DNA of 63,973 nt, the filler included, from Perkinsus olseni (Eukaryota): assembly GCA_013115125.1 (NCBI GenBank). It is 4 parts of 4 records of this genome, joined end to end, with 100 filler letters (N's around TTAATTAATTAA, not from the genome) between each part and the next. Parts side by side here need not be neighbours in the genome. Positions count along the whole stretch, not along the records: positions 1 to 17,101 come from JABANN010000656.1; positions 17,202 to 34,278 come from JABANN010000657.1; positions 34,379 to 51,424 come from JABANN010000658.1; positions 51,525 to 63,973 come from JABANN010000791.1. One strand, 5' to 3'. Position 1 is the first letter of the stretch. Each line of letters begins with the position of its first letter. The notes below the pieces were generated by a model. It saw nothing but the letters and a program-made list of their open reading frames with translations, was not told where the DNA came from and ran no database searches. Below are positions 1-63,973 of this stretch, piece by piece. A program made the position numbers and the translations under genes.

Positions 1-1875
1 GGTAGACATTTAAAGTGATGCCCTTCAATGGCTTTTTCTCTCGGGGCACTTTGAATTTTGGTACCACCGTGCGAGCGTGCTTGACAAAACGGTTACCACG
101 GGGGAGCATTTGGTGTGCGCAGTGGACGGGTTACATCCGGAAATGGTCACATCCTGATGCCATCACAAAGAATACACGATGTGTCATCCCGAGACAATCA
201 GTCACATAGATACGCCCCGATTGAGTGGCTCGATAGGGAATGAAACACTTTCTGGTCCCGTAAGATATCACCTTATCGTACCATTCACTGCGTTACCGTA
301 TCTGTCTCGATGACGTGCTGCTTCGCAGGTACGCGCGGACGAGTTGGACGGCCAGTGCATATCAAGATACAATCCAAGACGACGAAGATGAGGAAGACAA
401 CTGGTCCGACTGAAGCACTGAGAGCTACGTAAATTCTAACTTCAAATCGGTGTTGAAGCGCACACTGCGATCTTGACGGAGCGTCACAGAGGGGTGGTCA
501 GGGAGTCCGAGTGGGAGCAAGTTTGGGGTTGAATAGCACCAGCTGATCTCTCTGTAGTCTAGTATCCGCTGTGTGAAGAAGTGAGCTTTCCGTGACCTTC
601 TCACGGTCCTTGCGTTCCAAAGTGGTAGGCATGCCTTGGAAGATCGGCGACGTCCCCTGATGCGGTCGAATTCTTGCGTGTGTGAGTTCATCAATGCTCA
701 TCCTATGGGCATCTACGGGAAAGAGTTCGTAAGAGCATTGAGGATCGAGATGGGTCTGGAGGAGGATGATCTCTCGGAGGAGAGATGGCGAGAGCTGGAG
801 GAGACCGCCGAGCTGGGCGTGCAATCGGTGATACGGAAACTTGGAGAGAGATCAGGTAATGGGTGGATGCCTGGGGGCGGCCGTGGAAGGCCATGCATCG
901 GTCGAATAGTTTTGTCAACGAATCCTGACCTGAAACAATCGCGTACTAACGGCTCCTGTAATGTCCGTCTCGCGTGATGCAGGATAGGCCATAGGCGGTA
1001 TATCATGTTCTGAGGAAAGAACGGGGGTGTCCCATAGAAGGCTGACCCCAGACTCATCGTGGATCCGTGCTGAACAACATCCGCTGAGATGCCGGAAGAA
1101 AGCTCGGCCCGCGTCTTTAGGGCCCCTCACTAGCTCAGTTCTGAGACGGAAAACGACCTGAAGAGTTCGGGATCATTGCCGTCGGCGAAAGACGTGCTCA
1201 TCCTCTGAAGTCCGCTGTCCTCAGGTGGAGAACTAGCTGCTATGCTCAACCAGCTCATGACCGGCGCAGCGACGATAATCTCCGCTCAAGAGGTGATGGC
1301 GTTAGGCCTTCTTCGGGCGAGACTAGCCTGTCGCGCTCAGATTAATGCTACCAATTCCCGACCAATTCCAGCATCCTCTGTGCCCTCGACAGGCATGCTC
1401 CCCTTCCCGAAGGAGGTCGATACTACCACCATGGGAGGGCGACTGGTAGGCCGATCTGTTGGTTGATGGACACTTGTGCTTCGACAGGCTGCCCCGGAGC
1501 GCCGCAAGACCATCACAAAACGCCCCGCGGAAGGTCCGTCACTTGTCACTTCCCCTATAAAGACTGAGCAACTCCCTCGCAGAGGAACCTTTGTTTCGGG
1601 TAGTGGGATAGCGCTGGTACATCTCGGTCGTCCGAGAAATGATATTCAGGGAATGGAAGTTTAGATGTGTGCGGAATTAGGCGACTTCAAAGTTTTGGTG
1701 ATGTGTCAGGAAAGCGTCGGCGGCTGCGTCTTGAAGAGCTGGCGAGAAATATTCAGAACTCGTTGGAGGGGGGCTGTTTGACTACAAGAGAGGAAGAGGA
1801 CGATTTGGCTGAGGACTTTGCGAAAGATCTGGGATTGTAGTTCAAATTTTTTTGTCGTGTTCGAGCATATGGGAC

Positions 1876-1957
1876 TGACAGCGGCAGGATTCGAACCTGC
1901 GCGGGCTGAGCCCAGTGGATTTCAAGTCCACCTCCTTATCCACTCGGACACGCTGTC
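1876..1957 (-). tRNA. tRNA-Ser (anticodon TGA)
   Basis: Reverse complement reads GACAGCG-TGTCCGAGTGGATAAGGA-GGTGGA-CT-TGA-AA-TCCAC, then a long variable arm, then GCAGGTTCGAATCCTGC-CGCTGTC-A. 82 nt, all stems pair. Confidence 0.95.
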
Positions 1958-2063
1958 TCATAATACTGTTTTGATTGTTCGGATGGACTGCTCGGTCTGT
2001 GTGATCGACCCAATGGTCCGATGAGCTCCCCTGCCGTGGTTATTCAGACTTCACGTCTATGAA

Positions 2064-3752
2064 ATGTCCACTGTCTCGGCATCCATCGGAGTTGGCCGAT
2101 TCCGGCTGCCCATCCGTCTCGGGGCTGCGCGGTTGATGTCGACATACATCGGGGAAGGTGATGAGTTTAAGAGCTGCTCGTGAATCTTGAACCGGACTCA
2201 GAATGCGCGGGAACCCTCTCGAAGCGAATTCCAGTGTATTTTCAGTAACAAGGAAAGACGATGCCTTTGATGCTGATGAGGGGTTCGGTCTTATCCCTGC
2301 GCCTCAACTGGGCCCTTCTTATTGCCCTCGAGGGGCGTATTAATTTGCTCGAATCTATGACGCGACAACACATATTAACGACCACGTTCCAATTTCCGTG
2401 TTTTCGTATCAACTGCCTTCTCGCACTCTCAGCCTATCTCCATACGGTGAAGGAAGCCCCTCAGCCGAACGTCCCTCCTCGAACGTTCCACCTAGTTGGT
2501 CTCATGCAGGACAGACTCTTCGGCAACGGATCAGCCCAAGCGGCTGCGGAGGCGGTGAGACAGCCAGCCGGCAATGGATATTAGCCAATTCTCAGGTGCG
2601 GACGCTACAACCTCGACAAGTGATGCTGGAGATGGACCAGGCTCGGTACAAGAACGCATTGGAGCACATCAGCACCGGTATGCACCTTCAGCAGCCCAAT
2701 CGAGTGGACATAGTCAGCACGGTGAGTATAGCAGCATAAGGATGGCCACAGTGGGAGCGTCTATATGCCCACTTGAACCTTCGCTGTGTAACTCTGCAAT
2801 GGGCAGGTACACGGAGGGCTCATGCTTCGAGAGTTGAAGGCTTCCATTGAAGCAGCCAAGGAGATAAATGCTGCTATCTATCTCGTGGATCGACCGTGGG
2901 GCAGCGAATCATGTAGCCAGTGCGATGAAGGTGATTGAGCAGGTTCACTATTACGAAGAATAGAGTGGCTCAGAAGCTGTTGAATCCAGTGACGTTCGGG
3001 AACTTTTTGAAGTACGGGAACCGATCCTTAGTGTTCCGCAAGGACAAGGCCAACAGCGAAGATGTGCGAGAGCTTGATTCATTCCTGAAGCAGTTCTGTC
3101 CAGGGATGCACAAGGTTCGCTCACCTGAAGCAGTGGGCTCCTATTGGAGCGTTAATTCTAGGTGTTGATTGAGGAGAGGAACCAGTACATGGCCCATCAG
3201 ATCATATGGAACTCACAGCCTGGAGAAACTGTGGTTGTGGTTTGCAGCGCTATGCACGTCCCTGGGCTCGCCAGTCTTCTTGAAAAGAAGCTGAGAGATC
3301 CATCAGTGAATGTGAGAATCCTTGGGATAACTGCCAGCTATTATCTGGTCGCCACGTTACAGTAGCTCTCGTGTCCCGCTCGGGAGTCCGAACATAATTA
3401 GCCGATTATTAGATTGTCCCTCTGCATCAATTCTGGTATACCACCCTCACAGCGAGCTCATTTTCAAGGTTGCTGCTCCCGAGGAACTGGCTGACCTCAC
3501 TAAGAAGTCGCTGCCCGTGGTCCCATTCTTGTTCTTATTCTACTTGGCGCTGCCGGGATACATCCTCTACCTGGTGGGCGCCGGGGGGCTGGGAATGGTA
3601 AGCTATTGGTTTGCGTCTGAGTTTTGTCTCGCTGATGATGACAACGCACGTGTCAGGTATTGCAGAAGACCAAGAGTGTAATGGGCCTGGACGCGAAGGG
3701 CGAGGAAGTACCGGTAGCGAGACCAGCAGTGAAAGTGCTGGAGGCTAAATAG
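2064..3752 (+). CDS. TraB/PrgY-domain (TRABD-like) protein, multi-exon, start approximate
   Basis: Exon peptides TFHLVGL, LQPRQVMLEMDQARY, AAKEINAAIYLVDRP and LIEERNQYMA...VVVVCSAMHVPGL match TraB family motifs. It has a C-terminal hydrophobic segment, an Arg-rich N-terminus and GT-AG introns. Confidence 0.75.
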
Positions 3753-3919
3753 TTTCCGTGAAAAACAATTCTTTTGTGCTCAATAATGGAGTCACTTCGT
3801 TTCCGGCCGATAATACAGTTTCTCCGCCCGTCCCACAAAATTTCGATAATAGTTTGTGACTCAATAATACTGTAGTGAACTAGTATTACTAATCAAATCA
3901 AGCGGTGTATATCCGACAA

Positions 3920-3991
3920 AGGTTCTACCGGGATTAGAACCCAGGTCGCCAGATTCAGAGTCTCGAGTGCTAACCGTTACACCATAAAACC
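3920..3991 (-). tRNA. tRNA-Gln (CTG), degenerate copy, possible pseudogene
   Basis: Near-identical to the copy at 4219, but with a G:G mismatch in the anticodon stem and T-loop TTCTAAT. Confidence 0.75.
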
Positions 3992-4218
3992 ACGAGTGGG
4001 TGTTGACAGCACTAGTCCACTTCTCATAAGGTTCCTACTCAGAGTCTCCCTTGTCTCAGAGCCTGAATTATCAAGTTCAAAGACAAATATGCGGCATGTT
4101 TGATTCATCCAATATGCAAAAATATGCAATAGTGGGTCATATTTCAGGTCGCATCAACGAAGCCGGAAGGATATCTTTCCCGCGGCCAATATCGTTTCGT
4201 AATGGATACAGTCGATAT

Positions 4219-4290
4219 AGGTTCTACCGGGATTTGAACCCAGATCGCCAGATTCAGAATCTGGAGTGCTAACCGTTACACCATAGAACC
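4219..4290 (-). tRNA. tRNA-Gln (CTG)
   Basis: GGTTCTATGGTGTAACGGTTAGCACTCCAGATTCTGAATCTGGCGATCTGGGTTCAAATCCCGGTAGAACCT forms a canonical 72-nt cloverleaf. Confidence 0.95.
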
Positions 4291-5167
4291 GCGCGTGGTC
4301 GTTGACAGCACTAGTCCAATTCTCATAAGGATCCTGCTCAGAGTCTCCCTTGTCTCAGAGCCTGAATTATCAAGTTCAAAGACAAATATGCGGCATGCTG
4401 GATTCATCCAATATGCAAATATCTGCAATATTGGGTCATATTTCGGGTCGCATCAACGAAGCCGGAAGTATATCTTTCCCGCGGCCAATATCGTTTCGTA
4501 ATGGATACAGTCGATAAAGGTTCTACCGGGATTTGAACCCTAACGGTGCAGCCTCCACCGTGCACCTGCTGAGTCTTGAACTGCCACTGGCAGTCTGCCA
4601 GTAAATCAGTGCACATCAAGAACACCGAAGCACTATCATCCAGCTGTTACCCTGCATAACGACACGCAACAGCATGTCTATCGTGGCGCATCTCGGAATC
4701 TGATTGTTCGTATCGGTTGGGAGGCGGGGACCGGATCCTACAGCGTGACTCCGGCAGCAGGTGGGTCCTTGACGGCGGAAATACACGCAGTCTTAGACTG
4801 CCAGTCTATGTGTCACGGACAAAGTCGACCACCCATATACAGATTGCTGCTCCTTCTCTGGCAGTTAGTTCGAAGTATTCTTCCATCGCTGGCGTCGTGT
4901 TCGAGTAACTCATTTGATCGGGTCGTCAGCAGTTGTTGAATTAAGTAAGTAAAAGCCAACTCAAGCCAACAACTGATAAAATCTTGTTAACATGATTCCA
5001 TTGCGCTTGCAATGAACTCTCGTGCTTGAAACATGTGCCGACGATAGGGAACGCGTATTATCAGGCAAAGAACAGTCGTTGTGAGAAACGACTTGCGGAC
5101 GTACCCTGCATATTGCAGCGTATGAATTTCAAATGCGCCACCAAGAAGAGTTCAATTGTCGCCGAAC

Positions 5168-5911
5168 CTAGGACATCGTAGACGACAGAAGAATACCAAA
5201 GAACGTCCTGTCGCCCAGGGGATCGCTGGGTATGCCCTCGAAGGATACAGAGTCATCATCGCTGGCGAGATCATCGGAAATCGCGCTGGTCTCAGAAATA
5301 AACGGAGCACAAGTTGTTCGGTAATCGAGAAGTCCTTTGAGGAGTAGACCCTCACTCGAAGGTCTGCCTATTAGCAGCACATTTTCATTATCATATCCCA
5401 TACACGCCAGCATAGAAGCTGTCTTAGGCTGGAGAGAGCCTGTGAAAACAGTCAAGGCGATGCACTCCGCTTCTTGGGACAATGCACCCAGAAAGTCTCG
5501 GAATCTACCCAGGCCACTTCGAGCAAGCAGAGGGTAACCGTAGTCGAGAGCCCCGGAAATGGAAGACTGTCTGATTCGACTTAGGGCAGTGAAATTGAGA
5601 GTGTCATACGAGCTATACACAGCAGTGCCAGCAGGTAGCCCGAGTGGCTGCACGGTGATCGCCACTGAGCAATTGGGAAGCACTAATGAAGCGGAAATTG
5701 TCGGAGTGAGGTGCAGCTCCCGAATGAATAGTGTCACGATCTGCTCGTCTATTGGCAGCTCAGTCACACATTCGACGCCGGAGCCTGCTCTCGTTGCCGG
5801 GGCTAGGTCATCGCCGAGGAACGTCCACCTAAGCGACACCTGAACGCGACACGGTAGACCCGAATCATTTGGTAGGAGGCTGCCCTTAACGAGATGATCA
5901 TATTGCATCAA
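5168..5911 (-). CDS. Hypothetical protein, largest exon of a probable multi-exon gene (~4600-6270)
   Basis: 247-aa ORF with protein-like composition and splice-like boundaries. No family recognised. Confidence 0.5.
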   Translation of the reverse strand: MMQYDHLVKGSLLPNDSGLPCRVQVSLRWTFLGDDLAPATRAGSGVECVTELPIDEQIVTLFIRELHLTPTISASLVLPNCSVAITVQPLGLPAGTAVYSSYDTLNFTALSRIRQSSISGALDYGYPLLARSGLGRFRDFLGALSQEAECIALTVFTGSLQPKTASMLACMGYDNENVLLIGRPSSEGLLLKGLLDYRTTCAPFISETSAISDDLASDDDSVSFEGIPSDPLGDRTFFGILLSSTMS

Positions 5912-7406
5912 GTATCAATATCCACTCACCATAGACTGGCCGAGAGCCGTTCTGATCCGACGCATGTGGTGCTTCGTACGACGAGCACATTCCAGCCAAA
6001 CGGACACGGTCGCTTTCGGAGCCTCTACCCACAGGAATGTTGACACCGAACCTTTGACGAGCACTCTAAGCGTGTCGATGATCTCCAGGACTACCCCGTA
6101 TCCTTTTCTTCTCGTATTTCTCGCTGAAAAGCTTCACCCAACGATCGAAGTTTTGTATTCGATTATCGATCATTTGCCGATCAACAACTGGAGTCGCTCG
6201 ATGGAATGCAACAACCTAATCAGGGAGGTATCCAGAATCCAGACAGACGACTGTCGAGAATCAATCATTCTTCGTTTCACAATACCACCGAAGAAATTAC
6301 CTCATCAGGCCGCCTATCGAAGTCCAAGCCAATTGTAAGTATCTCAGTCTGAGGCTTTCGGCGAATCACTTCTCGTATCGACGACACCATGAGCTCGCGA
6401 ACCAACTGCCACGGTTTCTGAAACATACGCTAGTCATTGTGTTCTCTCACAGTCAGTGCAAAGTGAGCGGGAGTGTTGATTCAGCGCTACACGAGTCACT
6501 GCATCCAGTGACTTCCTTCATAGAAAGTTGCACCACATACGACCTCTGTTAGAGCGAGGGATGCAGCGGCCGCCCGACCTTCGCGGGGACAGCCTCGTTC
6601 CTCTCGGAATCCCAGCGACACTCCGCAGCCGCTTTGTTGCCAGACGGCTGGTTGTAGACAAATACGAGCTGCTCGTGGGAAGAGTGATTGAGCGACATTA
6701 GGAAAGATGTCGGGACTGTGTCACTTGGGTCACAAGAAGAATTGTCGTTGACGAGTTCACCCGCAAGATAATGTGCAGCAGCACTATGATCACTTGGATG
6801 TTTAGAACAGAAAGCCGACGCCTTCACAGATGCTTCGACGAGATCGTTCTCTAATTGCCAATTCCGCATAAACAATAGCCTGAGGTACTTGAAGTTATCC
6901 CCGGGACAGTCCGCGATGGAATTTATTAGGCGGACCACTAACCGACTGAAAGTAGCCAAGAAATCTCCTGGAAATAGCACGGGCAGGAGAAGGTCTATTA
7001 GGTATTCCCTAAGGGCCAAAGGTCCCACGTTCAGTTAATATTTCTTTAGGGGCATCAGGATAGTGCGGCAGTATACCAGCGCCGCTGGTAATGTCCCATA
7101 TAAGCCAGCATGCCCACGTTCCTCACCCGACTCTTCGACTGTATGTCTAGCTAGCACGGCTCCCCTTGAAACCCTGAAGAAGTCGACAACAGGGGAAGAA
7201 AGGCACAGATGGTCGGCCGTGAATTCCCGTCACGGGAGTTCCGTGCAATCTGACCAACGCGACGCATGAGCCACTGATATATTATATATGATATAGTGAT
7301 ATAGCGAGTGCCTCGTAACACGGCACCTAGTCTTCAATCAGTGCAGCGCCGTAACAGCTACGGTAGCACTGCTACCCAGTATTTTGATAGGCGAATGCAC
7401 AATATT

Positions 7407-7832
7407 CTAGAGTTGCTCGCCGGCTCTCCAGTATCCGTCAATATTGCCGCCGCTGCTCGAGCTATAAGAACCGCTGGTAGACTCCGTGCGTCCAGCTACG
7501 CCATCGACTCCCGCTGCGAACTCCTCAGCAACCATCCAATCGACATTGTCCAGGTTCATCACCTTGCTCTGACTTCGCCACTTATCCTCCAGCCTCTTCG
7601 CCAAGTTAATCTGATCAGACAATAACACTCATTGGTGAGCGGCGACGCTCGCCCTTACGATATGATTTTGCCACTGAGGTGGGCAACCAGCTCGTGATAG
7701 AAGGTGTGGCCCCCACCCTTGAGCAGGGGCGACAATGTCACTCTTCACCGCCAAGGATGTAAAGAGCATGAACTGACGGCGACTGAGGAGGGAATATTTA
7801 TCGACCCACCACCGCAGACGAGCCATCGGCAT
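7407..7832 (-). CDS. Unknown paralog family member 1 (partial exons; may be a pseudogene)
   Basis: Peptides APAQGWGPHLLSRAGCPPQWQNHIV and QINLAKRLEDKW...VAEEF are shared with the 8076-8525 and 13306-13887 loci. Confidence 0.5.
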
Positions 7833-8075
7833 TCAGCAAGATTGATAACGAAGGACAACAACGATGCACCACTGATTATCGAAATCAGCCCGAACCGAAG
7901 TAATGCGAGCCACATGAAACAATAACCAACCTCATATCATCCTTCCCTCCGTAGCCTGGGGAATGGGTGTACATAGGGAAAAGGATTAAGACTGAAATGA
8001 ACCGGAACGCTGATGATCGTACCACAACAAATCATACAAGTTTTACAGTGCGGAAATCTTTTCATTGCACAAGTT

Positions 8076-8525
8076 TTAATTCCCTATAGAATGAGCCAAA
8101 ACAAACTGCTTCACATCATAGTCTCGTAGTCCCTCGAGCGCATTTCTCTCTTTATCAGACTTCGGCGAAAACCCACTCTTCCTCTGCAGCTCCGTCTGAA
8201 ATACCAGCGCACGAACATGCAACCCGTAGTCTACGGGCCGTAGACCACGGTCCGCAGCGAACATGGCTCCCCGTCGAAGAGGCTTCAAGAGAGATACTCC
8301 CAGTATATCGTCAAGCCGACCGTCTGGCGTCAGCTCATCGACGACAACCAACCGTTGGTAACTCACCAGACTTCGCCACTGAGGTGGGCAATCAGCTCGT
8401 GATAGGAGAATTGGCCCCCACCCTCGAGCAGGGTCGCCAGTCTCACTCTTCACTACTATATAAGCTGACAAGAAGAGAAGAAGACTCGGTCGGCCAGGCA
8501 TCAAGGTGGGAATCATCTCACCCAC
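8076..8525 (-). CDS. Unknown paralog family member 2
   Basis: Carries the DPARGWGPILLSRADCPPQWRSL motif. Confidence 0.45.
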   Translation of the reverse strand: MGEMIPTLMPGRPSLLLFLSAYIVVKSETGDPARGWGPILLSRADCPPQWRSLVSYQRLVVVDELTPDGRLDDILGVSLLKPLRRGAMFAADRGLRPVDYGLHVRALVFQTELQRKSGFSPKSDKERNALEGLRDYDVKQFVLAHSIGN

Positions 8526-9000
8526 CGGCGCCGTTGTGTCACTGACGAAACAGGCGAACGAATGAGTGGGCGTGGTGCGAGTGGGCGAGCGAGACGTTCT
8601 GTCCCGCCGTGACGTGAGTCATGTCACATCCCCCTGAGGCAGCCCATCGATCCTGTTCATTGCGTCTGAAGTTTACTCGACTTACAAAGTAAGTCTTACA
8701 TCTCGTTCGTGACATGGAGACTATCTCCAGGAGATGCATACAACACGCGATCACCCTGCCACGAGTGCCAACCCGTCTTTAAGACGGTCGGCAAGCATGC
8801 CACTGGGATGATGCCAGCGAGGCGATCACCTGATATCAGTCTTCCTGCCTCTGCAAGTGGGAGTGCCAGATGGCACTCCCACTAATAACTCAAATGCGTG
8901 GATAAACATGGAGAGGAGTACTGCTGACAGCTCCCTAGAGAACAGGAAACTAAACAAAACCCACACTAGCTTTTGTGAAACGTTGAACAATGTGCCGCAT

Positions 9001-12000
9001 TCAAGGTCTCATTATATGGACGCCCCCTTGTGAAGTCGCGACAGCTAGAATGTTTCGATTGGGATGATGGGACATTCCTGTGACTTCTCCGCTGTGTGCG
9101 TAAGGTACCACGTTCTCAAGCTCACCCGTCGCGGTGTCGAAGCAGTAACTGAGAAAGAGTAAGTATTTGCGAGCGATCTAAACTCCATCGGCATGACTGT
9201 AGAATTTCAAGGACTACGAGCTGGTCACAGACGAATATGCGCTGCTAGGATCTCGCTCACGAGCCAGTGGATAGACGAATCGTCCGGGACGATCGGCTGT
9301 CCATTCTACATTATAGTCTCTCACACGAACGGCCCGATCCCATATCACGCTACATCGTCCGATCTTCTGCCGCAGCATAGATCCACCTTCCTGCATGAGA
9401 TGTGCATAATAGGACGAAGTCTCCCTTACCGTCACGTTTACCTGCAACAAGAGATCAATTACTTACGAGCCCAGTGGTCGCCATCTAGCGGCTTGCTATT
9501 AGCGGGCTAAAACCTGGACAGCCAGGCCGTTCGAAAGAGGCTACACAACATGGACGCCGGCCTAGTGCCGAATGCGAACCGTTGTTCACGACAGCGCGGA
9601 AAAAACTTCAAGCAAAGATCAAAAAATACCCACCCCAAAATATTACCCGACTCGTACGACTTTAGCAATTGCCCAGAGACTGTCATGTGATGGACGGTGC
9701 TCGATTGCTGGCAAATGAGTAGTGTGTCCTCACTCTGGCCTGCAGAGGAATCACTTGGCACGATAACAATGTCGCGAACCTGAAAAGGAGGTGATACGGG
9801 CTCAGAAGATACTTCTCTTGAGGCCCTCTTACATCCAAAGTGATGTTCTCGTTTTGATATGACGGTGGAGGGGGTGGGAACTTATGAAGGATCTCGCTGG
9901 AGCGCAAGTCGAATACCCTTACGAATCCATCAGCACATCCGCTGACTACCTGTTAAGAGAGCACGCTGATACGCCAGAAATCATGCCGAGACGAAAGAGC
10001 TGTCGCCTACCAATCGCTGATGCCCGGGACCGTCAGCGAAACCAACACAATTGACATAACTCGTGTGGCCACGGAACTCTTTTAATGTACGACCGGAGTG
10101 CATTCCATGTAGCCTGCAAGTATTGTCGAGCGAGCCTGAGACAAAAGCAGACCGATTTTCAAGTTCATGACGAAGGGTACGCGAGCCTGGTTAGTGAAGA
10201 TCCGGCTCTACTATCGAGTTCTCAGGGGTAGGGGGATCCTCGTAGACAGGATCAAGCCGCACAGATAGTAATCGGACCGACATCGACTGATTCGCCGTAT
10301 TGTGAGGTATGACCTTCCGGGACGCTCAGTGATGTTGTAAAGCCTCTATACCATGGTACTGCCATGATGGTAGACGATGCTCACCTGTGAGGATCTTCTG
10401 ATTGTCCCTACTGAATTCCAAGCAAGTTATACCATCAGAGTGTACACTCTTGAATTCACCTGTAACATGGAACATAAGTTATGTTACATAACCAAACCGC
10501 TAAGAACTGACCGAGAAGTCTGCTCAGGAATAGCTGCGGTGGCAAGAGCGAAACTCACGAGTAATCTGTCCAGTGTGAATATCCCATACTCTGGCAGTGC
10601 CCTTGTCATCACCGGAAACTAGTGTGTTGCTATCGTGGCTGAAGGCGAGACTGAGGACCTTCGATCCATCAGGATGGCACATGAACCTAGAATAGGACAC
10701 AAGTTTTATCACAACGATAAACCCGCACTACTCTTTCCTCGCTTGGTAGGGCAGGTCTTCCTTGTTTCGTTTTCCAGTCCTGTGGTTCCAAACCTCAATG
10801 AGCCCATCGACAGCTCCTGTTACCAAAAACCTGAGCACAACATATTTCCCATGGTTTCTCACCATACCGAAAAGAGCGTCGATTCTCCAAAATGCAGAAC
10901 AATGCAGAATGCCCAACCCCACCAGAACGAGCCGAGATAGCAGAGAGAAGCCTAAACCTGTGTCTTCCACGTCAAACAGAATTGCGGATCCTGTACGAGG
11001 CAAGCGCTGGAGATCTTTGAGATATCTACAGTATAAGATCTGACCTAATGCCCCTAAAACTCACTGTCCAGAAGGGGAGAAAGCAATAGACTCAGGATGC
11101 GCGCCTTTTCCGAACTTGAGAATCTTTGACGTGTGCGTTGGAGGCTCTTCCGCAACAGCGTAATCTTGTACTGAAGAGTGTGCAGACTGGCATCGCATAG
11201 CCGGATATAAAGGCCGGCCTACCTTCCACATTACGTGACTTGGGCGCTGTTGTTCCTCTGAATATATCAATCTTCTCTCCTGAAATGGGAATGGCTATCT
11301 CCTTCTGAGCGATATGGAACGGACAGCTTGGCACCAGAAGATTGAAGCAGACAAACGACAGCAACCTCGCAACGATTTGACTAAGACACTCTGGGGTGAT
11401 TCTCCCAAGAGAACTGCACTGTTCCTAAAGCACGCGCCGCCAAAAAAGTGAAGTAAAGCAAAGCTCCAGGTCTGAGCCGATGAGGCCCAATGCATGTCCT
11501 GCACTCACCAGGTGGAAGCAAGTTTGCATTTTGTTGGTACTTTAAAGCCTGATTGAGCAGCGTTAATAACCGTTGTCCGTCCGCCTCTCGAAGGAATGGA
11601 CGGGCTCTCTCACCTACCGAACAACATAGGTTACGCCGGCATCATACAATCATTCGACCTATCGTACTACATCAAATGCGCGTTGAACCGCCGCCCACTC
11701 ACTCAGTTTCTTTCTCCTGACTTCGGGTCTCTCTTCTCCTTGGTACAGCTCGCTCTCAACAGGTATATACGGCTGCACAACCAGTCAAGTTCGAGGAGTT
11801 TCCCGACGCGCCAATGATTTCTTGATAACTTGGCCACGCTCGACCTACCTTATTCAACAAGGAATCTAGCCTCCGATACGTAAGGTTTTTCTGGCTATCA
11901 CCCTTCATGCTCTGCATAGGGGCGCTATGTTTCAATAGTAACGCACAAAGCTGCTTCTCACCGGCCCCAAGACACTCCAGGAAAGCCTGAGGTGCAGTCA

Positions 12001-12889
12001 GATTCGTCGCAGATTGACATTCCCAGCAAGCTCACTAACCTGCTCGTATATATCTTGCAGAAGGTCCTTGGGGAGCTGCACGGTGGCGAGAGCCTGGATT
12101 ACTTTGTCCCACCTGAGACCGTTCCGAGTGAGACTTTCGAGCCGTCTACCGAGCAGACTCTAGCCCAAGACAGGCAAGATGTGGGCGGATCCACTCACTC
12201 ATACATTCCAAGCGCCGAGGACAGAACCTCATCCAATGCAAGTGAGTGGCAATTGAACTCAAACCATGCGCCTGCGACACAGTCGAAAACGCATCCTCCA
12301 AGTTACCGTCCGTGATTGATATCCTCACAGAACCCATCAACGGACTCCACTGCATTCAAGTAGATCTGGGACTCTTCTTGAAGTGTCTGACAGGCGATCA
12401 TCGGCTTGCGTGAGAAAGCCCGCAATCAGAAAGCCAGGGGAGTTCGGGTCTTGACTCCCAGGGTCTTGACTCCCGGGGTCCCCAGAGAGGGCAAATCCCC
12501 AATTTATCTATAGCGTGGCAGGCGGCCATCGGCCGGCTCGCTCATGAAGTTCAGAAGCCAATCTGATCGGATGAGCGGAAGCCACCACGAATCGTTGTTT
12601 TCAACGGAGGATAGCTGTCACTGATTAATGACTATCAAGAGCAGTTATCTGTAATGCGAGTCTCTGTAGTGAGCGACCCTGGAACGCCGACCCAAAAAAA
12701 GTTCAGTAATGATCTCAAAATTCACTCACTCGCGTCATGATTATGCCTTGGTGAGTAATTCCGGCTAACTAGCTTAACACCCTGAATCACCTGCATAGAC
12801 CGGTTAAGATTGTTCTCCTTCAGGAACTGTATAATGAGCCGTACAACGTCACCAGAGTCTACAGAAACCTCCTGCGTCGTATCCGCCAT
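9001..12889 (-). CDS. SMU1: WD40 repeat spliceosomal protein SMU1 (many short introns)
   Basis: N-terminal LisH (VDSGDVVRLIIQFLKENNLNRSMQVIQ); internal exons ILKFGKGAHPESIAFSPSGQ, FLVTGAVDGLIEVWN, VLSLAFSHDSNTLVSG and GRWIYAAAEDRT; C-terminus YCFDTATGELE...HHPNRNILAVATSQGGVHIMRP-stop. Confidence 0.92.
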
Positions 12890-13305
12890 CTGCAGATCCG
12901 GCGAGTCGGCACTGGACATCGGCAAGGAACCCACAGTGAGCTTTCGTGAGCCAATCGGTAAGCAATCCGCCACGAACCCCGTTTTTGCTACGACCGAAAA
13001 CTCAACATAGGTTGCAAAATAAATCTTACTACCGGATCATGATGATCCATCAGTGTGCCCTTCACTCGTGCACTCGCATCAATGATACAGGTAATTTACA
13101 ACAAATTATACAGATGCAATAGTAAAGCGATAGTCGCAACCATCACATACACATCAGATAACCAAAAATCATTCCGATCTCTCGTGCATGCGCATCAGTT
13201 GAGTAGGTACCTGAACAGATGATTTGGGACGATGCCGAGTTGACCACTTCCATCTCTCTAGGAATGTCCCTTGCAGATCACCATGAGCGACTATAACGAC
13301 CCTTG

Positions 13306-13887
13306 CTAGGAAATCATCGCAACATGGCTGTTCCGCCGGAGTCTGAGCTTCTCGGTCCTTGCACCAGCGGAAGGTGTCGGCACCCGATCCATCGCCAAGT
13401 TCACCTCCGAATAGAACGATCTGGTCGTGCACTCCTCAGCCACACATCTATCTATCTCATACTCCTCAACAAATTTTCTCTTCTGCCATTTCTCCTCCAG
13501 AATCTTCGCCATGTTGATCTGAAATAACATCGAAGGTAGACACGGTCATTGCGTAGACCATAGATGAGCCTGCTGGGCGAGATTACCAGTCCAGCTGAGA
13601 GAATCTGAAGTCCGGCCAGCTCAGTCCGCCAAGAGGAAGGTGCAAAGGCAAAACCGAAGCAGCTTCGCCGAGGCTCATTCTGGCGCAGATTCCGCGAAGA
13701 ATTCATTGCAAGAAATGAGTAGTTTACCCCCAGCAGCCCGAATTCCTACGATATGATTTTGCCATTGAGGTGGACATCCAGCTCTATGTAAAATCTTGAG
13801 CCCCCAGTTCTGCCCAGGGGCTACAAGTTTATCACATTTGATAACCAGCGATACATAGAGCATCAACTGGCGGCGACTGAGCAACAA
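13306..13887 (-). CDS. Unknown paralog family member 3 (partial exons)
   Basis: Peptides APGQNWGLKILHRAGCPPQWQNHIV and QINMAKILEEKW...VAEEC. Confidence 0.5.
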
Positions 13888-15369
13888 GAAATCAGGTTCG
13901 AATGTGAATTTTACGAAGCCACTCGAGTGGTAGTATCGAAGCTGAAACCCACCTCATAGCATCCAGACTAGCTTCAGACGTGCTAGCCGGGCTGGGTATG
14001 AAACGGGCTGGCATGCGGGTATGAGCGCGGCAAAAACTGTGGAGGGCCAAACCATTTCACGCCGCCACTCACCCTCTCACCACATTCTTGATTTGAAGTC
14101 ATGAGAGATCTGCGAGGTTGAGTTGAGTTGAGATTGACACAGTTCAACTGTGGCAGTTGTCCGCGAGGTCAGTTGCTAACCTAGCGGCTTCCTATCGACA
14201 ATTACCCCCAGATCTACAGGACCTACTCCGCTAGAGGACCAAAAACTCTGATTCCACGGAGGAACTTCCTCCATCTCCAAATGTCACATTTTCTTTTCAG
14301 AATCCGTGAGTCATTGACTATATTATCGTACCCCGAATCACTGACTATATTATCGTCGTCTAGGCCACAACTGACCGTATCTTATGTGGCCTACCACCAA
14401 CATCCGGCGTAGCATACAGTATGACGTACTGGCTCAGTACTACTGAGTACGCTAATAGTATGTCGCATACTTCTTCGCGTGTTCTCGGCACCGTTGATGA
14501 CCAACCGCCGGTTGGCAATCGCTGGTCGCCCAGACGGTCAAAGAGAGCTGCCCCAACTAGCATCCAAAACATGAAACGAATTCACGCCCGCAGTCAAGAG
14601 TGACTAGAAACATTACATGAAAAAAACCAAATCGAAGAGTGACTCTTGACTGTCAGGAGTCCTGACTCAGGACTGTCCCGAATCCAAAATCGACGAAAAC
14701 AGGACATCAGCGGACAACGCGAGCCCAATCACTCCAACAGTACTTGTCCGGTCGATGCGAATTATGAAAGTGTCAACCCTTGATTCCAACTACAACGCAA
14801 AAGCTCATCGAAAGATGACACAAGATCGCCTGAGCACATAGGGCAGTACGTATGATTACCGGTACTCGAAGAAGAGATATGGGGCGAAAAGACAGTTAGT
14901 ATCTCGAGCAATATTAAGAAGATATCGTGTGGTACAAGCACGGGCGCATCTTGAGGTCTTTATGGCGGGATAAGCTTGCTCAAGATCGCGCGCCACAGAG
15001 GATACCATACTTAAGGCCTCATATGGAATCAGTTACACTAATGTATATCTACTAATAATCAAAAAACCTCTATCTATCACGTGATAAAAGAGTCATGCTC
15101 GAAGTTGAGCATTAGAAGTGACCATACGGACACCAGGGTCCACTTTCTTAGAATTACGCGCCTCAAACGCACCCCTCTTCACCAATACGCCTGACAAGAG
15201 AATACATAGAGCTTAAGCGCGTGGCAGGCGAGGCAAGTTCGGCATTGGCCCCATCTCTATAGATGACTGCAGCCTTCTCAGTCCGTCAGTAATGACTTAG
15301 AAATGAAAGGAGAAATATCGTTTCATCCAAAATCTCACCATGTCACGTTAGCTACTACGTCGAACGTTT

Positions 15370-15951
15370 TTACCAACCGTTCGGTTCAGCTAGTGCCGAA
15401 CTACCCGTCTTACGTTGGCATAATTCCTCCGTACAAACACAGCCCTTCGGTAGCGTCAACTTGACGATCTCAGCTTGCCCTTTGGCATTCTCGAACTTCG
15501 ATTCATCAGGGTCGAAATCAGGATGATTAGTGATCACCACCACGGCGCTTATCTGCATAGTTTCGGCAAAGCAATGCACTCGTGCACTAAAAGGACGTCC
15601 ATATTGGCGTCCTAGGCGCTTGCTATTTTGCAAAACTCTTGGCTCGCTTTCCAGTGGCAAATTAGTGAAAGAGCAAGGCCGAATACGTTGAAGACAGAGG
15701 AAGATGGTTCATGGGCTAAGCGCGTTCGATTAGCCTTGGATTCTACCCGCCAACAACAGAGCAAAGAAGTACCAATGGTGACACCACCGACCAAAATCTC
15801 CCGCTAGTATGGTCGTTAACATCGCGGAGGCCCTGCAGTATTCGACCTCCCTTATTACGTTGAATGCTCTGAAGAAATCAGCGCTCGGACGCTCTGGTGC
15901 TTGTAGGATCACATCGGATACGTAACTACGAGGATACTCAACAACCGTCAC
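15370..15951 (-). mobile_element. Possible decayed non-LTR retroelement endonuclease remnant
   Basis: Broken intronless ORFs containing ILAGDFG, which resembles the APE GDFN motif. Multiple stops. Confidence 0.25.
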
Positions 15952-17101
15952 GCGCCACGAAATTCATACCGGCAGCTCAGCAAGGATAAAGCTCTTTCGC
16001 CGTCAGATGTGACGGTACTATCAGTTTCTCCCTTCGCCGAAGAATCGTGTCGAACGCCAACCTAAAGAAGCGATCACTAAAAAATTGAGCGAGAAACGTT
16101 GACTCTCACCAGAAGATAGTCGGCACCTTTGACAGCTTCCATGGCAAGACGAAGTGCTTCGACGTGTGAAGTATGCAACAGATCCCAAACAGCGGAGATA
16201 TATACAATCTGGAGACCAGAACAAATCTCGAATCGTCACCGCGCCACGAAATAGCCTACTTTAGTCGCATTCTCAATAGGCTTGTTGCCCCGCGAGAATT
16301 CAGACATTCTCCTGCTGGTCAGCGAGAAAGCCTCATTGGCGTTGGCGCCAGGATGACAACCCAAAATCTGACGAAAGAACGACGAAAGAACACCGATGAC
16401 AAAAACGCATCTTCTTCGCGCAATTTATGGTACAATAAGACAGTGCAACACCCAGTGAGCATATTTTCAACTGTCGAATCACTGACGACATGTACGCTGA
16501 TTCTAATATAAACGACACTAACTTCAATATGACTGATACTGAACTGAATGAAATAGCGTTTAATCAATGCCCAATGATCTCAGGTTACATAAAGGCGAAA
16601 ACAGCAGCATCACGTAAACTAGAATTTCCACGAAAGAGGGTAAAACCGAAGAAGGCAATGTATTCACTCACAGTGAGAATATCGATCATCCCGACCACTA
16701 TTCAGGGTAGGCATAAGCGCTATGAATAGCAAAGTTCATTCAAACGCCAGTTTTTAACCAGTACAAAGTCATTCGATATGATTGGTCGAAAGTCGATCGC
16801 CGATACCGGATATTTCTGTCTCGACCATCGAACGTTACTATGTTATTATCATTTCAGTAAAACTACGACCAAGTACGGTGCAGATCAACAGCGAGCTACT
16901 ACTCTGTTAATTAAGGTCGTAGTAGAAATACACTCGCTTCTCCTGAACTCACGATACCTGACCAAAACTATATTTCGCGCGCCACGAAATTTCAACCAGA
17001 TAACGACTACCTGCCCGCCTCTTTCACGTAACCGTACATATCAGTGCCATCGGAGGCCTTGGCGATATCATCACCGTGCACGGCATAGTCGATACGATGC
17101 T

Positions 17102-17201
17102 NNNNNNNNNNNNNNNNNNNNNNNNNNNNNNNNNNNNNNNNNNNNTTAATTAATTAANNNNNNNNNNNNNNNNNNNNNNNNNNNNNNNNNNNNNNNNNNN
17201 N
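17102..17201. other. Artificial contig linker N44-TTAATTAATTAA-N44
   Basis: Identical 100-bp linker occurs three times and gives stops in all six frames. Confidence 0.98.
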
Positions 17202-17430
17202 TGCATTCCTCACTGATGAGAGCAGAACATCCTCAGGATAGAGGGGAGGCCGAGAAACTCAATCACCTTAGAGATACCGGATCCATGGCACCATTGAGGC
17301 ATTGTGGAGGAATGGGGTGCAAGGCGCCGTTGCCGACTTTCCTGAGTGTTCCGCCAGCATTGTCTGGCAGTCCCAGAACCGCTGCAGGGAGAAGGTAGAG
17401 CAGAACAATGAGGTGCTGTAAGGCAACCAT
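17202..17430 (-). CDS. 5' exons (signal peptide) of a fourth esterase paralog, cut by the contig edge
   Basis: Near-identical to 26752-26980 (MVALQHLIVLLYLLPAAVLG...IPPQCLNGAMDP). Confidence 0.75.
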
Positions 17431-17787
17431 ACTTACGAGGATATCCAAGTCTGCGCAGCGATAATGTCTTCAAGGTCATATCATGCATTAACGGTACACA
17501 ACTCAATTTATTCACCGCCTGACGCCATCACGATTGATTATCAATTTATGCCGGGGGAGTCTCTTCACTGCGGGCGCTCATCACAAATCTAGTCCGGAAG
17601 TTTTGGCTGCTACTAAAGCTTATCCTGTTAGCTGTGCATGCGCGTAGTCTAGGCTAGCAGTCCATCGGCCAGAACAGAGCATACAATAGACCCCGACTAA
17701 ATGCAAAGCTGTGAGCCACGACTGAGCAACAGCTGGTGCTTAGACACTCGGCGGACCTCTCAAGATCCCCTCTCAATCGTCCGCGTC

Positions 17788-18093
17788 TGTCGAGGAACTC
17801 GCAAAGTATTTGGAATCCTCTGCCAGGACAGTGTCCCGCGGGGACAGTCCCCGCGCCGCGACGTCATCGGCGTTGACCTTCTGAAGTACTTCGCCCTCCC
17901 CCCTTCGTTCGGGGGTAGTGCGGTGGTATCGTCGGCATCTCCGACGTTCCCGAGATCCCCGGTTGACGAACGTGACATGGGTGAGATGAATGCCAGAAGC
18001 AATGAACAAGACTAATGGGCTAGCCTCAGAGGGTGACGTGGTTCACGTCACGGAGAGACAGAACGGAGCGCTCGCCAACTCGCGCAAGCGACA
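17788..18093 (-). mobile_element. 3' LTR (306 bp) of an LTR retrotransposon
   Basis: Termini TGTCG...CGACA; polypurine tract GGGGGAAGGGGAG (minus strand, 18094-18106) directly adjacent; lies just downstream of the integrase ORF. Confidence 0.75.
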
Positions 18094-18120
18094 CTCCCCT
18101 TCCCCCGGAAAAAGCAGCTG

Positions 18121-19032
18121 TTAGGGAGATGCCGCTGGAAGTGAAGCAGAGGGCAGTTTGCAAACAGCTGCAGGCGAAATGAACTTCAGGTGGTGAAGAT
18201 GGACTCGCTTGGTCGACCGCAGGTTGGCTAAAGCGACCTTATAGAGTCGGGGAGAAACGACTTGAACAATCCGACACGGTAGGAAGGGACGGTAGTACTT
18301 CTTCTGCTTTCCAAACCGACGAGCTAACCAAATCTCGCCAACGGCAGGGAGGCGGCCGGAACGGAGTCGTGGTAGAGGCGGGGCAGAATCAGGGTAGTCT
18401 GCATCCGTGATGGTATCAACCGACTCCTCAGGAGGTCGGAAGACAGGGTCAACTTCTGGATAGGGCCAGGGAGAGAAGGAGAAGACCGAAGAATGCGGAG
18501 TACGACCAGTAAGGCGGGTTACAGCCGTGTTGAACATCGAGGTAGCCTTGACAATAGTGGTTTTGAAAAGTCCAAAGGAGAGGTCATCAGCAGAGGCTGA
18601 GCGTACACGCTCGTTAAGCACACGCTGCACTCGCTCGACTTTGTCATTCACCCAAGAGCTCGCGACAGATGACGGAACGGAAGAAGCGTGCATCCAGTTC
18701 AACGTGGAGAGGAACTCAGCCGACGTGAACTGGGAGCCGTCATCATGGTAAACCGTCCGCGGAACCGTGTTGAAGCACTCGAACATGGTCCGCAACAAGG
18801 CGGAAGCAACTTGAGAAGTAGGCATGGACTTGGTGACACGTGTGAGGAGGTAACCGCTGAAATTATCAACTAGAGTTACCACGTACAGCTCGTATTCCTT
18901 GTAAGGACCGACAATATCCATGTGAACCCGGAACATGTGAATAGAGCTATGAAGAGATTCAGAAAAAATGCCTCCAGAATTTCGGTAGCTCCCGTGGGAG
19001 GCCAGGAAGAGGCTTTCGGAGAGGGTCAGCAA
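18121..19032 (-). mobile_element. Ty3/Gypsy-type integrase (rve, DDE) of a 5'-truncated LTR retrotransposon
   Basis: Motifs VHMDIVGP, LVDNFSGY, YHDDGSQFTS and KVERVQR, with C-terminal RVHLHHLK. No RT or gag seen upstream. Confidence 0.85.
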
Positions 19033-21055
19033 GGCGACATCCGATCGGCCGCGCCAAATTTGGCGGTTGGTAACTTTCGGCTGGAAGGGGGCGAAGGAGG
19101 TTGTAGCGGCTCAGATGATAAAAGTGCTAGGGAATCCGTAGCGGTCGATTTGCCCGGGGCGATCGAGACCAATGGTAAAGGAGACCCGAACGCGATGGAG
19201 AGATGTAGCGGTTCACTGGAAGACAGAGGAACGGAAGGCGTCGCTAAGTCCAGATCGGTAAGGATGGACGTACCCGAGGCAGCTGGGAAGGAGAGCAAGA
19301 ACAGCCTCGCCAGCAGTGGAGACGAGAAGTGGGTGGAGATGGCCGTCCCTACATGCGTCTCGTGCTTCTGAAATCTGTGATAGATTACAGAGTACTCACG
19401 CTGCGCCGATGGAATGTCTATGTGCTCAACGTGAGAGCCCTGACAGGGGTGGGCTGCCACGCTCTGTGACCGAGAAGTTGCGGCGAGGACCTCCAGACCT
19501 GATCTGCCTCATGATACACGCCAATTGAAAGAGCTCAATGATCAAGAGCTTTCCAGAAGCGCTGACCCAGACGCGCTGCCATGCGTGCAATTATTGCGGA
19601 ACGGCTATTATAGCCGTTCCGCCGTCTCGGTCCATGCTGATCGATTAATAGCCGTGTTCATTGTTTTGCAACGGTTGATGCAACTGTCGGTGTCAACTGG
19701 AAAAGGGTCGAAATTTTGGTTCTTTTAGTCAACACTCGGAGCTTCTGCCCCCTCCATTTCTCCTGCGAGGGCATTTTGGTATGATTACTGGCGCTGCAAC
19801 CGGTACTGGATTGATACCCCTGCTCACGAGCAGATTGTATCTCCTCATCACGGGAACCGATGCACCCAACCAGCAGGAATCTATGTTTTGGTTCTGGACG
19901 AATGGAACTGTGAGTCTGCGGCTGTCTCTACTAGAGACTCTCTAGGGGTCCCGAAAGTTGTCGGAAAGAGTCGAAATGGAGAGAGCGAGAGGAGGCAAGC
20001 ATTTCCCCTCATAGCGACCGTAGTCACGTGGGTGACTCAACTCGCCTACCATTATCGCAGAAGCTATGTGTATTCCGTACTGTGCAACGGCCTGAAAGCC
20101 CGCTGTGGACAAAGTTGATGGTGGTCGACCAGTGATTGTTCTTTTCAGAGGTTAATTTTCGGCGTACTACAGCTCATACTGCTCCTTGATGCGGTTCTTC
20201 TATCGCTGGTTATACGCATTCTAGTGCTCGGCCTCAATGGTGAACTCTTCCCCGAGTGAGCCGGCGCGAAAAATGGGAGATTTGACGACGGTAGCAAAAA
20301 AGAGTCGCCGTGTTCGCCTAAGTTAAAGATTTCTCGTAGAATGGAAAACTATGGATCGTTTGACACCAATGATGCCACCGGAGTTGTTTTTCTCGAGTTT
20401 GCCCACGCTTTGAGAGAAGCTCGAGTAACACGCTTCGAACCTCTCGACTTTTCATCTGACTGGCGTGAGAGAGCCGCCTCTTGCGAGTCACTCGCAAGAG
20501 TGAAGGGTGTCCGATGTCGCAGCCTGCGAGTGAGTCTTTCCTCATTCACAATATGCAACCCCACGACGGCCGGTATGTGTAATCTCCATCCATGATAATC
20601 GCTTGCTCTGCCCCTTCTCAGTGACGATGCCGAAACCGATCACAGTGCGGAGTTGGCGCTTGTAGATGTTTTTGCTGGTATAGACTATACCGTATAGTTG
20701 TTATCCTCATCTTCCACCAGATTTGGCGAATGGTCGGTATTGCTATAGCAGCACGCTTGAAGACGGCTGTTATTTGTCGATGGGGTGTCGATCATATCAG
20801 GTCCCGGGGTTTTTGTACTACTTTACTCCGGCAACAGCGACCGAGTTGATGAAAAGGGCTAATATCATAGAGCAGACGGTAGAGAAGGAAGTGAGAGTTT
20901 TAAAAGGTGAGGAACAGTAACTGTTAGGCAGAGTACTAATCACGCGCGGACTTCGAGCGAATCGGCTTGTTCATAGAATCGTTGGAACATCTTCTTAGTA
21001 TAAGTCTTATACTATAAGAAAGTTGCAACAGTTTCCACTTGCAACTGGCGAGCTT

Positions 21056-21329
21056 AAACTGTACCAGAGGACACTGCACGAGGAGCAACTGTACTGAAAG
21101 CCACCGCACGAGTGGAAACTATACCAGAAGACACTGCACGAGGAGAAACTGTACCAGAGGACACTGCACGAGTGGCAACTGTACCAGAAGACACTGCACG
21201 AGCGGCAACTGTACCAGAAGACACTGCACGAGTGGCAACTGTACCAGAAGACACTGCACGAGGAGCAACTGTACTGAAAGCCACCTCACGAGTGGCAACT
21301 GTACCAGAAGACACTGCACGAGGGGCAAC
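21056..21329. repeat. 30-bp minisatellite, about 9 units (GCAACTGTACCAGAAGACACTGCACGAGTG)
   Basis: Direct tandem repeats; a variant unit (ACTGAAAGCCAC) appears twice. Confidence 0.95.
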
Positions 21330-22169
21330 AGATGCCCGGCAGCTGTAATACAGCTACTGTATCAGTTGACACGAGACGAGAATAGGATGTACTGATCAAA
21401 CACGTACCAGATGAACTCTGTACGAATTACTCCCTGTACCTCTGGCAAGAAGTGATATCCGCCTCTGCCCAGTGATTCGGGTTCACGCCTGAGAGTGTTC
21501 GAGGCAAATACACGACGAATCCGACATAAACTGCGTCATGCGGTAGCCATCGTGATGACCATGGTGATATGAACAACGCACTACTCGGTTTGCAATAGCG
21601 TTCACCAAACCGAGGATGCATCTCCGGCGAACCATTCCTCGTAATCTTGGTATCATAGCTTAACCGCTCGCGATAAGAGAATTCACGCATCTATTCAGGC
21701 TGCGGTTTCTGCGTATCTTCCGCGCACTACGAAATAAGTCGGTCCTTGATGAAGCGAGAGATGCAATCTTGGCGAGCCAGACAGAAGAGAGACCGAGCCC
21801 GACGTACAACCTGCAAGAGAGTCTTTTCGAGTTAGCACCGGCAGCCGCATCGACTGTTGACGATGAGTAATGCTGGGAAGCATGGGTTTACACCACTTTA
21901 TGCTACCAGATTCGACGCGGTTGCTGAACGTTGGTCAGCCGTGGACAGAATGGCCAATAGGATGAGACGGTCGACTAGAATGTCGCGTCGCTTGGTGAGT
22001 GTCGCTGTGCATGCGTGCTGAAGGGTCGCTTCGGCTGAGCTGACTCGGCTCCATGATGAGCTAGTGTACACCTTTCCCAGATCGTCGCGACGTGTACCTC
22101 TCATAATGAACTGTGATAAACGATAGGGAATACGAATCTGTCATCTTCGCTGCTAGCTAGAGCGTGGGT

Positions 22170-22690
22170 GTCCCGTCGAGTTCTCGGGGCGCGCCAGAAA
22201 CGATGACGTTTCGCTATGATTGGATTTGGTACGGGTCGTATCTTGGTGTACTTGAGCACAGTCTTGCCGCACGGAACCATAAGAAAGGAGGCATTGGGAT
22301 AACCGGTCAAATTTCAGCATGTCCCAGGGGTGACGGAGCTAGTCTTCAAATTGTACGATATCGATCACAACGGTCGACTCCAGTGAGATGAGCTTCGGCG
22401 AGCTATAGTGGCACAAGGAATAAACAGAGGAGATGCTGAGGTATTCGCCCATGCACGTCTCACTGAGAATAGTGCCGAGCACTGCGTTGCTCGGCTATCT
22501 CTTGTATGCTGTTTCGCTCCGCTTTAATTCTGTGACATGTTAGGTAGTTTTGAATGATTGGGTGGATATTTTTGACGTCGACGGCGACGGATGCCTGAAT
22601 CTCCGAGAGTTCAAGAATCTCGTGGTAAGACTACACCGGGGTCCGGTCGCGCTGCCAGAGTATACTGCGCAGCGCAGTCTGCGCTGATAG
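22170..22690 (+). pseudogene. EF-hand protein pseudogene
   Basis: EF loops YDIDHNGRLQ*DE and FDVDGDGCLNLREF in separate exons; three in-frame stops in the first exon. Confidence 0.65.
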
Positions 22691-23107
22691 TCTCTTTATT
22701 TAATGAAGTTTATCATGAAGTGAGATCGAGGATTCCAGTCTTGAGTCAACAACGAGTCTGTCGCTAACAGCAAATGCGCGTTTCTCTTTAGCGCCTGCGC
22801 TTGACGAGTAGTGTATAAAAATTTCGTGCCGTAGAAAGACTCTCACCGAGGTGTCTCTCTGTCTCGACCCTTTCTAGCGGAGATGTAGCGTAGAACGGCT
22901 AGCAGTGCCACATACTCCGTCGCACATATTAACAGTACCGCAGATTCCGATATACATATCAACAATGCCACATACCCCGTTGGCATATCACGGTCGTTGT
23001 ACACTACACTATACACTGCATTGCAGTATCGATCTTCCTTGCTTGCAGTCACTGCATCGAGATGATAGATAACCTCGCACTCGCAACAGTTTCAATGGAA
23101 TAGCAGA

Positions 23108-23560
23108 ATGGATATACAGCCGGTTGAAACATCTTCGGTTTATAATGCTCAGGCAGTTCTGGAGTACTTGGAATCACCTTTCGATGCCCCAGCTTGCCAC
23201 AAGTGGCTAGCGCGGGTGTTTAAGGTCAGTGATAATAAAGAAGAGACCACACCGAAGATATTCCAGAAGGGTATCCTTGAGCGATTAGGAACGCCGTTGC
23301 GAGAGTCTGAGGTGATGGTACTGCGGTTAGAAAACTTGTGGGCCGTATCGGTCCGCCTTCAGCAGGTGGCAGAATTCTCTCGAGCTGTGCTCAGGGCTGA
23401 GCCGTCGAGAGCGGATTGTAGTGGAGACGAGACGTAAGTGAGTGATGATGGGGTATCGCCGTTGAAGATTCGGCGACGCCGAGTCGGCGAGCACTCGGTC
23501 TGCATCGTGACGCTTCACCTCGCTCATAGAGTCTATGACATAGACGATGGTGTAACGTCA
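23108..23560 (+). mobile_element. Possible hAT transposase C-terminal (dimerisation) remnant
   Basis: LW...VAEFSRAVLRAEPSRADC...IRRRRV loosely resembles the hATC W..LA..VL..PSSA.CER pattern; interrupted by a stop. Confidence 0.35.
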
Positions 23561-23624
23561 CTGAAATTGGTAGCATCGTGTCTGCGGGCAGGAAACTTTC
23601 CTGAGGAAAGAGTACCCTTCAGAA

Positions 23625-23760
23625 CAGGGTGTACACATCCAGGAAATTTCCGAGCCGTCGGAAATTTCAGCCAGTCCTCAGAGGAAATTTCCTGAAATTT
23701 CCGTTTCCGTTGAAATGGGGAAAAATGTGGCTCCGAATTTCCCCCTTGATTTTCTTGAAA
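23625..23760 (+). mobile_element. hAT-like DNA transposon end A (TIR CAGGGTGTACACAT, subterminal GGAAATTTCC repeats)
   Basis: The TIR is preceded by CTTCAGAA; several GGAAATTTC motifs follow. Confidence 0.7.
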
Positions 23761-24047
23761 CCTCTCTGGCAATGTCTCTGTGACATTGTCACATCGCACT
23801 TGATACATCAGTATTTCAGTCTCCTAATAATACTGATAGACTATTAGTAATAAATTATTACTAATAATCTATTATAGTCCATTAGGTGCGATCAAATCGA
23901 TCATCTGGGCGCGTGCTCAGCACATCCTTTACTTCTATGTTTGAGGGGCTTTCAACCAAAACCATTCCGAAAAATTTTCGGCGAAAACACTAGGATTCCC
24001 TTAGATGCGCATTATGGTGTGAACTACTACCAAACGCGATTCTGAAG

Positions 24048-24190
24048 CAGGGTGTGCACATAGATTTCCACGGCGGAAATTTCATAGAAATTTCCGAACT
24101 CTATTTCGGAAATTTCCGGCGAAGGCGGAAATTTCCAAAAAATATGAAATTCGCGAATGCTCGCTGTTCCAGCCTTATTTCGCAAATTTG
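24048..24190 (+). mobile_element. hAT-like DNA transposon end B (TIR CAGGGTGTGCACAT, subterminal GGAAATTTCC repeats)
   Basis: The TIR is preceded by TTCTGAAG, the reverse complement of the 8 bp before end A. Confidence 0.7.
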
Positions 24191-25354
24191 CCCTCTCCCG
24201 AGTAACGTAGTAACGCCTCCAGCGTGATATGCTAATGCGTCGACGTTTTAAGCCTTCAAACGTGGAAGGTTTGACCTGTTGAATACAGTTTAATAAATTG
24301 AAAAGTATCCGGGCGAGGCCCTCGCCAGCTAGCTCTACTGGCCCAGTAGTATTGGGCAATGAGATGAGCTAGCTCCCATGTGTCTTTATCGGCTCTGTCA
24401 TGGTGGAATCCACCAGGTGGATTGAGAGGTATTCGGTTGATTTGGCATCAGACAACCTCCTGGTTGGTAATAGTTGCAGTAGAGGGGAGCTTGATACAAC
24501 TGGGAGATGGCGGAGGACTATGTATGCAAAATATCGGAGTGTTTGTACCAGTTTGTTCGGTTGAACCATGGAGCCTGTAAAATGATGTCCATTTCGATTC
24601 GTGTTGTCTTTGTTCCGTTATGAAGCATCGGCTGGCGCGGCTAGGCTGTGAGTCATATAAGCCAACTAGGCGCCCTCCGAGCGAGCACTTGGAATTTAGA
24701 GGCCCTTCGAACTTCGAAGGGTCTCTAGATTTGAAGTTCGAAGTCTTTTGGGTGGTGATGACTCGCTTCCCTTCGCGCATTGTTATTAAGATGTTAACAA
24801 ACATCAGTCATGCGGAGAGCTCGTTGAGTTGTATCAGAATCTCGAAGCCATTCGGATGACTCAATTTTCGAACTGGTGCGAAGTCGAGCGCCCCCGAGGT
24901 TGTTCATACTCCTAACACGACTCGACGATGCCACGCGAGAAGCGTCTTGAAAGGATAATGTCTTGAACGATTCCTTTATCCCATCCTGTCCTATCAGGAT
25001 GATCGGATCATTCTGATCCTGATAATATAAATGATACTGCGCATCAGAATGCTGCCCGTCTTAAGCGCATCGGGTCGCGAGCGGCCCATCACATGCGGAT
25101 GTAACAAGAAAAGCGTGGCACATGCGCGATTGGATGCCACAAGTCATGGGGCAAGACAATGAAAAAAGCGAGAATCATGTACGGAAGTATTCAATCGGAT
25201 CTATCCATGATCATCATCCTGCAAATCTGCTTCTGGCGTGAGTACACGCCTCTGGCGTCATCGTCGTGAATGATGCACTCACTAAAAAGTTAACACATGC
25301 CACATGTGACATGCGGGATGAACACCAGCTGATCAGCTATCCAGCTGAAAATTT

Positions 25355-26980
25355 TCAGGAAAGGCCAAGAAAGAATTTGATGGCCCATTCAGCGGGGTCA
25401 AGATATCGAGTTCTAACAACTCGATGGGCTGAACCATGAAAGCTGCAGTTGAACCTCTTGATAGATACGGCTCTATCTTCTCCAGGACACTTCCACTCCT
25501 TCACTCTTAGCCACGGCTTGATCCTTGTTGTATTCGTTACCTTTCTTTCACATCAAAATCTACTCGCCCATCGTCTGATATCTCTGTTGGTCCTCGGGAG
25601 AAGGTCGGAACTGAAGTACTTCTTATATATCTTCCCGTAAATAGAACCATTGTAGGGCACCCACTCATCATCGATGCAGTGTATGCTGGCCACCCTCGGC
25701 ACAGGAGGCTTCGGGCCGAAGGTGGCATTATTGTAGATATCGTCACAGGCCTTGAAAGCCCCACTCAAGCCAGGTTTCAGAGCCAGTACACCATTAACCG
25801 AGACCGCCATTTGAATAACCTTATGGCACAGAAGGGATTCCACCATCATACCACCATTACTGTAGCCATAACCATAGACTGGCAAGTTGTTCTTGTTCTC
25901 CCTCTCTAGGATAATCCTCGTGTAATTAACATCGTCGATATCTTCTCGCTTGACGCAGCAAACGCCTGCATTCCATCCGTTCGCGGATGTCAAAAGGCGT
26001 GAATACCAGCCATACGAAGAACCACACGCATTGATCAGTATCAGGCCGTATTTATCGGCAAGGGCGGTGGTATTAGAGTATTTCTCCCATTCCTCACATG
26101 AACTGCGATAACCATGATACTGTAGGAGTATACCCTTGATCCAGACATCCTTAGGGGGGAAGCGGCGATAATAGGAACGTGTTAGAGTAGTTTTGCCAAA
26201 CCACCCATCAATATCCATTTCGAAGCTGAACTTCTCACTCCCTGGAATGCCCTCCAGTCTGACTTCACCAGCAGGCGCGTCCTCCTTGATCACAATATGT
26301 CTTCCTCCAACCACAGGTAGGCCAACTGAGATTCGGACACTGAACTGGGGAGCGTCGTCTGACTGGTTTTGGTGGGGCTCGTCAATCACGGCGTCGATGG
26401 AGTAATATTGAGGGAAACAAGAAGCTTGTTCATAAAAGTTGCACCTGAGGAGCGGACGGAATGATGGAATTGCGAGGAGCAGATAATATGTGACATAATC
26501 CATGTCAATGAAGTGATGCCTTCGAGAAATCACCTCAGCTGACCTGAGACAGCTCGAACCCGCCTTACCCTTGTCTGAGAAGTCCACCCTATACGAATGA
26601 ACTTCGAAGTAGGTATTGTCGCTAACATTGAGCCTGAAAGGCAGATGATCACCACAGCAGGTGAGTTATCCCACTCACTTCAGTCTCCTGAGCTCGTCCC
26701 TCATTCTGGGAGTGGCTGCGTTCACAAGCATATGATTCAAGAAAGGCGGGATGCATTCCTCACTGATGAGAGCAGAACATCCTCGAGATAGAGGGGAGGC
26801 CGAGAAACTCAATCACCTTAGATACACCGGATCCATGGCACCATTGAGGCATTGTGGAGGAATGGGATACAAGGCGCCGTTGCCGACTCTCCTGAGGGTT
26901 CCGCCAGCATTGTCTACCAGTCCTAGAACCGCTGCCGGGGGAAAGTAGAGCAGAACAATGGGGTGCTGTGATGCAACCAT
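25355..26980 (-). pseudogene. Secreted LpqC/PHB-depolymerase-like alpha/beta-hydrolase, copy 1 (in-frame TGA at 25553-25555)
   Basis: Signal peptide; motifs WNAGVCC, DDVNY, nucleophile GYSNGG, SIHCIDDEWVP and AHRV. The TGA sits where both paralogs have GGA (Gly), and the frame continues after it. Confidence 0.8.
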
Positions 26981-28900
26981 ACTTACGAGGATATCCAAGT
27001 CTGCGATAATGTCTGCAAGGTCAAACCATGCATTACCGGTGCACAGCTCAATTGAATTGAGTCAATTCTTTCAGCGCCTAACGTCATCACGGCTGATTAC
27101 CAATTCATGCCGGGTAAGTCGCGAACTGGACGCACTATGATGCCAATCCCCTGCAGCAGTGGAGATAGTTGAACTTCGCTGCTGTTGTGTATTGTTGGTC
27201 TAGCATCATCGAGGATACGTCCAAGCTCACTCTCTAAGTAAGACTCCTTGGTGCCTCTCTGACAGTGTCCCAGGAACACTGCCGCTAGGTTAGGAAGAAG
27301 ATTACTGTCGTTTGTGCGCTCGCAATGCGTGCGAGCTTATTAGTAATAACAACCGCACTGGTTCACTCACCATCTCCCGGGAGGGGCATGATGGTCGAGT
27401 ATAATGGGGATTATAGCATATTCTATCCATTTCAGTCGAGATTCGCGTGTACGCGCGTTCCTGGTGCCCACGGACCGCCGAGCGGTTCGGTTCGCAAAAT
27501 GATCTCCCAGAGTCTGGACCCTACGTCCTTCCTCAACATAGTCAGACTCCTTGTTTTCGCGTGCTGTAGCTTTGTGTTGGGCTAGCTAGCTATCTAGCCC
27601 AACAGCTAGCCCAACAGCTAGCCCAGGCTAGGCTGTCTAGCTGTCCTCTCTCTGAGTGTGCTCTCCTCTGCTTCTTCTCGGGTGAGGCTTCAGAGTTCGC
27701 CTTGCCCTCGAGCATTTCGTCTAAGGTAGGCACAGACCCAACTGCGCGACCTCCTGTGTGTGAGTAACTCACAGTTTGACTATAAACTCACAGTGAGTTT
27801 ATAGTCAAACGCCGGTTCCGGTTTAGTTATACTCTTGGCGATGGGTTCAGTAACTGAACTTCAGTTGGAGACTCTCTGTAGTCTCGACAATGTCGATCCG
27901 ACATGCAATGCCATCAGACAGATTGTCAAGAAGCATTCCTCAAGGGTACAGACTGTACCGTACAGTCAACAAGATCAGCTTCCTTTCCTCCTGGCAGGAT
28001 CCGAAACCTTCTTTTCAGACTCACGGAGCCCGTATCCGACTCACCTCGAAATTCAGCTTGTGCTTCCACAGGTTTGCATCATCCAAGCATATGTCGCGTG
28101 CAGTGCGAGACTGCTGAACCATCTTTATCATTCATGAATGAGCCTTCTGACTTCCCACTAGTTACAGTCATCGGAAGGCCACGAAGAAGAAAAGTGATTG
28201 CTACAAATATCTCGGGCCGAGATTCGAACTTTTTTGTTCGATAATTCGGTCCGCGACATGTTCAAACCATATAGCAATGTGAGGAGAGCTCATAGTTGAA
28301 ATCTCAGGTCCATATGAGCTCTGGGTAAAAAGTTGTGCCGGTGACACGAGAGGGACTCGTTAGCTTGCGCATGCTGTTACAGCATTGCTGTATCCCACTG
28401 CTGTGACTGTGGGGATTCATGAGATACATGCTATTACCATGTCGTCTCTGAAAATGCATGGTGTGTGATAATGTATATTGCAACGATTGAAAATGTAAAG
28501 CGATTCATTTCCGTTGGCCTTCTAGACCGTCATCCTTGCAACTGCTGGGACTCGACACTACTTGAGAATAAGGTAGAAGACCTGTGTTAAGTGGAAGGTC
28601 TTTTATAGAAAATTAAGTGACTTTATGTTGATTTACGTTGTGAAAAAGTTGATACTACTACGCAGCAATGACAACGGATGCAATCATCGCGTGTCGAAGG
28701 TGTGGGGGGAGTTGCAGATACACCTCGTCGGCTAACGTAGTAATCTGTTGAAAGGAAATGAAATATAATCGGATCTTATCATCATACATCCTGAGCTACT
28801 CATTAGCACCATGGCAATTCTGGACAGGGTAATGGAGCTCTGTTGATATCAGAAGTAGGATCAGCTGATCAGTTTCGCAGCTGAAGTCCTGATAAAAAGA

Positions 28901-30718
28901 TTAGTTCAGACCAAGAAAGAAATCAACGGCCCATCTTGCAGGGTCGAACTCGTCTGTTCTGACAACAGAATGGGCCAAATCGAACCACCCTTTGTCCTTG
29001 CCGCAGTCGAACCTCTTTAATAAAGAGGTTCGAAAAGACGTATACCAGTTCTAAGGACGTCTTCGTCTTCGATGACGTCTTCGTTCTGTCTGATTCGTCG
29101 TATACCAGTAACTGTTCTAAGGACGCGGCAACTAATAAAGAGTCTTTATAGAGACGGCGCGCTCCTCTCCTGGGCACTTCCACTCTTTCAGTGTCATCTC
29201 GTCATTCAACTTAGTCTTGGTAGTCTCCTTCCTCGCGCATCCGAGTCTACCGGCCCAACGTCTGATATCCCTGTTGGTTCTCGGGAACTTGGTCTCAGGC
29301 CAAGGCGAGAGAGGGTTAGGGGGGTTCAGTTCTGAGCCATTGTATGGCACCACTTCATCATCGATGCAGTGTATGCTGACCACTCTTGGCACCGGCGGCT
29401 TCGGTCCGAAGTTAGCGTCATTATAGATATCATCACAGGTGTCGAAACTACCTTGTAGACCAGGCTCCAAAGCAAGTACACCGTTGACGGCCACGGCCCC
29501 TTGAATGACTTTATGACATAAGAGAGATTCCACCATCATACCACCATTACTGTAACCATAGCCATAGACGGGCAAATTGTTCTTGTTTTCTCTTTCAAGT
29601 ATAGTCTTCGTGTACTCAACATCATCAATTCTATGATCGTCAACGCAGCATACCCCCGCGTACCAACCCGAAGTGTAGTACCATCCAAAGTTACTACCAC
29701 AGGCGGTTATCAAAATAAGGCCGTGTTTATCGGTGAAAGTAGACGTCATAGAGTAGTTCTCCCACTTCTCGCATGTGTCACCCCAACCATGGTACTGTAT
29801 GACTCATACCGTATGAGTATACCCTTGATCTCGACGCCCTCAGGAGGGAGGCGGCGATAATAAGAACGTGTTATAGGTTTTTTATCATCCCATTGCCACC
29901 ACGATGCATCAATCTCCACGTTGAAACTGAACTTCTCACTTCCTGGGATATCCTTCGGCTCAGTCTCCTCCTCCTCAGGCTCATCGGGGTCTTCAGCCTG
30001 GAGCATCCTACGTACTGGAGTCTCGTGGGCCATGAGATACCTCCTCGGGGACATCGAGAGAACTTCGACGGTGCGGACAATGAACTGGGGGGAGAGAGCT
30101 GATGGATCTTGCGGAGGCTCAACAATCACGGTATAGATGAGGTAGCCTCCAGGGACTGCACGAAGATGGTTCTCATCAGTTGTACCTGAGGAGCGAGGGG
30201 AGGCACGAGGAGATTATGAGGAACAGCGACACTGAGCTGAGACAACTCGTAACCGCTTTACTTTCGTTTGAGACGGTCACACTGTATAGCTCAACGTTGA
30301 AGAAGCCTCTGTCACTTACGTTCAACCTGGGGGAAAATAATCATCAAGGGGTGTCACACGCCGCGTGTGTTTGTTCCTGAACTCACCCTAGTTTTCTGAG
30401 CTCGTCCCGTATTCTCGGTGTGGCAATGTGCACAATCATTTGGTTCAAGAAGGGCGGCATGCATATCTCGCTGATGAGAACAGAACATCTTCAGGATATC
30501 ATCTCAGATAATTCCCGAAGTCGACGAGCCGAATCACCCAGGGAAATTCGATCTCACCCTCTGAAGGCCGGGCTTCTGAAACCTCCGCGACATTCATCGG
30601 GAAACGGTTGAAGTTTATCATTGCCGACACTCGCAGAAGCTGCTTCATCGTCCATCAGTATCAGAACAGCTGCTGGAGCGTAGCAGAGCAGCAGGAGGGG
30701 GAGTTGCAGGGCAGTCAT
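28901..30718 (-). pseudogene. Secreted LpqC/PHB-depolymerase-like esterase, copy 2, disrupted by two fold-back insertions
   Basis: Same motifs as copy 1. A +14 bp insertion at 29796-29817 shifts the frame; a +129 bp insertion at 29013-29149 brings in stops. Confidence 0.85.
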
Positions 30719-31961
30719 ACTGTTGAAGGTACCCTAAGCCCAAACACTTGATTGCGTTCCGAGCCGCGTAAGGCACACGCTGTAGGCTATAGCCTGTAGC
30801 AAAACACTAGGAGGAAGCAGACACCCGCACAATCATCTCGCTGCACAAGGCTAGTGGAGTCGAGAAACAAGAGAACCCTCGGCTGGTGCGCACTCTAGTG
30901 AGAATTACTATCAATTTGAGTCTCAAAAGTTCCTGCGTATCGTTAGTCCGCGGCAGACGGTAAACTATTTAGCGATTCTCATGGAGAGCTTGTGCGGTGG
31001 AAGTGGTTCTCGATAATCACAAACTCGCTACCTACATCTGGTTCCTTTGTGAGGTTTTGGTAGTCGTGCGTCCGTTCGTCCCTTCACCGCGTGGCACGCA
31101 TGCACTCTAGGGACACCCACCACTATTGCTGCTGCGAACTCACATTGCTCCCTGTGCGCCTTTGTTCGCTGTGCGTCTGTTCGCCCCAGCAATTGCGTGC
31201 ATTCCTTGTCATAGGATCGAACGTACTGTGAGTAGGAAGAGCTCAAAGTAGTCTCCAGTAGGGCTGACTACTTTCGGGCCCTGGGATCCGCACCATCTGC
31301 TGCAGACGATCTGTCCTATGATCGATGAGCGTGTAGCTCAATATGTCGATCCCGTTACAGCGCACTATCAGCTCGTATTCACGAAGACAACGCTTGTGTG
31401 ACGACCGATGCGCTCCAACCAGCGAGACCCGTTCGGCGACCGAGAAGCTCACCACGCATTCAAATCGCTCTTCGAAGCGGTACGGTTCGTTAATGTATTT
31501 TCAGAGATAGCATGAAAAAAAGAAGTACTTCCATTCCGCTGGCCTCCGGAATGTTCACCGACCTGAATGTTGTGACCCAACACTACTCGAAGACATCCTG
31601 GAATACCGGCGTTGAGTCAACGGCACTTCATATAAACTTATGTGACTAAGTCACAGTGACTATCTCAACGAACTTGGTAATACTACGCCGCGCAGACAAC
31701 GGATGCAATCATGCGTGTCGAAGAGGGTAGGGGAAATTGCATTCACGCTTTGTGTGCCAACGTAGGAAAGACGGGGAAATGTTCTACAAAGAAATGCGGA
31801 AATAGAAAGATCGAGTCCGCTGATCAGACTCCGATTATCGTCATACATCCCGAACTTGTCATTAACGCCATGGCCATTATGGCAGGGTAATGAAGTTCTG
31901 CTGGAATGAGGAGAAGTAGAAGCAGCTGACCAGTTCTGCAGCTGAAGGGCTAATGGAAAGA

Positions 31962-33639
31962 TTAGTCAAGGTGAAGAAAGAAATCAACAGCCCATTCGGC
32001 CGGGTCGAACTCGTCGGTTCTGACGACAGAATGGGCGTACTCGAGCCACCCTTTGTCCTTGCCACAGTTGGACCTCTTGATAGAGACGGCGCGCTGCCCT
32101 CCTGGACAGTTCCACTCCTTCAGTGATGTCCCGTTGAACGGAGCTAGAGTAGTGTCCTTCTCCGCGCATCCGAATCTACGGGCCCAACGTCTGATATCTC
32201 TGTTGGTTCTTGGGAAAAGAGTGGCGGTGCCCCAAATAGTATCATCTTTGCTCAAGACTGAACCCTTGTAGGGAACGACCTCATCATCGATGCAGTGTAC
32301 ACTGGCCACCCTTGGCACTGAAGGCTTTGGACCCAAGGAAGCATTATTATAGAGATTATCACACGTCTTGAAGCTCCCTTGTAGACCAGGATTCAAAGCC
32401 AATACAGCATTGACGGCGACGGCTCCTTGAATGACTTTATGGCACAAAAGGGATTCCAACATCATACCACCATTACTGTAACCATAACCATAGACAGGCA
32501 GATTTTTTTGTTCTCCCTCTCGAGGATAATCTCCGTGTACTCCACATCGTCGATGTCTTGTCTCTGAATGCAGCAGGTACCCGCATTCCATCCGTTCACC
32601 GAGTAGAGAGCCCTTGAATGCCATCCGTAATTACTCCCGCAGGCGGTTATCAAAATCAGGCCGTGTTCATCGGTAAAAGTAGACGTCATAGAGTACTCCT
32701 CCCACGCCTCGCATGAGCCACCCCAACCGTGGTACTGTATGAGTATCCCCTTGATCTCGACGCCCTCAGGAGGCATGTGGCGATAATAAGAACGTGTTAG
32801 AGTAGTTTTGCCCCAAAGGACCCCATCAATCTGTGTTGTGAAGCTGAACTTCTCACTTTCTGGGGCCACAGTGGTCTTCGTTTGGAGCATCCTACGGAAT
32901 ATTGGAGACTCGTGGGACATAAGATGTCCCCTTGGGGTCAACGAGACGACCTCAACAGTGCGGACAATGAACTGAGGGAGGTCAGCTGATTGATCTTGGT
33001 GGAGTTCCTCAATCACGGTATGAATGAGGTAGTCTTCCGGGCCAACACGGAGCTGATTCTCATAAGTCGCACCTGGGGAAGACGAGGAAATGTTGAGGAG
33101 ATAAAGAGAAACAGCGGCGCCGGGCCAGCGCCTGAGTTAGCTCATACCCGTCTTACCCTCTTCGGAGAAAGTGACATGGTATAGCTCAACCAGGAAGTAG
33201 GTTTTGTCACTGACATCTTGCCTGAGTAACAGATTGGTATCCCAACGGGCGGTCTCTCTAACTCACTCTAGTCTCCTCAGCTCGTCCCTGATTGTCGATG
33301 TGGCCGCTTGCACGATCATATGGTTCAAGAAGGGCGGCATGCATATCTCACTGATGAGAGCAAAACATCCTCGGGATATCGTGATATAGAAGAATCGAGG
33401 CGCCCTCTCTTGTAGGCGCTTTCCCATGGAACGATGAACCCCGCCCAGGGAAGTTCGAATTCACCCTCGATTCGAGGGCCTCAAAAGCCCGAGCTTCTGA
33501 AACCACCGAGGCATTCTTCGGGAATGGGTTGCAGGTTGTCGTTGTCGTTGCCGGCACTCTCAGGAGCTAAGCCACCGTCCACCATTATCAGCGCAGGAGC
33601 GGAGCAGAGCAGGAGAACGAGCTGCTGGAAGGTGGCCAT
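31962..33639 (-). CDS. Secreted LpqC/PHB-depolymerase-like esterase, copy 3 (1-nt shift in a homopolymer at 32503-32509, possibly sequencing error)
   Basis: Signal peptide MATFQQLVLLLCSAPALIM; motifs WNAGTCC, GYSNGG, HCIDDEVVP and AHSV. Confidence 0.8.
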
Positions 33640-34278
33640 GGTGTGAAGGTATCCAGGGTCTACGCAGATCATAGCCTCTTACCATACGATTCTTACTCCG
33701 CGTAAGATAGGTGCTATATACGGAAATGTCAGAAGGAAGCAGACAGCATAAAAGTTGCCGACATCTGGTCTCTACGTACGGCTTTGCTAGTTGTCCGTTT
33801 GTCCCTTCACTACAGGCGCTCATCCCACATCTAGTCCGGGAGTTTTTGCTGCTACTAAAGGCTTTAGTCATGCACAACTGAACAGGATAAGCTTTAGTCT
33901 AAAGCTTATCCTGTTCAGTTGTGCATGCGTGTAAGCTAGGCTAGCAGTCAATCGACCAGAATAGAGCATACAATAGACGCTCTCTCATATCCCTCGACTA
34001 GTATTCAAGGCTGTGAGCCACGACTGAGCAACAGCTGGTGCTTAGACACTCGGTGGACCTCCCAAGATCCCCTCTTAATCGTCCGCGTGTTATGACTCGT
34101 GCGAGTGTCCCGTACTAGCGCAACACCAACGTGCTGCCAGTCAATGATATCAGTATGCAGCGGAACTGATAACGGCCTCACGAGGGGGAATATGCGTACA
34201 CGTGCTGATAGCTGAAATCGATCATCATCAAATCGATCACCGCGCCAGTCGACAGCGACAACCGCGCCAGTCAACAGC

Positions 34279-34378
34279 NNNNNNNNNNNNNNNNNNNNNN
34301 NNNNNNNNNNNNNNNNNNNNNNTTAATTAATTAANNNNNNNNNNNNNNNNNNNNNNNNNNNNNNNNNNNNNNNNNNNN
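34279..34378. other. Artificial contig linker
   Basis: N44-TTAATTAATTAA-N44. Confidence 0.98.
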
Positions 34379-35528
34379 TCGTATTTTACACGTTAAATTC
34401 AATCCTGGGAGCGCTCCTGAAACTCAGGAGAGGTCTATTGAACACCCCCTCAGTTACCCACTCGTAGATTGTGCGTAATGTACGAGTAAGAATCGGACTT
34501 GTTCAAGGTCTCGGGCGAGCGAGACGGAAGTATCGCATTGCACGGGCGAGCGAGTTTCTTCTTTCGAGATGCGCGCGTCTTAAAACGAATTTCCTCTCCC
34601 TCGAGAAGGCATTTCTGACTCTTCTCTTTCTGCCCTACGTGGATGGTAGGCGGAGCAATCAATATGAGCGACGATCTCTTGAATGCAACCAGCTGCACGC
34701 CTTATTGTTTAATGGAATGGAGGATGCCGGTTGATTGTACTGAGCTTGTACTGAGTACATATTACAGTACAAGTGTACAATCACAAATGAGTACAATCAA
34801 CTCATGTACTGTACTTGTAATGAGACTATTTCGTGCTGTCTTTCTCGTAAGGGCGCGCAACGGGCTGTAGCTGGCAAGCTTGTCGATATCATGAAGCGGT
34901 CTGATATTATATCAGTGATATAGGAAACCTGGTGTCCGCTGATTCCCTGTCTACAATGTGTATGGCCATGACGAGTACACGTGTGGTGCTCGGACGACAG
35001 ATAGTTGAGAATACTGATCGTGGAGAATCTTCCCTGCGCAGTTGCTTCCTCCCTATCATGATAATCTGATGACATTCAATTCTCTACTTGCGAGGTGGAT
35101 CGCCGTTCATGAGACGCTTTACTGCGCCTGGGCATTCAAGGAGATGGGGGCCCTGCAGGTAGTACCACACGTTATCCGAATCATCGGAATCGTTAGAGCT
35201 CGTACCCGCCTCTGTTGGTCATGTAAACATCTTATTGTCGACATCGGCTTGGAAATGGCAAGCGCGTTGGTAGTGAGTTCAGACGGCGAGTTGCCTTGTC
35301 GTTTCAGGTTGTATTCCCGGATATAGTTGATCCTGATACTGGGGTCATCACGAAATCGGAAAGTGACCAGATCCGAATGGTCGACGTTAATCAAGAGGGG
35401 ACAGCGGCAGCTTTCAGCCGAGAGAATCAACTGGTAGTACAGCACGGCCTCACGAGTAGCTGAGCCAATTCAACAGCACGACGGGTTGCGGTGGCTATTA
35501 CTTGTTTGAGAGATTTACTTTTTTCAGG

Positions 35529-38500
35529 ATTGTGTAGTGTCCATTGGGTGCTATAAAGCTTTGTCGAGTCCGAGTCCTCGATTATATGATGTGGCCTCTG
35601 AGGAAGGTCAGGCGTATACGCCCAGAGAGTGCTGGGTCATGTGCAGTAATATCAGAGGGGGAGGGGAAAGTGTTGTGAACCATAACATAGACCAATCGAT
35701 AAGGTCGATTCCCAGGGTTCACGTTGAGATCAGCTTCGCCTATACTCCGTCTTACTTGTACATTAGTCTTACTGTAGCTGTCCACGCGCTGACTTCTGTA
35801 CTTAGGTGCCATACCGGGCATGGTAGTGGCCGGGGTGTCGGGAGGCTTCTGCAGCTGCTCAGCGAGTATTGAATCCCAATGGCAGAAAGCAGCCAGCGAG
35901 GAACAGTGTCAGGTAACGCACAGTAGTTGGGGACCGCGCGGGATGCAGTGCTCTTAGATTGAGTGTACTAGCGAGTTCAAGACTCCTATATGTGGAGGAT
36001 CGGATGATCATTGGAACTTGTTTATGTGCTACACACATGTTCAGGTAATAGGGGAAGGCTGTGGTTGAGCGGGTTCAAAGGGATGTAGTGGTGTTTGCTG
36101 TTCTATAAGAAACTTTGTGAACAAGGGAAAGAGTGGCTGGACTTTGGGGAAGCCCATTTTCTGTCAGGTTGGCTCTCTGGCGGTCGATCCATGGAGGAAC
36201 CTTGCTTTCCGAACGGTGTCGGTGAACTGGTAGTATTCTGGTTGGGGTAGCAGAGTGGGGGAACGTATGCCACAAGCTCATCGTCTTGCCGGGCCTTTCT
36301 CGGGGCTAGTTGAGTAATGTCAGGTACCGGGCAAAGCCGGAGACTCCTGCTACCGCTGACAGTGGTGTGTCGAACGAAAGGGTAGTACGGTCCGAAGGGC
36401 TTGTTTCCGAGGTGTCGTAGGCTACGACTCGTAGCTTCGGGTCGAACTGGGGATCATTAAATTCGTGTTGCGATGAGCATCCATGTTGTGAGTTTCCAGA
36501 CTCTTTTCATCATGGTAGGCATACGATGATGCTGAGATGCCGGAGACTTACTTCTTGTTTGTCGCTGATATTGCCACGGGCGATGCCAGACTCCAATACC
36601 ATATGAAAGAGACGCAGAGCACAGAGACAGAGCTTATGATTTACACGGGTAAGCTGTGTAGTTTTGAAACCGTAGACGGCTATTTGCTGGAGGCGTTTCA
36701 GGTTTGACCTACGATGTAGACAGCAGCCGGGTGGTGTGTCTCATGATGCCTGCTAGGACAGCTAGGATACAAACAACCACGTCATTCAATTATAAGGTAC
36801 TCGATGGGTTGTGGAGCATCGGGGCCCAGGCCGGTGGCCCGGTTATACAGCACGAGTATAGTTCGCTAGGACGACTCTTATCTCACATATCGGTCTCGGC
36901 TGTGAGGACTATCAGATAGTTGATCAGCTATAAGGTGAGGGAGCGCACTGCGAGGCATCAGGTGCTGGTCATCAAATTGGATACTATGGACCCAACATCA
37001 CCCCAGCTGACTAAAGTGTTCTCTCCTATGTATACCGATATCGCCACTAAAACGGACATCTTTGCTGACGGGGCCAGCGAAGCCACAGCAGCCGAGTAAG
37101 TTCAGGAGGAGATGTGTGCTTTTCGAGTTAGATCGCTCACTCTGTTGTACGGCCTCGTGGCTCAGGTATTTCCAGGCGAGTGACAACGCGGGGATAATAT
37201 CTAAGAATGGCTTGGATACGTATATATTCAGCGTATCTTACGGCATCGAGGGTGGCATAACCAATACCGTCAAGTCGAAGGTGATAGAATCGCCGCTCCA
37301 GACGGTGCTCGTGTACGCTGTTGACAGGTCATGTTTGTTGATATATCAACGTCGACCTCGGGGCAGGCCACGCTGGGGCACGTCTATCACACAGCGTCTC
37401 TGGATAGCGTTGTCGTACAACTAGCTGTCAACGAGTAGGCTGTGGGTTATCTCTTATCCCAGAGTGTTCGTTTTGAGGTACTATGGCGATGTTGGAGTGA
37501 TGGTTAATAGAAATGGCAATATGGAGTTCCTGTCCCTGGCAAGAGTCTATAGACAGTCTCAGACCCAAGCGTTGATCGCGGAGCCTTTCTGGACGACATC
37601 AGGTGGGAGAACAGCACCTGTTCCGTTGTGATATCCCAGAATCTTTAACGGAGTGGAGCGCCGCCGGGGCTTTGATAGGATGCGCCCAGCGCGATGACTA
37701 TAGAGGCATGCACTATCGTCGGCATTCAGGCACGACCATCAATTACATGATGCCTGTAGCGGAGACAGCGAACTTGAACTTGCTGGCAGGGGTATCAGCA
37801 TTCAATCACATCTACAATAGATCCTGTCATGGTATCATGCTTTATGATACGGTCGATGGAGCGTCGTATACGGACGATAGGAAGGTAGTAAGGGCCGCTC
37901 GGGGAGCTTGGACCCTCCGGCAACCTTCCATTGGAAATCAGAAGGAAAGAGGATGATGGTTCGCCTTTCATTACCTGTTTGCGGTCCGTCTCATAATATA
38001 AGGCGTTTGTAATTATTGGTTTGCGCTCGAACTGTCGTGAAATTGTGCAGTTGTGGCTGAGTTCCTGGCCTGATCTTACGCTGTCTGCGAGACAAACCTA
38101 GTTTCATCTCCCTCGAGACTCATGTTAAATCTGCAGTACCGCACAGTTCAGGCATGTGAGTTGTTCTCGATCGTTATTAGCTTTTTTCTTGCGGTCGACT
38201 GATTGCACAGCTGGAACGGATCGCTGGACTTCTACATAGACTATAACCGCACTGACCTACTCAGCACATTGAAAGCCGGGAAGATGGTTCATCTCATAAG
38301 TGGTCCGTTGAACAGGCTGTCGCTCAGTCTGTGTCGCAGTGTTGGTATGACGGTAGAAGTGTCGTACGTATCTCAGGTATTACAGAATCAGCCCACTGGA
38401 TCAGAGGCTAAGCTTAACGCCATACCATCGGTGTTATGCTTTGACATCCGAACTGAGGTAGACGATGTCCTCAGAGTCCGCCTTCGCTACCCTCATCGGT

Positions 38501-41500
38501 GGTCGTCAGGCACTCACATTGTGGGGAGGGGCTTCGGGGACGGCGAAGTCGACGGAGGATGGTATTGAGGCCAAGGCTGTGACCATGGAACTGTAACAGG
38601 CGTACTTAGCTATGAGTATTGCAGATCTTTGCGGGTGGTTGGGTTAGGTACCAGCCTGACCCAGGATTCCCAATGACGCTGCCGCGGCCAGAGATGTCGA
38701 ATTGCGAGATGTCCATGACGGGGCTATCGGCAACAATACAGTTTGACAGTGTTACTCTGATGGGAGCGAAATGCAAGGATATCGATTATGATGGTATACC
38801 GGATGTTATCGACTACGGCTACGAGGTAGTGGTTGAAGGCTGCTGCTACTGCTGGCTGATGATGTTGTCCGTGCAGGTCACTTCACATGTGTCGGCGAAG
38901 ACATGCTTTGCGGATGCCTCGTTCCAGTATCTTGAGGGAGCTACTTGCGCATTCATCCAGAAAGATCAGATAGAGGTGACTGCTTTGAAACTTTTAGGGG
39001 GTGTTGATGGTACCTTCATCATCAGATTATCCTCGATAAGAGCAGTACCCTAACCTTTGGACATACGCTGTGTATTCGCCCGGATTTTGTGTGTCGAACG
39101 CAGAACGACCAATGGAGTGCGTACAGCACTGGATGCTGCAAGGTAGTGAAGTTGGGCCATACTGGTAACTACTCCTCCCCTTTCGAATGCCGCTTGGTGT
39201 CCCTTCAACTGCCTGTCACCAGCGTTGTGGGGAGCATGGGTATGGTTCGGGATGCCAGGTACAAGTGCCATCGGATTTGGTGCCGCCAAAGCCTAATCTT
39301 CGGGCGGATCCGTCGCTTGTTGTGGACGTATGTGCGGACGTCACTCTGGACTTCGGCGATACGCAGTTCTGCGGGTAAGTTCGGAAGTTCTTAAAGGCCT
39401 AGGTGATTTCGCGGCGCGCGGTTTTTCAGACGGAAGTGTACATACGTGTGGAAGCTAGACTCTGTGACAGCGCTCTCCGCCGTAGCCGCAGGGGAGACGT
39501 CGGGTGACATGGCAGTCGATGATACGACTACCGCCGAGGCCGTGGATCGCATCAACGAGGTCCTGGCGGAAGCCAACCTCAACAACGCCTTCTCGGTCAC
39601 GTTACACGCGGACATACTGGCTAAGGCTTCCTACCATCTATTCGAGGTTGACGTGACGAGTGCGTGGGCGCTGACGACCAAGGAGAAGTTCACAGTTCAC
39701 AAGCTGGCGGATTCGGCTCCCACGGTGACCATCGTTGGTGAACTTAAGATCGGGGTGTATCGTAATCGAGAGTACTTCCTCAACGCGGTTGGCAAGGCGT
39801 CGCAGTGCGCATCGGCTGAGACCGTGCTCGGCTATCGGTGGGCCTTCTCCAATTGCTCAGTGGACTTGGCCAATGTTGATACCATACAGAACCAGAATCG
39901 TCTCAGGGTGCCTGCGGGTACGCATAAATGCCCAGACTCGGTTCTCTGGTATGAAAATGATTTTGATGCGGCTGCGTGCGAGGTGTGCAGTGTCGTTGTG
40001 GAAGTTTTCCTGGTGAACAACCCGAGCAAGAAGTCTCATCAGACGATGAGCGTCTACCTGTTGAAGTCGGATTTGGTCCCGAAGTGTCACAATCCTGACT
40101 TCAGCAAGATACAGAAGGGCCTTACGCTGTATGTTAACTGTGGTAACACAGAGGATCCTGACGATATCCACTCCGGCGTTTTCAAAGGCAATTTCAAGTG
40201 GAAGTGCAGAAGCGGGTCGACTCTGTTGCCGTGCTTTGGCGAGACGCCGGAGTTCAGCGAGGGTATCAAAACCTGCGTCCAGGACTACACAGTTGATCGC
40301 TATGTCGGCGATGGCGGCGTGCTTTACCCACAAATTGCTTTCGAGGATCGTCAAATGTTCTGCCGTGTCGGTCGAGGGACTGTTGCCATCAATACGGCGC
40401 TGATGGATACCGGGAACTACACGTTCGGTATGGAGGTCACGCACTTCGACAACAAACGGTCTACTATGAAGGAGGTCGATGTGGAATTGACGAGTTATGA
40501 GCTGCCGAAGATCAACTTAGAGTTGATAAGTGCACACTACGAGAGGTTCCCGGTTGGCAAGGCGTTGAAGGTTCAAGGGACGCACAATTTGGACCCTGAG
40601 AGGTATCCAGATGTTACGTATTCGTGGTCACTGTTGGAAAGGCAACGGAACCTGGATTACGATCCTGACCAAGCTGAGCAGTACGAAGAGCAGGGTCTCA
40701 CTTATCCGATACCAGAGTTCGCTTATGTTAAGGTCGACCTCTTGTCGCAGTGCACCAACGAGGGTACTGCCAAGTGGACCTCGACGAGCCCGACAATTAC
40801 TATTGGACCGGACTGTCTGAAGCTGAAAACTCAGTATACTCTTCGTCTCACTGTCATATGGACTACTGAGGTCGATGGTACTGATATGACCTTGGATTCC
40901 TTCGCGGACATCAGGGTGGCTACGGCCAGTGGACCACCGACGAAGGGTAAGTTCATCGTGAAGGTTAGAGGCGAAGACGGCAGTGAGACGGCAGAGACAG
41001 GCTGCGAGTTGGAGAGGATATTCAGTGCGGAGGAGTGGATTTCTGAGGATACGCCGCTGAGGTTCCGTTTTGGCTATATAGTTGATGACAGTCATGCCCT
41101 AGACGCAGTGAACGACGAATTCCTGATACAGGACGCTGTGAAGTACTGGTTGACGGATGCGCCGCAACCAGTGAGAACTCAGACAGGCTTGGTACAGTGT
41201 GGGAAGGAGGAGTTTGACTACAGGCGAATAGTATTCGTTTATATCGAGAACTCTGCGGGGGAGCATGTGTACAAGTTCCAGGAGATCGTGGCGACTCCTC
41301 CTGAAAATCCTGCGGCAGCCGCGGCTGCTATTCTCGAGGAGGCAAGCGGCCAGGCGGCCTCCAATCCAGAGAATACCATCACTCTCTACATGGCGGCTTT
41401 GGGGATCCTCTCGGAGGCGAGCGAGGAGGAGAAGACTGACACGACTGACAAGATTCTAGACTCGGTTTCTGCCACCGAGTGCATTTCGCCCGAGTGCGGT

Positions 41501-44500
41501 GAGAGGCGAATGGTATTCCTCAACAACGTGGCGAAATCTGTGACTATGAGCGATAAACTACAGGATGTGTTGCTGGTGTCGATGGAGGACAACATAGACC
41601 GCATCGAGGAGTCCGCAGCAGAGCTTACTGACCAGCAGAGCTTCACGCTATTCGAAGGTATCAGCGCTATCCTCGTCGGGCCGTTGTTCAACCTCCTGGG
41701 CGGGTTCGGTCTTCGTCCCCGTCGACTAACACCACATGCCACCGTTGCACTGAAACCTGTACTTCGGCCCGTGTATCCTGATGGATATGATGATACTGTG
41801 GGGGAGGTTGTTGATCCAATCGGCTATGAGGAGGGCACTTCGAGGCGCCTTAGCGGGCGCCATCATCCGAGCCCAGGCCTGGGTGAGAGTGTTGTATCGA
41901 ACTGCCGTGAACCGTTCTGTGACAGAGTTGGTCTGAAGTGCATGAAGGGCTTCGGCGACTGGGGAGACCGCCACCATTCGCTGGTGTGCTGTTCCGAGCA
42001 TAACCCGACGACCAGCTGTTACGAGCCGCCTTGTTGGTTCTATGGGCGTGAGTGCAGCGCGGCAACATACGCAGTCCACTCCGTTATGGCGGAGGAGGCT
42101 AAGTCCGTGGTGAGAGTGGGAGCTGGGTCTCGCAGGCGAACCTCGGAAGAAGGGCGCGTCCGTTGGTGGGACGACTGGGTGGATAGATTTGCTCGCGAAC
42201 CATTGGACAACATCCCCCTCGGATTTGATAGTTCTACGCATAAGAGTGGGTGGCAAACGCTGAGGGAGGGAAAGCACAATGGTAGACGGCGTATGGCAGC
42301 TGTGGATGGGGATTCCCACAGGCGTAGGCTGGTTGATGTCAAGGTGTCGCTTCGACAGAATCTCTCCCAGACGTATCAGCAAGCACTCCTCTCAGTGGCC
42401 GAGGGCGAGAGGACGGCTTTTGAGGCAACGAGGGCGTTGTACTTAGAAGCCGCGAGGGTTGAAGAGGCTAGGAGAGCAGAGGATGTTAAGTGGGAGATGT
42501 ATGTTAGTACTCTGAGTCCAGAGCTGCAAACGGCGATGCGCGAGAGGAAGCAGGAGCAAGCAGACTCTAAGGAGCGGGTGGCCTTCCAGGAACGACGAAA
42601 CACAAGTCAAATACTGACCAGGATCGAGGTCATTCGAGACACCATTGTCAAGCGTTTGATCAACCAGCTGGTCGCCAACGAGGACCCCAAGGTCTTTGAC
42701 GTCTCGGCCTTTACTATATACATCGGGAAGAGTACTGACCTTTCAGCGGTGCATCCTTCCTTTTCGATGCCGAGCAAGTATGTGGTACCCTCTAACTCCC
42801 CAGACAATCCGACGCCTGACAACCCCATCACGGGCTTCTCGTTCGAGTACGTTGAGTATAAGATGGACCCTAGGAGCTGGTCCATCAGCAGCCCTGTGAG
42901 CAGTGAGCGTGCTATGGTCACGCTACTGGTCATGAAAGCCAACCCGGACCTTACACTCACCACAAGCATTGATGACGACCCTATACGTGTCTTCTCCGAT
43001 AGGGACCTTTATTCTGAGGCTCTGTGTACGTACTGGGACCGTTTTGCCCCCAACACGGCTGGAGGTTCATGGACTAGCCAGGGTAACCTGAACGATGGGC
43101 AAGGATGCCTTGTCACCCGGGCTGGTGACATCGGCCTTTTCGTGGACGGCGATGTTCCTGAGTTCGGCACGATGGCAGTCGCTGCGGACCTTCCCTTCTT
43201 GCAGAGGGCGCCGCCCGCCGATCGGTTCTTCGTGCTCAGCATATTGGGCTTCACCTCGGTGCTCGTGATAATGCTCTCTTTCTGGGGTTACAAGTTCGAC
43301 GAGAGTATGCGTGATGACCAAAGGCGTGGAAGAGCAGCTCTTACCCCGTACCATCTGGACGGCGACGGTATCTCCTCCCCGCTGACGATCGTCGACCCCA
43401 TCGCTTATGACTACGTGTCTAGCGAGAAGGGCAAGCGGGAGAAGTTCCTACTTATCACATTTTGGAACGTACTTAGACATGAGAGCGTCGTGCTGGCTCC
43501 TTTCTACTACTCGGAGAGCTTCACGCGACCTCAGCGTCTTTTGTGCGCCTTGACAATGCTGTCCGGCATCATGGGTGTCACCTCTCTGATATACGGCACG
43601 CCTAACACCCTGGCCTCCTCTACTCAGTTCGTGGCGACGGGCATACTGTCGGCCTTGGTGGTGTATCCTGCCTACTGTGCGGTGTACCTGATGTTCTCGA
43701 TGCGACCTACACCCTATCGGCGACGCATCATCAAGAAGAAGACCGCCAATGACGACCGGCATAGGATTCATGATGCTATCAGACTGCAAGAGGCTGAGTC
43801 ATCAGGCATACCGAGGTCGGTCATCCAGGGAGGCGTCCCGGCTTTGGGTTCTATCACCTCACCCTACAAACCACTGGTGGGCGGCCTACCTGCCCTTCCG
43901 CCAATTCCAAGCCATGCTCCTCCAAGTTTGCCGGTGGCCGGGCTGGCTATAGAGGAAGGGAAACCAGCAGCGCCCCCACCTAGGATGACTGAGACTCCAC
44001 AGCCGCCACCGCAAGCACTTTTGCCGCCCATTTATTTCGGAGGCGCTCCTGGTGGTCCGAAGGCTCCAGCTGCTCTCCCGCCAAATCTGGCGAGCCGGGC
44101 GCTGCCGCCCCCTGCTCCCCCTCCGCTTTGGACGGGTGGAGGCCCACCATCAGAAAGCGGTTCTGGATCGGTACGCAGTGCTGCGCTGCCCCCTCCGCCT
44201 AAGATGACGCCACCGCAAAGACCACCATCCTCGGGAGTGACAGCTCCACCACCACTTCCTGGCGGGTTGCCGAGCGGGGCCTCTACGCCAAGGGCGATGA
44301 CTCCTCCCCCACCCCCACCACCAGTGAAGGTACCTCCGCCCACGGTAGGGGCTCCTGGGGGATCACCGAGGTCAGGAGATGCAGTCAGTTTCGGCGCTCC
44401 TTCTAGCGGGAGGAGTTCGCCACCCCTCACACCGAAAAGAGCTAGCGAGATTACTCCCGCTGCCCCGGTTGCTTCAGCTGGAGGGAAATCGCCGCCTCCG

Positions 44501-45938
44501 CCTCCGGTCAAGCGAGGAGGCTCTAGTGCCGCTCCGACGCCGCCCCGTGCTGTTGGGACACCCCCTCCACCTCCAGCTAGGCCTGGTAGCAGTACCCCTC
44601 CTGTATTAGAGCCCGAGCCCAAGCACGGTATGGCACCTCCCCCTCCCCCGCCGCCGCCCCGCGCTATGGACGACATGGCTTTGGCAATACCACACCCGCC
44701 GACGCCTCCACTCCCACCGGTCATGCCAGTTGGGCCATTGGCGATGGTCCCGATTGGTTATCCACCGGCCGTAGGTTTCGGCCCCCCTCCTAAGCCCCCT
44801 GTGTCGGCGATGGCTGCCCCTCCGGCTCCCCCTGCACCACCTACTGAGGACGTGAGCTCCTTCATCCGTCGGGTAAAGCTTGTCTATTTGGACAGAGTCC
44901 AACAAGAACATCAGAAACAGTCGATGAGGGAACAACGAGATCTCTTCAAGCCCATCCCGGAATGGGTCTACACCGCCGTCCTCGCATTGCCGTACCTAGC
45001 GTGCATAGCGTGGTGCATGGCCTGCTTCTTCATAGTCCTCACTTACTCCCTCAAGTTCAGCGAGGAGACGGAGGCGTTGTGGTACAAGGCAGTCATCGTG
45101 GCCGTGGCGGCATCAGTGTTCGTGTTGGATGTGGTCCGGTCATTAGTGAATATGATAGTCGAAGTGCGTAAGTTCGAGATCCGTCGCCGGAACAAGAAAG
45201 GAGAGTTCAATCAGAGAAAGGTTCGACCTATGGGTCGTGACGAGGAGGAGCATCTACCGGCCTTCCTTCGCACCAAGCCGAAGAGGTCCCAGCCCAAAAC
45301 TGCCCCCTTCCCGCCGTCCGTGGAGCGTCGTCGCCTCAGTGGCATGCGTACTGAAGATGGCATGCAGTTGCCAGTTGGGCCCCCACTGCCGGGGATCAAG
45401 GACGGCACTCCAGCCTGGGGTACGCCGTCCCCTAGCTCCCCGGCATCTACTGCACGTGATGTACCGCGGTTGCCTCCTATTGCTGCGCCACCCCTGTCGC
45501 GGAGCTCCTCCATCGTCGGCTCTGGTCGAGGCAGTCTTCCGAGATCTGTATCACCAGCAGGGGCTCGAACCCCACCATCGGTCATCGGATCCGCCCATGG
45601 TGTGAGTCGAGCGCTGCCGAGAGGCTCCTTCGTAGCACCCCCGCCACTGCCGGGCCAGCTGGCATCAGCTCGATCGTCGAGAGCGAGTTCTCCGAGGAGC
45701 CGCGTACCGACGCCGCCTTTGTCAGCGCGGTCGGCTCACAGCGGGAGTAGAGTTCCGACGCCAAATCTCTCGGACAGGATTAGAATGGGTAGGCCGCAGT
45801 GTATCGGTTTTTTGGCTCGTTGAATCATTAGTTTTTTCAGAGGCCGATCGATCTACTACTCCTCCTCCTCCACCACCGAGATCCAGATCGAACTCGCGTC
45901 AGATTAGGTCGCCAAGCTCTCGGGCTTCTCCAAGGTGA
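35529..45938 (+). CDS. Giant polycystin-1/PKDREJ-like membrane protein (WSC-like exon, REJ-like region, degenerate GPS, ~5 TM, polyproline loop). The 5' end and linkage of the upstream exons are uncertain.
   Basis: WSC-like SIGCYK...YTPRECWVMC; a single ~6.36-kb exon (39430-45788) with REJ-like motifs (YRWAFS, YSWSLL, WISEDTPLRFRFGY); GPS-like CTYWD...W..QG; PKD1-type FTRPQRLLCAL; last exon 45841-45938. Confidence 0.72.
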
Positions 45939-46054
45939 ATAACGATGAAGCGTGTTGTGATAACATGATACAATTCTTGTTGACGTTCGTTGTAACAACC
46001 GATTCCGAGTTTGGCTCTGGGTAAACCGCGATGAAGTTTCTCTTGTTTTCACAC

Positions 46055-46656
46055 ATGTGTCGACCAGCGGCATCGAACAGCGAATCTACAGCTGATGAGA
46101 GTCTCCCGATGAAAGAGCAGCTGCCTGTCATCGCGGCTGTGGAGGTGGCTAAGCACAATAAGAAGACCGATTGTTGGGTCGTGCTTCACGGTGGTGTTTA
46201 CAATGTCACCGATTTCCTCTCCGAGCATCCAGGCGGTCCTGGGGTGAGCATCTAGTCGTATTCGTTCTAGCATTGTCGCACCGCCGGTCCTTACAAGTTA
46301 ACGAGTGGCTGAGTCAGGTCATACTTAGCTCCGGAGGCAAAGATGTGACCGATCACTACGAGGAGATCGGCCATTCCGACTTTGCAAGGCGAATCGCTGC
46401 CGAGCACAAGATAGGCATCCTCGAGGGATGTGAGGACGTAGGCTGATAATTTCCAGCCGTTGTACGGTGTACAGCTTGATTGGTAGGCCCACTGTATCCC
46501 CACCTTAGCAGAGGCGAGCATGTCAAGTACTTTAATGGGCTCGGGGGTGCTGCCTTGGATGCTCGCCGCCATTGCTGTCGCCGCGGCCTACCTTGTGAGT
46601 GCGCCTGTGGGCCGCTATGAGTCGAAAGCGTCTTTCGTTAGGCATTCTTCCAGTAA
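46055..46656 (+). CDS. Cytochrome b5 (tail-anchored), multi-exon, start approximate
   Basis: [31 protein letters not shown] and [15 protein letters not shown], with a C-terminal TM segment. Confidence 0.9.
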
Positions 46657-47041
46657 CCGGGGATGCTCTACCCCATTCGAGTCGAATGGCAAAGGATTCG
46701 ACCTCCAGGGCGCGCGCTTCCGCCTGGGAAACCTTGAAACGCTTGCCAAGGATTCCCTTTCACAAATCGATTGTATTGAGTCTTCTCATCAGTGTTTGTC
46801 GCGTTGTATGTGAGTCAATGATGCCTCTAGACCACGACTCTGCCTCGGTGTGATTGCTCGAGGGATTCTCGTGCTCGCCGTGGTGACCCGCATGTCGTTC
46901 TCCGCGGATCCTGTTCGGATTCATGTTGATTTTTGCTATTCAAATCCTGCAGAGGCGATTGGACCCTGCCGTCTTCGCTCATGGTACGCTTACTAGATCA
47001 CATCATCACTCGAATATGTTCGTAGTTTTTATTATCGCTCA

Positions 47042-47791
47042 ATGACTTACGAAGCTCCTCACTTGAAGATCAGCGAGGGTGATATCCATCCGGTTGTGCT
47101 GGTCGTTGGAGATCCCTTCCGTGCCGAGATCCTGGCTACGAAATTCTGTGACACCTTCAAGGAGCTCTCGTTCAACCGTGAGTACCGCTCCTACAACGTC
47201 GAGTTTGAAGGCGCCAAGCTCAGCATCTGTTCCCACGGAATCGGGGGACCTGGTGCTCTGATATGCTTCGAGGAGCTCATCAAGTGTGGCGCTAAGACTA
47301 TTATAAGATTGGGGACCTGTGGCTCCCTCAAACCTGACACCATCAAGACTGGTGACCTCGTGGTCAGTACAGGTGCCTGCCGTGAAGATGGTGTTACTCA
47401 ATATCTGGTCCCGAGTGGCTTCCCGGCAATCTCTGACCCTCCGATATCTCTTGCTCTGCGCGACACCGCTAAAAGCATGGGAATTGACAACTGTCATTTG
47501 GGTATAACATTAAGCTCGGCCTTATTCTATGCTGGGCCATGTGAGGAAACTTCCTGGGTGAAAAACGCCACTGCCGGCGCTTTGTCTATTGAGATGGAGA
47601 ACGCTCCTTTGTTCACGATAGCCTCTCTGAGATCAATCCGCGCAGCCGCTATTGGTACTGTTGACGGATCGCCACTGAGATGGGACCAGGGTGACTACGA
47701 TCCGCACGGAGAAGCCTGCAAGAAGGGCAAAGAGAATATGTTCGCTATTGGATTGTCTGTCGCTAAACGAGTCGCTAGCGGCGAACTTTGA
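47042..47791 (+). CDS. PNP: Purine nucleoside phosphorylase / uridine phosphorylase (hexameric NP-I family)
   Basis: Motifs VGDPFRA, NREY, SHGIGGPG, IRLGTCGSL and EMENA; intronless, 249 aa. Confidence 0.9.
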   Translation: MTYEAPHLKISEGDIHPVVLVVGDPFRAEILATKFCDTFKELSFNREYRSYNVEFEGAKLSICSHGIGGPGALICFEELIKCGAKTIIRLGTCGSLKPDTIKTGDLVVSTGACREDGVTQYLVPSGFPAISDPPISLALRDTAKSMGIDNCHLGITLSSALFYAGPCEETSWVKNATAGALSIEMENAPLFTIASLRSIRAAAIGTVDGSPLRWDQGDYDPHGEACKKGKENMFAIGLSVAKRVASGEL

Positions 47792-48012
47792 TCGTGGTCG
47801 TTCTCCAGCTCCTTGTCTCTCTTGATATAATTACCTGCTCACTTTTCTATATAGAGCACTAATGGGTGAGGCGCCATCTGCGTATGGTAGACTATTCTTT
47901 GCTTGTCGAAAGTCCGTTGATCTGCTACCGGTGATATGGTCAGGTCTGTGTTGTCAATCATTGGGTTCGGGGTTCACTAGTCATATGCTAATCACTCATA
48001 GAATTAGCCATC

Positions 48013-50660
48013 ATGTCTGAAGAGGAGGATGCTGAGCTCCGAGAGGGCGACTCTACGGTGGATGGTGGTACCTCGGAGAATGTTTACACGTGGACCCAGA
48101 AGTGGGCTACTATACAGGTGATTCGACGGGCTTCCGTGGGCATCCGACGACAGGGAGCTTCCAGGCCCACCGGTGCACTGGACGCTGACCCTCTGGTGAT
48201 CTGCATTTAGATGCAATTGAAGCAGCTACATCGTGAGTGTGACGAGCTTCTAGGATCAAGCCGAACTTCGAACCCGAAGAAGGTCGGGTTGTATGAGTCA
48301 GGATGCTCTTAGCATCATCCACTCGCCTCTGGATCAGTTTGGCCTCACGAACGCAGAGTTGGCGGATCTGCGCGACGAGAACAAATGTTTAGAATTGGCG
48401 TTCGACAAGTGGGATGACGACCTCTACCGCACCTTGTCTGTCATTCGTGCCAAGGTAGTAGTGGGGGTAGTTCCGGGCTTGACAGCACTAGAGTAGTGAA
48501 TGGCGTTAGACGAAGGAGGCTGGACCAGGTTTATAAGTCCTCCGTTGATCGGATACGTCCACGTTATTCAGGAAGCAAGAGTTTGCTAGGTTCGCGAGTT
48601 CACCTCTAACGCTGAGAACCTTCCGGAGCAGACGCTGCGGAAGTCTGCTCTTGAGTTGGAGCATCGCATCACTAGGTAGAGCTACTAGGCCGCTAGATTG
48701 AAGTGTATGGAGTTACCGCTGAAGATACAAATCCCAGCAGAAGGTGGATTTCGATAGTATAATGGCAGAGGAGGAGCGGCTCAGTAGCCTGATGGAGAAC
48801 GCTTCGAGGCGATTCTCGAAGTGGCAACAAGTATCACATCTTTTTTCACGTGTATGGAATCAGTGAAGGAAGCTCTCTCAGAGTTCTTTCCTTACCTCGA
48901 GTCCGAAGAAGTACAATCCCGCGGCGTACCAGTCCTGTGGTGGGCGACCGGAGGAAGACCCCAGGCTAGAAGAGATTAGAAAAGCCATCATGAAAATAGC
49001 TGACCAAATCGAGTAGTGTTCTGAGCATCGGCCGATGTGAGGCTGTTGTGGCTGACAGTCACGAGGGAGGCAGGACGGGCGGCTGGAGCACGGCGGATCA
49101 CGAAGCTTTCCTGAAAGTAGTTGGCGAGTGTTGTTAGAAGTCACATTCGAGTCGAATGATTCGGCAGAGCGTGGGGTGATTTTGAGCACAGACTCGCTAA
49201 TTCATCATTTCTCTTACTCTGACCTTTGGCTTACAGAAGCAACAGGAGGTGGTGGGTAGGTAGTGACTGGCTGTCCCGGACGGCAGCCTGAGGGACTGCT
49301 CAGAGAGCAAGTCATGGACAAAATTATTCGGAAGTTGCCGAGCCAACTGGGCCACGACGAGGTTAAGGAACACATCGACTGGTGCTACGGCTTGCTCGGT
49401 CAGCTCACGATGATTGGTCCAAGTGACATTGCGTAGGTGGGGCCGATACAATGAGCTGGAAGCAGATAAAAAGGCGTTGATGGAGCGATACCGGGAGAGG
49501 AAGGAACTGTGGCAGAGAAAGCAAGGCGACGACCATGAAGTATGCGGCGAGTCTTGGCGAGGGCAGATCAGCCCACGGGCCTTGCAAGTAGGCTGATTTG
49601 GCGGCGGAGCGACGGATGGCTGAGAAACGCAGAGCCGCCGAGGAAGCTGCTAGAGTGGAGAGGAAACGACTCATTGAACAGTGGAAGAAGGAAAAAGAGG
49701 AGGCTGCACGAAAGGTGAGAATATGATGTGATTCAACCGCCACGAGCTTGCTCCTTAGCGGGAAGAAGAAGCGGTGGCTTCTCGCGCCGTAACAAGTGGA
49801 CCAAACGTATCCGAGCTGGAGAGGCGGAGTAAAGAAAAACAGGTCGGTGAGAATTCGGCAGTACCCCTATATCTTGTAGCCCCTCCAATCAGCGTCTTTA
49901 CTTTTCAGCGCCTCACCGCGTACCGCGAGGAAAAGCTCCGCAGAGAGCAAGAAGAGCAGAGACTGAGGCGTGAGCGTGTACGTCGTTCAAGCGCGGAGTC
50001 TACTTCGCGATTAGCTGTGTTACAGGAAGCAACGGCCCGTCGTTGTCGATCCACGGAACGGCCACGGTTCGAGCAGAGGAACGCGGAAATCATCAGGGGA
50101 CTTACGAATGCCAGGGCGCAGCGGGAGGACTCGGAAATCAAAGCTCAGAGGAGAGAGCAAAAAGTACATCCGTACTGGGTGTGCTAGGAATCTCACAACT
50201 TCTGATTTGGAGCGACTCACAGTTGCGTTCGCCCCCCAGACAACCTCGGTGCTCGTGAGGCCTCATCAGTAGGTATTGGCGGTCTCCCACCAGATACTTT
50301 CGCAGCTTAGCGCCCCATATGAAACTGTGACGACAAGACTGTTTGATGCCACTGCCTCACAGAAACGGCGGATTAAGGCAAGGGAGGAAGAGAAGAAGGA
50401 GCAGACGGAACTGATGGACACAGAGAGAAAGAAACATGGTGAATATCAATCAAAACCTCATTAGGGGGTATGCGACTCACTTCGCTCCCGTACAGGCGTT
50501 GTAGTCGCCGAGAAGTTCGGCAAGGCCACTGGCTCGTTTGCAGGAAGCGTGATACACACGAAATTAACGTCCACGCCAGCGTGGCGACAACGCCTTTCCA
50601 CTCTGCCCATTTGGATAATTGTGACTCGCGTTCCAGGGCAGTGGAGCTCGCCTGCTTCTA
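48013..50660 (+). CDS. Coiled-coil protein, CCDC112-like, multi-exon, end approximate
   Basis: Peptides GGWSTADHEAFLK and HDEVKEHIDW..YNELEADKK, E/R/K-rich helices and a C-terminal PAWRQ. Confidence 0.55.
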
Positions 50661-50745
50661 AGCCGGTTCACGAAAGTCTTTCGCCGAAATCAACCAAGTC
50701 CCAACCGTTCCTCGAAGTCTACTCTACAATATTAGGCGCGACAGA

Positions 50746-50827
50746 GACAGCGTGTCCGAGTGGTTAAGGAGGTGGACTAGAAATCCACTGGGCTCTGCCC
50801 GCGCAGGTTCGAATCCTGCCGCTGTCG
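50746..50827 (+). tRNA. tRNA-Ser (anticodon AGA)
   Basis: GACAGCG...GTGGA-CT-AGA-AA-TCCAC...GTTCGAATCC...CGCTGTC-G; 82 nt with a long variable arm. Confidence 0.96.
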
Positions 50828-51133
50828 TATCATAGTCTTAGTAGAGCGCGGACGGGCACTTGGAAACATTCCATTAGTAAGCCGCTATGGTGCTTATCTT
50901 TTGCGGCGGCTCTCTACCTCCCATGAGGTTCTCCAGAGTAATCGCTCATCCTGACTGTCCATCATGGTTGCGTCCGCAGTGATCGCCATTTGTGCCACGT
51001 CTCGAACGGAGACGCTTGGAATCGAATGGACCCTGAGAAGATAGATGGGGACAAGCGAGAGGCGTGGTGAGGACCAATCAGAATCCCACTAACGAGTCAT
51101 TCACCTTTCAACTTTCACCCACAGACTCCGCGT

Positions 51134-51194
51134 GACATTAGCCGAGTGGTTAAGTCGAGGGCCGGTTAAGCCGTTTGGCTCTGCCCGCGAGAGT
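51134..51194 (+). pseudogene. Degenerate, 3'-truncated tRNA-Ser-like sequence
   Basis: Retains the D-arm (TAGCCGAGTGGTTAAG) and the variable arm (GGCTCTGCCCGCG); no T-arm. Confidence 0.55.
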
Positions 51195-51424
51195 ACAATT
51201 GTACATGTGTACCGATTGTACACATTCGTACAAGTGTGATCTCTACAGCACTGCGAATGCGGAGTTCATCTTACAATGTCTGGTGCGGCCGAGACAGCGT
51301 AAAGGTCGCCAAACAAGTCAGTGACTCAACTCATACAATTCCTGGAGTTTCATGATACCCTACACGAAACTTGTGTAGTGTAGAGTGGTGCAAACATTGG
51401 TCCGTGACGCGCTCGCCCAGGTGG

Positions 51425-51524
51425 NNNNNNNNNNNNNNNNNNNNNNNNNNNNNNNNNNNNNNNNNNNNTTAATTAATTAANNNNNNNNNNNNNNNNNNNN
51501 NNNNNNNNNNNNNNNNNNNNNNNN
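51425..51524. other. Artificial contig linker
   Basis: N44-TTAATTAATTAA-N44. Confidence 0.98.
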
Positions 51525-51591
<67 letters not shown>

Positions 51592-51592
51592 G
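51525..51592. repeat. (TTG)n microsatellite at the contig start
   Basis: About 22 perfect units. Confidence 0.98.
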
Positions 51593-51599
51593 ATGTTAG

Positions 51600-53197
51600 G
51601 CCGTGCACTCCTGCTCAGGCCCCTCCGCAGTGAAGGCCAACCGAGCTGCCTTGGGGGGGCGACTCCGACTGGTCATCACTGGTGGCCGGCCTCTTCCCAT
51701 ACAACTCCATCAGACACTCAAGGTACGTCCACTGCAGCTCCGACAGGCTACAGTAGTGGTAGGCTGTTGCCTTCCCTTCAGCAGACCTCCCTGCGGTGTG
51801 CCGTGGTCAACTGCCTCACCATACCCGAGTGTGGGGGTGTTGCCCTCCTCACCAGCGAGGCCGACTACCGCTGCGGGCTGGCTGGGGGTCCCATCGCCAG
51901 TCTGGACATGAGACTGGTATCATAACAAGGCCTCCTCATGAAGGATAGGCCCTCTTCCTGCTTCAGGTTGATGCTTCCGATAAATGTGGTATTCGTGACT
52001 GTTCGGTAGCCCATGTTGACGCCCAGACCTGCGAGTTGAGGCCTCGAGGAGAGCTTTGTAGGGCGAGGGAGCCCACACCGGAGTATCGTGGATGCCGGTC
52101 TTAGGCGTTAGAGGCAACAGCGTCTCCCCGGGCTATTTTAGAAGGCCACAGGCAACACGCCTGCGGTTTGGTAGGTTTCTCTTGCATGGGAAGCCCTCCC
52201 GACCTCTTCTGGCTCCCTTCAGATTCCGCTGGATGGTTTCATACAGGAGATATAGTAGAGGTGCTCCCTGCAGGGGCTGTGAAGGTAGGGTACCTCCTCG
52301 TGGCGGGGGCATTGCTCCGCGCCGTCGATCAGTTGTTTGACGAGAGGATCTGCGACCAGTTGGACCTCGGGGATGGGCGGATGGTGTCTGCGAGTAGGGT
52401 GGAGCAGGCCTATGAGAAGCATTGTAAGCCTGTCTTTACTCCCTTCGACAGTGTCTGCTGAACAGGCAGTGGCATCGAGCAGTGTGTGGTCTTCGGCTCC
52501 TCCAAGGCTGAGACGATGATAGCCCTAGTGGTGAGTTCCCCCGACCTGCAGGGCCACTCGGGACCGCCTCCTCCACTCAGGTGCCGTGCGTGCAGGCAGC
52601 TAAGGAGTGGGCCACGGAAGCGGAGATACTCTTCCATGTGGACGAGCTGTTGGAATCTGATTGGCTGAGGATGAGGATAATGAGTAGGTTGCCTGTGGTG
52701 GAGGGTCGGACAGGAGCCCCCACCCTTCAGAGGAAATGGAAAGGCTACCTCTCGACGTACTACCAAAAGGCCACAAGTATCGAGTCAACGACGTGGAGCT
52801 GGTCAAGGAGCCCTTCTCGGTGGCCTGCGGGACTATTACAGCAGCGGTTGGGCGTCGGTATAGACGGAGCGAAATTATGCTGCAGAACCGGGATAAAATA
52901 GAGGCTGCGTAAGGCGGCTGATGCTGGCAGTGGTTGGAGGCCCGTTCAGGTTGCGCCGTCTGCCTCTCCTGGCACCACCGAAGAGCGACTACCTTAATGT
53001 TGCTGAGCTCATCACCCCTCGGAGAACGACTGGAAAATATGGTGAGCAACACCTATGCTCATGGACTAGGATTTGGCAAATCAGGCGATGATATCTTCAC
53101 TGGGAGCACGGCACTCTGCAGCGATTTCCGACGGCAGAGCGCGTCCACTCCAGAGACGCAGTCGTTCGGAGATGACGACCCCCGGCTCAGCGTCTAG
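51600..53197 (+). CDS. Long-chain acyl-CoA synthetase-like protein, 3' part, divergent, multi-exon
   Basis: Peptides GVRGNSVSPGYFRRP, GWFHTGDIVE, MVSASRVEQAY, WVFGSS...IALVV and PFSVACGTIT. Confidence 0.7.
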
Positions 53198-53644
53198 CTC
53201 GACAAGTGTCGTGTCTTTCTTCCTCTTTTCTTTGTTGTGCGTGTGGATATTCTAAAGTAATTCATTTTGAAGATTTTGTAAGTTGCGTCGTGTCTGTGTG
53301 AATGATGGCCGCCGCCGCCATCCTCCGCGGTGGTGGTGATGCTCAGTCGCCAATCGACTTAGCACCCTACCCCCACCTACTCCGCTGCTTCTCTTATTTA
53401 TAGCCGACCTACATTGACATCGACATACTTAGTTGAATCGTTTGCTAACTCTGACATTCTCGATTCTATTCGTTATCAACGGAGAAGGAAAAGGGGTTGG
53501 TCTTCGTTCATGATGCTGCGTCGTGTTCATGACAGTTGGTGACTGAGGGCTGTATACAAAAAGATGCACGATAGGCCCGTCATCAACCGGAGCTGCCTCT
53601 CTCTGGCAGAGTCATATCTAACAAAGATCATCATCAGAGCTTCG

Positions 53645-54754
53645 ATGGCGCTTTTTACTCTTCTTGTCGGCGCATGGGTCCTCCTCACTCGACCGAGTTC
53701 AGCCGAGGCCACGGCGCGATCTGAAGAAGAGGTATCAGCACTCCTAGAAGATGTTGATAGCGTTATAGAAAGACAAGCGGCCTTCGAGCGGTCCTGCATC
53801 ACAATATCCCCCACTTTCAAACGCGACATTGCGGCCTTCTTTGCACCACTCGCCGGGTCTCGCGAGTGGACGGTCCTGGAAGTGGGCATCTATCATGGCT
53901 ACACCACTGCCGTGCTGTCCAAGACCTTCAAGCATGTCATCGTGCTGGAGTACTACCTCGGTAACGTCTTCACTGCCATGAAGAACGTACGGTTGTTCGC
54001 TGGCAATGTGACCAACATAGAGTGGCACGCCTTCGACGCCTACAGCACCTCCTGGGCAGCGACGTTGATGCCGATGAACTCTATTGAAGTTGTGCTCATC
54101 GATGCTTCCCATACATATGACCACGTCCACTCGGATATCCTCAACGCGTTAGCCTTGCCGGGGGTAGGTTGGCTCATCATGGATGACTACGGTGTCTTCC
54201 AGAAGGGCCAGCTAGAGGTCAGGCACGCCCTCCGATACTTCGAGGAAGCTGGTACGTTGAACTGCAGCTGGCCGGTTGGCAGTGAAGATATTTTCTTCGC
54301 CAATATAACGGAGTTCTTCACGGTCGGTCGAGAAGGCATGATTTGTATGGTGATCGGCCCACCTCCAACCCTCGGCCCTACCATCGGCTTCGTAGTGGAT
54401 AGAGTCCTCACAGGCGTCCACGCGAGCACCTTCCAGTTGTTAGACACGTACCGGTACAACCCGTACGATACTCTCAACTTCAAGCGTGTGACGAATCCTC
54501 CACCGAGGAACGCTTCCTATGCTCAGATCTACTCGGATAATTTAGGCCTGGCCACTGCAGTACGGTGGGCGGACAATCGTCTCAAGCTGGGGTTCGAACA
54601 AGGCGTTGTCGAATGGCAGGTGGAGTTCAACCCCACCCTAACTGGTGTCACCGTCACCGAGTACCCCAACGGAGTGGTTTATCGAGGTATACGATTGTTC
54701 GGGATATTCACACGCATCGAGGGTGCGGCCCATGAAGCTGCTATTATACCATGA
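53645..54754 (+). CDS. Class I SAM-dependent methyltransferase (Methyltransf_24-like) with signal peptide
   Basis: N-terminus MALFTLLVGAWVLLTRPSSA; motifs VLEVGIYHGYTT, VLIDASHTYDHVHSD and GWLIMDDY; intronless. Confidence 0.8.
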   Translation: MALFTLLVGAWVLLTRPSSAEATARSEEEVSALLEDVDSVIERQAAFERSCITISPTFKRDIAAFFAPLAGSREWTVLEVGIYHGYTTAVLSKTFKHVIVLEYYLGNVFTAMKNVRLFAGNVTNIEWHAFDAYSTSWAATLMPMNSIEVVLIDASHTYDHVHSDILNALALPGVGWLIMDDYGVFQKGQLEVRHALRYFEEAGTLNCSWPVGSEDIFFANITEFFTVGREGMICMVIGPPPTLGPTIGFVVDRVLTGVHASTFQLLDTYRYNPYDTLNFKRVTNPPPRNASYAQIYSDNLGLATAVRWADNRLKLGFEQGVVEWQVEFNPTLTGVTVTEYPNGVVYRGIRLFGIFTRIEGAAHEAAIIP

Positions 54755-54780
54755 TGTCCCGCATGTTATCATTTCATCCA

Positions 54781-57720
54781 CTTGAGTCGTGTTATAGTCT
54801 TGTTCGGAAGGGTCCCCTCCGAGAACCACTCGATAACGCAATGGCAGGGCGCAGTCACAGTCACACGTACGGCATACGAAACCGAATGACATGGGGTTCA
54901 TAGGGCACGGAACATCTCGCTAGCCGAGGACCAAGACCGCCGGTTCAGTGAACCTCCGACTGTTGCTCGCTTAGGACGGGCGGGGGATGCAGAACTTCCA
55001 GCCTAAAAAAAGAGGATAGCATGGCAATTTTCACCCTCCTAGGACAGAGTTACACCGCCATCAAGCCTCGAGCCACTTTACCTTTAGCGAGGTTCTTTGC
55101 GCCACGCTAAGATCGGGGTCTCCCTCTCGGCTACCGCCAACACTAAGGCTCGTCACCTGCGAGGGATGACAGGTGACGATGACAACTTATCTTCTAACAA
55201 AGATGAACCTACTGTGCGGGAAACCGCATAGCTAGCTCGGGCTGAAGTCGATCGACTTCCGAGGAGGCTAAGTGGAGTACTACAACGAGGTATAGGAGAC
55301 GTTTCATACCTCGGCCCACTCCCACTGGATGGGAAGCTACCTCTCGACCCTAGAGTGTTAGACCCGCGGGCATCAACGCGCTGAACAATTCTGCTGAGCT
55401 GTCTCTGTAGCGACTGGAGGGCCCTGACAGAAGCTTCACGAGGGACAATCCCGATGATGGGATGAACTAACTTCGCGCCTTCTGCCTCGGTGCGCGTCCG
55501 GCGTCCCTTTTCACCGCCATGATGAGCCACAGTGACAGTATGCAATTGCCGGAGCAAGAGGGATACCTGAGGCCGATGAGTCCCTTCGACACAGCGGACT
55601 ATGCCCAGTGCCTGGCTGGCCAGGGATCGGAAGTCCGCCAACAGAGACGCCTCTGATGCCTTCAGTGAATCACATTCGGCAGTCGCGCGTCCCGTCGCCG
55701 CGATCTGAGGCGCAGTCCTCGAGCAGCGATGCCGACCAGAGTCAGTCTCACCTGCTCCTCAAGCAAGGCTTCCAATTGTCGTCTCCTGTCCCTCTCGTAC
55801 GTCAGCATGGAGGCAAGTTCAATCAGGCGTGGTATCGAGGAATCTGACAAAAAGCATAGCGTAGAGAAACGAACGAACAGCGCCTGGACCACCAGAGTCG
55901 GCATCTTCATCGTTGACGGGTTGTAGTAGAAGAGCTCGAAGTGATTTCTGGTCACTTCGGCTGAACTCAGCATCGACAATGGAGGTGTTAGCCTGCCGTT
56001 TGACCTGCTCATAGCGTGCATCGTTTGAGCACCAGTAGTAACAATTCCAAACATACCAAGCTCTCTATGAGGTCACTCTTGATGCGAAGCTGCTGCTGTA
56101 GCTCGTTGAGAGTCTGCACTGTCGAACCGTCAACTTTGCATGCCGCCGTTCTCTAGCACAACAACGCTGTCATCGTCCTCGCGACCCTTACCCACCTGCA
56201 GGTGTCTAACGCGATCTTCTCTATTCCGAAAAGTGCGATTTTCCTCTTCCAACTCTCGGATTCTCCCATCGAGATGAGCAAGGACTTTCAACCACAGTTC
56301 ACCGCCATCACCACTCCTCTCGCCGTCGGACACTGCAACGGCATGACGGTTCAGGAAATCGATTCCAGGCCAGAATCTGTCAACAGACTTCGAGGAGACC
56401 TCATCTCCTGTTGCACGGACATCTCGAGTTTTGATTCTCGTTCTTGACGGTCCACCAGCTTCCGCTTCAAGTCGTCTATAATTCTGAGCTGCCGCGATTC
56501 TTGGTCGTCAAGAGTGTCGGTCTGCACGCCGCTTTGCCTACCACGGCTATTGCCTTCGGTTGAAGAATCGTGAAGCTTCCCCACGTTGCAGCCACTGGGC
56601 GATCACTGGTGCTCGTCATCCTGTCCTCCTGTATGACGCGTTCGACTTCTTCCGATCTGCTATGCAATAGGACACTGTTCTGCGCCTCGAGTGCCGCGTT
56701 CGCCGCTTTCTGAGATACTCACTTCCATTGTGTGTTTGCTAGCGTAGTGCTTAGGCACTAGCTGTCAAACACGTGGGAACTCTAGTTTCGATAACGTCAC
56801 AGGAAAAAGCTTGCTCACAACTTACCAGATCCGCGAGCGATCGCGATGTCGAATCTAAGCGCTTACGGAGTGACCGGACCTCCTCCTGACGGCAGGGCAC
56901 AGTCCGGCTAGCTCTGGGACACCAGCGGTGCCTTACGTCCGACATCGCCACTTGCCGTTGGGCGCTGTTGACTTCTGCTCGTAACGCCATATTTGAAGCA
57001 CGAAGGGAGCTGATGTCCGCACTCTGTATCTAGGGAGCATCGGCTGTCCTACATTGCCTCTGTTCAACGACTTCCCCTCCCTTCACCTTTTCGGCGTGTT
57101 CAAGCTCCTGACAGCGAGTTCTAGTGAGCGCTAGCTGGTTGTGCAGCTCTAGAGTTGCGGATGAGTCAGGCGCTACTGGCAGAAGCATCGGTGGAAGGAG
57201 TAACCACAGAACTATCTCACCTGCCGTTCCGGGATCTCGACGGAGGATCGAGGGAGATGATGAGCGCAATGGAAGCTCACTGGATGGCGGTGGAACGAAC
57301 GAGGGAACCAGCGGCTCCAAGCTGCCTGAAGAGGGCATCAGTGTGAACAGGAAAGTGGCTTCCTGAAACGTACGCCTGCTCCGACGAGGAGCTCGTCGGC
57401 CCCCTGGGGTTGACGCTGGGCTCGAGATCATCGAAGGTGCGCCTAGGAGATCTGAGCTGGTCCCCGGTGGCCCCCCCGGATATCCATATCTGGAACCCAA
57501 TTGTATGCCCAGTCCTTCTTTCTCTCGAGATTCCAGTGGGCTAGCAGTCTGCCTGAAGTTCGAGTTCATCCGTCGAACTGTGCACTGGATTCACCCGATC
57601 TCGCCCTCCGAGGGGAGGATGGGTAGCTCCTCCTGGAGGATGTCCCTCAAAAGCTGATCCGATGATGTTGGGGAAGCGGGTGATGTGGGCGTATCCGTGG
57701 GCCCAGTCATTGTATGCTTC
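54781..57720 (-). CDS. Hypothetical multi-exon coiled-coil protein (boundaries approximate)
   Basis: A series of minus-strand exons with heptad-rich peptides (LELHNQLALTRTRCQELE, IRELEEENRTFR), a Pro/Ser-rich N-terminus and a Cys-rich end. Confidence 0.5.
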
Positions 57721-58490
57721 AGACAACAGCTATAACGTTCTCAATGGTGACGAGTAGCAGCTCAATTGTGCTGCACCTAGGCCCTAGGGCCAGCACAACG
57801 ATCCATGCATTTATACTGCAGTTACGTGCTATCTCCACAGCGTGCTACTTCCAGAGGACACTAAAATCAGGATAAACCCTGGTGCCGAGATGCTTACCCT
57901 GTCTTAGAGCAAGGATCGAGATGTAGGTGGATTCAGGTGGCGGAAATAGTTGGCATGGTCGTTGAACATGTCAGCAACAGTGATCTGAATTCTGTCGAGC
58001 TGTGTCAGCTCGAGCGTTGGAGAGACCCGTATCGTGAAATTATGCAGCGGAAACTAGTCGGGACGAACTTCCCGAATAAAGTCGGTAGCTGGTCGTTTGT
58101 CTTTGCAGTTTGAGGGCGGAGTGAGATTGAGAAGTCTAATGGAGCGGGGCATTGGATCGCGTGACTTCTCGTCATGAACGTATAGATGGGACGACGCGAT
58201 CTGTCATAATCCTGAGAAACCTCCACAACCTCTAGAAACCGAGCTTTTCCTGCCCACAGGGAAAGGTCTTCTCTAAAGTTGGAGTGGGGACTCCTCACTG
58301 CATCTCTGGAAGAGGCGACTGTACACTTGTCTGATCCTTATTAGAACCGAATGACATTCCAAATGGCGGTGTCCATCCCATTAGCGCGGAGTATCCACAA
58401 TAACTCGGACGAGACAAGCATAGCTACAGCAACATCATGTACATACCACGAACATCAGAGCAGCTCTGCGGGGAATAACTGATAGTTGAC

Positions 58491-59794
58491 TCACTTGCGT
58501 ACTGGTCGTTTAATGCACCTTCGCGCGGCGACCGTGGAACAACTTTGAACCCGGCGACCGCAGGGCGGTGCCCGCATCTGGTCCCATGACTCGTGAGACG
58601 CGAACTGCTTCACTACAGGCCTATCAGGGGTTGTGATTCCGATCTCCTTGCGATCGAGATTAACGTAGACGTCGTGTTGTGCTAGGAAAGGACCACCAAG
58701 AATAAAGGCATCAGGGGAACCTCCCGCACTTATCAGAAGGCGACACCATTCTTTTTCACATAAATTCGAGTGATAGCTCAAATCCACCTCAAAAGTAGAT
58801 CCCGCGGCACCTTGAACGATAACCCGAGGAAGGTATTCGGTCACAGTCCTGCGTAACCAGATCCAGCCTTTAGGATCGATACGAGCATATAGATGGTCGA
58901 AGCTGGTGGGATGGAGCGTAGGTGGTCTGCTTGCAACGCGTTGATGGCCGAACGTCGATGCAATAGTTGCCCATATCATCGAGAATACCTCCTTAGGGAC
59001 GGTGGTAACATCACAGCCGGTATCAATAGCCACCGGAAGAGAGTCTCGCTTCATCGATAACTCCCTTACATGACTGCCGTGGGGCGCACTCTGCACTCTG
59101 ACGCCAGACGCCGGTATTGCAAAGAGTGCTGCAGACCACGAGACGTTGCTGAGGGGAAAGAATTTCGTATCTTCCCGCTTTGCTGCGGATTCGCCGAGGA
59201 TCAACTGACCAGTTATACCAACGCCGAACTCAGATACACGCACTGAGAAGGCAGTCTCAGAGATCGCTCCGGCGCTCACGAGTTGGCTGAGCAGAGGCGG
59301 CATCCCAGCTTCTGTAATCGGCTTGGACGAAGGGATGCTAAGTTCCAAAGTGGCAAAGGGTTGCTGTCCATCTTCTATGCGTGAGCTTCCAATCATCAGA
59401 CCGATCAGTAAATTGCGGATCTCTCCCTTGCCCAACTTCAAGGTTACTCTCCGATTGACGAATCTGATAACACGTCCGCTACCGTAGCCAACTGAGTGTA
59501 TTTTTTGGGCCCGCAAACTGGCGAGGTCACATGGGTCCGTCGGAGGGCAGAAGTAGCATCCCGAGGCGAGATCCTTGCATGAGTTGCTCCCGTAGATGCT
59601 TTCATACCAACCACCGTAAATCAGGTACGACCTGTAGCCGCCACTATCGGCAAGAAGACTTATGTAACATAAGTTATGTTACGACCATCGAAACTCATTT
59701 CCACATGATTGTTCTTCAACGGGAAGGTCAGTGACGGAGAAGTGGAGGCTAGCTTCCACGACACCGCCGAGTGGAGTATAGCGACTCTCAGCAT
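58491..59794 (-). pseudogene. A1 (pepsin-like) aspartic protease copy A, frameshifted by a +14 bp fold-back insertion
   Basis: Removing 14 bp within 59659-59680 gives a 430-codon ORF from MLRVAILHSAVSW with DSG, DTG and FILGGPFL motifs. Confidence 0.85.
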
Positions 59795-60904
59795 TTGAAG
59801 TGGGCAATGACCCTAGTGACGACAAGCGATGAAAGGGTTCACTGCCCGTAGAAACTACTGCACTGCAGATCGCACTTCGCGGTGATTCCATATAATATGG
59901 ACCATATTCACCACTCTGCACGTGGTTAAGCCGATCAAGGAAATTATCAGCTTTTCTGATGTGACACTTCAATGACCGTTATATATCTCTAATGCATCAA
60001 TGCCGCACTGCGCCGGGGCCACGTTATGGAAATGCTGCCGCTCGAGCGCATGTAACCGGCCGAAAGAGGGCGCCCAAGCTATCGATAGCAACTTCCACTG
60101 CAGTGCGCTCGAGCCTGTACTGATGAAAAGTAGCTGATTGACGACGGTTGAGCCCTGCTGGTGTAGCCTCACTGCCTGTACAGCAGCGCCTGATTCCGAG
60201 ACGTGACTTCATCTCTGCACTTCTTGCTTCGATCCCGCACGATGGTCGAGCAATACGACCCCCCCCCAGCCAGCATGCGAGTAGCACGACCTTACGAACC
60301 GGTCCGGTATGCTAGGTAAAAAGTCACAACATCCGACGGTTCCCATGCATTATCGCAGATGATTCATCAGGCTAGAATTAAGAGATGAGCCTTTCGCAAG
60401 ATCGTCACCTCTCACTCTGGAAGTACACAGAGCATATCGGGCCCGCAAGGCTCCGTAGTTCGTCACAGTGCGGACGTGCATAACACTCGTGGCTCGAGCG
60501 AAATGCAGCTCAGGAACTCGGAATGCCACCCGAAAGACTCTGTGCTAGTGAGGGCACGGGTACCTGCCAATACGCCGAGCACATCGAGGTTCCGTTTTGC
60601 TAATGTGTTCATTCGAGCGGGTTCTTCGTGACTACATGGTCTGAGTTGTGGAGAGCTGGTATCGCTAACTTCTGTTTGTGGAGCCGTTAGGCCTCATGGG
60701 GATCATCGGAAATCTCCCTTTCCCTCGAATCGGGAAATTTCCGGGGCACGAAAAAACAAAATTTCCGGCGATTGCAGCAACTGTCCCGCTAATGGTTACT
60801 ACTAGCGACAAAACAAACGACACGCCCAATACACCAACATCATCAGCATCATCATCGAGCTTGCAAATTGCGGAAAACAGCGGCGTCGCGTTGACTCAGC
60901 GACC

Positions 60905-62247
60905 TCAATCGCGCACGAAATTTCGACCAGGCCTTCGGAAAATTCGACTCATTATGGAACGGTGTTCTTCTTTCCGGCGGCAAGGAGGCTGTCGGATGCT
61001 GGCCCACTGTTCTTGAGATGGAATCTCCTTCACTACTGCCCCTGTAGGGGTTGAGAGACCGACAAACCCACGATAAAGGTCAATGTAGACGTCATGCTCC
61101 GCGAAGAATGGTGCACCAAGGATGAAGTTGTCGAAAGAGTCATCAGCCCGGAGTCTGCTCGTCACCAGAAGACGACACCATTCTCCTTCACATGAATGTA
61201 CATGATGGGTCAAATGCATCTCAAAAGCGGATCCAGATTCACCTTGGATAACAAGAACAGGGAGCTTCCCCAAGACCTTTTTGCGCACCTTGATCCACCC
61301 GGCAGAACTGACGAATGCGTCTAACCTCTTGAGCTTAGCTGCTTGCGCAGCCTCCGGGCTATCAGCGACACGACCTCGACCGACTTCGGCCTCGATAGCT
61401 TCCAATATCATTGAGAACACCCTCTTAGGGACGATGGTGTCATCAGTACCGGTATCGATCACCACACTAAGATAGGCTTCTTGGTTCGAGAACTCTATAA
61501 CCTGATCTTTGCCGGACGGGCTCCTCACCCGAATTGCTGATGCAGATAACGCAGAAGCTACTTTATTCCAGGATGGCCTCCCAAGGGAAAAGACTGTCAT
61601 CTCCAACGGCTTCTTTGCGGAGTCCCCAAGGACCAATTCCCCAGTTATTCCCACAGAAAACTTGGACACACGAACCGAGAAAGTCGTCTGTGGGATTACC
61701 CCGGCCTTAACGAGTTGCCCGAGCAAAGGTGGACACAAAACTCCTGTTACCGAATTAGGCGGGGGAAGGGTAATCCCAAGCACAGCGTAGGGTTGAATGT
61801 CGCGCTGCAGGCGTGTGCTCCCGACAAGCAAACCGATTTGCAAATCCTTAATCTCTCGTTCACCAACTTTCAAAGTCACCGTCCGCATCACGAATTCGTC
61901 AGTTTGGCGGGCTGCCCCATCGGTCTTACCAGCACCATAGTAAACTTTGCGTATTTTTTGAGTCCGCAAACTGTCAAGGTCGCATGGGTCTGTTGAAGGG
62001 CAGAAGTAGCACCCTGAGGCGAGTTTTTCGCACGAGTCGGGGCCGTAGAACCTTTCATACCAACCACCATAGACCAGATACGAGATGAAGCTCGCACTGT
62101 CGACAAAAAGGTTTATGGGATGACCATCGAAATTCATCTCTACTTGAGTGTTTCTCATCGGGAATGACAGTGGAAAAGAAGCGGCAGTCATCTTCCACAA
62201 GTCGTGGACCACGACAAAGCCGAGTGGAGTATCGCTGCTCTCAGCAT
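60905..62247 (-). pseudogene. A1 aspartic protease copy B, signal-peptide region frameshifted by a +14 bp fold-back insertion
   Basis: Removing 14 bp within 62194-62215 gives a 443-codon ORF from MLRAAILHSALSW. Motifs DSA, DTG and FILGAPFF. Confidence 0.85.
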
Positions 62248-63342
62248 TTGGGTTGAATAACTTACAGGGCGAGCTATGAAGAGCCTCCACTACGAGGGAT
62301 TGCAGTCCAATCGACTACGACAGTACAGGTAACCAAATACACTAATACTATATCAATAATTGTTCAGGGTTATCAGTCCCCCAATACAATCACGACTCAC
62401 GACAGCGTCTCGTAGAATAGTGCTCAATACCCGTCACGAAGCACAACGGCATATACAGCCTTTGCTGAGCACGGTGGAAACGCAGGAACGCCCGAAGGGA
62501 ACGCAACCAACAGCAGCACGCCTGAACAATCGATAACAGTTTCTGTCCAAGTTCCACAGAGACTGCTGGTGATGGAAGGCATGTTACTCTTCTGCGTTAC
62601 ACGTTAGATCGTTGAAGCACTCCCACGAGTCCACCAAGCATACCAGTATCATTTCCCTACGAGCGAACCAGGTGTGTTCGGAGGAGCCCCTGCACGGGTT
62701 CTGATAGCTCACAGGGAGCATCACAAGGGTATGACTGCTCGAAACAACACGGCACCTGGCATGCTGCATCAACCCGGGGACTGTTCCCACTCGTTCGTAT
62801 ACGAGATTGGGATCGTGAACGCTTCAAGCGGCTTCCGTCCTCTCACCTTTTCCCCTGGCTGTGTTGGCCTATCGCGGATAACTAGCCTTCAACTGCAACA
62901 TGAATTTTCGCTGCCGCGTCTCCGACCCTATGCATGGTACTACCCCGAGTTCATGCGCTAATGCTAGAATCAGCCAGTCAAATACTAACCGCTCAATGCT
63001 CATGCAGGCTCAGTCCTACAAGGAAAGCCGTAGCGTGTTGCGGCGAGTGGAAGGAGATCGCTGTTGCCGGAGGCACGGTAGCATTTCATCACCCATGTTA
63101 CTCAATGCTTCCCTACGGAGGAAAAGTCTCTAGTGAGAACCCGCCCCGATAGCCTCACAGTGTTGACTCCATCTTAAACTAGACAGGCAGGATTCATCGA
63201 CATCATCAAGCATGCAGCATCAGACCCGCTGTTTTGGCGAATAGTGGCACAGATCACATCGAGCACAAGAATCAGCGAAAGCAATCATGTGATGGACTTC
63301 CGAAACATCTTCGGAAAAATACCCTGCGATCCCACAACGGCG

Positions 63343-63912
63343 TTATGGTCGCCGCCGGCAAAGCGGTCGATGGATTCTATTCCACGTCTCAAGAGATGTA
63401 ATCGTGTTCACTACAGGCTCTTCGGGGGCTGCAAATCCGGCAACTCCGCGGTTGAAGTCAACATGAACATCGTGTTCAGTGAAGAAGGGACAGCCCAGAA
63501 TAAAAACGTCCAAGGCTTTGTCGAACGGAAGTTTGTCAGTCAGAAGAAGACGACACCACTCTCCTTTACACACTTGCACATGTTGGCTTAAATGCATCTC
63601 CAGTGTGGATTCGGTGTCTATATCGATCGCGATCACGGGGTCCATGACACTCGTGTGGAACCAAATCCATCCATTGATATCAACGAACGCATCCACCTCG
63701 TCGAGCAGTATAGAGTGAGATAACTCCGACCTATTGGCGGTGCGATCATCCCCTAACTCCCATTCTAAAGCCTCCCAGATCATTGCGAAAACCTTCTTGG
63801 GGACTACGGTGGCGTCAGCGCCGGTATCAATTATCAATTCGAGGCGGTCTTGTGGTACGTGCGAGAACTCCATCATTTCGTCCTCTTCGGAAGGAACCCT
63901 TGTGGCTTGCAT
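63343..63912 (-). pseudogene. A1 aspartic protease copy C, C-terminal lobe only (broken or truncated upstream, near the window edge)
   Basis: Motifs IIDTGADAT, CKGEWCRLL and FILGCPFF; homology to the paralogs is lost above ~63910. Confidence 0.7.
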
Positions 63913-63973
63913 ACGGTAGTACCTAGCCAGTAGTGAGTCTCGCCCGCCAGGGCATCTATTGTGTCGCTCGCCG

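Follow-up and report, generated by a model that had tools for sequence, protein, structure and literature searches.

What kind of process would write the same 22-bp pattern into a stretch of DNA again and again, each copy being fully determined by a single 8-mer? The host is Perkinsus olseni, and the window analyzed here is a stretch of 63,973 nucleotides composed of four contigs with joiners of the form N44-TTAATTAATTAA-N44. For an 8-mer X, the motif (hereafter scar) reads X[1-7], the reverse complement of X, and X[2-8]. With mismatches scored over all three arms of the motif (majority rule), the window holds 21 perfect and 18 one-mismatch copies (Table 1), compared to 0 perfect copies in 10 mononucleotide shuffles and 0 in 10 block shuffles. 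An earlier sequence-only reading had listed six perfect sites (10471, 14652, 19924, 20677, 20998 and 59659), all of which are perfect on rescanning; its assertion that the motif exceeds chance gains 15 more perfect sites, with none in the shuffled controls. The one-mismatch status it gave to 8680, 29796 and 31641 is borne out, while 62194 carries one mismatch by the majority rule but two by the rule of that reading itself. Three sites described as extended (27759, 29013 and 33854) are real complex versions of the scar. The proposed duplication length of 8 is strict, since k=8 alone yields exact copies: none were found at k=6, 7 and 9-14 in the window scan, and allowing up to one mismatch gives 39 sites at k=8, one at k=7 and none at k=9-11. 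At k=6, six one-mismatch sites accompany the 0 exact ones, against 1-5 in shuffles.

Motif sites with 0, 1, 2 and 3 mismatches number 21, 18, 17 and 23 under the majority rule, with shuffle means of 0, 0, 0.6 and 5.5. Subtraction of this background leaves the classes about evenly populated (21, 18, ~16 and ~17). The mismatch affects an arm in 15 of the 18 one-mismatch scars and the apex pair in the other three. These even classes and the split between arms and apex are consistent with old scars eroding through point mutation; the scars are inherited and decay in this way. Contigs 1-2 contain 50 of the 56 scars with 0-2 mismatches (approximately one per 680 bp) and contigs 3-4 the remaining six (approximately one per 4.9 kb), a density difference of ~7-fold between contigs of the same assembly. 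Clustering within contigs 1-2 is mild (variance/mean = 1.65 per kb), and none of the 39 scars with 0-1 mismatch lies inside the four tRNA genes of the window.

Table 1. Scars and related palindromic features along the window (strand not assigned).
Positions	Feature	Remark	Basis
4580..4601	perfect +14 scar		motif scan
4787..4808	perfect +14 scar		motif scan
8223..8244	perfect +14 scar	followed by fourth near-matching arm up to 8251	motif scan
8680..8701	1-mismatch scar		motif scan
8796..8817	1-mismatch scar		motif scan
10352..10373	1-mismatch scar		motif scan
10471..10492	perfect +14 scar		motif scan
14138..14159	1-mismatch scar		motif scan
14426..14447	1-mismatch scar		majority rule
14652..14673	perfect +14 scar		motif scan
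17832..17853	1-mismatch scar		majority rule
19596..19622	lone odd palindrome, 13-nt arms	candidate one-sided footprint	palindrome scan
19924..19945	perfect +14 scar		motif scan
20478..20500	lone odd palindrome, 11-nt arms	candidate one-sided footprint	palindrome scan
20677..20698	perfect +14 scar		motif scan
20998..21019	perfect +14 scar		motif scan
21341..21362	1-mismatch scar		motif scan
22664..22685	perfect +14 scar		motif scan
23524..23545	perfect +14 scar		motif scan
23589..23610	perfect +14 scar		motif scan
23772..23793	1-mismatch scar		majority rule
23847..23868	perfect +14 scar	inside older 2-mismatch scar (five arms, 23840-23875)	motif scan
23967..23988	1-mismatch scar	mismatch at an apex	motif scan
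24335..24356	1-mismatch scar		motif scan
24401..24422	perfect +14 scar		motif scan
25294..25315	1-mismatch scar	also in X1 and X3 contigs	motif scan
27047..27068	perfect +14 scar	also in X1 and X3 contigs	motif scan, repeat-copy comparison
27759..27810	complex scar	left 8-mer copy with 8-nt palindromic tract	palindrome analysis
27845..27866	perfect +14 scar	also in X1 and X3 contigs	motif scan
27945..27966	perfect +14 scar	also in X1 and X3 contigs	motif scan
28371..28392	perfect +14 scar	also in X1 and X3 contigs	motif scan
29007..29149	complex scar with filler	kept in X7 contig 28621-29527	palindromes, paralog C
29796..29817	1-mismatch scar	mismatch at apex; hydrolase paralog B	scan, paralog comparison
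30348..30369	1-mismatch scar		majority rule
30779..30800	1-mismatch scar		motif scan
31641..31662	1-mismatch scar	mismatch at apex	motif scan
33464..33485	1-mismatch scar	near paralog C	scan, paralog comparison
33854..33927	complex scar	left 8-mer copy with 8-nt palindromic tract	palindrome analysis, repeat copy
34901..34922	perfect +14 scar		motif scan
36414..36435	perfect +14 scar		motif scan
49144..49165	1-mismatch scar		motif scan
59659..59680	perfect +14 scar	within aspartyl-protease paralog coding region	scan, paralog comparison
59887..59908	perfect +14 scar	upstream of the paralog carrying the 59659 scar	motif scan
62194..62215	1-mismatch scar	just upstream of likely start codon, second aspartyl-protease paralog	majority rule, paralog comparison

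Paralogous comparators within the window are available for seven scars, and in all seven an 8-mer present once in the comparator has received an exact insertion, of +14 bp in five scars and longer, with a complex structure, in two. The claim that standard scars are +14 insertions at single 8-mers thus holds in 5/5 cases. The 59659 scar is a gain of 14 bp by comparison between the two aspartyl-protease paralogs, and the first of these is without precisely the 14 bp of the 62194 scar. Two other hydrolase paralogs do not have precisely the 14 bp found at 29796 in paralog B, nor does the repeat copy at 17350-17561 have those of the 27047 scar; the place in paralog B corresponding to the 33464 scar is shorter by exactly 14 bp. 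Among the complex cases, the 33854 scar adds 44 bp when set against the copy at 17548-17700, and opposite the filler scar at 29007-29149 paralog C has one 8-mer between identical flanks.

Odd palindromes with a 1-nt center and arms of at least 7 number 75, against 2-7 in 10 shuffles (~15-fold enrichment). Palindromes with center 0 are not enriched (7 vs 1-6), and those with center 2 number 3 (1-8 in shuffles). At 25 sites with three perfect 6-nt arms, the predicted complement occupies 45 of 50 apex positions, with both apices conforming at 21 sites, one at three and neither at one. These apex bases and the enriched odd palindromes agree with the earlier proposal that the apex base complements the innermost base of the duplication. 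Short classical footprints show no enrichment in the window. Both copies of the 8-mer survive in the three complex scars, and a separate palindromic tract, 7-29 nt long, belongs to each copy (8+18, 8+29 and 13+7 nt); these scars directly display the suggested hairpin opening far from the tip. In 27759..27810 the left tract abuts an odd palindrome of 37 nt, with arms of 18 nt, built from the right 8-mer copy and the flank beside it. The left tract of 33854..33927 joins an odd palindrome of 59 nt, with arms of 29 nt, at the right copy. The filler scar consists, from left to right, of an odd palindrome with 13-nt arms on the left copy, 101 nt of filler with direct repeats within it, and an odd palindrome with 7-nt arms on the right copy. 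As a separate observation, many contigs of the repeat family of 27759..27810 begin aligning at 27793 and no earlier.

The 8-mers themselves show a slight compositional preference. Across 35 sites, T at position 2 or A at position 7 accounts for 28 of 70 positions after strand symmetrisation (binomial P=0.0025), G at position 2 is depleted (8/70), and there is no preference for a central TA. The target preference of Ac-type hAT elements is nTnnnnAn, and the T2/A7 bias, weak and drawn from n=35, points the same way. Buster-type hAT elements prefer nnnTAnnn (PMC3499496).

We consider the scars very probably to be footprints left in the nuclear genome of P. olseni by excision of a cut-and-paste DNA transposon with hAT-type hairpin chemistry. 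The hairpin chemistry is well supported. The superfamily is most likely hAT, a membership that stays inferred, as the donor element was not found; what stands of the original hAT excision reading is the footprint signature (8 bp, odd complement-centered palindromes), while no hAT domain or convincing element was found, nor a filled allele among the matches listed. The element would duplicate exactly 8 bp upon insertion. On excision, a putative transposase would nick one nucleotide inside each flank, and the nicked 3' end would be joined to the opposite strand, closing each flank by a hairpin whose tip base, as expected of hAT-type chemistry, would be the complement of the innermost duplicated base. 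The host would open the hairpins several to tens of nucleotides away from the tip, so that the folded-back strand would become a 3' overhang on which the duplication is present in inverted form. These overhangs, complementary across the duplicated 8-mer, would then anneal and be filled in, giving ABCDEFG-hgfedcba-BCDEFGH with a net gain of 14 bp; failure to anneal would leave two palindromic tracts joined directly or via filler DNA. The joining route may be microhomology-based or polymerase-theta-like, and the exact join could arise either from both hairpins being opened far from the tip or from a short primer copying through the other end.

A bolder proposal, which we hold tentatively and would sooner doubt than assert, is that P. 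olseni hosts or has recently hosted a low-copy, very mobile transposon with 8-bp duplications, possibly without ordinary inverted ends, whose excisions are nearly always repaired along a single route, with hairpins opened far from the tip and the inverted duplication annealed. If true, one 14-bp signature would be a leading genome-wide source of indels and frameshifts, as well as a natural read-out of unusual double-strand-break repair in a dinoflagellate/apicomplexan relative. We estimate approximately one scar per hundred point substitutions in the scar-rich contigs. The reading frame of the aspartyl-protease paralog shifts exactly at the 59659 scar; the earlier notion of a major frameshifting mutagen stands as regards frameshifts in two genes, with "major" applying to this window alone. 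The public protein model of paralog B places an intron across the 29796 scar, and scars account for at least one wrong intron in public gene models.

That intron could also be taken to mean that the genes are not truly broken, the 14 bp being taken out of the RNA as tiny introns or by editing. However, an X7 contig spliced at 30182/30259 is colinear over 29635-30182, including the 29796 scar, with 0 differences, and a second X7 contig reads through the filler scar. X7 is taken as RNA because of its CT..AC joints (45-84 nt), which are absent from DNA runs. Removal from RNA accordingly has virtually no credence with us. Palindromic chimeras are a recognized class of library artefact, which lends some color to the idea that the scars come from sequencing or assembly. 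Yet they are present in same-species contigs of three separate studies: the X1 and X3 contigs, assembled independently from the runs of two studies, carry scars with 0 gaps, a support not fully independent because either best holder may be the source of the assembly, and scars also occur in the third study's contig, apparently a spliced transcript, and in a ~3% divergent isolate. Over 33006-33856, the region of the 33464 scar, the contig of a divergent isolate has gaps totaling 14 letters. Furthermore, 58 of 79 scored sites carry 1-3 mismatches, and an artefact does not sit well with the ~7-fold density difference within one assembly; its probability appears negligible.

The donor is harder to place. 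No hAT-related Pfam domain is present in 145 open stretches of at least 74 aa from 4407-39630, nor any in 18 ORFs of the window. A search for 8-bp duplications with inverted ends returned one site (28838-32205), no excess over shuffles (0-1) and no convincing element, and no allele with an element between the 8-mer copies at a scarred site occurs among the matches listed. The ratio of at least 56 scars to zero elements in 64 kb is very lopsided and counts against excision. Our literature searches turned up no description of hAT elements from Perkinsus. The same mechanism might instead have served a Dada, Mutator-like, Merlin-like or undescribed DDE transposon family. The portions of the published descriptions used here report Dada families in P. 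marinus (relatives of hAT, MuDR and P that lack terminal inverted repeats and make duplications of 6-7 bp), one family having a flanking repeat readable as 8 bp although its authors favor 6 (PMC3706591); Merlin-related ORFs in the same species, Merlin duplications being 8-9 bp (PMC8101967); and Mutator-like elements with 8-10-bp duplications and hairpinned flanks (PMC5499845). The empty inverted-end scan would be explained by a Dada donor, because Dada has no such repeats. The strict length of 8 stands against these families, less clearly so for Merlin, since the motif is present at the shorter Merlin length and absent at 9. For Dada, often found in tRNA or snRNA genes, there are 0 exact sites at k=6 or k=7, and none of the 39 scars with 0-1 mismatch lies in a tRNA gene; for Mutator-like elements there are no sites at k=9 or k=10, and the presumably flush Muta1 hairpin predicts even palindromes, which are not enriched. 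The compared parts of the Dada and Merlin descriptions contain no excision chemistry, and we regard a non-hAT donor as unlikely. Still more improbable, to a high degree, is that three arms are written at single 8-mers with no transposon involved, for instance by a domesticated nuclease or by template switching in the course of replication or repair. The absence of a visible element anywhere in the window and the mild clustering in contigs 1-2 speak for it, but one 8-mer cannot become three copies without an earlier duplication, the filler scar holds two full 8-mer copies 101 nt apart, each with a palindrome, and template switching leaves the fixed length of 8 and the complementary one-base centers unexplained.

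Excision footprints are normally examined few at a time, in reporter assays. Read as hAT-type excision products, the scars would constitute a wild genome's record in which footprints reach a density of one per 700 bp and almost always show one product. They would make hairpin repair countable as a mutational signature in an alveolate with little-known repair pathways, and would be a transposon-driven source of frameshifts striking tandem gene families (aspartyl proteases, S9-like hydrolases). They may serve as discrete markers, shared or polymorphic among isolates, and if the signature is genome-wide, the full movement history of the transposon could be read without seeing the transposon itself.

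The one-base center matching the complement of the innermost duplicated base is shared with the hairpin model of Hermes, hobo and Tam3; Zhou et al. in 2004 reportedly placed the first nick of Hermes one nucleotide into the flank. Unlike these systems, the P. olseni window has no identified transposase. The strictly 8-bp scars differ both from Transib, whose duplications are 5 bp, and from Mutator-like elements (8-10 bp). As in V(D)J coding joints, Transib and Muta1, flank hairpins would be opened by the host and resolved by end joining (PMC5499845, in the parts compared). The Muta1 flank hairpin of 43+43 nt (PMC5499845) is probably flush and would predict even palindromes, whereas in P. olseni odd ones are enriched. 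The Dada and Merlin-related elements of P. marinus belong to the same genus and are likewise DDE transposases with long duplications, but of 6-7 and 8-9 bp rather than strictly 8; the compared portions of their descriptions mention no excision scars, and the ends of P. marinus Merlin copies are not recognizable (PMC8101967). Joining through terminal complementarity, and the one scar with a 101-nt filler and internal direct repeats, resemble microhomology or polymerase-theta end joining, the pathway that may operate here. Ac/Ds (hAT) in plants, budding yeast and Candida albicans shares the 8-bp duplication and the complement-centered P-nucleotide insertions: in the sections drawn upon, its footprints are palindromic insertions centered on the complement of the element-adjacent base, with frequent microhomology in the joins and arms of up to 20 nt in yeast (PMC5873905). 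Unlike that system, the P. olseni record arose naturally and is dense, with no element in view; and while Ac/Ds footprints are heterogeneous and mostly short (<=3 nt in Candida), here the full inverted duplication (+14) dominates.

Each standard scar occupies 22 bp and derives from a single 8-mer X: bases 1-7 of X are followed by the full reverse complement of X and then by its last seven bases. All thirteen motif coordinates of the sequence-only reading hold, and the comparison with shuffled sequence that it had proposed, made here within the window, gives 21 perfect sites outside N runs versus 0 in ten mononucleotide and ten block shuffles. When mismatches are scored column by column against the majority over the arms, 21, 18, 17 and 23 sites carry 0, 1, 2 and 3 mismatches, versus shuffle means of 0, 0, 0.6 and 5.5. 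The same construction at k=6, 7 and 9-14 has no exact match in the window; with at most one mismatch, k=8 yields 39 sites, k=7 yields one and k=9-11 yield none. A period of 14 is the sole peak among direct repeats of at least 6 bases (46 versus 12.2 ± 3.6 in 20 shuffles), and classical short footprints, direct repeats with a period of 7-9, show no enrichment in the window.

Among the palindromes of the window, those with a one-base centre are enriched. Perfect ones whose arms measure 7 nt or more and flank a 1-nt centre number 75, versus 2-7 in ten shuffles, whereas at this arm length those with no centre (7 versus 1-6), a 2-nt centre (3 versus 1-8) or a 4-nt centre (5 versus 1-6) are not enriched over ten shuffles. 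Palindromes with a 3-nt centre are also in excess (29 versus 1-11 in shuffles), largely through the recounting of 1-nt-centre objects with shorter arms. Twenty-five sites have all three 6-nt arms perfect, and in these 45 of 50 centre bases complement the outer base to which they correspond. Among the 18 one-mismatch scars, the mismatch falls in the centre pair in three and in an arm in 15, a split close to that expected if point mutations struck the 22 positions at random.

Paralogs within the window serve as empty-site comparators. Alignment of the aspartyl-protease paralogs reveals two reciprocal 14-column gaps, located exactly at scars 59659 and 62194. In the tandem hydrolase family, paralogs A and C alike show a 14-column gap at scar 29796 of paralog B, and paralog B shows one at scar 33464. 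The repeat copy 17350-17561 likewise has a 14-column gap at scar 27047. An exact +14 insertion at a single 8-mer is found in all five standard scars that have a comparator. Relative to its comparator, the complex scar 33854-33927 adds 44 bp at a single 8-mer, and the complex scar 29007-29149 stands in place of a single 8-mer of paralog C, with identical flanks.

The frameshifting effect ascribed to the scars from the sequence alone is visible in two genes, one in each family. The first two aspartyl-protease paralogs share 45% protein identity, and in the first one the homology to its neighbour (tblastn with the paralog) shifts to another frame precisely where scar 59659 sits. Just upstream of the second gene's likely start codon lies scar 62194. 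The public protein model P0144 of hydrolase paralog B uses different frames above and below scar 29796, bridged by an intron of ~116 nt (29693-29808). A spliced contig of sequencing run X7 lends this intron no support: the contig is colinear there, so that the intron looks like the annotation's way around the frameshift. The introns of this 'peptidase S9-like' family seen in X7 contigs are short (45-84 nt) and of the GT..AG type. Copies B and C bear several scars, and copy A retains a 370-aa open frame. A CAGCTGA core is common to three period-16 direct repeats (25325-25348, 28862-28884 and 31922-31945), two of them in homologous regions of paralogs B and C.

Contigs built by Logan from X1 and X3, runs of two studies, reproduce the scars; either run may be the assembly source, so that independence is incomplete. 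Scars 25294, 27047, 27845, 27945, 28371, 29796, 30348, 30779, 31641 and 33464, as well as all three complex scars, are gap-free in these contigs with 0-1 differences. X7, from a third study, contains joints that leave out 45-84 nt bounded by CT..AC, and the DNA runs are without such joints; we take them as introns of minus-strand genes. The run records list no RNA source, and we read X7 as an RNA run by these intron-like joints only. One X7 contig, whose splice is at 30182/30259, runs colinear across scar 29796, and another does so across the filler scar 29007-29149. Programmed DNA elimination was considered as a source of the scars and is set aside, as the scars bear point mutations and occur in transcripts (X7 contigs, read as RNA).

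Run X8 represents an isolate with ~3% divergence. One of its contigs, over 27581-28592, has 12 deleted letters, as computed from spans and gap total, which is too few for any of the scars there to be missing. Over 33006-33856 the total gap is exactly 14 letters, and from this count alone we take X8 to carry an apparent empty allele at 33464. In one repeat family, many contigs from all four runs start fitting only at 27793, just past the centre (27792) of the 37-nt palindrome in complex scar 27759-27810, and the letters left loose are similar to the original left flank, which fits copies without this scar. Cover is zero for X7 in bin 26892-27461 and for X8 in bin 22902-23471, from which we draw no conclusion. 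The scars are real and inherited.

Complex scars retain the two sides of the joint separately. In scar 27759-27810, the 8-nt inverted tract of the left 8-mer copy comes straight after that copy and is joined directly to a 37-nt odd palindrome, which is built on the right copy together with 11 nt of the flank beyond it; scar 33854-33927 has the same layout with 29-nt arms. In scar 29007-29149, odd palindromes with 13-nt arms (left copy) and 7-nt arms (right copy) enclose a filler of 101 nt (29034-29134), which contains two internal direct repeats of ~23-29 nt, has no further copy elsewhere in the window and shows single-copy read depth. The two separate palindromic tracts indicate that each end had its own fold-back tract before joining, and their reach of up to 29 nt bears out the earlier proposal that the hairpins are opened well away from the apex. 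Both complex scars formed by direct joining have a shorter tract of exactly 8 nt, which hints at a preferred cut at the duplication edge, two cases being too few to build on. Three lone odd palindromes may be one-sided products. Four arms are present at 8223-8251 and five at 23840-23875, the latter of which reads as a perfect scar within an older two-mismatch scar.

In Hermes, the first nick is offset by one nucleotide. If both flanks were hairpinned in this way, opening at least 7 nucleotides from the tip would leave two 3' overhangs complementary over the duplicated 8-mer, and their annealing and fill-in would yield the exact +14 product via either strand. In a variant route, a 1-2-nt overhang on one end would prime on the long tract of the other end; the data do not distinguish between these routes. 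The model predicts that near-tip opening of hairpins is weak or missing in this host and that a microhomology pathway is active.

Under constant scar birth and neutral decay, mismatch classes are expected to be equally filled. Net of shuffles, classes 0-3 hold 21, 18, about 16 and about 17 sites. In the 34.2 kb of contigs 1 and 2, class 0 has 17 sites, class 1 has 16 and class 2 has 17; as one mismatch class corresponds to 1/22 substitution per site, this would amount to roughly one scar per hundred point substitutions, if the rate is constant and decay neutral. Contigs 3 and 4, with a higher GC content and long open frames, have a scar density ~7-fold below that of contigs 1 and 2, for which selection or targeting could be responsible. 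Clustering of the scars is mild (variance/mean 1.65 per kb).

The four contigs (17101, 17077, 17046 and at least 12449 bp in the window) are connected through linkers (44 N, TTAATTAATTAA, 44 N) at 17102-17201, 34279-34378 and 51425-51524, and adjacent parts of the window are therefore not linked in the genome. The REJ-domain ORF, eukaryotic aspartyl proteases, retroelement integrase, four tRNA genes and short GT..AG introns (joints, one run) mark the window as eukaryotic. A nucleoside phosphorylase (47042-47788) is 100% identical to an NCBI Perkinsus olseni protein and 89% identical to a P. marinus protein, and a second gene family also points to Perkinsus olseni. The REJ ORF belongs to that part of the window where scars are few and GC content is higher. 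Two of the tRNA genes are carried by a tandem duplication (3914-4241 / 4213-4540, 93% identical), and the tRNAs at 1877-1959 and 50744-50826, on different contigs, share 96% identity.

Features of the window and their coordinates
Feature	Coordinates	Strand	Remarks
Aspartyl-protease paralogs	58494-59822, 60905-62290, 63343-63972		tandem; two, perhaps three
'Peptidase S9-like' family	25446-26790, 28646-30734, 31671-33654, 17202-17786	minus	tandem; Perkinsus-restricted paralogs
REJ-domain ORF	39446-45823		2125 aa, uninterrupted; REJ E=2.4e-21
Retroelement integrase core (rve)	18124-19110		E=2e-12; sole mobile-element protein domain found in the window
tRNA genes	1876-1957, 3920-3991, 4219-4290, 50746-50827		n=4
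Lone odd palindromes	19596, 20478, 24703		9-13-nt arms
Tandem repeat array	21049-21329		60-bp unit
Tandem repeat at contig end	34234-34277		22-nt unit; very high read depth
(TGT)n microsatellite	51525-51592		contig start

A scan of the window for an 8-bp duplication with inverted ends gave one hit, 28838-32205, versus 0-1 in five shuffles; the ends of this segment match over 14 nt only, and it was rejected as the donor. Pfam searches of 8 + 10 ORFs and 145 open stretches of the window (at least 74 aa, 4407-39630) found no transposase except the retroelement integrase. Ac-type hAT elements prefer targets with T as the second and A as the seventh base (T2/A7). In the scar 8-mers, T2/A7 accounts for 28 of 70 symmetrised positions (P=0.0025), with no preference for a central TA, a weak bias that leans toward the Ac-type preference and away from Buster-type elements, which target nnnTAnnn (PMC3499496). 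Mutator-like elements also hairpin their flanks, and an excerpt of PMC5499845 describes a 43+43-nt hairpin, which we read as flush; their duplications span 8-10 bp, whereas those here are strictly 8 bp. In P. marinus, Dada elements have 6-7-bp duplications, one case being readable as 8 bp, and no inverted ends (in the part of PMC3706591 consulted), and Merlin-related ORFs are associated with 8-9 bp (an excerpt of PMC8101967). Given the fixed 8-bp length and the odd palindrome centres, we favour a putative hAT donor.

A full-text literature search, whose coverage possibly leaves out the species genome paper, returned for Perkinsus neither a description of such scars nor a hAT report, and for wild genomes in general no description of a single dominant +14 product. 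The scars of the window resemble the Ac/Ds footprints described in PMC5873905: the duplication is strictly 8 bp and present twice, and the odd palindromes have as their centre the complement of the innermost base; the palindrome arms there reach up to 20 nt in yeast, and microhomology is frequent. We rate the chemistry as already known; the repair outcome is uniform and unusual and occurs at very high density, and the donor itself is unseen.

What the first reader, a model, noticed from the sequence alone, without database searches (positions are those of the whole stretch)
33854..33927. A scar whose empty allele is present in the window
The paralogous upstream region near 17590-17660 reads GCTACTAAAGCTTATCCTG. 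Here 44 bp are inserted at the 8-mer ACTAAAGC: ACTAAAG-g-CTTTAGT, then a 29-bp inverted copy of the right flank, apex t, then CTAAAGC. Both apex bases obey the complement rule. This shows the palindromes are derived insertions and that arms can reach 29 nt.
Basis: seen in the sequence. Interest (0 to 1): 0.75.

Follow-up and report, generated by a model that had tools for sequence, protein, structure and literature searches.

The report
Transposon excision scar with long palindrome
The 44 extra bases are most likely the repair scar left when a cut-and-paste jumping gene left this spot in the shellfish parasite Perkinsus olseni; it is a known kind of footprint, but unusually long, and a sister copy of the region still shows the untouched site.

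Summary
Copy A has ACTAAAGC once (17612-17619). Copy B (33854-33905) reads ACTAAAG + 8 nt reverse complement of the 8-mer + 30 nt reverse complement of 8-mer plus right flank + CTAAAGC, a net gain of 44 bp.

This is the layout expected of a hairpin-type excision footprint. It has an 8-bp target duplication, and each inner base is replaced by its complement. Palindromic tracts of 8 and 30 nt are joined without loss.

The same layout with other 8-mers recurs 22 more times in the window (21 stereotyped 22-bp scars and one other long one). It is specific to a duplication length of 8: 23 hits, against 1 hit each for 7 and 9, and none in 10 shuffles.

A divergent strain lacks exactly the 14 extra bases of one 22-bp scar. 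Paralogous repeat copies lack two others.

Perfect arms beside 10.5% A/B divergence (P about 0.02) support a derived insertion. No clean outgroup at this site was obtained.

No transposon or DNA transposase is in the window, so the superfamily (hAT-like favoured, MULE possible) is inferred.

This scan had already reported the same scar type on other pieces of this genome. I reached the reading before seeing those notes.

The parts
33854..33860 (+). First copy of the 8-bp target duplication ACTAAAGC, lacking its last base (t1-t7)
33861..33868 (+). Left palindromic tract, 8 nt, equal to the reverse complement of ACTAAAGC. The centre base g at 33861 is the complement of the lost C. With 33854-33860 it forms a 15-nt palindrome with 7-nt arms.
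   Evidence: (arm 7 at centre 33861)
33869..33898 (+). Right palindromic tract, 30 nt, equal to the reverse complement of ACTAAAGC plus 22 nt of the right flank. The centre base t at 33898 is the complement of the lost A.
   Evidence: I10; arm 29 at centre 33898
33899..33905 (+). Second copy of the target duplication, lacking its first base (t2-t8, CTAAAGC)
33906..33927 (+). Right flank that was the template of the long arm. It carries the B-type variants (TTCAGTTG where copy A has TTAGCTG).
17612..17619 (+). Unscarred (empty) target site ACTAAAGC in the paralogous upstream region, copy A
17559..17786 (+). Copy A of the repeated upstream region. It lies upstream of a minus-strand esterase-like gene fragment at 17213-17527.
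33801..34088 (+). Copy B of the repeated upstream region, upstream of the minus-strand gene at 31965-33136. Spliced contigs of that gene stop at 33679, about 175 bp short of the scar.
   Evidence: (records 15 and 31)
27759..27810 (+). Second long scar with the same layout: target TGTGAGTT, left tract 8 nt, right tract 19 nt (18-nt arms). Paralogous repeat copies lack it.
   Evidence: (loose ends at 27793: 12 contigs in X1, 26 in X7)
20677..20698 (+). A stereotyped 22-bp scar (target GGTATAGT). Its 14 extra bases are absent in strain X7.
   Evidence: (table 4: 14 left out at 20678, depth 111.1 of 111.1)

Best explanation
The 44 bp are an excision footprint of a cut-and-paste DNA transposon that makes 8-bp target-site duplications and leaves its flanks as hairpins. 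The hAT superfamily is the best fit.

Inferred history:
1. An element inserted at ACTAAAGC in copy B after the A/B duplication, which duplicated the 8-mer.
2. On excision, each flank was sealed into a hairpin with a 1-nt offset, so the hairpin tip is the complement of the duplication base that touched the element (g for C on the left, t for A on the right).
3. A host nuclease nicked the left hairpin 8 nt from its tip and the right hairpin 30 nt from its tip.
4. The unfolded strands were copied and the two ends joined with no base lost and no microhomology.

The usual outcome in this genome is a nick at 8 nt on both sides. The two 8-nt tracts are then complementary and anneal, giving the stereotyped 22-bp scar t1-7 + revcomp(t1-8) + t2-8. 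This site is the rarer case in which one hairpin was opened much deeper.

Shown here: the anatomy, the empty paralogue, the specificity of the layout for 8 bp, and strain and paralogue polymorphism of sister scars. Inferred: the transposon, the hairpins, the nuclease and the joining route.
For: (1) Every base of the insert is accounted for by the model, with no free parameter beyond the two nick distances.

(2) A scan of the window for this layout (t1..t(k-1), two adjoining palindromic tracts with complement centres, t2..tk) was run for duplication lengths k. At centre distance 5 or more it gave 23 hits for k=8 (21 at distance 7, one at 26, one at 37). It gave 1 hit for k=7, 1 for k=9, and 0 for k=6 and k=10-13. 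Ten dinucleotide shuffles gave 0 hits at distance 5 or more.

(3) Perfect palindromes with arms of 8 or more have a 1-nt centre in 21 cases, against 1 with no centre and 2 with a 2-nt centre. A 1-nt hairpin offset predicts this.

(4) Scars form a decay series. Matches to the 22-bp layout number 21 exact, 13 with 1 mismatch and 19 with 2 mismatches. Twenty shuffles summed gave 0, 0 and 1.

(5) Empty alleles of sister scars. Strain X7 lacks exactly 14 bases at 20678. Contigs of paralogous repeat copies (12 in X1, 26 in X7) abut 27793 with a consensus that restores a single TGTGAGTT (checked). Four X7 contigs read a single G[C/T]TCAGTT where the window has the 22-bp scar at 27845-27866.

(6) The arms are perfect although A and B differ by 10.5%.

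Against: No transposon has been seen at this or any other scar site.
- No element with terminal inverted repeats and an 8-bp duplication is in the window. In one search the single hit lies in conserved coding sequence. One search gave 2 hits, against 1, 0 and 0 in offset controls.
- No DNA-transposase domain was found in 8 + 128 translated ORFs, out of 153 ORFs of 90 aa or more. The 128 come from that list; 25 of its ORFs, including those overlapping the 2138-aa gene, were not in that call, and most of the 8 ORFs are among the 153. The only mobile-element hit was a retroelement integrase.
- I could not test whether P. olseni has hAT elements, because the whole genome is not held. The papers I read report Dada (6-7 bp) and Merlin relics (8-9 bp) for P. 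marinus.

The footprint spectrum is unlike that of plants or Candida. The short classical footprints (centre distance 1 or 2) occur 0 times, against about 0.9 and 0.6 expected by chance. The 29-nt arm exceeds the yeast maximum of 20 nt quoted in PMC5873905.

The hAT target preference nTnnnnAn (recalled) is only weakly visible. By eye, T is at position 2 in 10 of 23 targets and A at position 7 in 8 of 23.

The left tract is exactly 8 nt in both long scars, which random nicking does not explain.

The X7 contig with an unscarred site fits copy A on its left side, so no unambiguous orthologue polarises this site.
Confidence: 0.7

Rival explanations
1. The scar has the same origin, but the element belongs to another superfamily that forms flank hairpins or makes duplications of about 8 bp. 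A Mutator-like element (MULE) is the main candidate, with Merlin or an undescribed family as alternatives.
For: MULE Muta1 has 8- or 9-bp duplications and forms hairpins on the flanking DNA (PMC5499845, passages). Merlin relics with 8-9 bp duplications are reported in P. marinus (PMC8101967). No hAT element was shown here.
Against: The duplication length is sharply 8: 23 hits, against 1 for 9 and 0 for 10, whereas MULEs typically give 8-10 bp. Muta1 excision in yeast was more than 90% precise, and its hairpin was sized 43+43 nt with no reported offset. The centre-complement signature is the one described for hAT footprints. No hairpin mechanism for Merlin appears in the papers read.
Confidence: 0.15
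2. No transposon was involved. The inverted copies arose by template switching or fold-back synthesis during replication or repair of a spontaneous break.
For: The insert consists only of reverse-complement copies of adjacent sequence, as in template-switch mutations (recalled from the literature, not read here). No element has been seen at any site.
Against: Two separate inverted copies would be needed, plus a duplication of exactly 8 bp minus one base on each side. The same 8-bp geometry appears at 23 unrelated sequences, with no pre-existing inverted repeat to prime a switch. The specificity for k=8 points to enzyme-set spacing.
Confidence: 0.07
3. The polarity is reversed. The palindrome is older than the A/B duplication, and copy A lost it by slippage between the two CTAAAG direct repeats that flank it.
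For: The scar is bracketed by 6-bp direct repeats (33855-33860 and 33899-33904), and deletion between them would restore ACTAAAGC exactly. Long palindromes are deletion-prone (general knowledge). No clean outgroup was obtained.
Against: All 36 arm pairs are perfect despite 10.5% A/B divergence, P about 0.02 under neutrality. Sister scars are absent from many paralogues and from another strain. The origin of the palindrome would still need the same mechanism.
Confidence: 0.05
4. The palindrome is a selected functional hairpin, for example a regulatory site in the upstream region of the esterase-like gene.
For: It lies about 175 bp upstream of the last position reached by spliced contigs of the gene. 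It would form a very stable hairpin or cruciform.
Against: The paralogue does without it. The 23 scars share geometry but not sequence, and they decay by mutation. Its content is fully explained by the local flank.
Confidence: 0.02

Closest known systems
Ac/Ds (hAT superfamily) excision footprints in plants, Saccharomyces cerevisiae and Candida albicans (PMC5873905, passages read; Tam3 and Hermes recalled)
   Same: An 8-bp target duplication is retained on both sides. Palindromic insertions are centred on the complement of the base that touched the element. The hairpin, nick and end-joining logic is the same.
   Different: The tracts here are 8 and 30 nt (arms 7 and 29). The longest arm quoted for yeast is 20 nt, and for Candida 3 nt. 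No bases are lost. The common product in this genome is one fixed 22-bp scar rather than a mixed spectrum. No element or transposase has been identified.
P nucleotides at V(D)J coding joints (RAG hairpins opened by Artemis; recalled, and mentioned in PMC5499845)
   Same: Opening a covalently closed hairpin away from its tip turns flank sequence into a palindromic addition at the joint.
   Different: V(D)J P tracts are short, there is no target duplication, and there is no complemented centre base from a 1-nt offset (recalled).
MULE (Muta1) excision through flank hairpins (PMC5499845, passages read)
   Same: Hairpin on the flanking DNA, and 8- or 9-bp duplications.
   Different: Muta1 excision in yeast is mostly precise. 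No centre-complement footprint is described in the passages read. Duplication length varies, whereas here it is strictly 8.
Template-switch mutations that create perfect inverted repeats
   Same: New sequence is a reverse-complement copy of neighbouring sequence.
   Different: Here there are two copies from the two sides of one 8-bp duplicated site, with fixed geometry at many unrelated sequences.

Membership tests
hAT-type excision footprint | Remains of an 8-bp target-site duplication on both sides of the footprint | tested here: met
   ACTAAAG ... CTAAAGC in copy B, against a single ACTAAAGC in copy A. The layout is specific for 8 bp across the window: 23 hits against 1 for 7 and 1 for 9.
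hAT-type excision footprint | [quoted passage not shown] | tested here: met
   Centre g at 33861 replaces C and centre t at 33898 replaces A, with perfect arms of 7 and 29 nt. The rule is as worded in PMC5873905.
hAT-type excision footprint | An unscarred homologous site exists | tested here: met
   Paralogue at 17612-17619. An X7 contig has an unscarred site and a B-like right flank, but its locus assignment is ambiguous.
hAT-type excision footprint | A hAT element (short terminal inverted repeats, transposase with a hAT dimerisation domain) at the site in some allele, or resident in the genome | tested here: not met
   None in the window. The genome-wide test was not possible because no genome is held. 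This lowers the claim 'made by a hAT element', not the claim 'works like a hAT footprint'.
hAT-type excision footprint | Target preference nTnnnnAn (recalled) | tested here: inconclusive
   By eye from the 23 targets printed: T at position 2 in 10 of 23, A at position 7 in 8 of 23.
MULE excision footprint | Target duplication of 8-10 bp, typically 9 | tested here: inconclusive
   8 bp in 23 scars, 9 bp in 1, 10 bp in 0. Muta1 itself has 8 or 9 bp.
Template-switch mutation | One contiguous inverted copy of nearby sequence, without a target duplication | tested here: not met
   There are two inverted copies (8 nt and 30 nt) that both start from the same 8-mer, and the 8-mer is duplicated.

The most novel reading that the evidence does not exclude
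Perkinsus olseni opens transposase-made flank hairpins at a fixed distance of 8 nt, the edge of the target duplication, possibly while the ends are still held by the transposase complex. Almost every excision therefore writes the same 22-bp scar. Rare events such as this one (8 + 30 nt) and 27759-27810 (8 + 19 nt) are single-end misfires, showing that the two ends are processed independently and can be joined without microhomology. The genome would then be a countable archive of transposition and hairpin repair that is still being written, since scars differ between strains, by an element not yet described in this lineage.
Probability: 0.3. Interest if true: 0.65.

Novelty: new member of a known kind. 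Interest (0 to 1): 0.45.

Why it matters
The site pairs a scar with its own untouched paralogue in one contig, so every inserted base can be traced to its template. That makes it a clean natural example of hairpin-type donor-site repair, with a palindromic tract longer than the 20-nt maximum quoted for yeast.

With the roughly 50 exact and decayed scars in 64 kb, it suggests heavy, recent cut-and-paste transposon traffic in Perkinsus and a nearly deterministic repair outcome. My searches of the held papers found no report of this in Perkinsus.

Practical consequences:
- The scars are strain-polymorphic 14-44 bp indels, usable as markers.
- They are a source of long perfect palindromes in promoters.
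- They can be mistaken for functional hairpins or for assembly errors.

Tried and rejected
- Whole-genome search for further paralogues: no genome is held.
- BLAST of both copies against the window: only the two copies.
- Search for resident elements with an 8-bp duplication and terminal inverted repeats. In one search the one hit, 28838-32205, has its right end inside the conserved coding motif of the esterase-like gene and was rejected. The relaxed search gave 2 hits for 8 bp against 1, 0 and 0 in offset controls, so nothing above background.
- Pfam on 8 + 128 ORFs: no DNA transposase.
- Exact scan of metagenome contigs with a 30-mer of the conserved core: 0 matches.
- Runs X9 and X10 gave no cover of 33680-34086, so they say nothing about the scar. 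Their contigs look spliced.
- X7 record 23 stops at 33858, and I could not see what follows.
- Papers not held: the Hermes structure paper and Yu et al. 2004. The 1-nt offset of the first hAT nick is therefore recalled, not read.
- The earlier notes of this scan name no element responsible for the scars.

Full report
WHAT THE WINDOW IS

The 63,973 bases are four contigs joined by linkers of 44 N, TTAATTAATTAA and 44 N. The N runs are at 17102-17201, 34279-34378 and 51425-51524. No whole genome is held.

A 249-aa nucleoside phosphorylase ORF (47042-47788) is 100% identical to a Perkinsus olseni protein and 89% identical to one from P. marinus. The DNA is therefore from P. olseni or a very close relative.

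Both sites of the finding lie in the second contig (17202-34278). That contig carries a tandem family of minus-strand esterase-like genes.

THE OBSERVATION

It is right in every detail.
- Copy A has ACTAAAGC once, at 17612-17619.
- Copy B reads ACTAAAG (33854-33860), g, CTTTAGT (33861-33868), a 29-nt inverted copy of the right flank (33869-33897), t (33898), and then CTAAAGC followed by the flank itself (33899-33927).
- The net gain is 44 bp.

The two copies are an upstream region of about 230-290 bp. They differ at 24 of 228 aligned positions, with 16 further gap columns. The window holds no third copy.

The 59-nt palindrome is perfect. As single-stranded DNA it folds at -34.9 kcal/mol, against -9.6 +/- 2.2 for 200 shuffles.

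A 1260-nt contig assembled separately from run X1 spans 32780-34039 without a single difference. X1 may be the source sample, so this rules out an artefact of this assembly but not of the sample.

READING THE ANATOMY

Call the 8-mer t1..t8. Copy B is then:
- t1-7
- the reverse complement of t1-8 (8 nt)
- the reverse complement of t1-8 plus 22 flank bases (30 nt)
- t2-8.

So the 8-mer is duplicated. Each inner copy has lost the base nearest the centre. In its place stands the complement of that base, followed by an inverted copy of the flank.

This is the layout of a hairpin-type transposon excision footprint:
1. Insertion duplicates 8 bp.
2. Excision seals each flank into a hairpin whose tip is the complement of the base that touched the element.
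3. Nicking the hairpin away from its tip unfolds a palindromic tract.
4. The two ends are joined.

Only two numbers are free, the nick distances (8 and 30 nt). I wrote this reading down before looking at earlier notes of the scan.

[quoted passage not shown] The same source quotes a maximal arm of 20 nt in yeast (PMC5873905, passages). hAT elements predominantly make 8-bp duplications (PMC5499845, passages). That the first hAT nick lies one base into the flank is recalled, because the papers that show it are not held.

IS THE LAYOUT MORE THAN A STORY FITTED TO ONE SITE?

I scanned the window for the same layout with any sequence and any duplication length k.

At a distance of 5 or more between the two centres, the counts were:
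- k=8: 23 sites (21 at distance 7, one at 26, and this one at 37)
- k=7: 1 site
- k=9: 1 site
- k=6 and k=10-13: 0 sites.

Ten dinucleotide-preserving shuffles gave none at distance 5 or more.

The 21 sites at distance 7 are a stereotyped 22-bp scar, t1-7 + revcomp(t1-8) + t2-8. That is the product expected when both hairpins are opened 8 nt from the tip, so that the two 8-nt tracts, which are complementary, anneal.

When mismatches are allowed, the 22-bp layout is matched by 21 sites exactly, 13 with one mismatch and 19 with two. Twenty shuffles summed gave 0, 0 and 1. So there is a decay series, about 50 scars in 64 kb.

Perfect palindromes with arms of 8 or more have a 1-nt centre in 21 cases, no centre in 1 case and a 2-nt centre in 2 cases. 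A 1-nt offset predicts this.

None of the exact scars lies in the 2138-aa ORF. Counts per contig are 5, 12, 2 and 2, plus the two long scars in the second contig.

POLARITY

Three lines of evidence say the scars are derived.

First, at this site all 36 arm pairs are perfect although the surrounding repeat has diverged by 10.5%. If the palindromes predated the A/B split, about 3.8 arm-breaking substitutions would be expected, P(0) about 0.02. This assumes neutrality and equal rates. Both arms carry the B-type flank.

Second, sister scars have empty alleles.
- The divergent strain X7 lacks exactly 14 bases at 20678. That turns the 22-bp scar at 20677-20698 back into a single GGTATAGT.
- Twelve contigs in X1 and 26 in X7, from paralogous copies of a repeat, align up to 27793. 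They continue leftward with a consensus ending ...GTGTGT, which restores a single TGTGAGTT where the window has the other long scar (checked).
- Four X7 contigs read a single G[C/T]TCAGTT where the window has the 22-bp scar at 27845-27866.

Third, X7 holds a contig at single-copy depth that joins 17612 to 33899. It has an unscarred ACTAAAGC followed by the B-type right flank.

The third line is not clean. The left 26 or more letters of that contig fit copy A better. The X7 contig that follows locus B from 33006 stops at 33858. The tables are truncated. The reverse polarity stays possible in principle: deletion between the two CTAAAG repeats would restore the empty site exactly. I give it about 5%.

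WHAT IS NOT SHOWN

No transposon has been seen.
- The window has no element with an 8-bp duplication and terminal inverted repeats. The one hit ends in conserved coding sequence. The relaxed search is at background.
- No DNA-transposase domain appears in the ORFs scanned. The only mobile-element hit is a retroelement integrase at 18124-19110.
- In the papers I could search, P. marinus is credited with Dada elements (6-7 bp duplications, PMC3706591) and Merlin relics (8-9 bp, PMC8101967). I found no report of hAT elements or of these scars in Perkinsus.
MULEs also make flank hairpins and 8-9 bp duplications, although Muta1 excises precisely in more than 90% of yeast events.

The superfamily is therefore inferred. 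hAT-like is favoured by the strict 8 bp and the complement centres, and MULE is the main alternative.

The spectrum also differs from known hosts:
- No short classical footprints occur: 0 at centre distance 1 or 2, against about 0.9 and 0.6 expected by chance.
- There is one dominant 22-bp product.
- In both long scars the short tract is exactly 8 nt, with no microhomology at the joint.

These differences suggest that hairpins here are normally opened at the edge of the duplication. This site would record one end opened much deeper.

TRANSPOSON-FREE ALTERNATIVES

A transposon-free origin by template switching or fold-back repair would need two separate inverted copies, plus an exact duplication of 8 bp minus one base on each side. 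It would need this at 23 unrelated sequences, with nothing to prime the switch. I give it about 7%.

A selected functional hairpin is unlikely. The paralogue lacks it, the scars share geometry but not sequence, and they decay.

CONTEXT OF THE SITE

Contigs of X9 and X10 show joints with CT..AC ends, which are GT..AG on the minus strand. Examples are 33070->33155 and 33220->33266. These contigs end at 33661-33679. The neighbouring minus-strand gene is therefore spliced, and as far as these contigs go its transcript ends about 175 bp short of the scar. The scar sits in upstream, probably promoter, DNA.

VERDICT

The feature is a member of a known kind, a hairpin-type excision footprint. It is notable for its 29-nt arm, for having its empty paralogue in the same contig, and for belonging to an unusually dense and uniform population of scars.

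This scan has already reported that population on other pieces of the same genome. Those are notes of the same kind as this one, not independent evidence. My own counts above are what the verdict rests on.

Noticed in passing
17102-17201, 34279-34378, 51425-51524: The window is four separate contigs joined by artificial linkers (44 N, TTAATTAATTAA, 44 N). The longest 'palindromes' reported by the repeat finder are these linkers.
   Followed up: yes
17213-17527, 25556-26665, 29135-29803, 31965-33136 (minus strand): A tandem family of esterase-like genes sharing the motif NLPVYGYGYSNGGMM. Pfam gives only a weak Abhydrolase_2 hit (E 0.007). Contigs of X9 and X10 show small GT..AG introns (skips of 45, 84 and 153 nt).
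   Followed up: partly
27793 to about 28350: High-copy repeat family. The depth in the bin 27462-28031 is 504 in X1 and 1327 in X7, against roughly 40-90 for single-copy contigs, and many contigs start to align at 27793. The window's copy carries four scars (27759-27810, 27845-27866, 27945-27966, 28371-28392).
   Followed up: partly
about 34087-34278: The A/B similarity ends at 34088. To the right, depth in X1 rises to 828 in the bin 33732-34278, and contigs of X9 and X10 begin at 34100 and 34087. This is a repeated or separately transcribed element abutting copy B.
   Followed up: no
18124-19110 (minus strand), with boundaries at 18033 and 18088: Retroelement integrase fragment (rve, E 2e-12). 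Contigs from three runs leave the window sequence at 18088 with the same 30-letter continuation, which marks a repeat boundary.
   Followed up: no
about 33975-34000 versus 17692-17702: A second indel of about 15 bp between copies B and A. It is not palindromic and does not have the scar layout.
   Followed up: no
39407-45820 (+): A 2138-aa open frame with a REJ domain (E 6e-22) and a long proline-rich tail. No scars lie inside it.
   Followed up: no
51525-51592: A (TGT)n microsatellite at the very start of the fourth contig.
   Followed up: no
3920-3991 and 4219-4290 (minus strand): Two tRNA-Gln(CTG) genes 300 bp apart. tRNA-Ser genes lie at 1876-1957 and 50746-50827.
   Followed up: no
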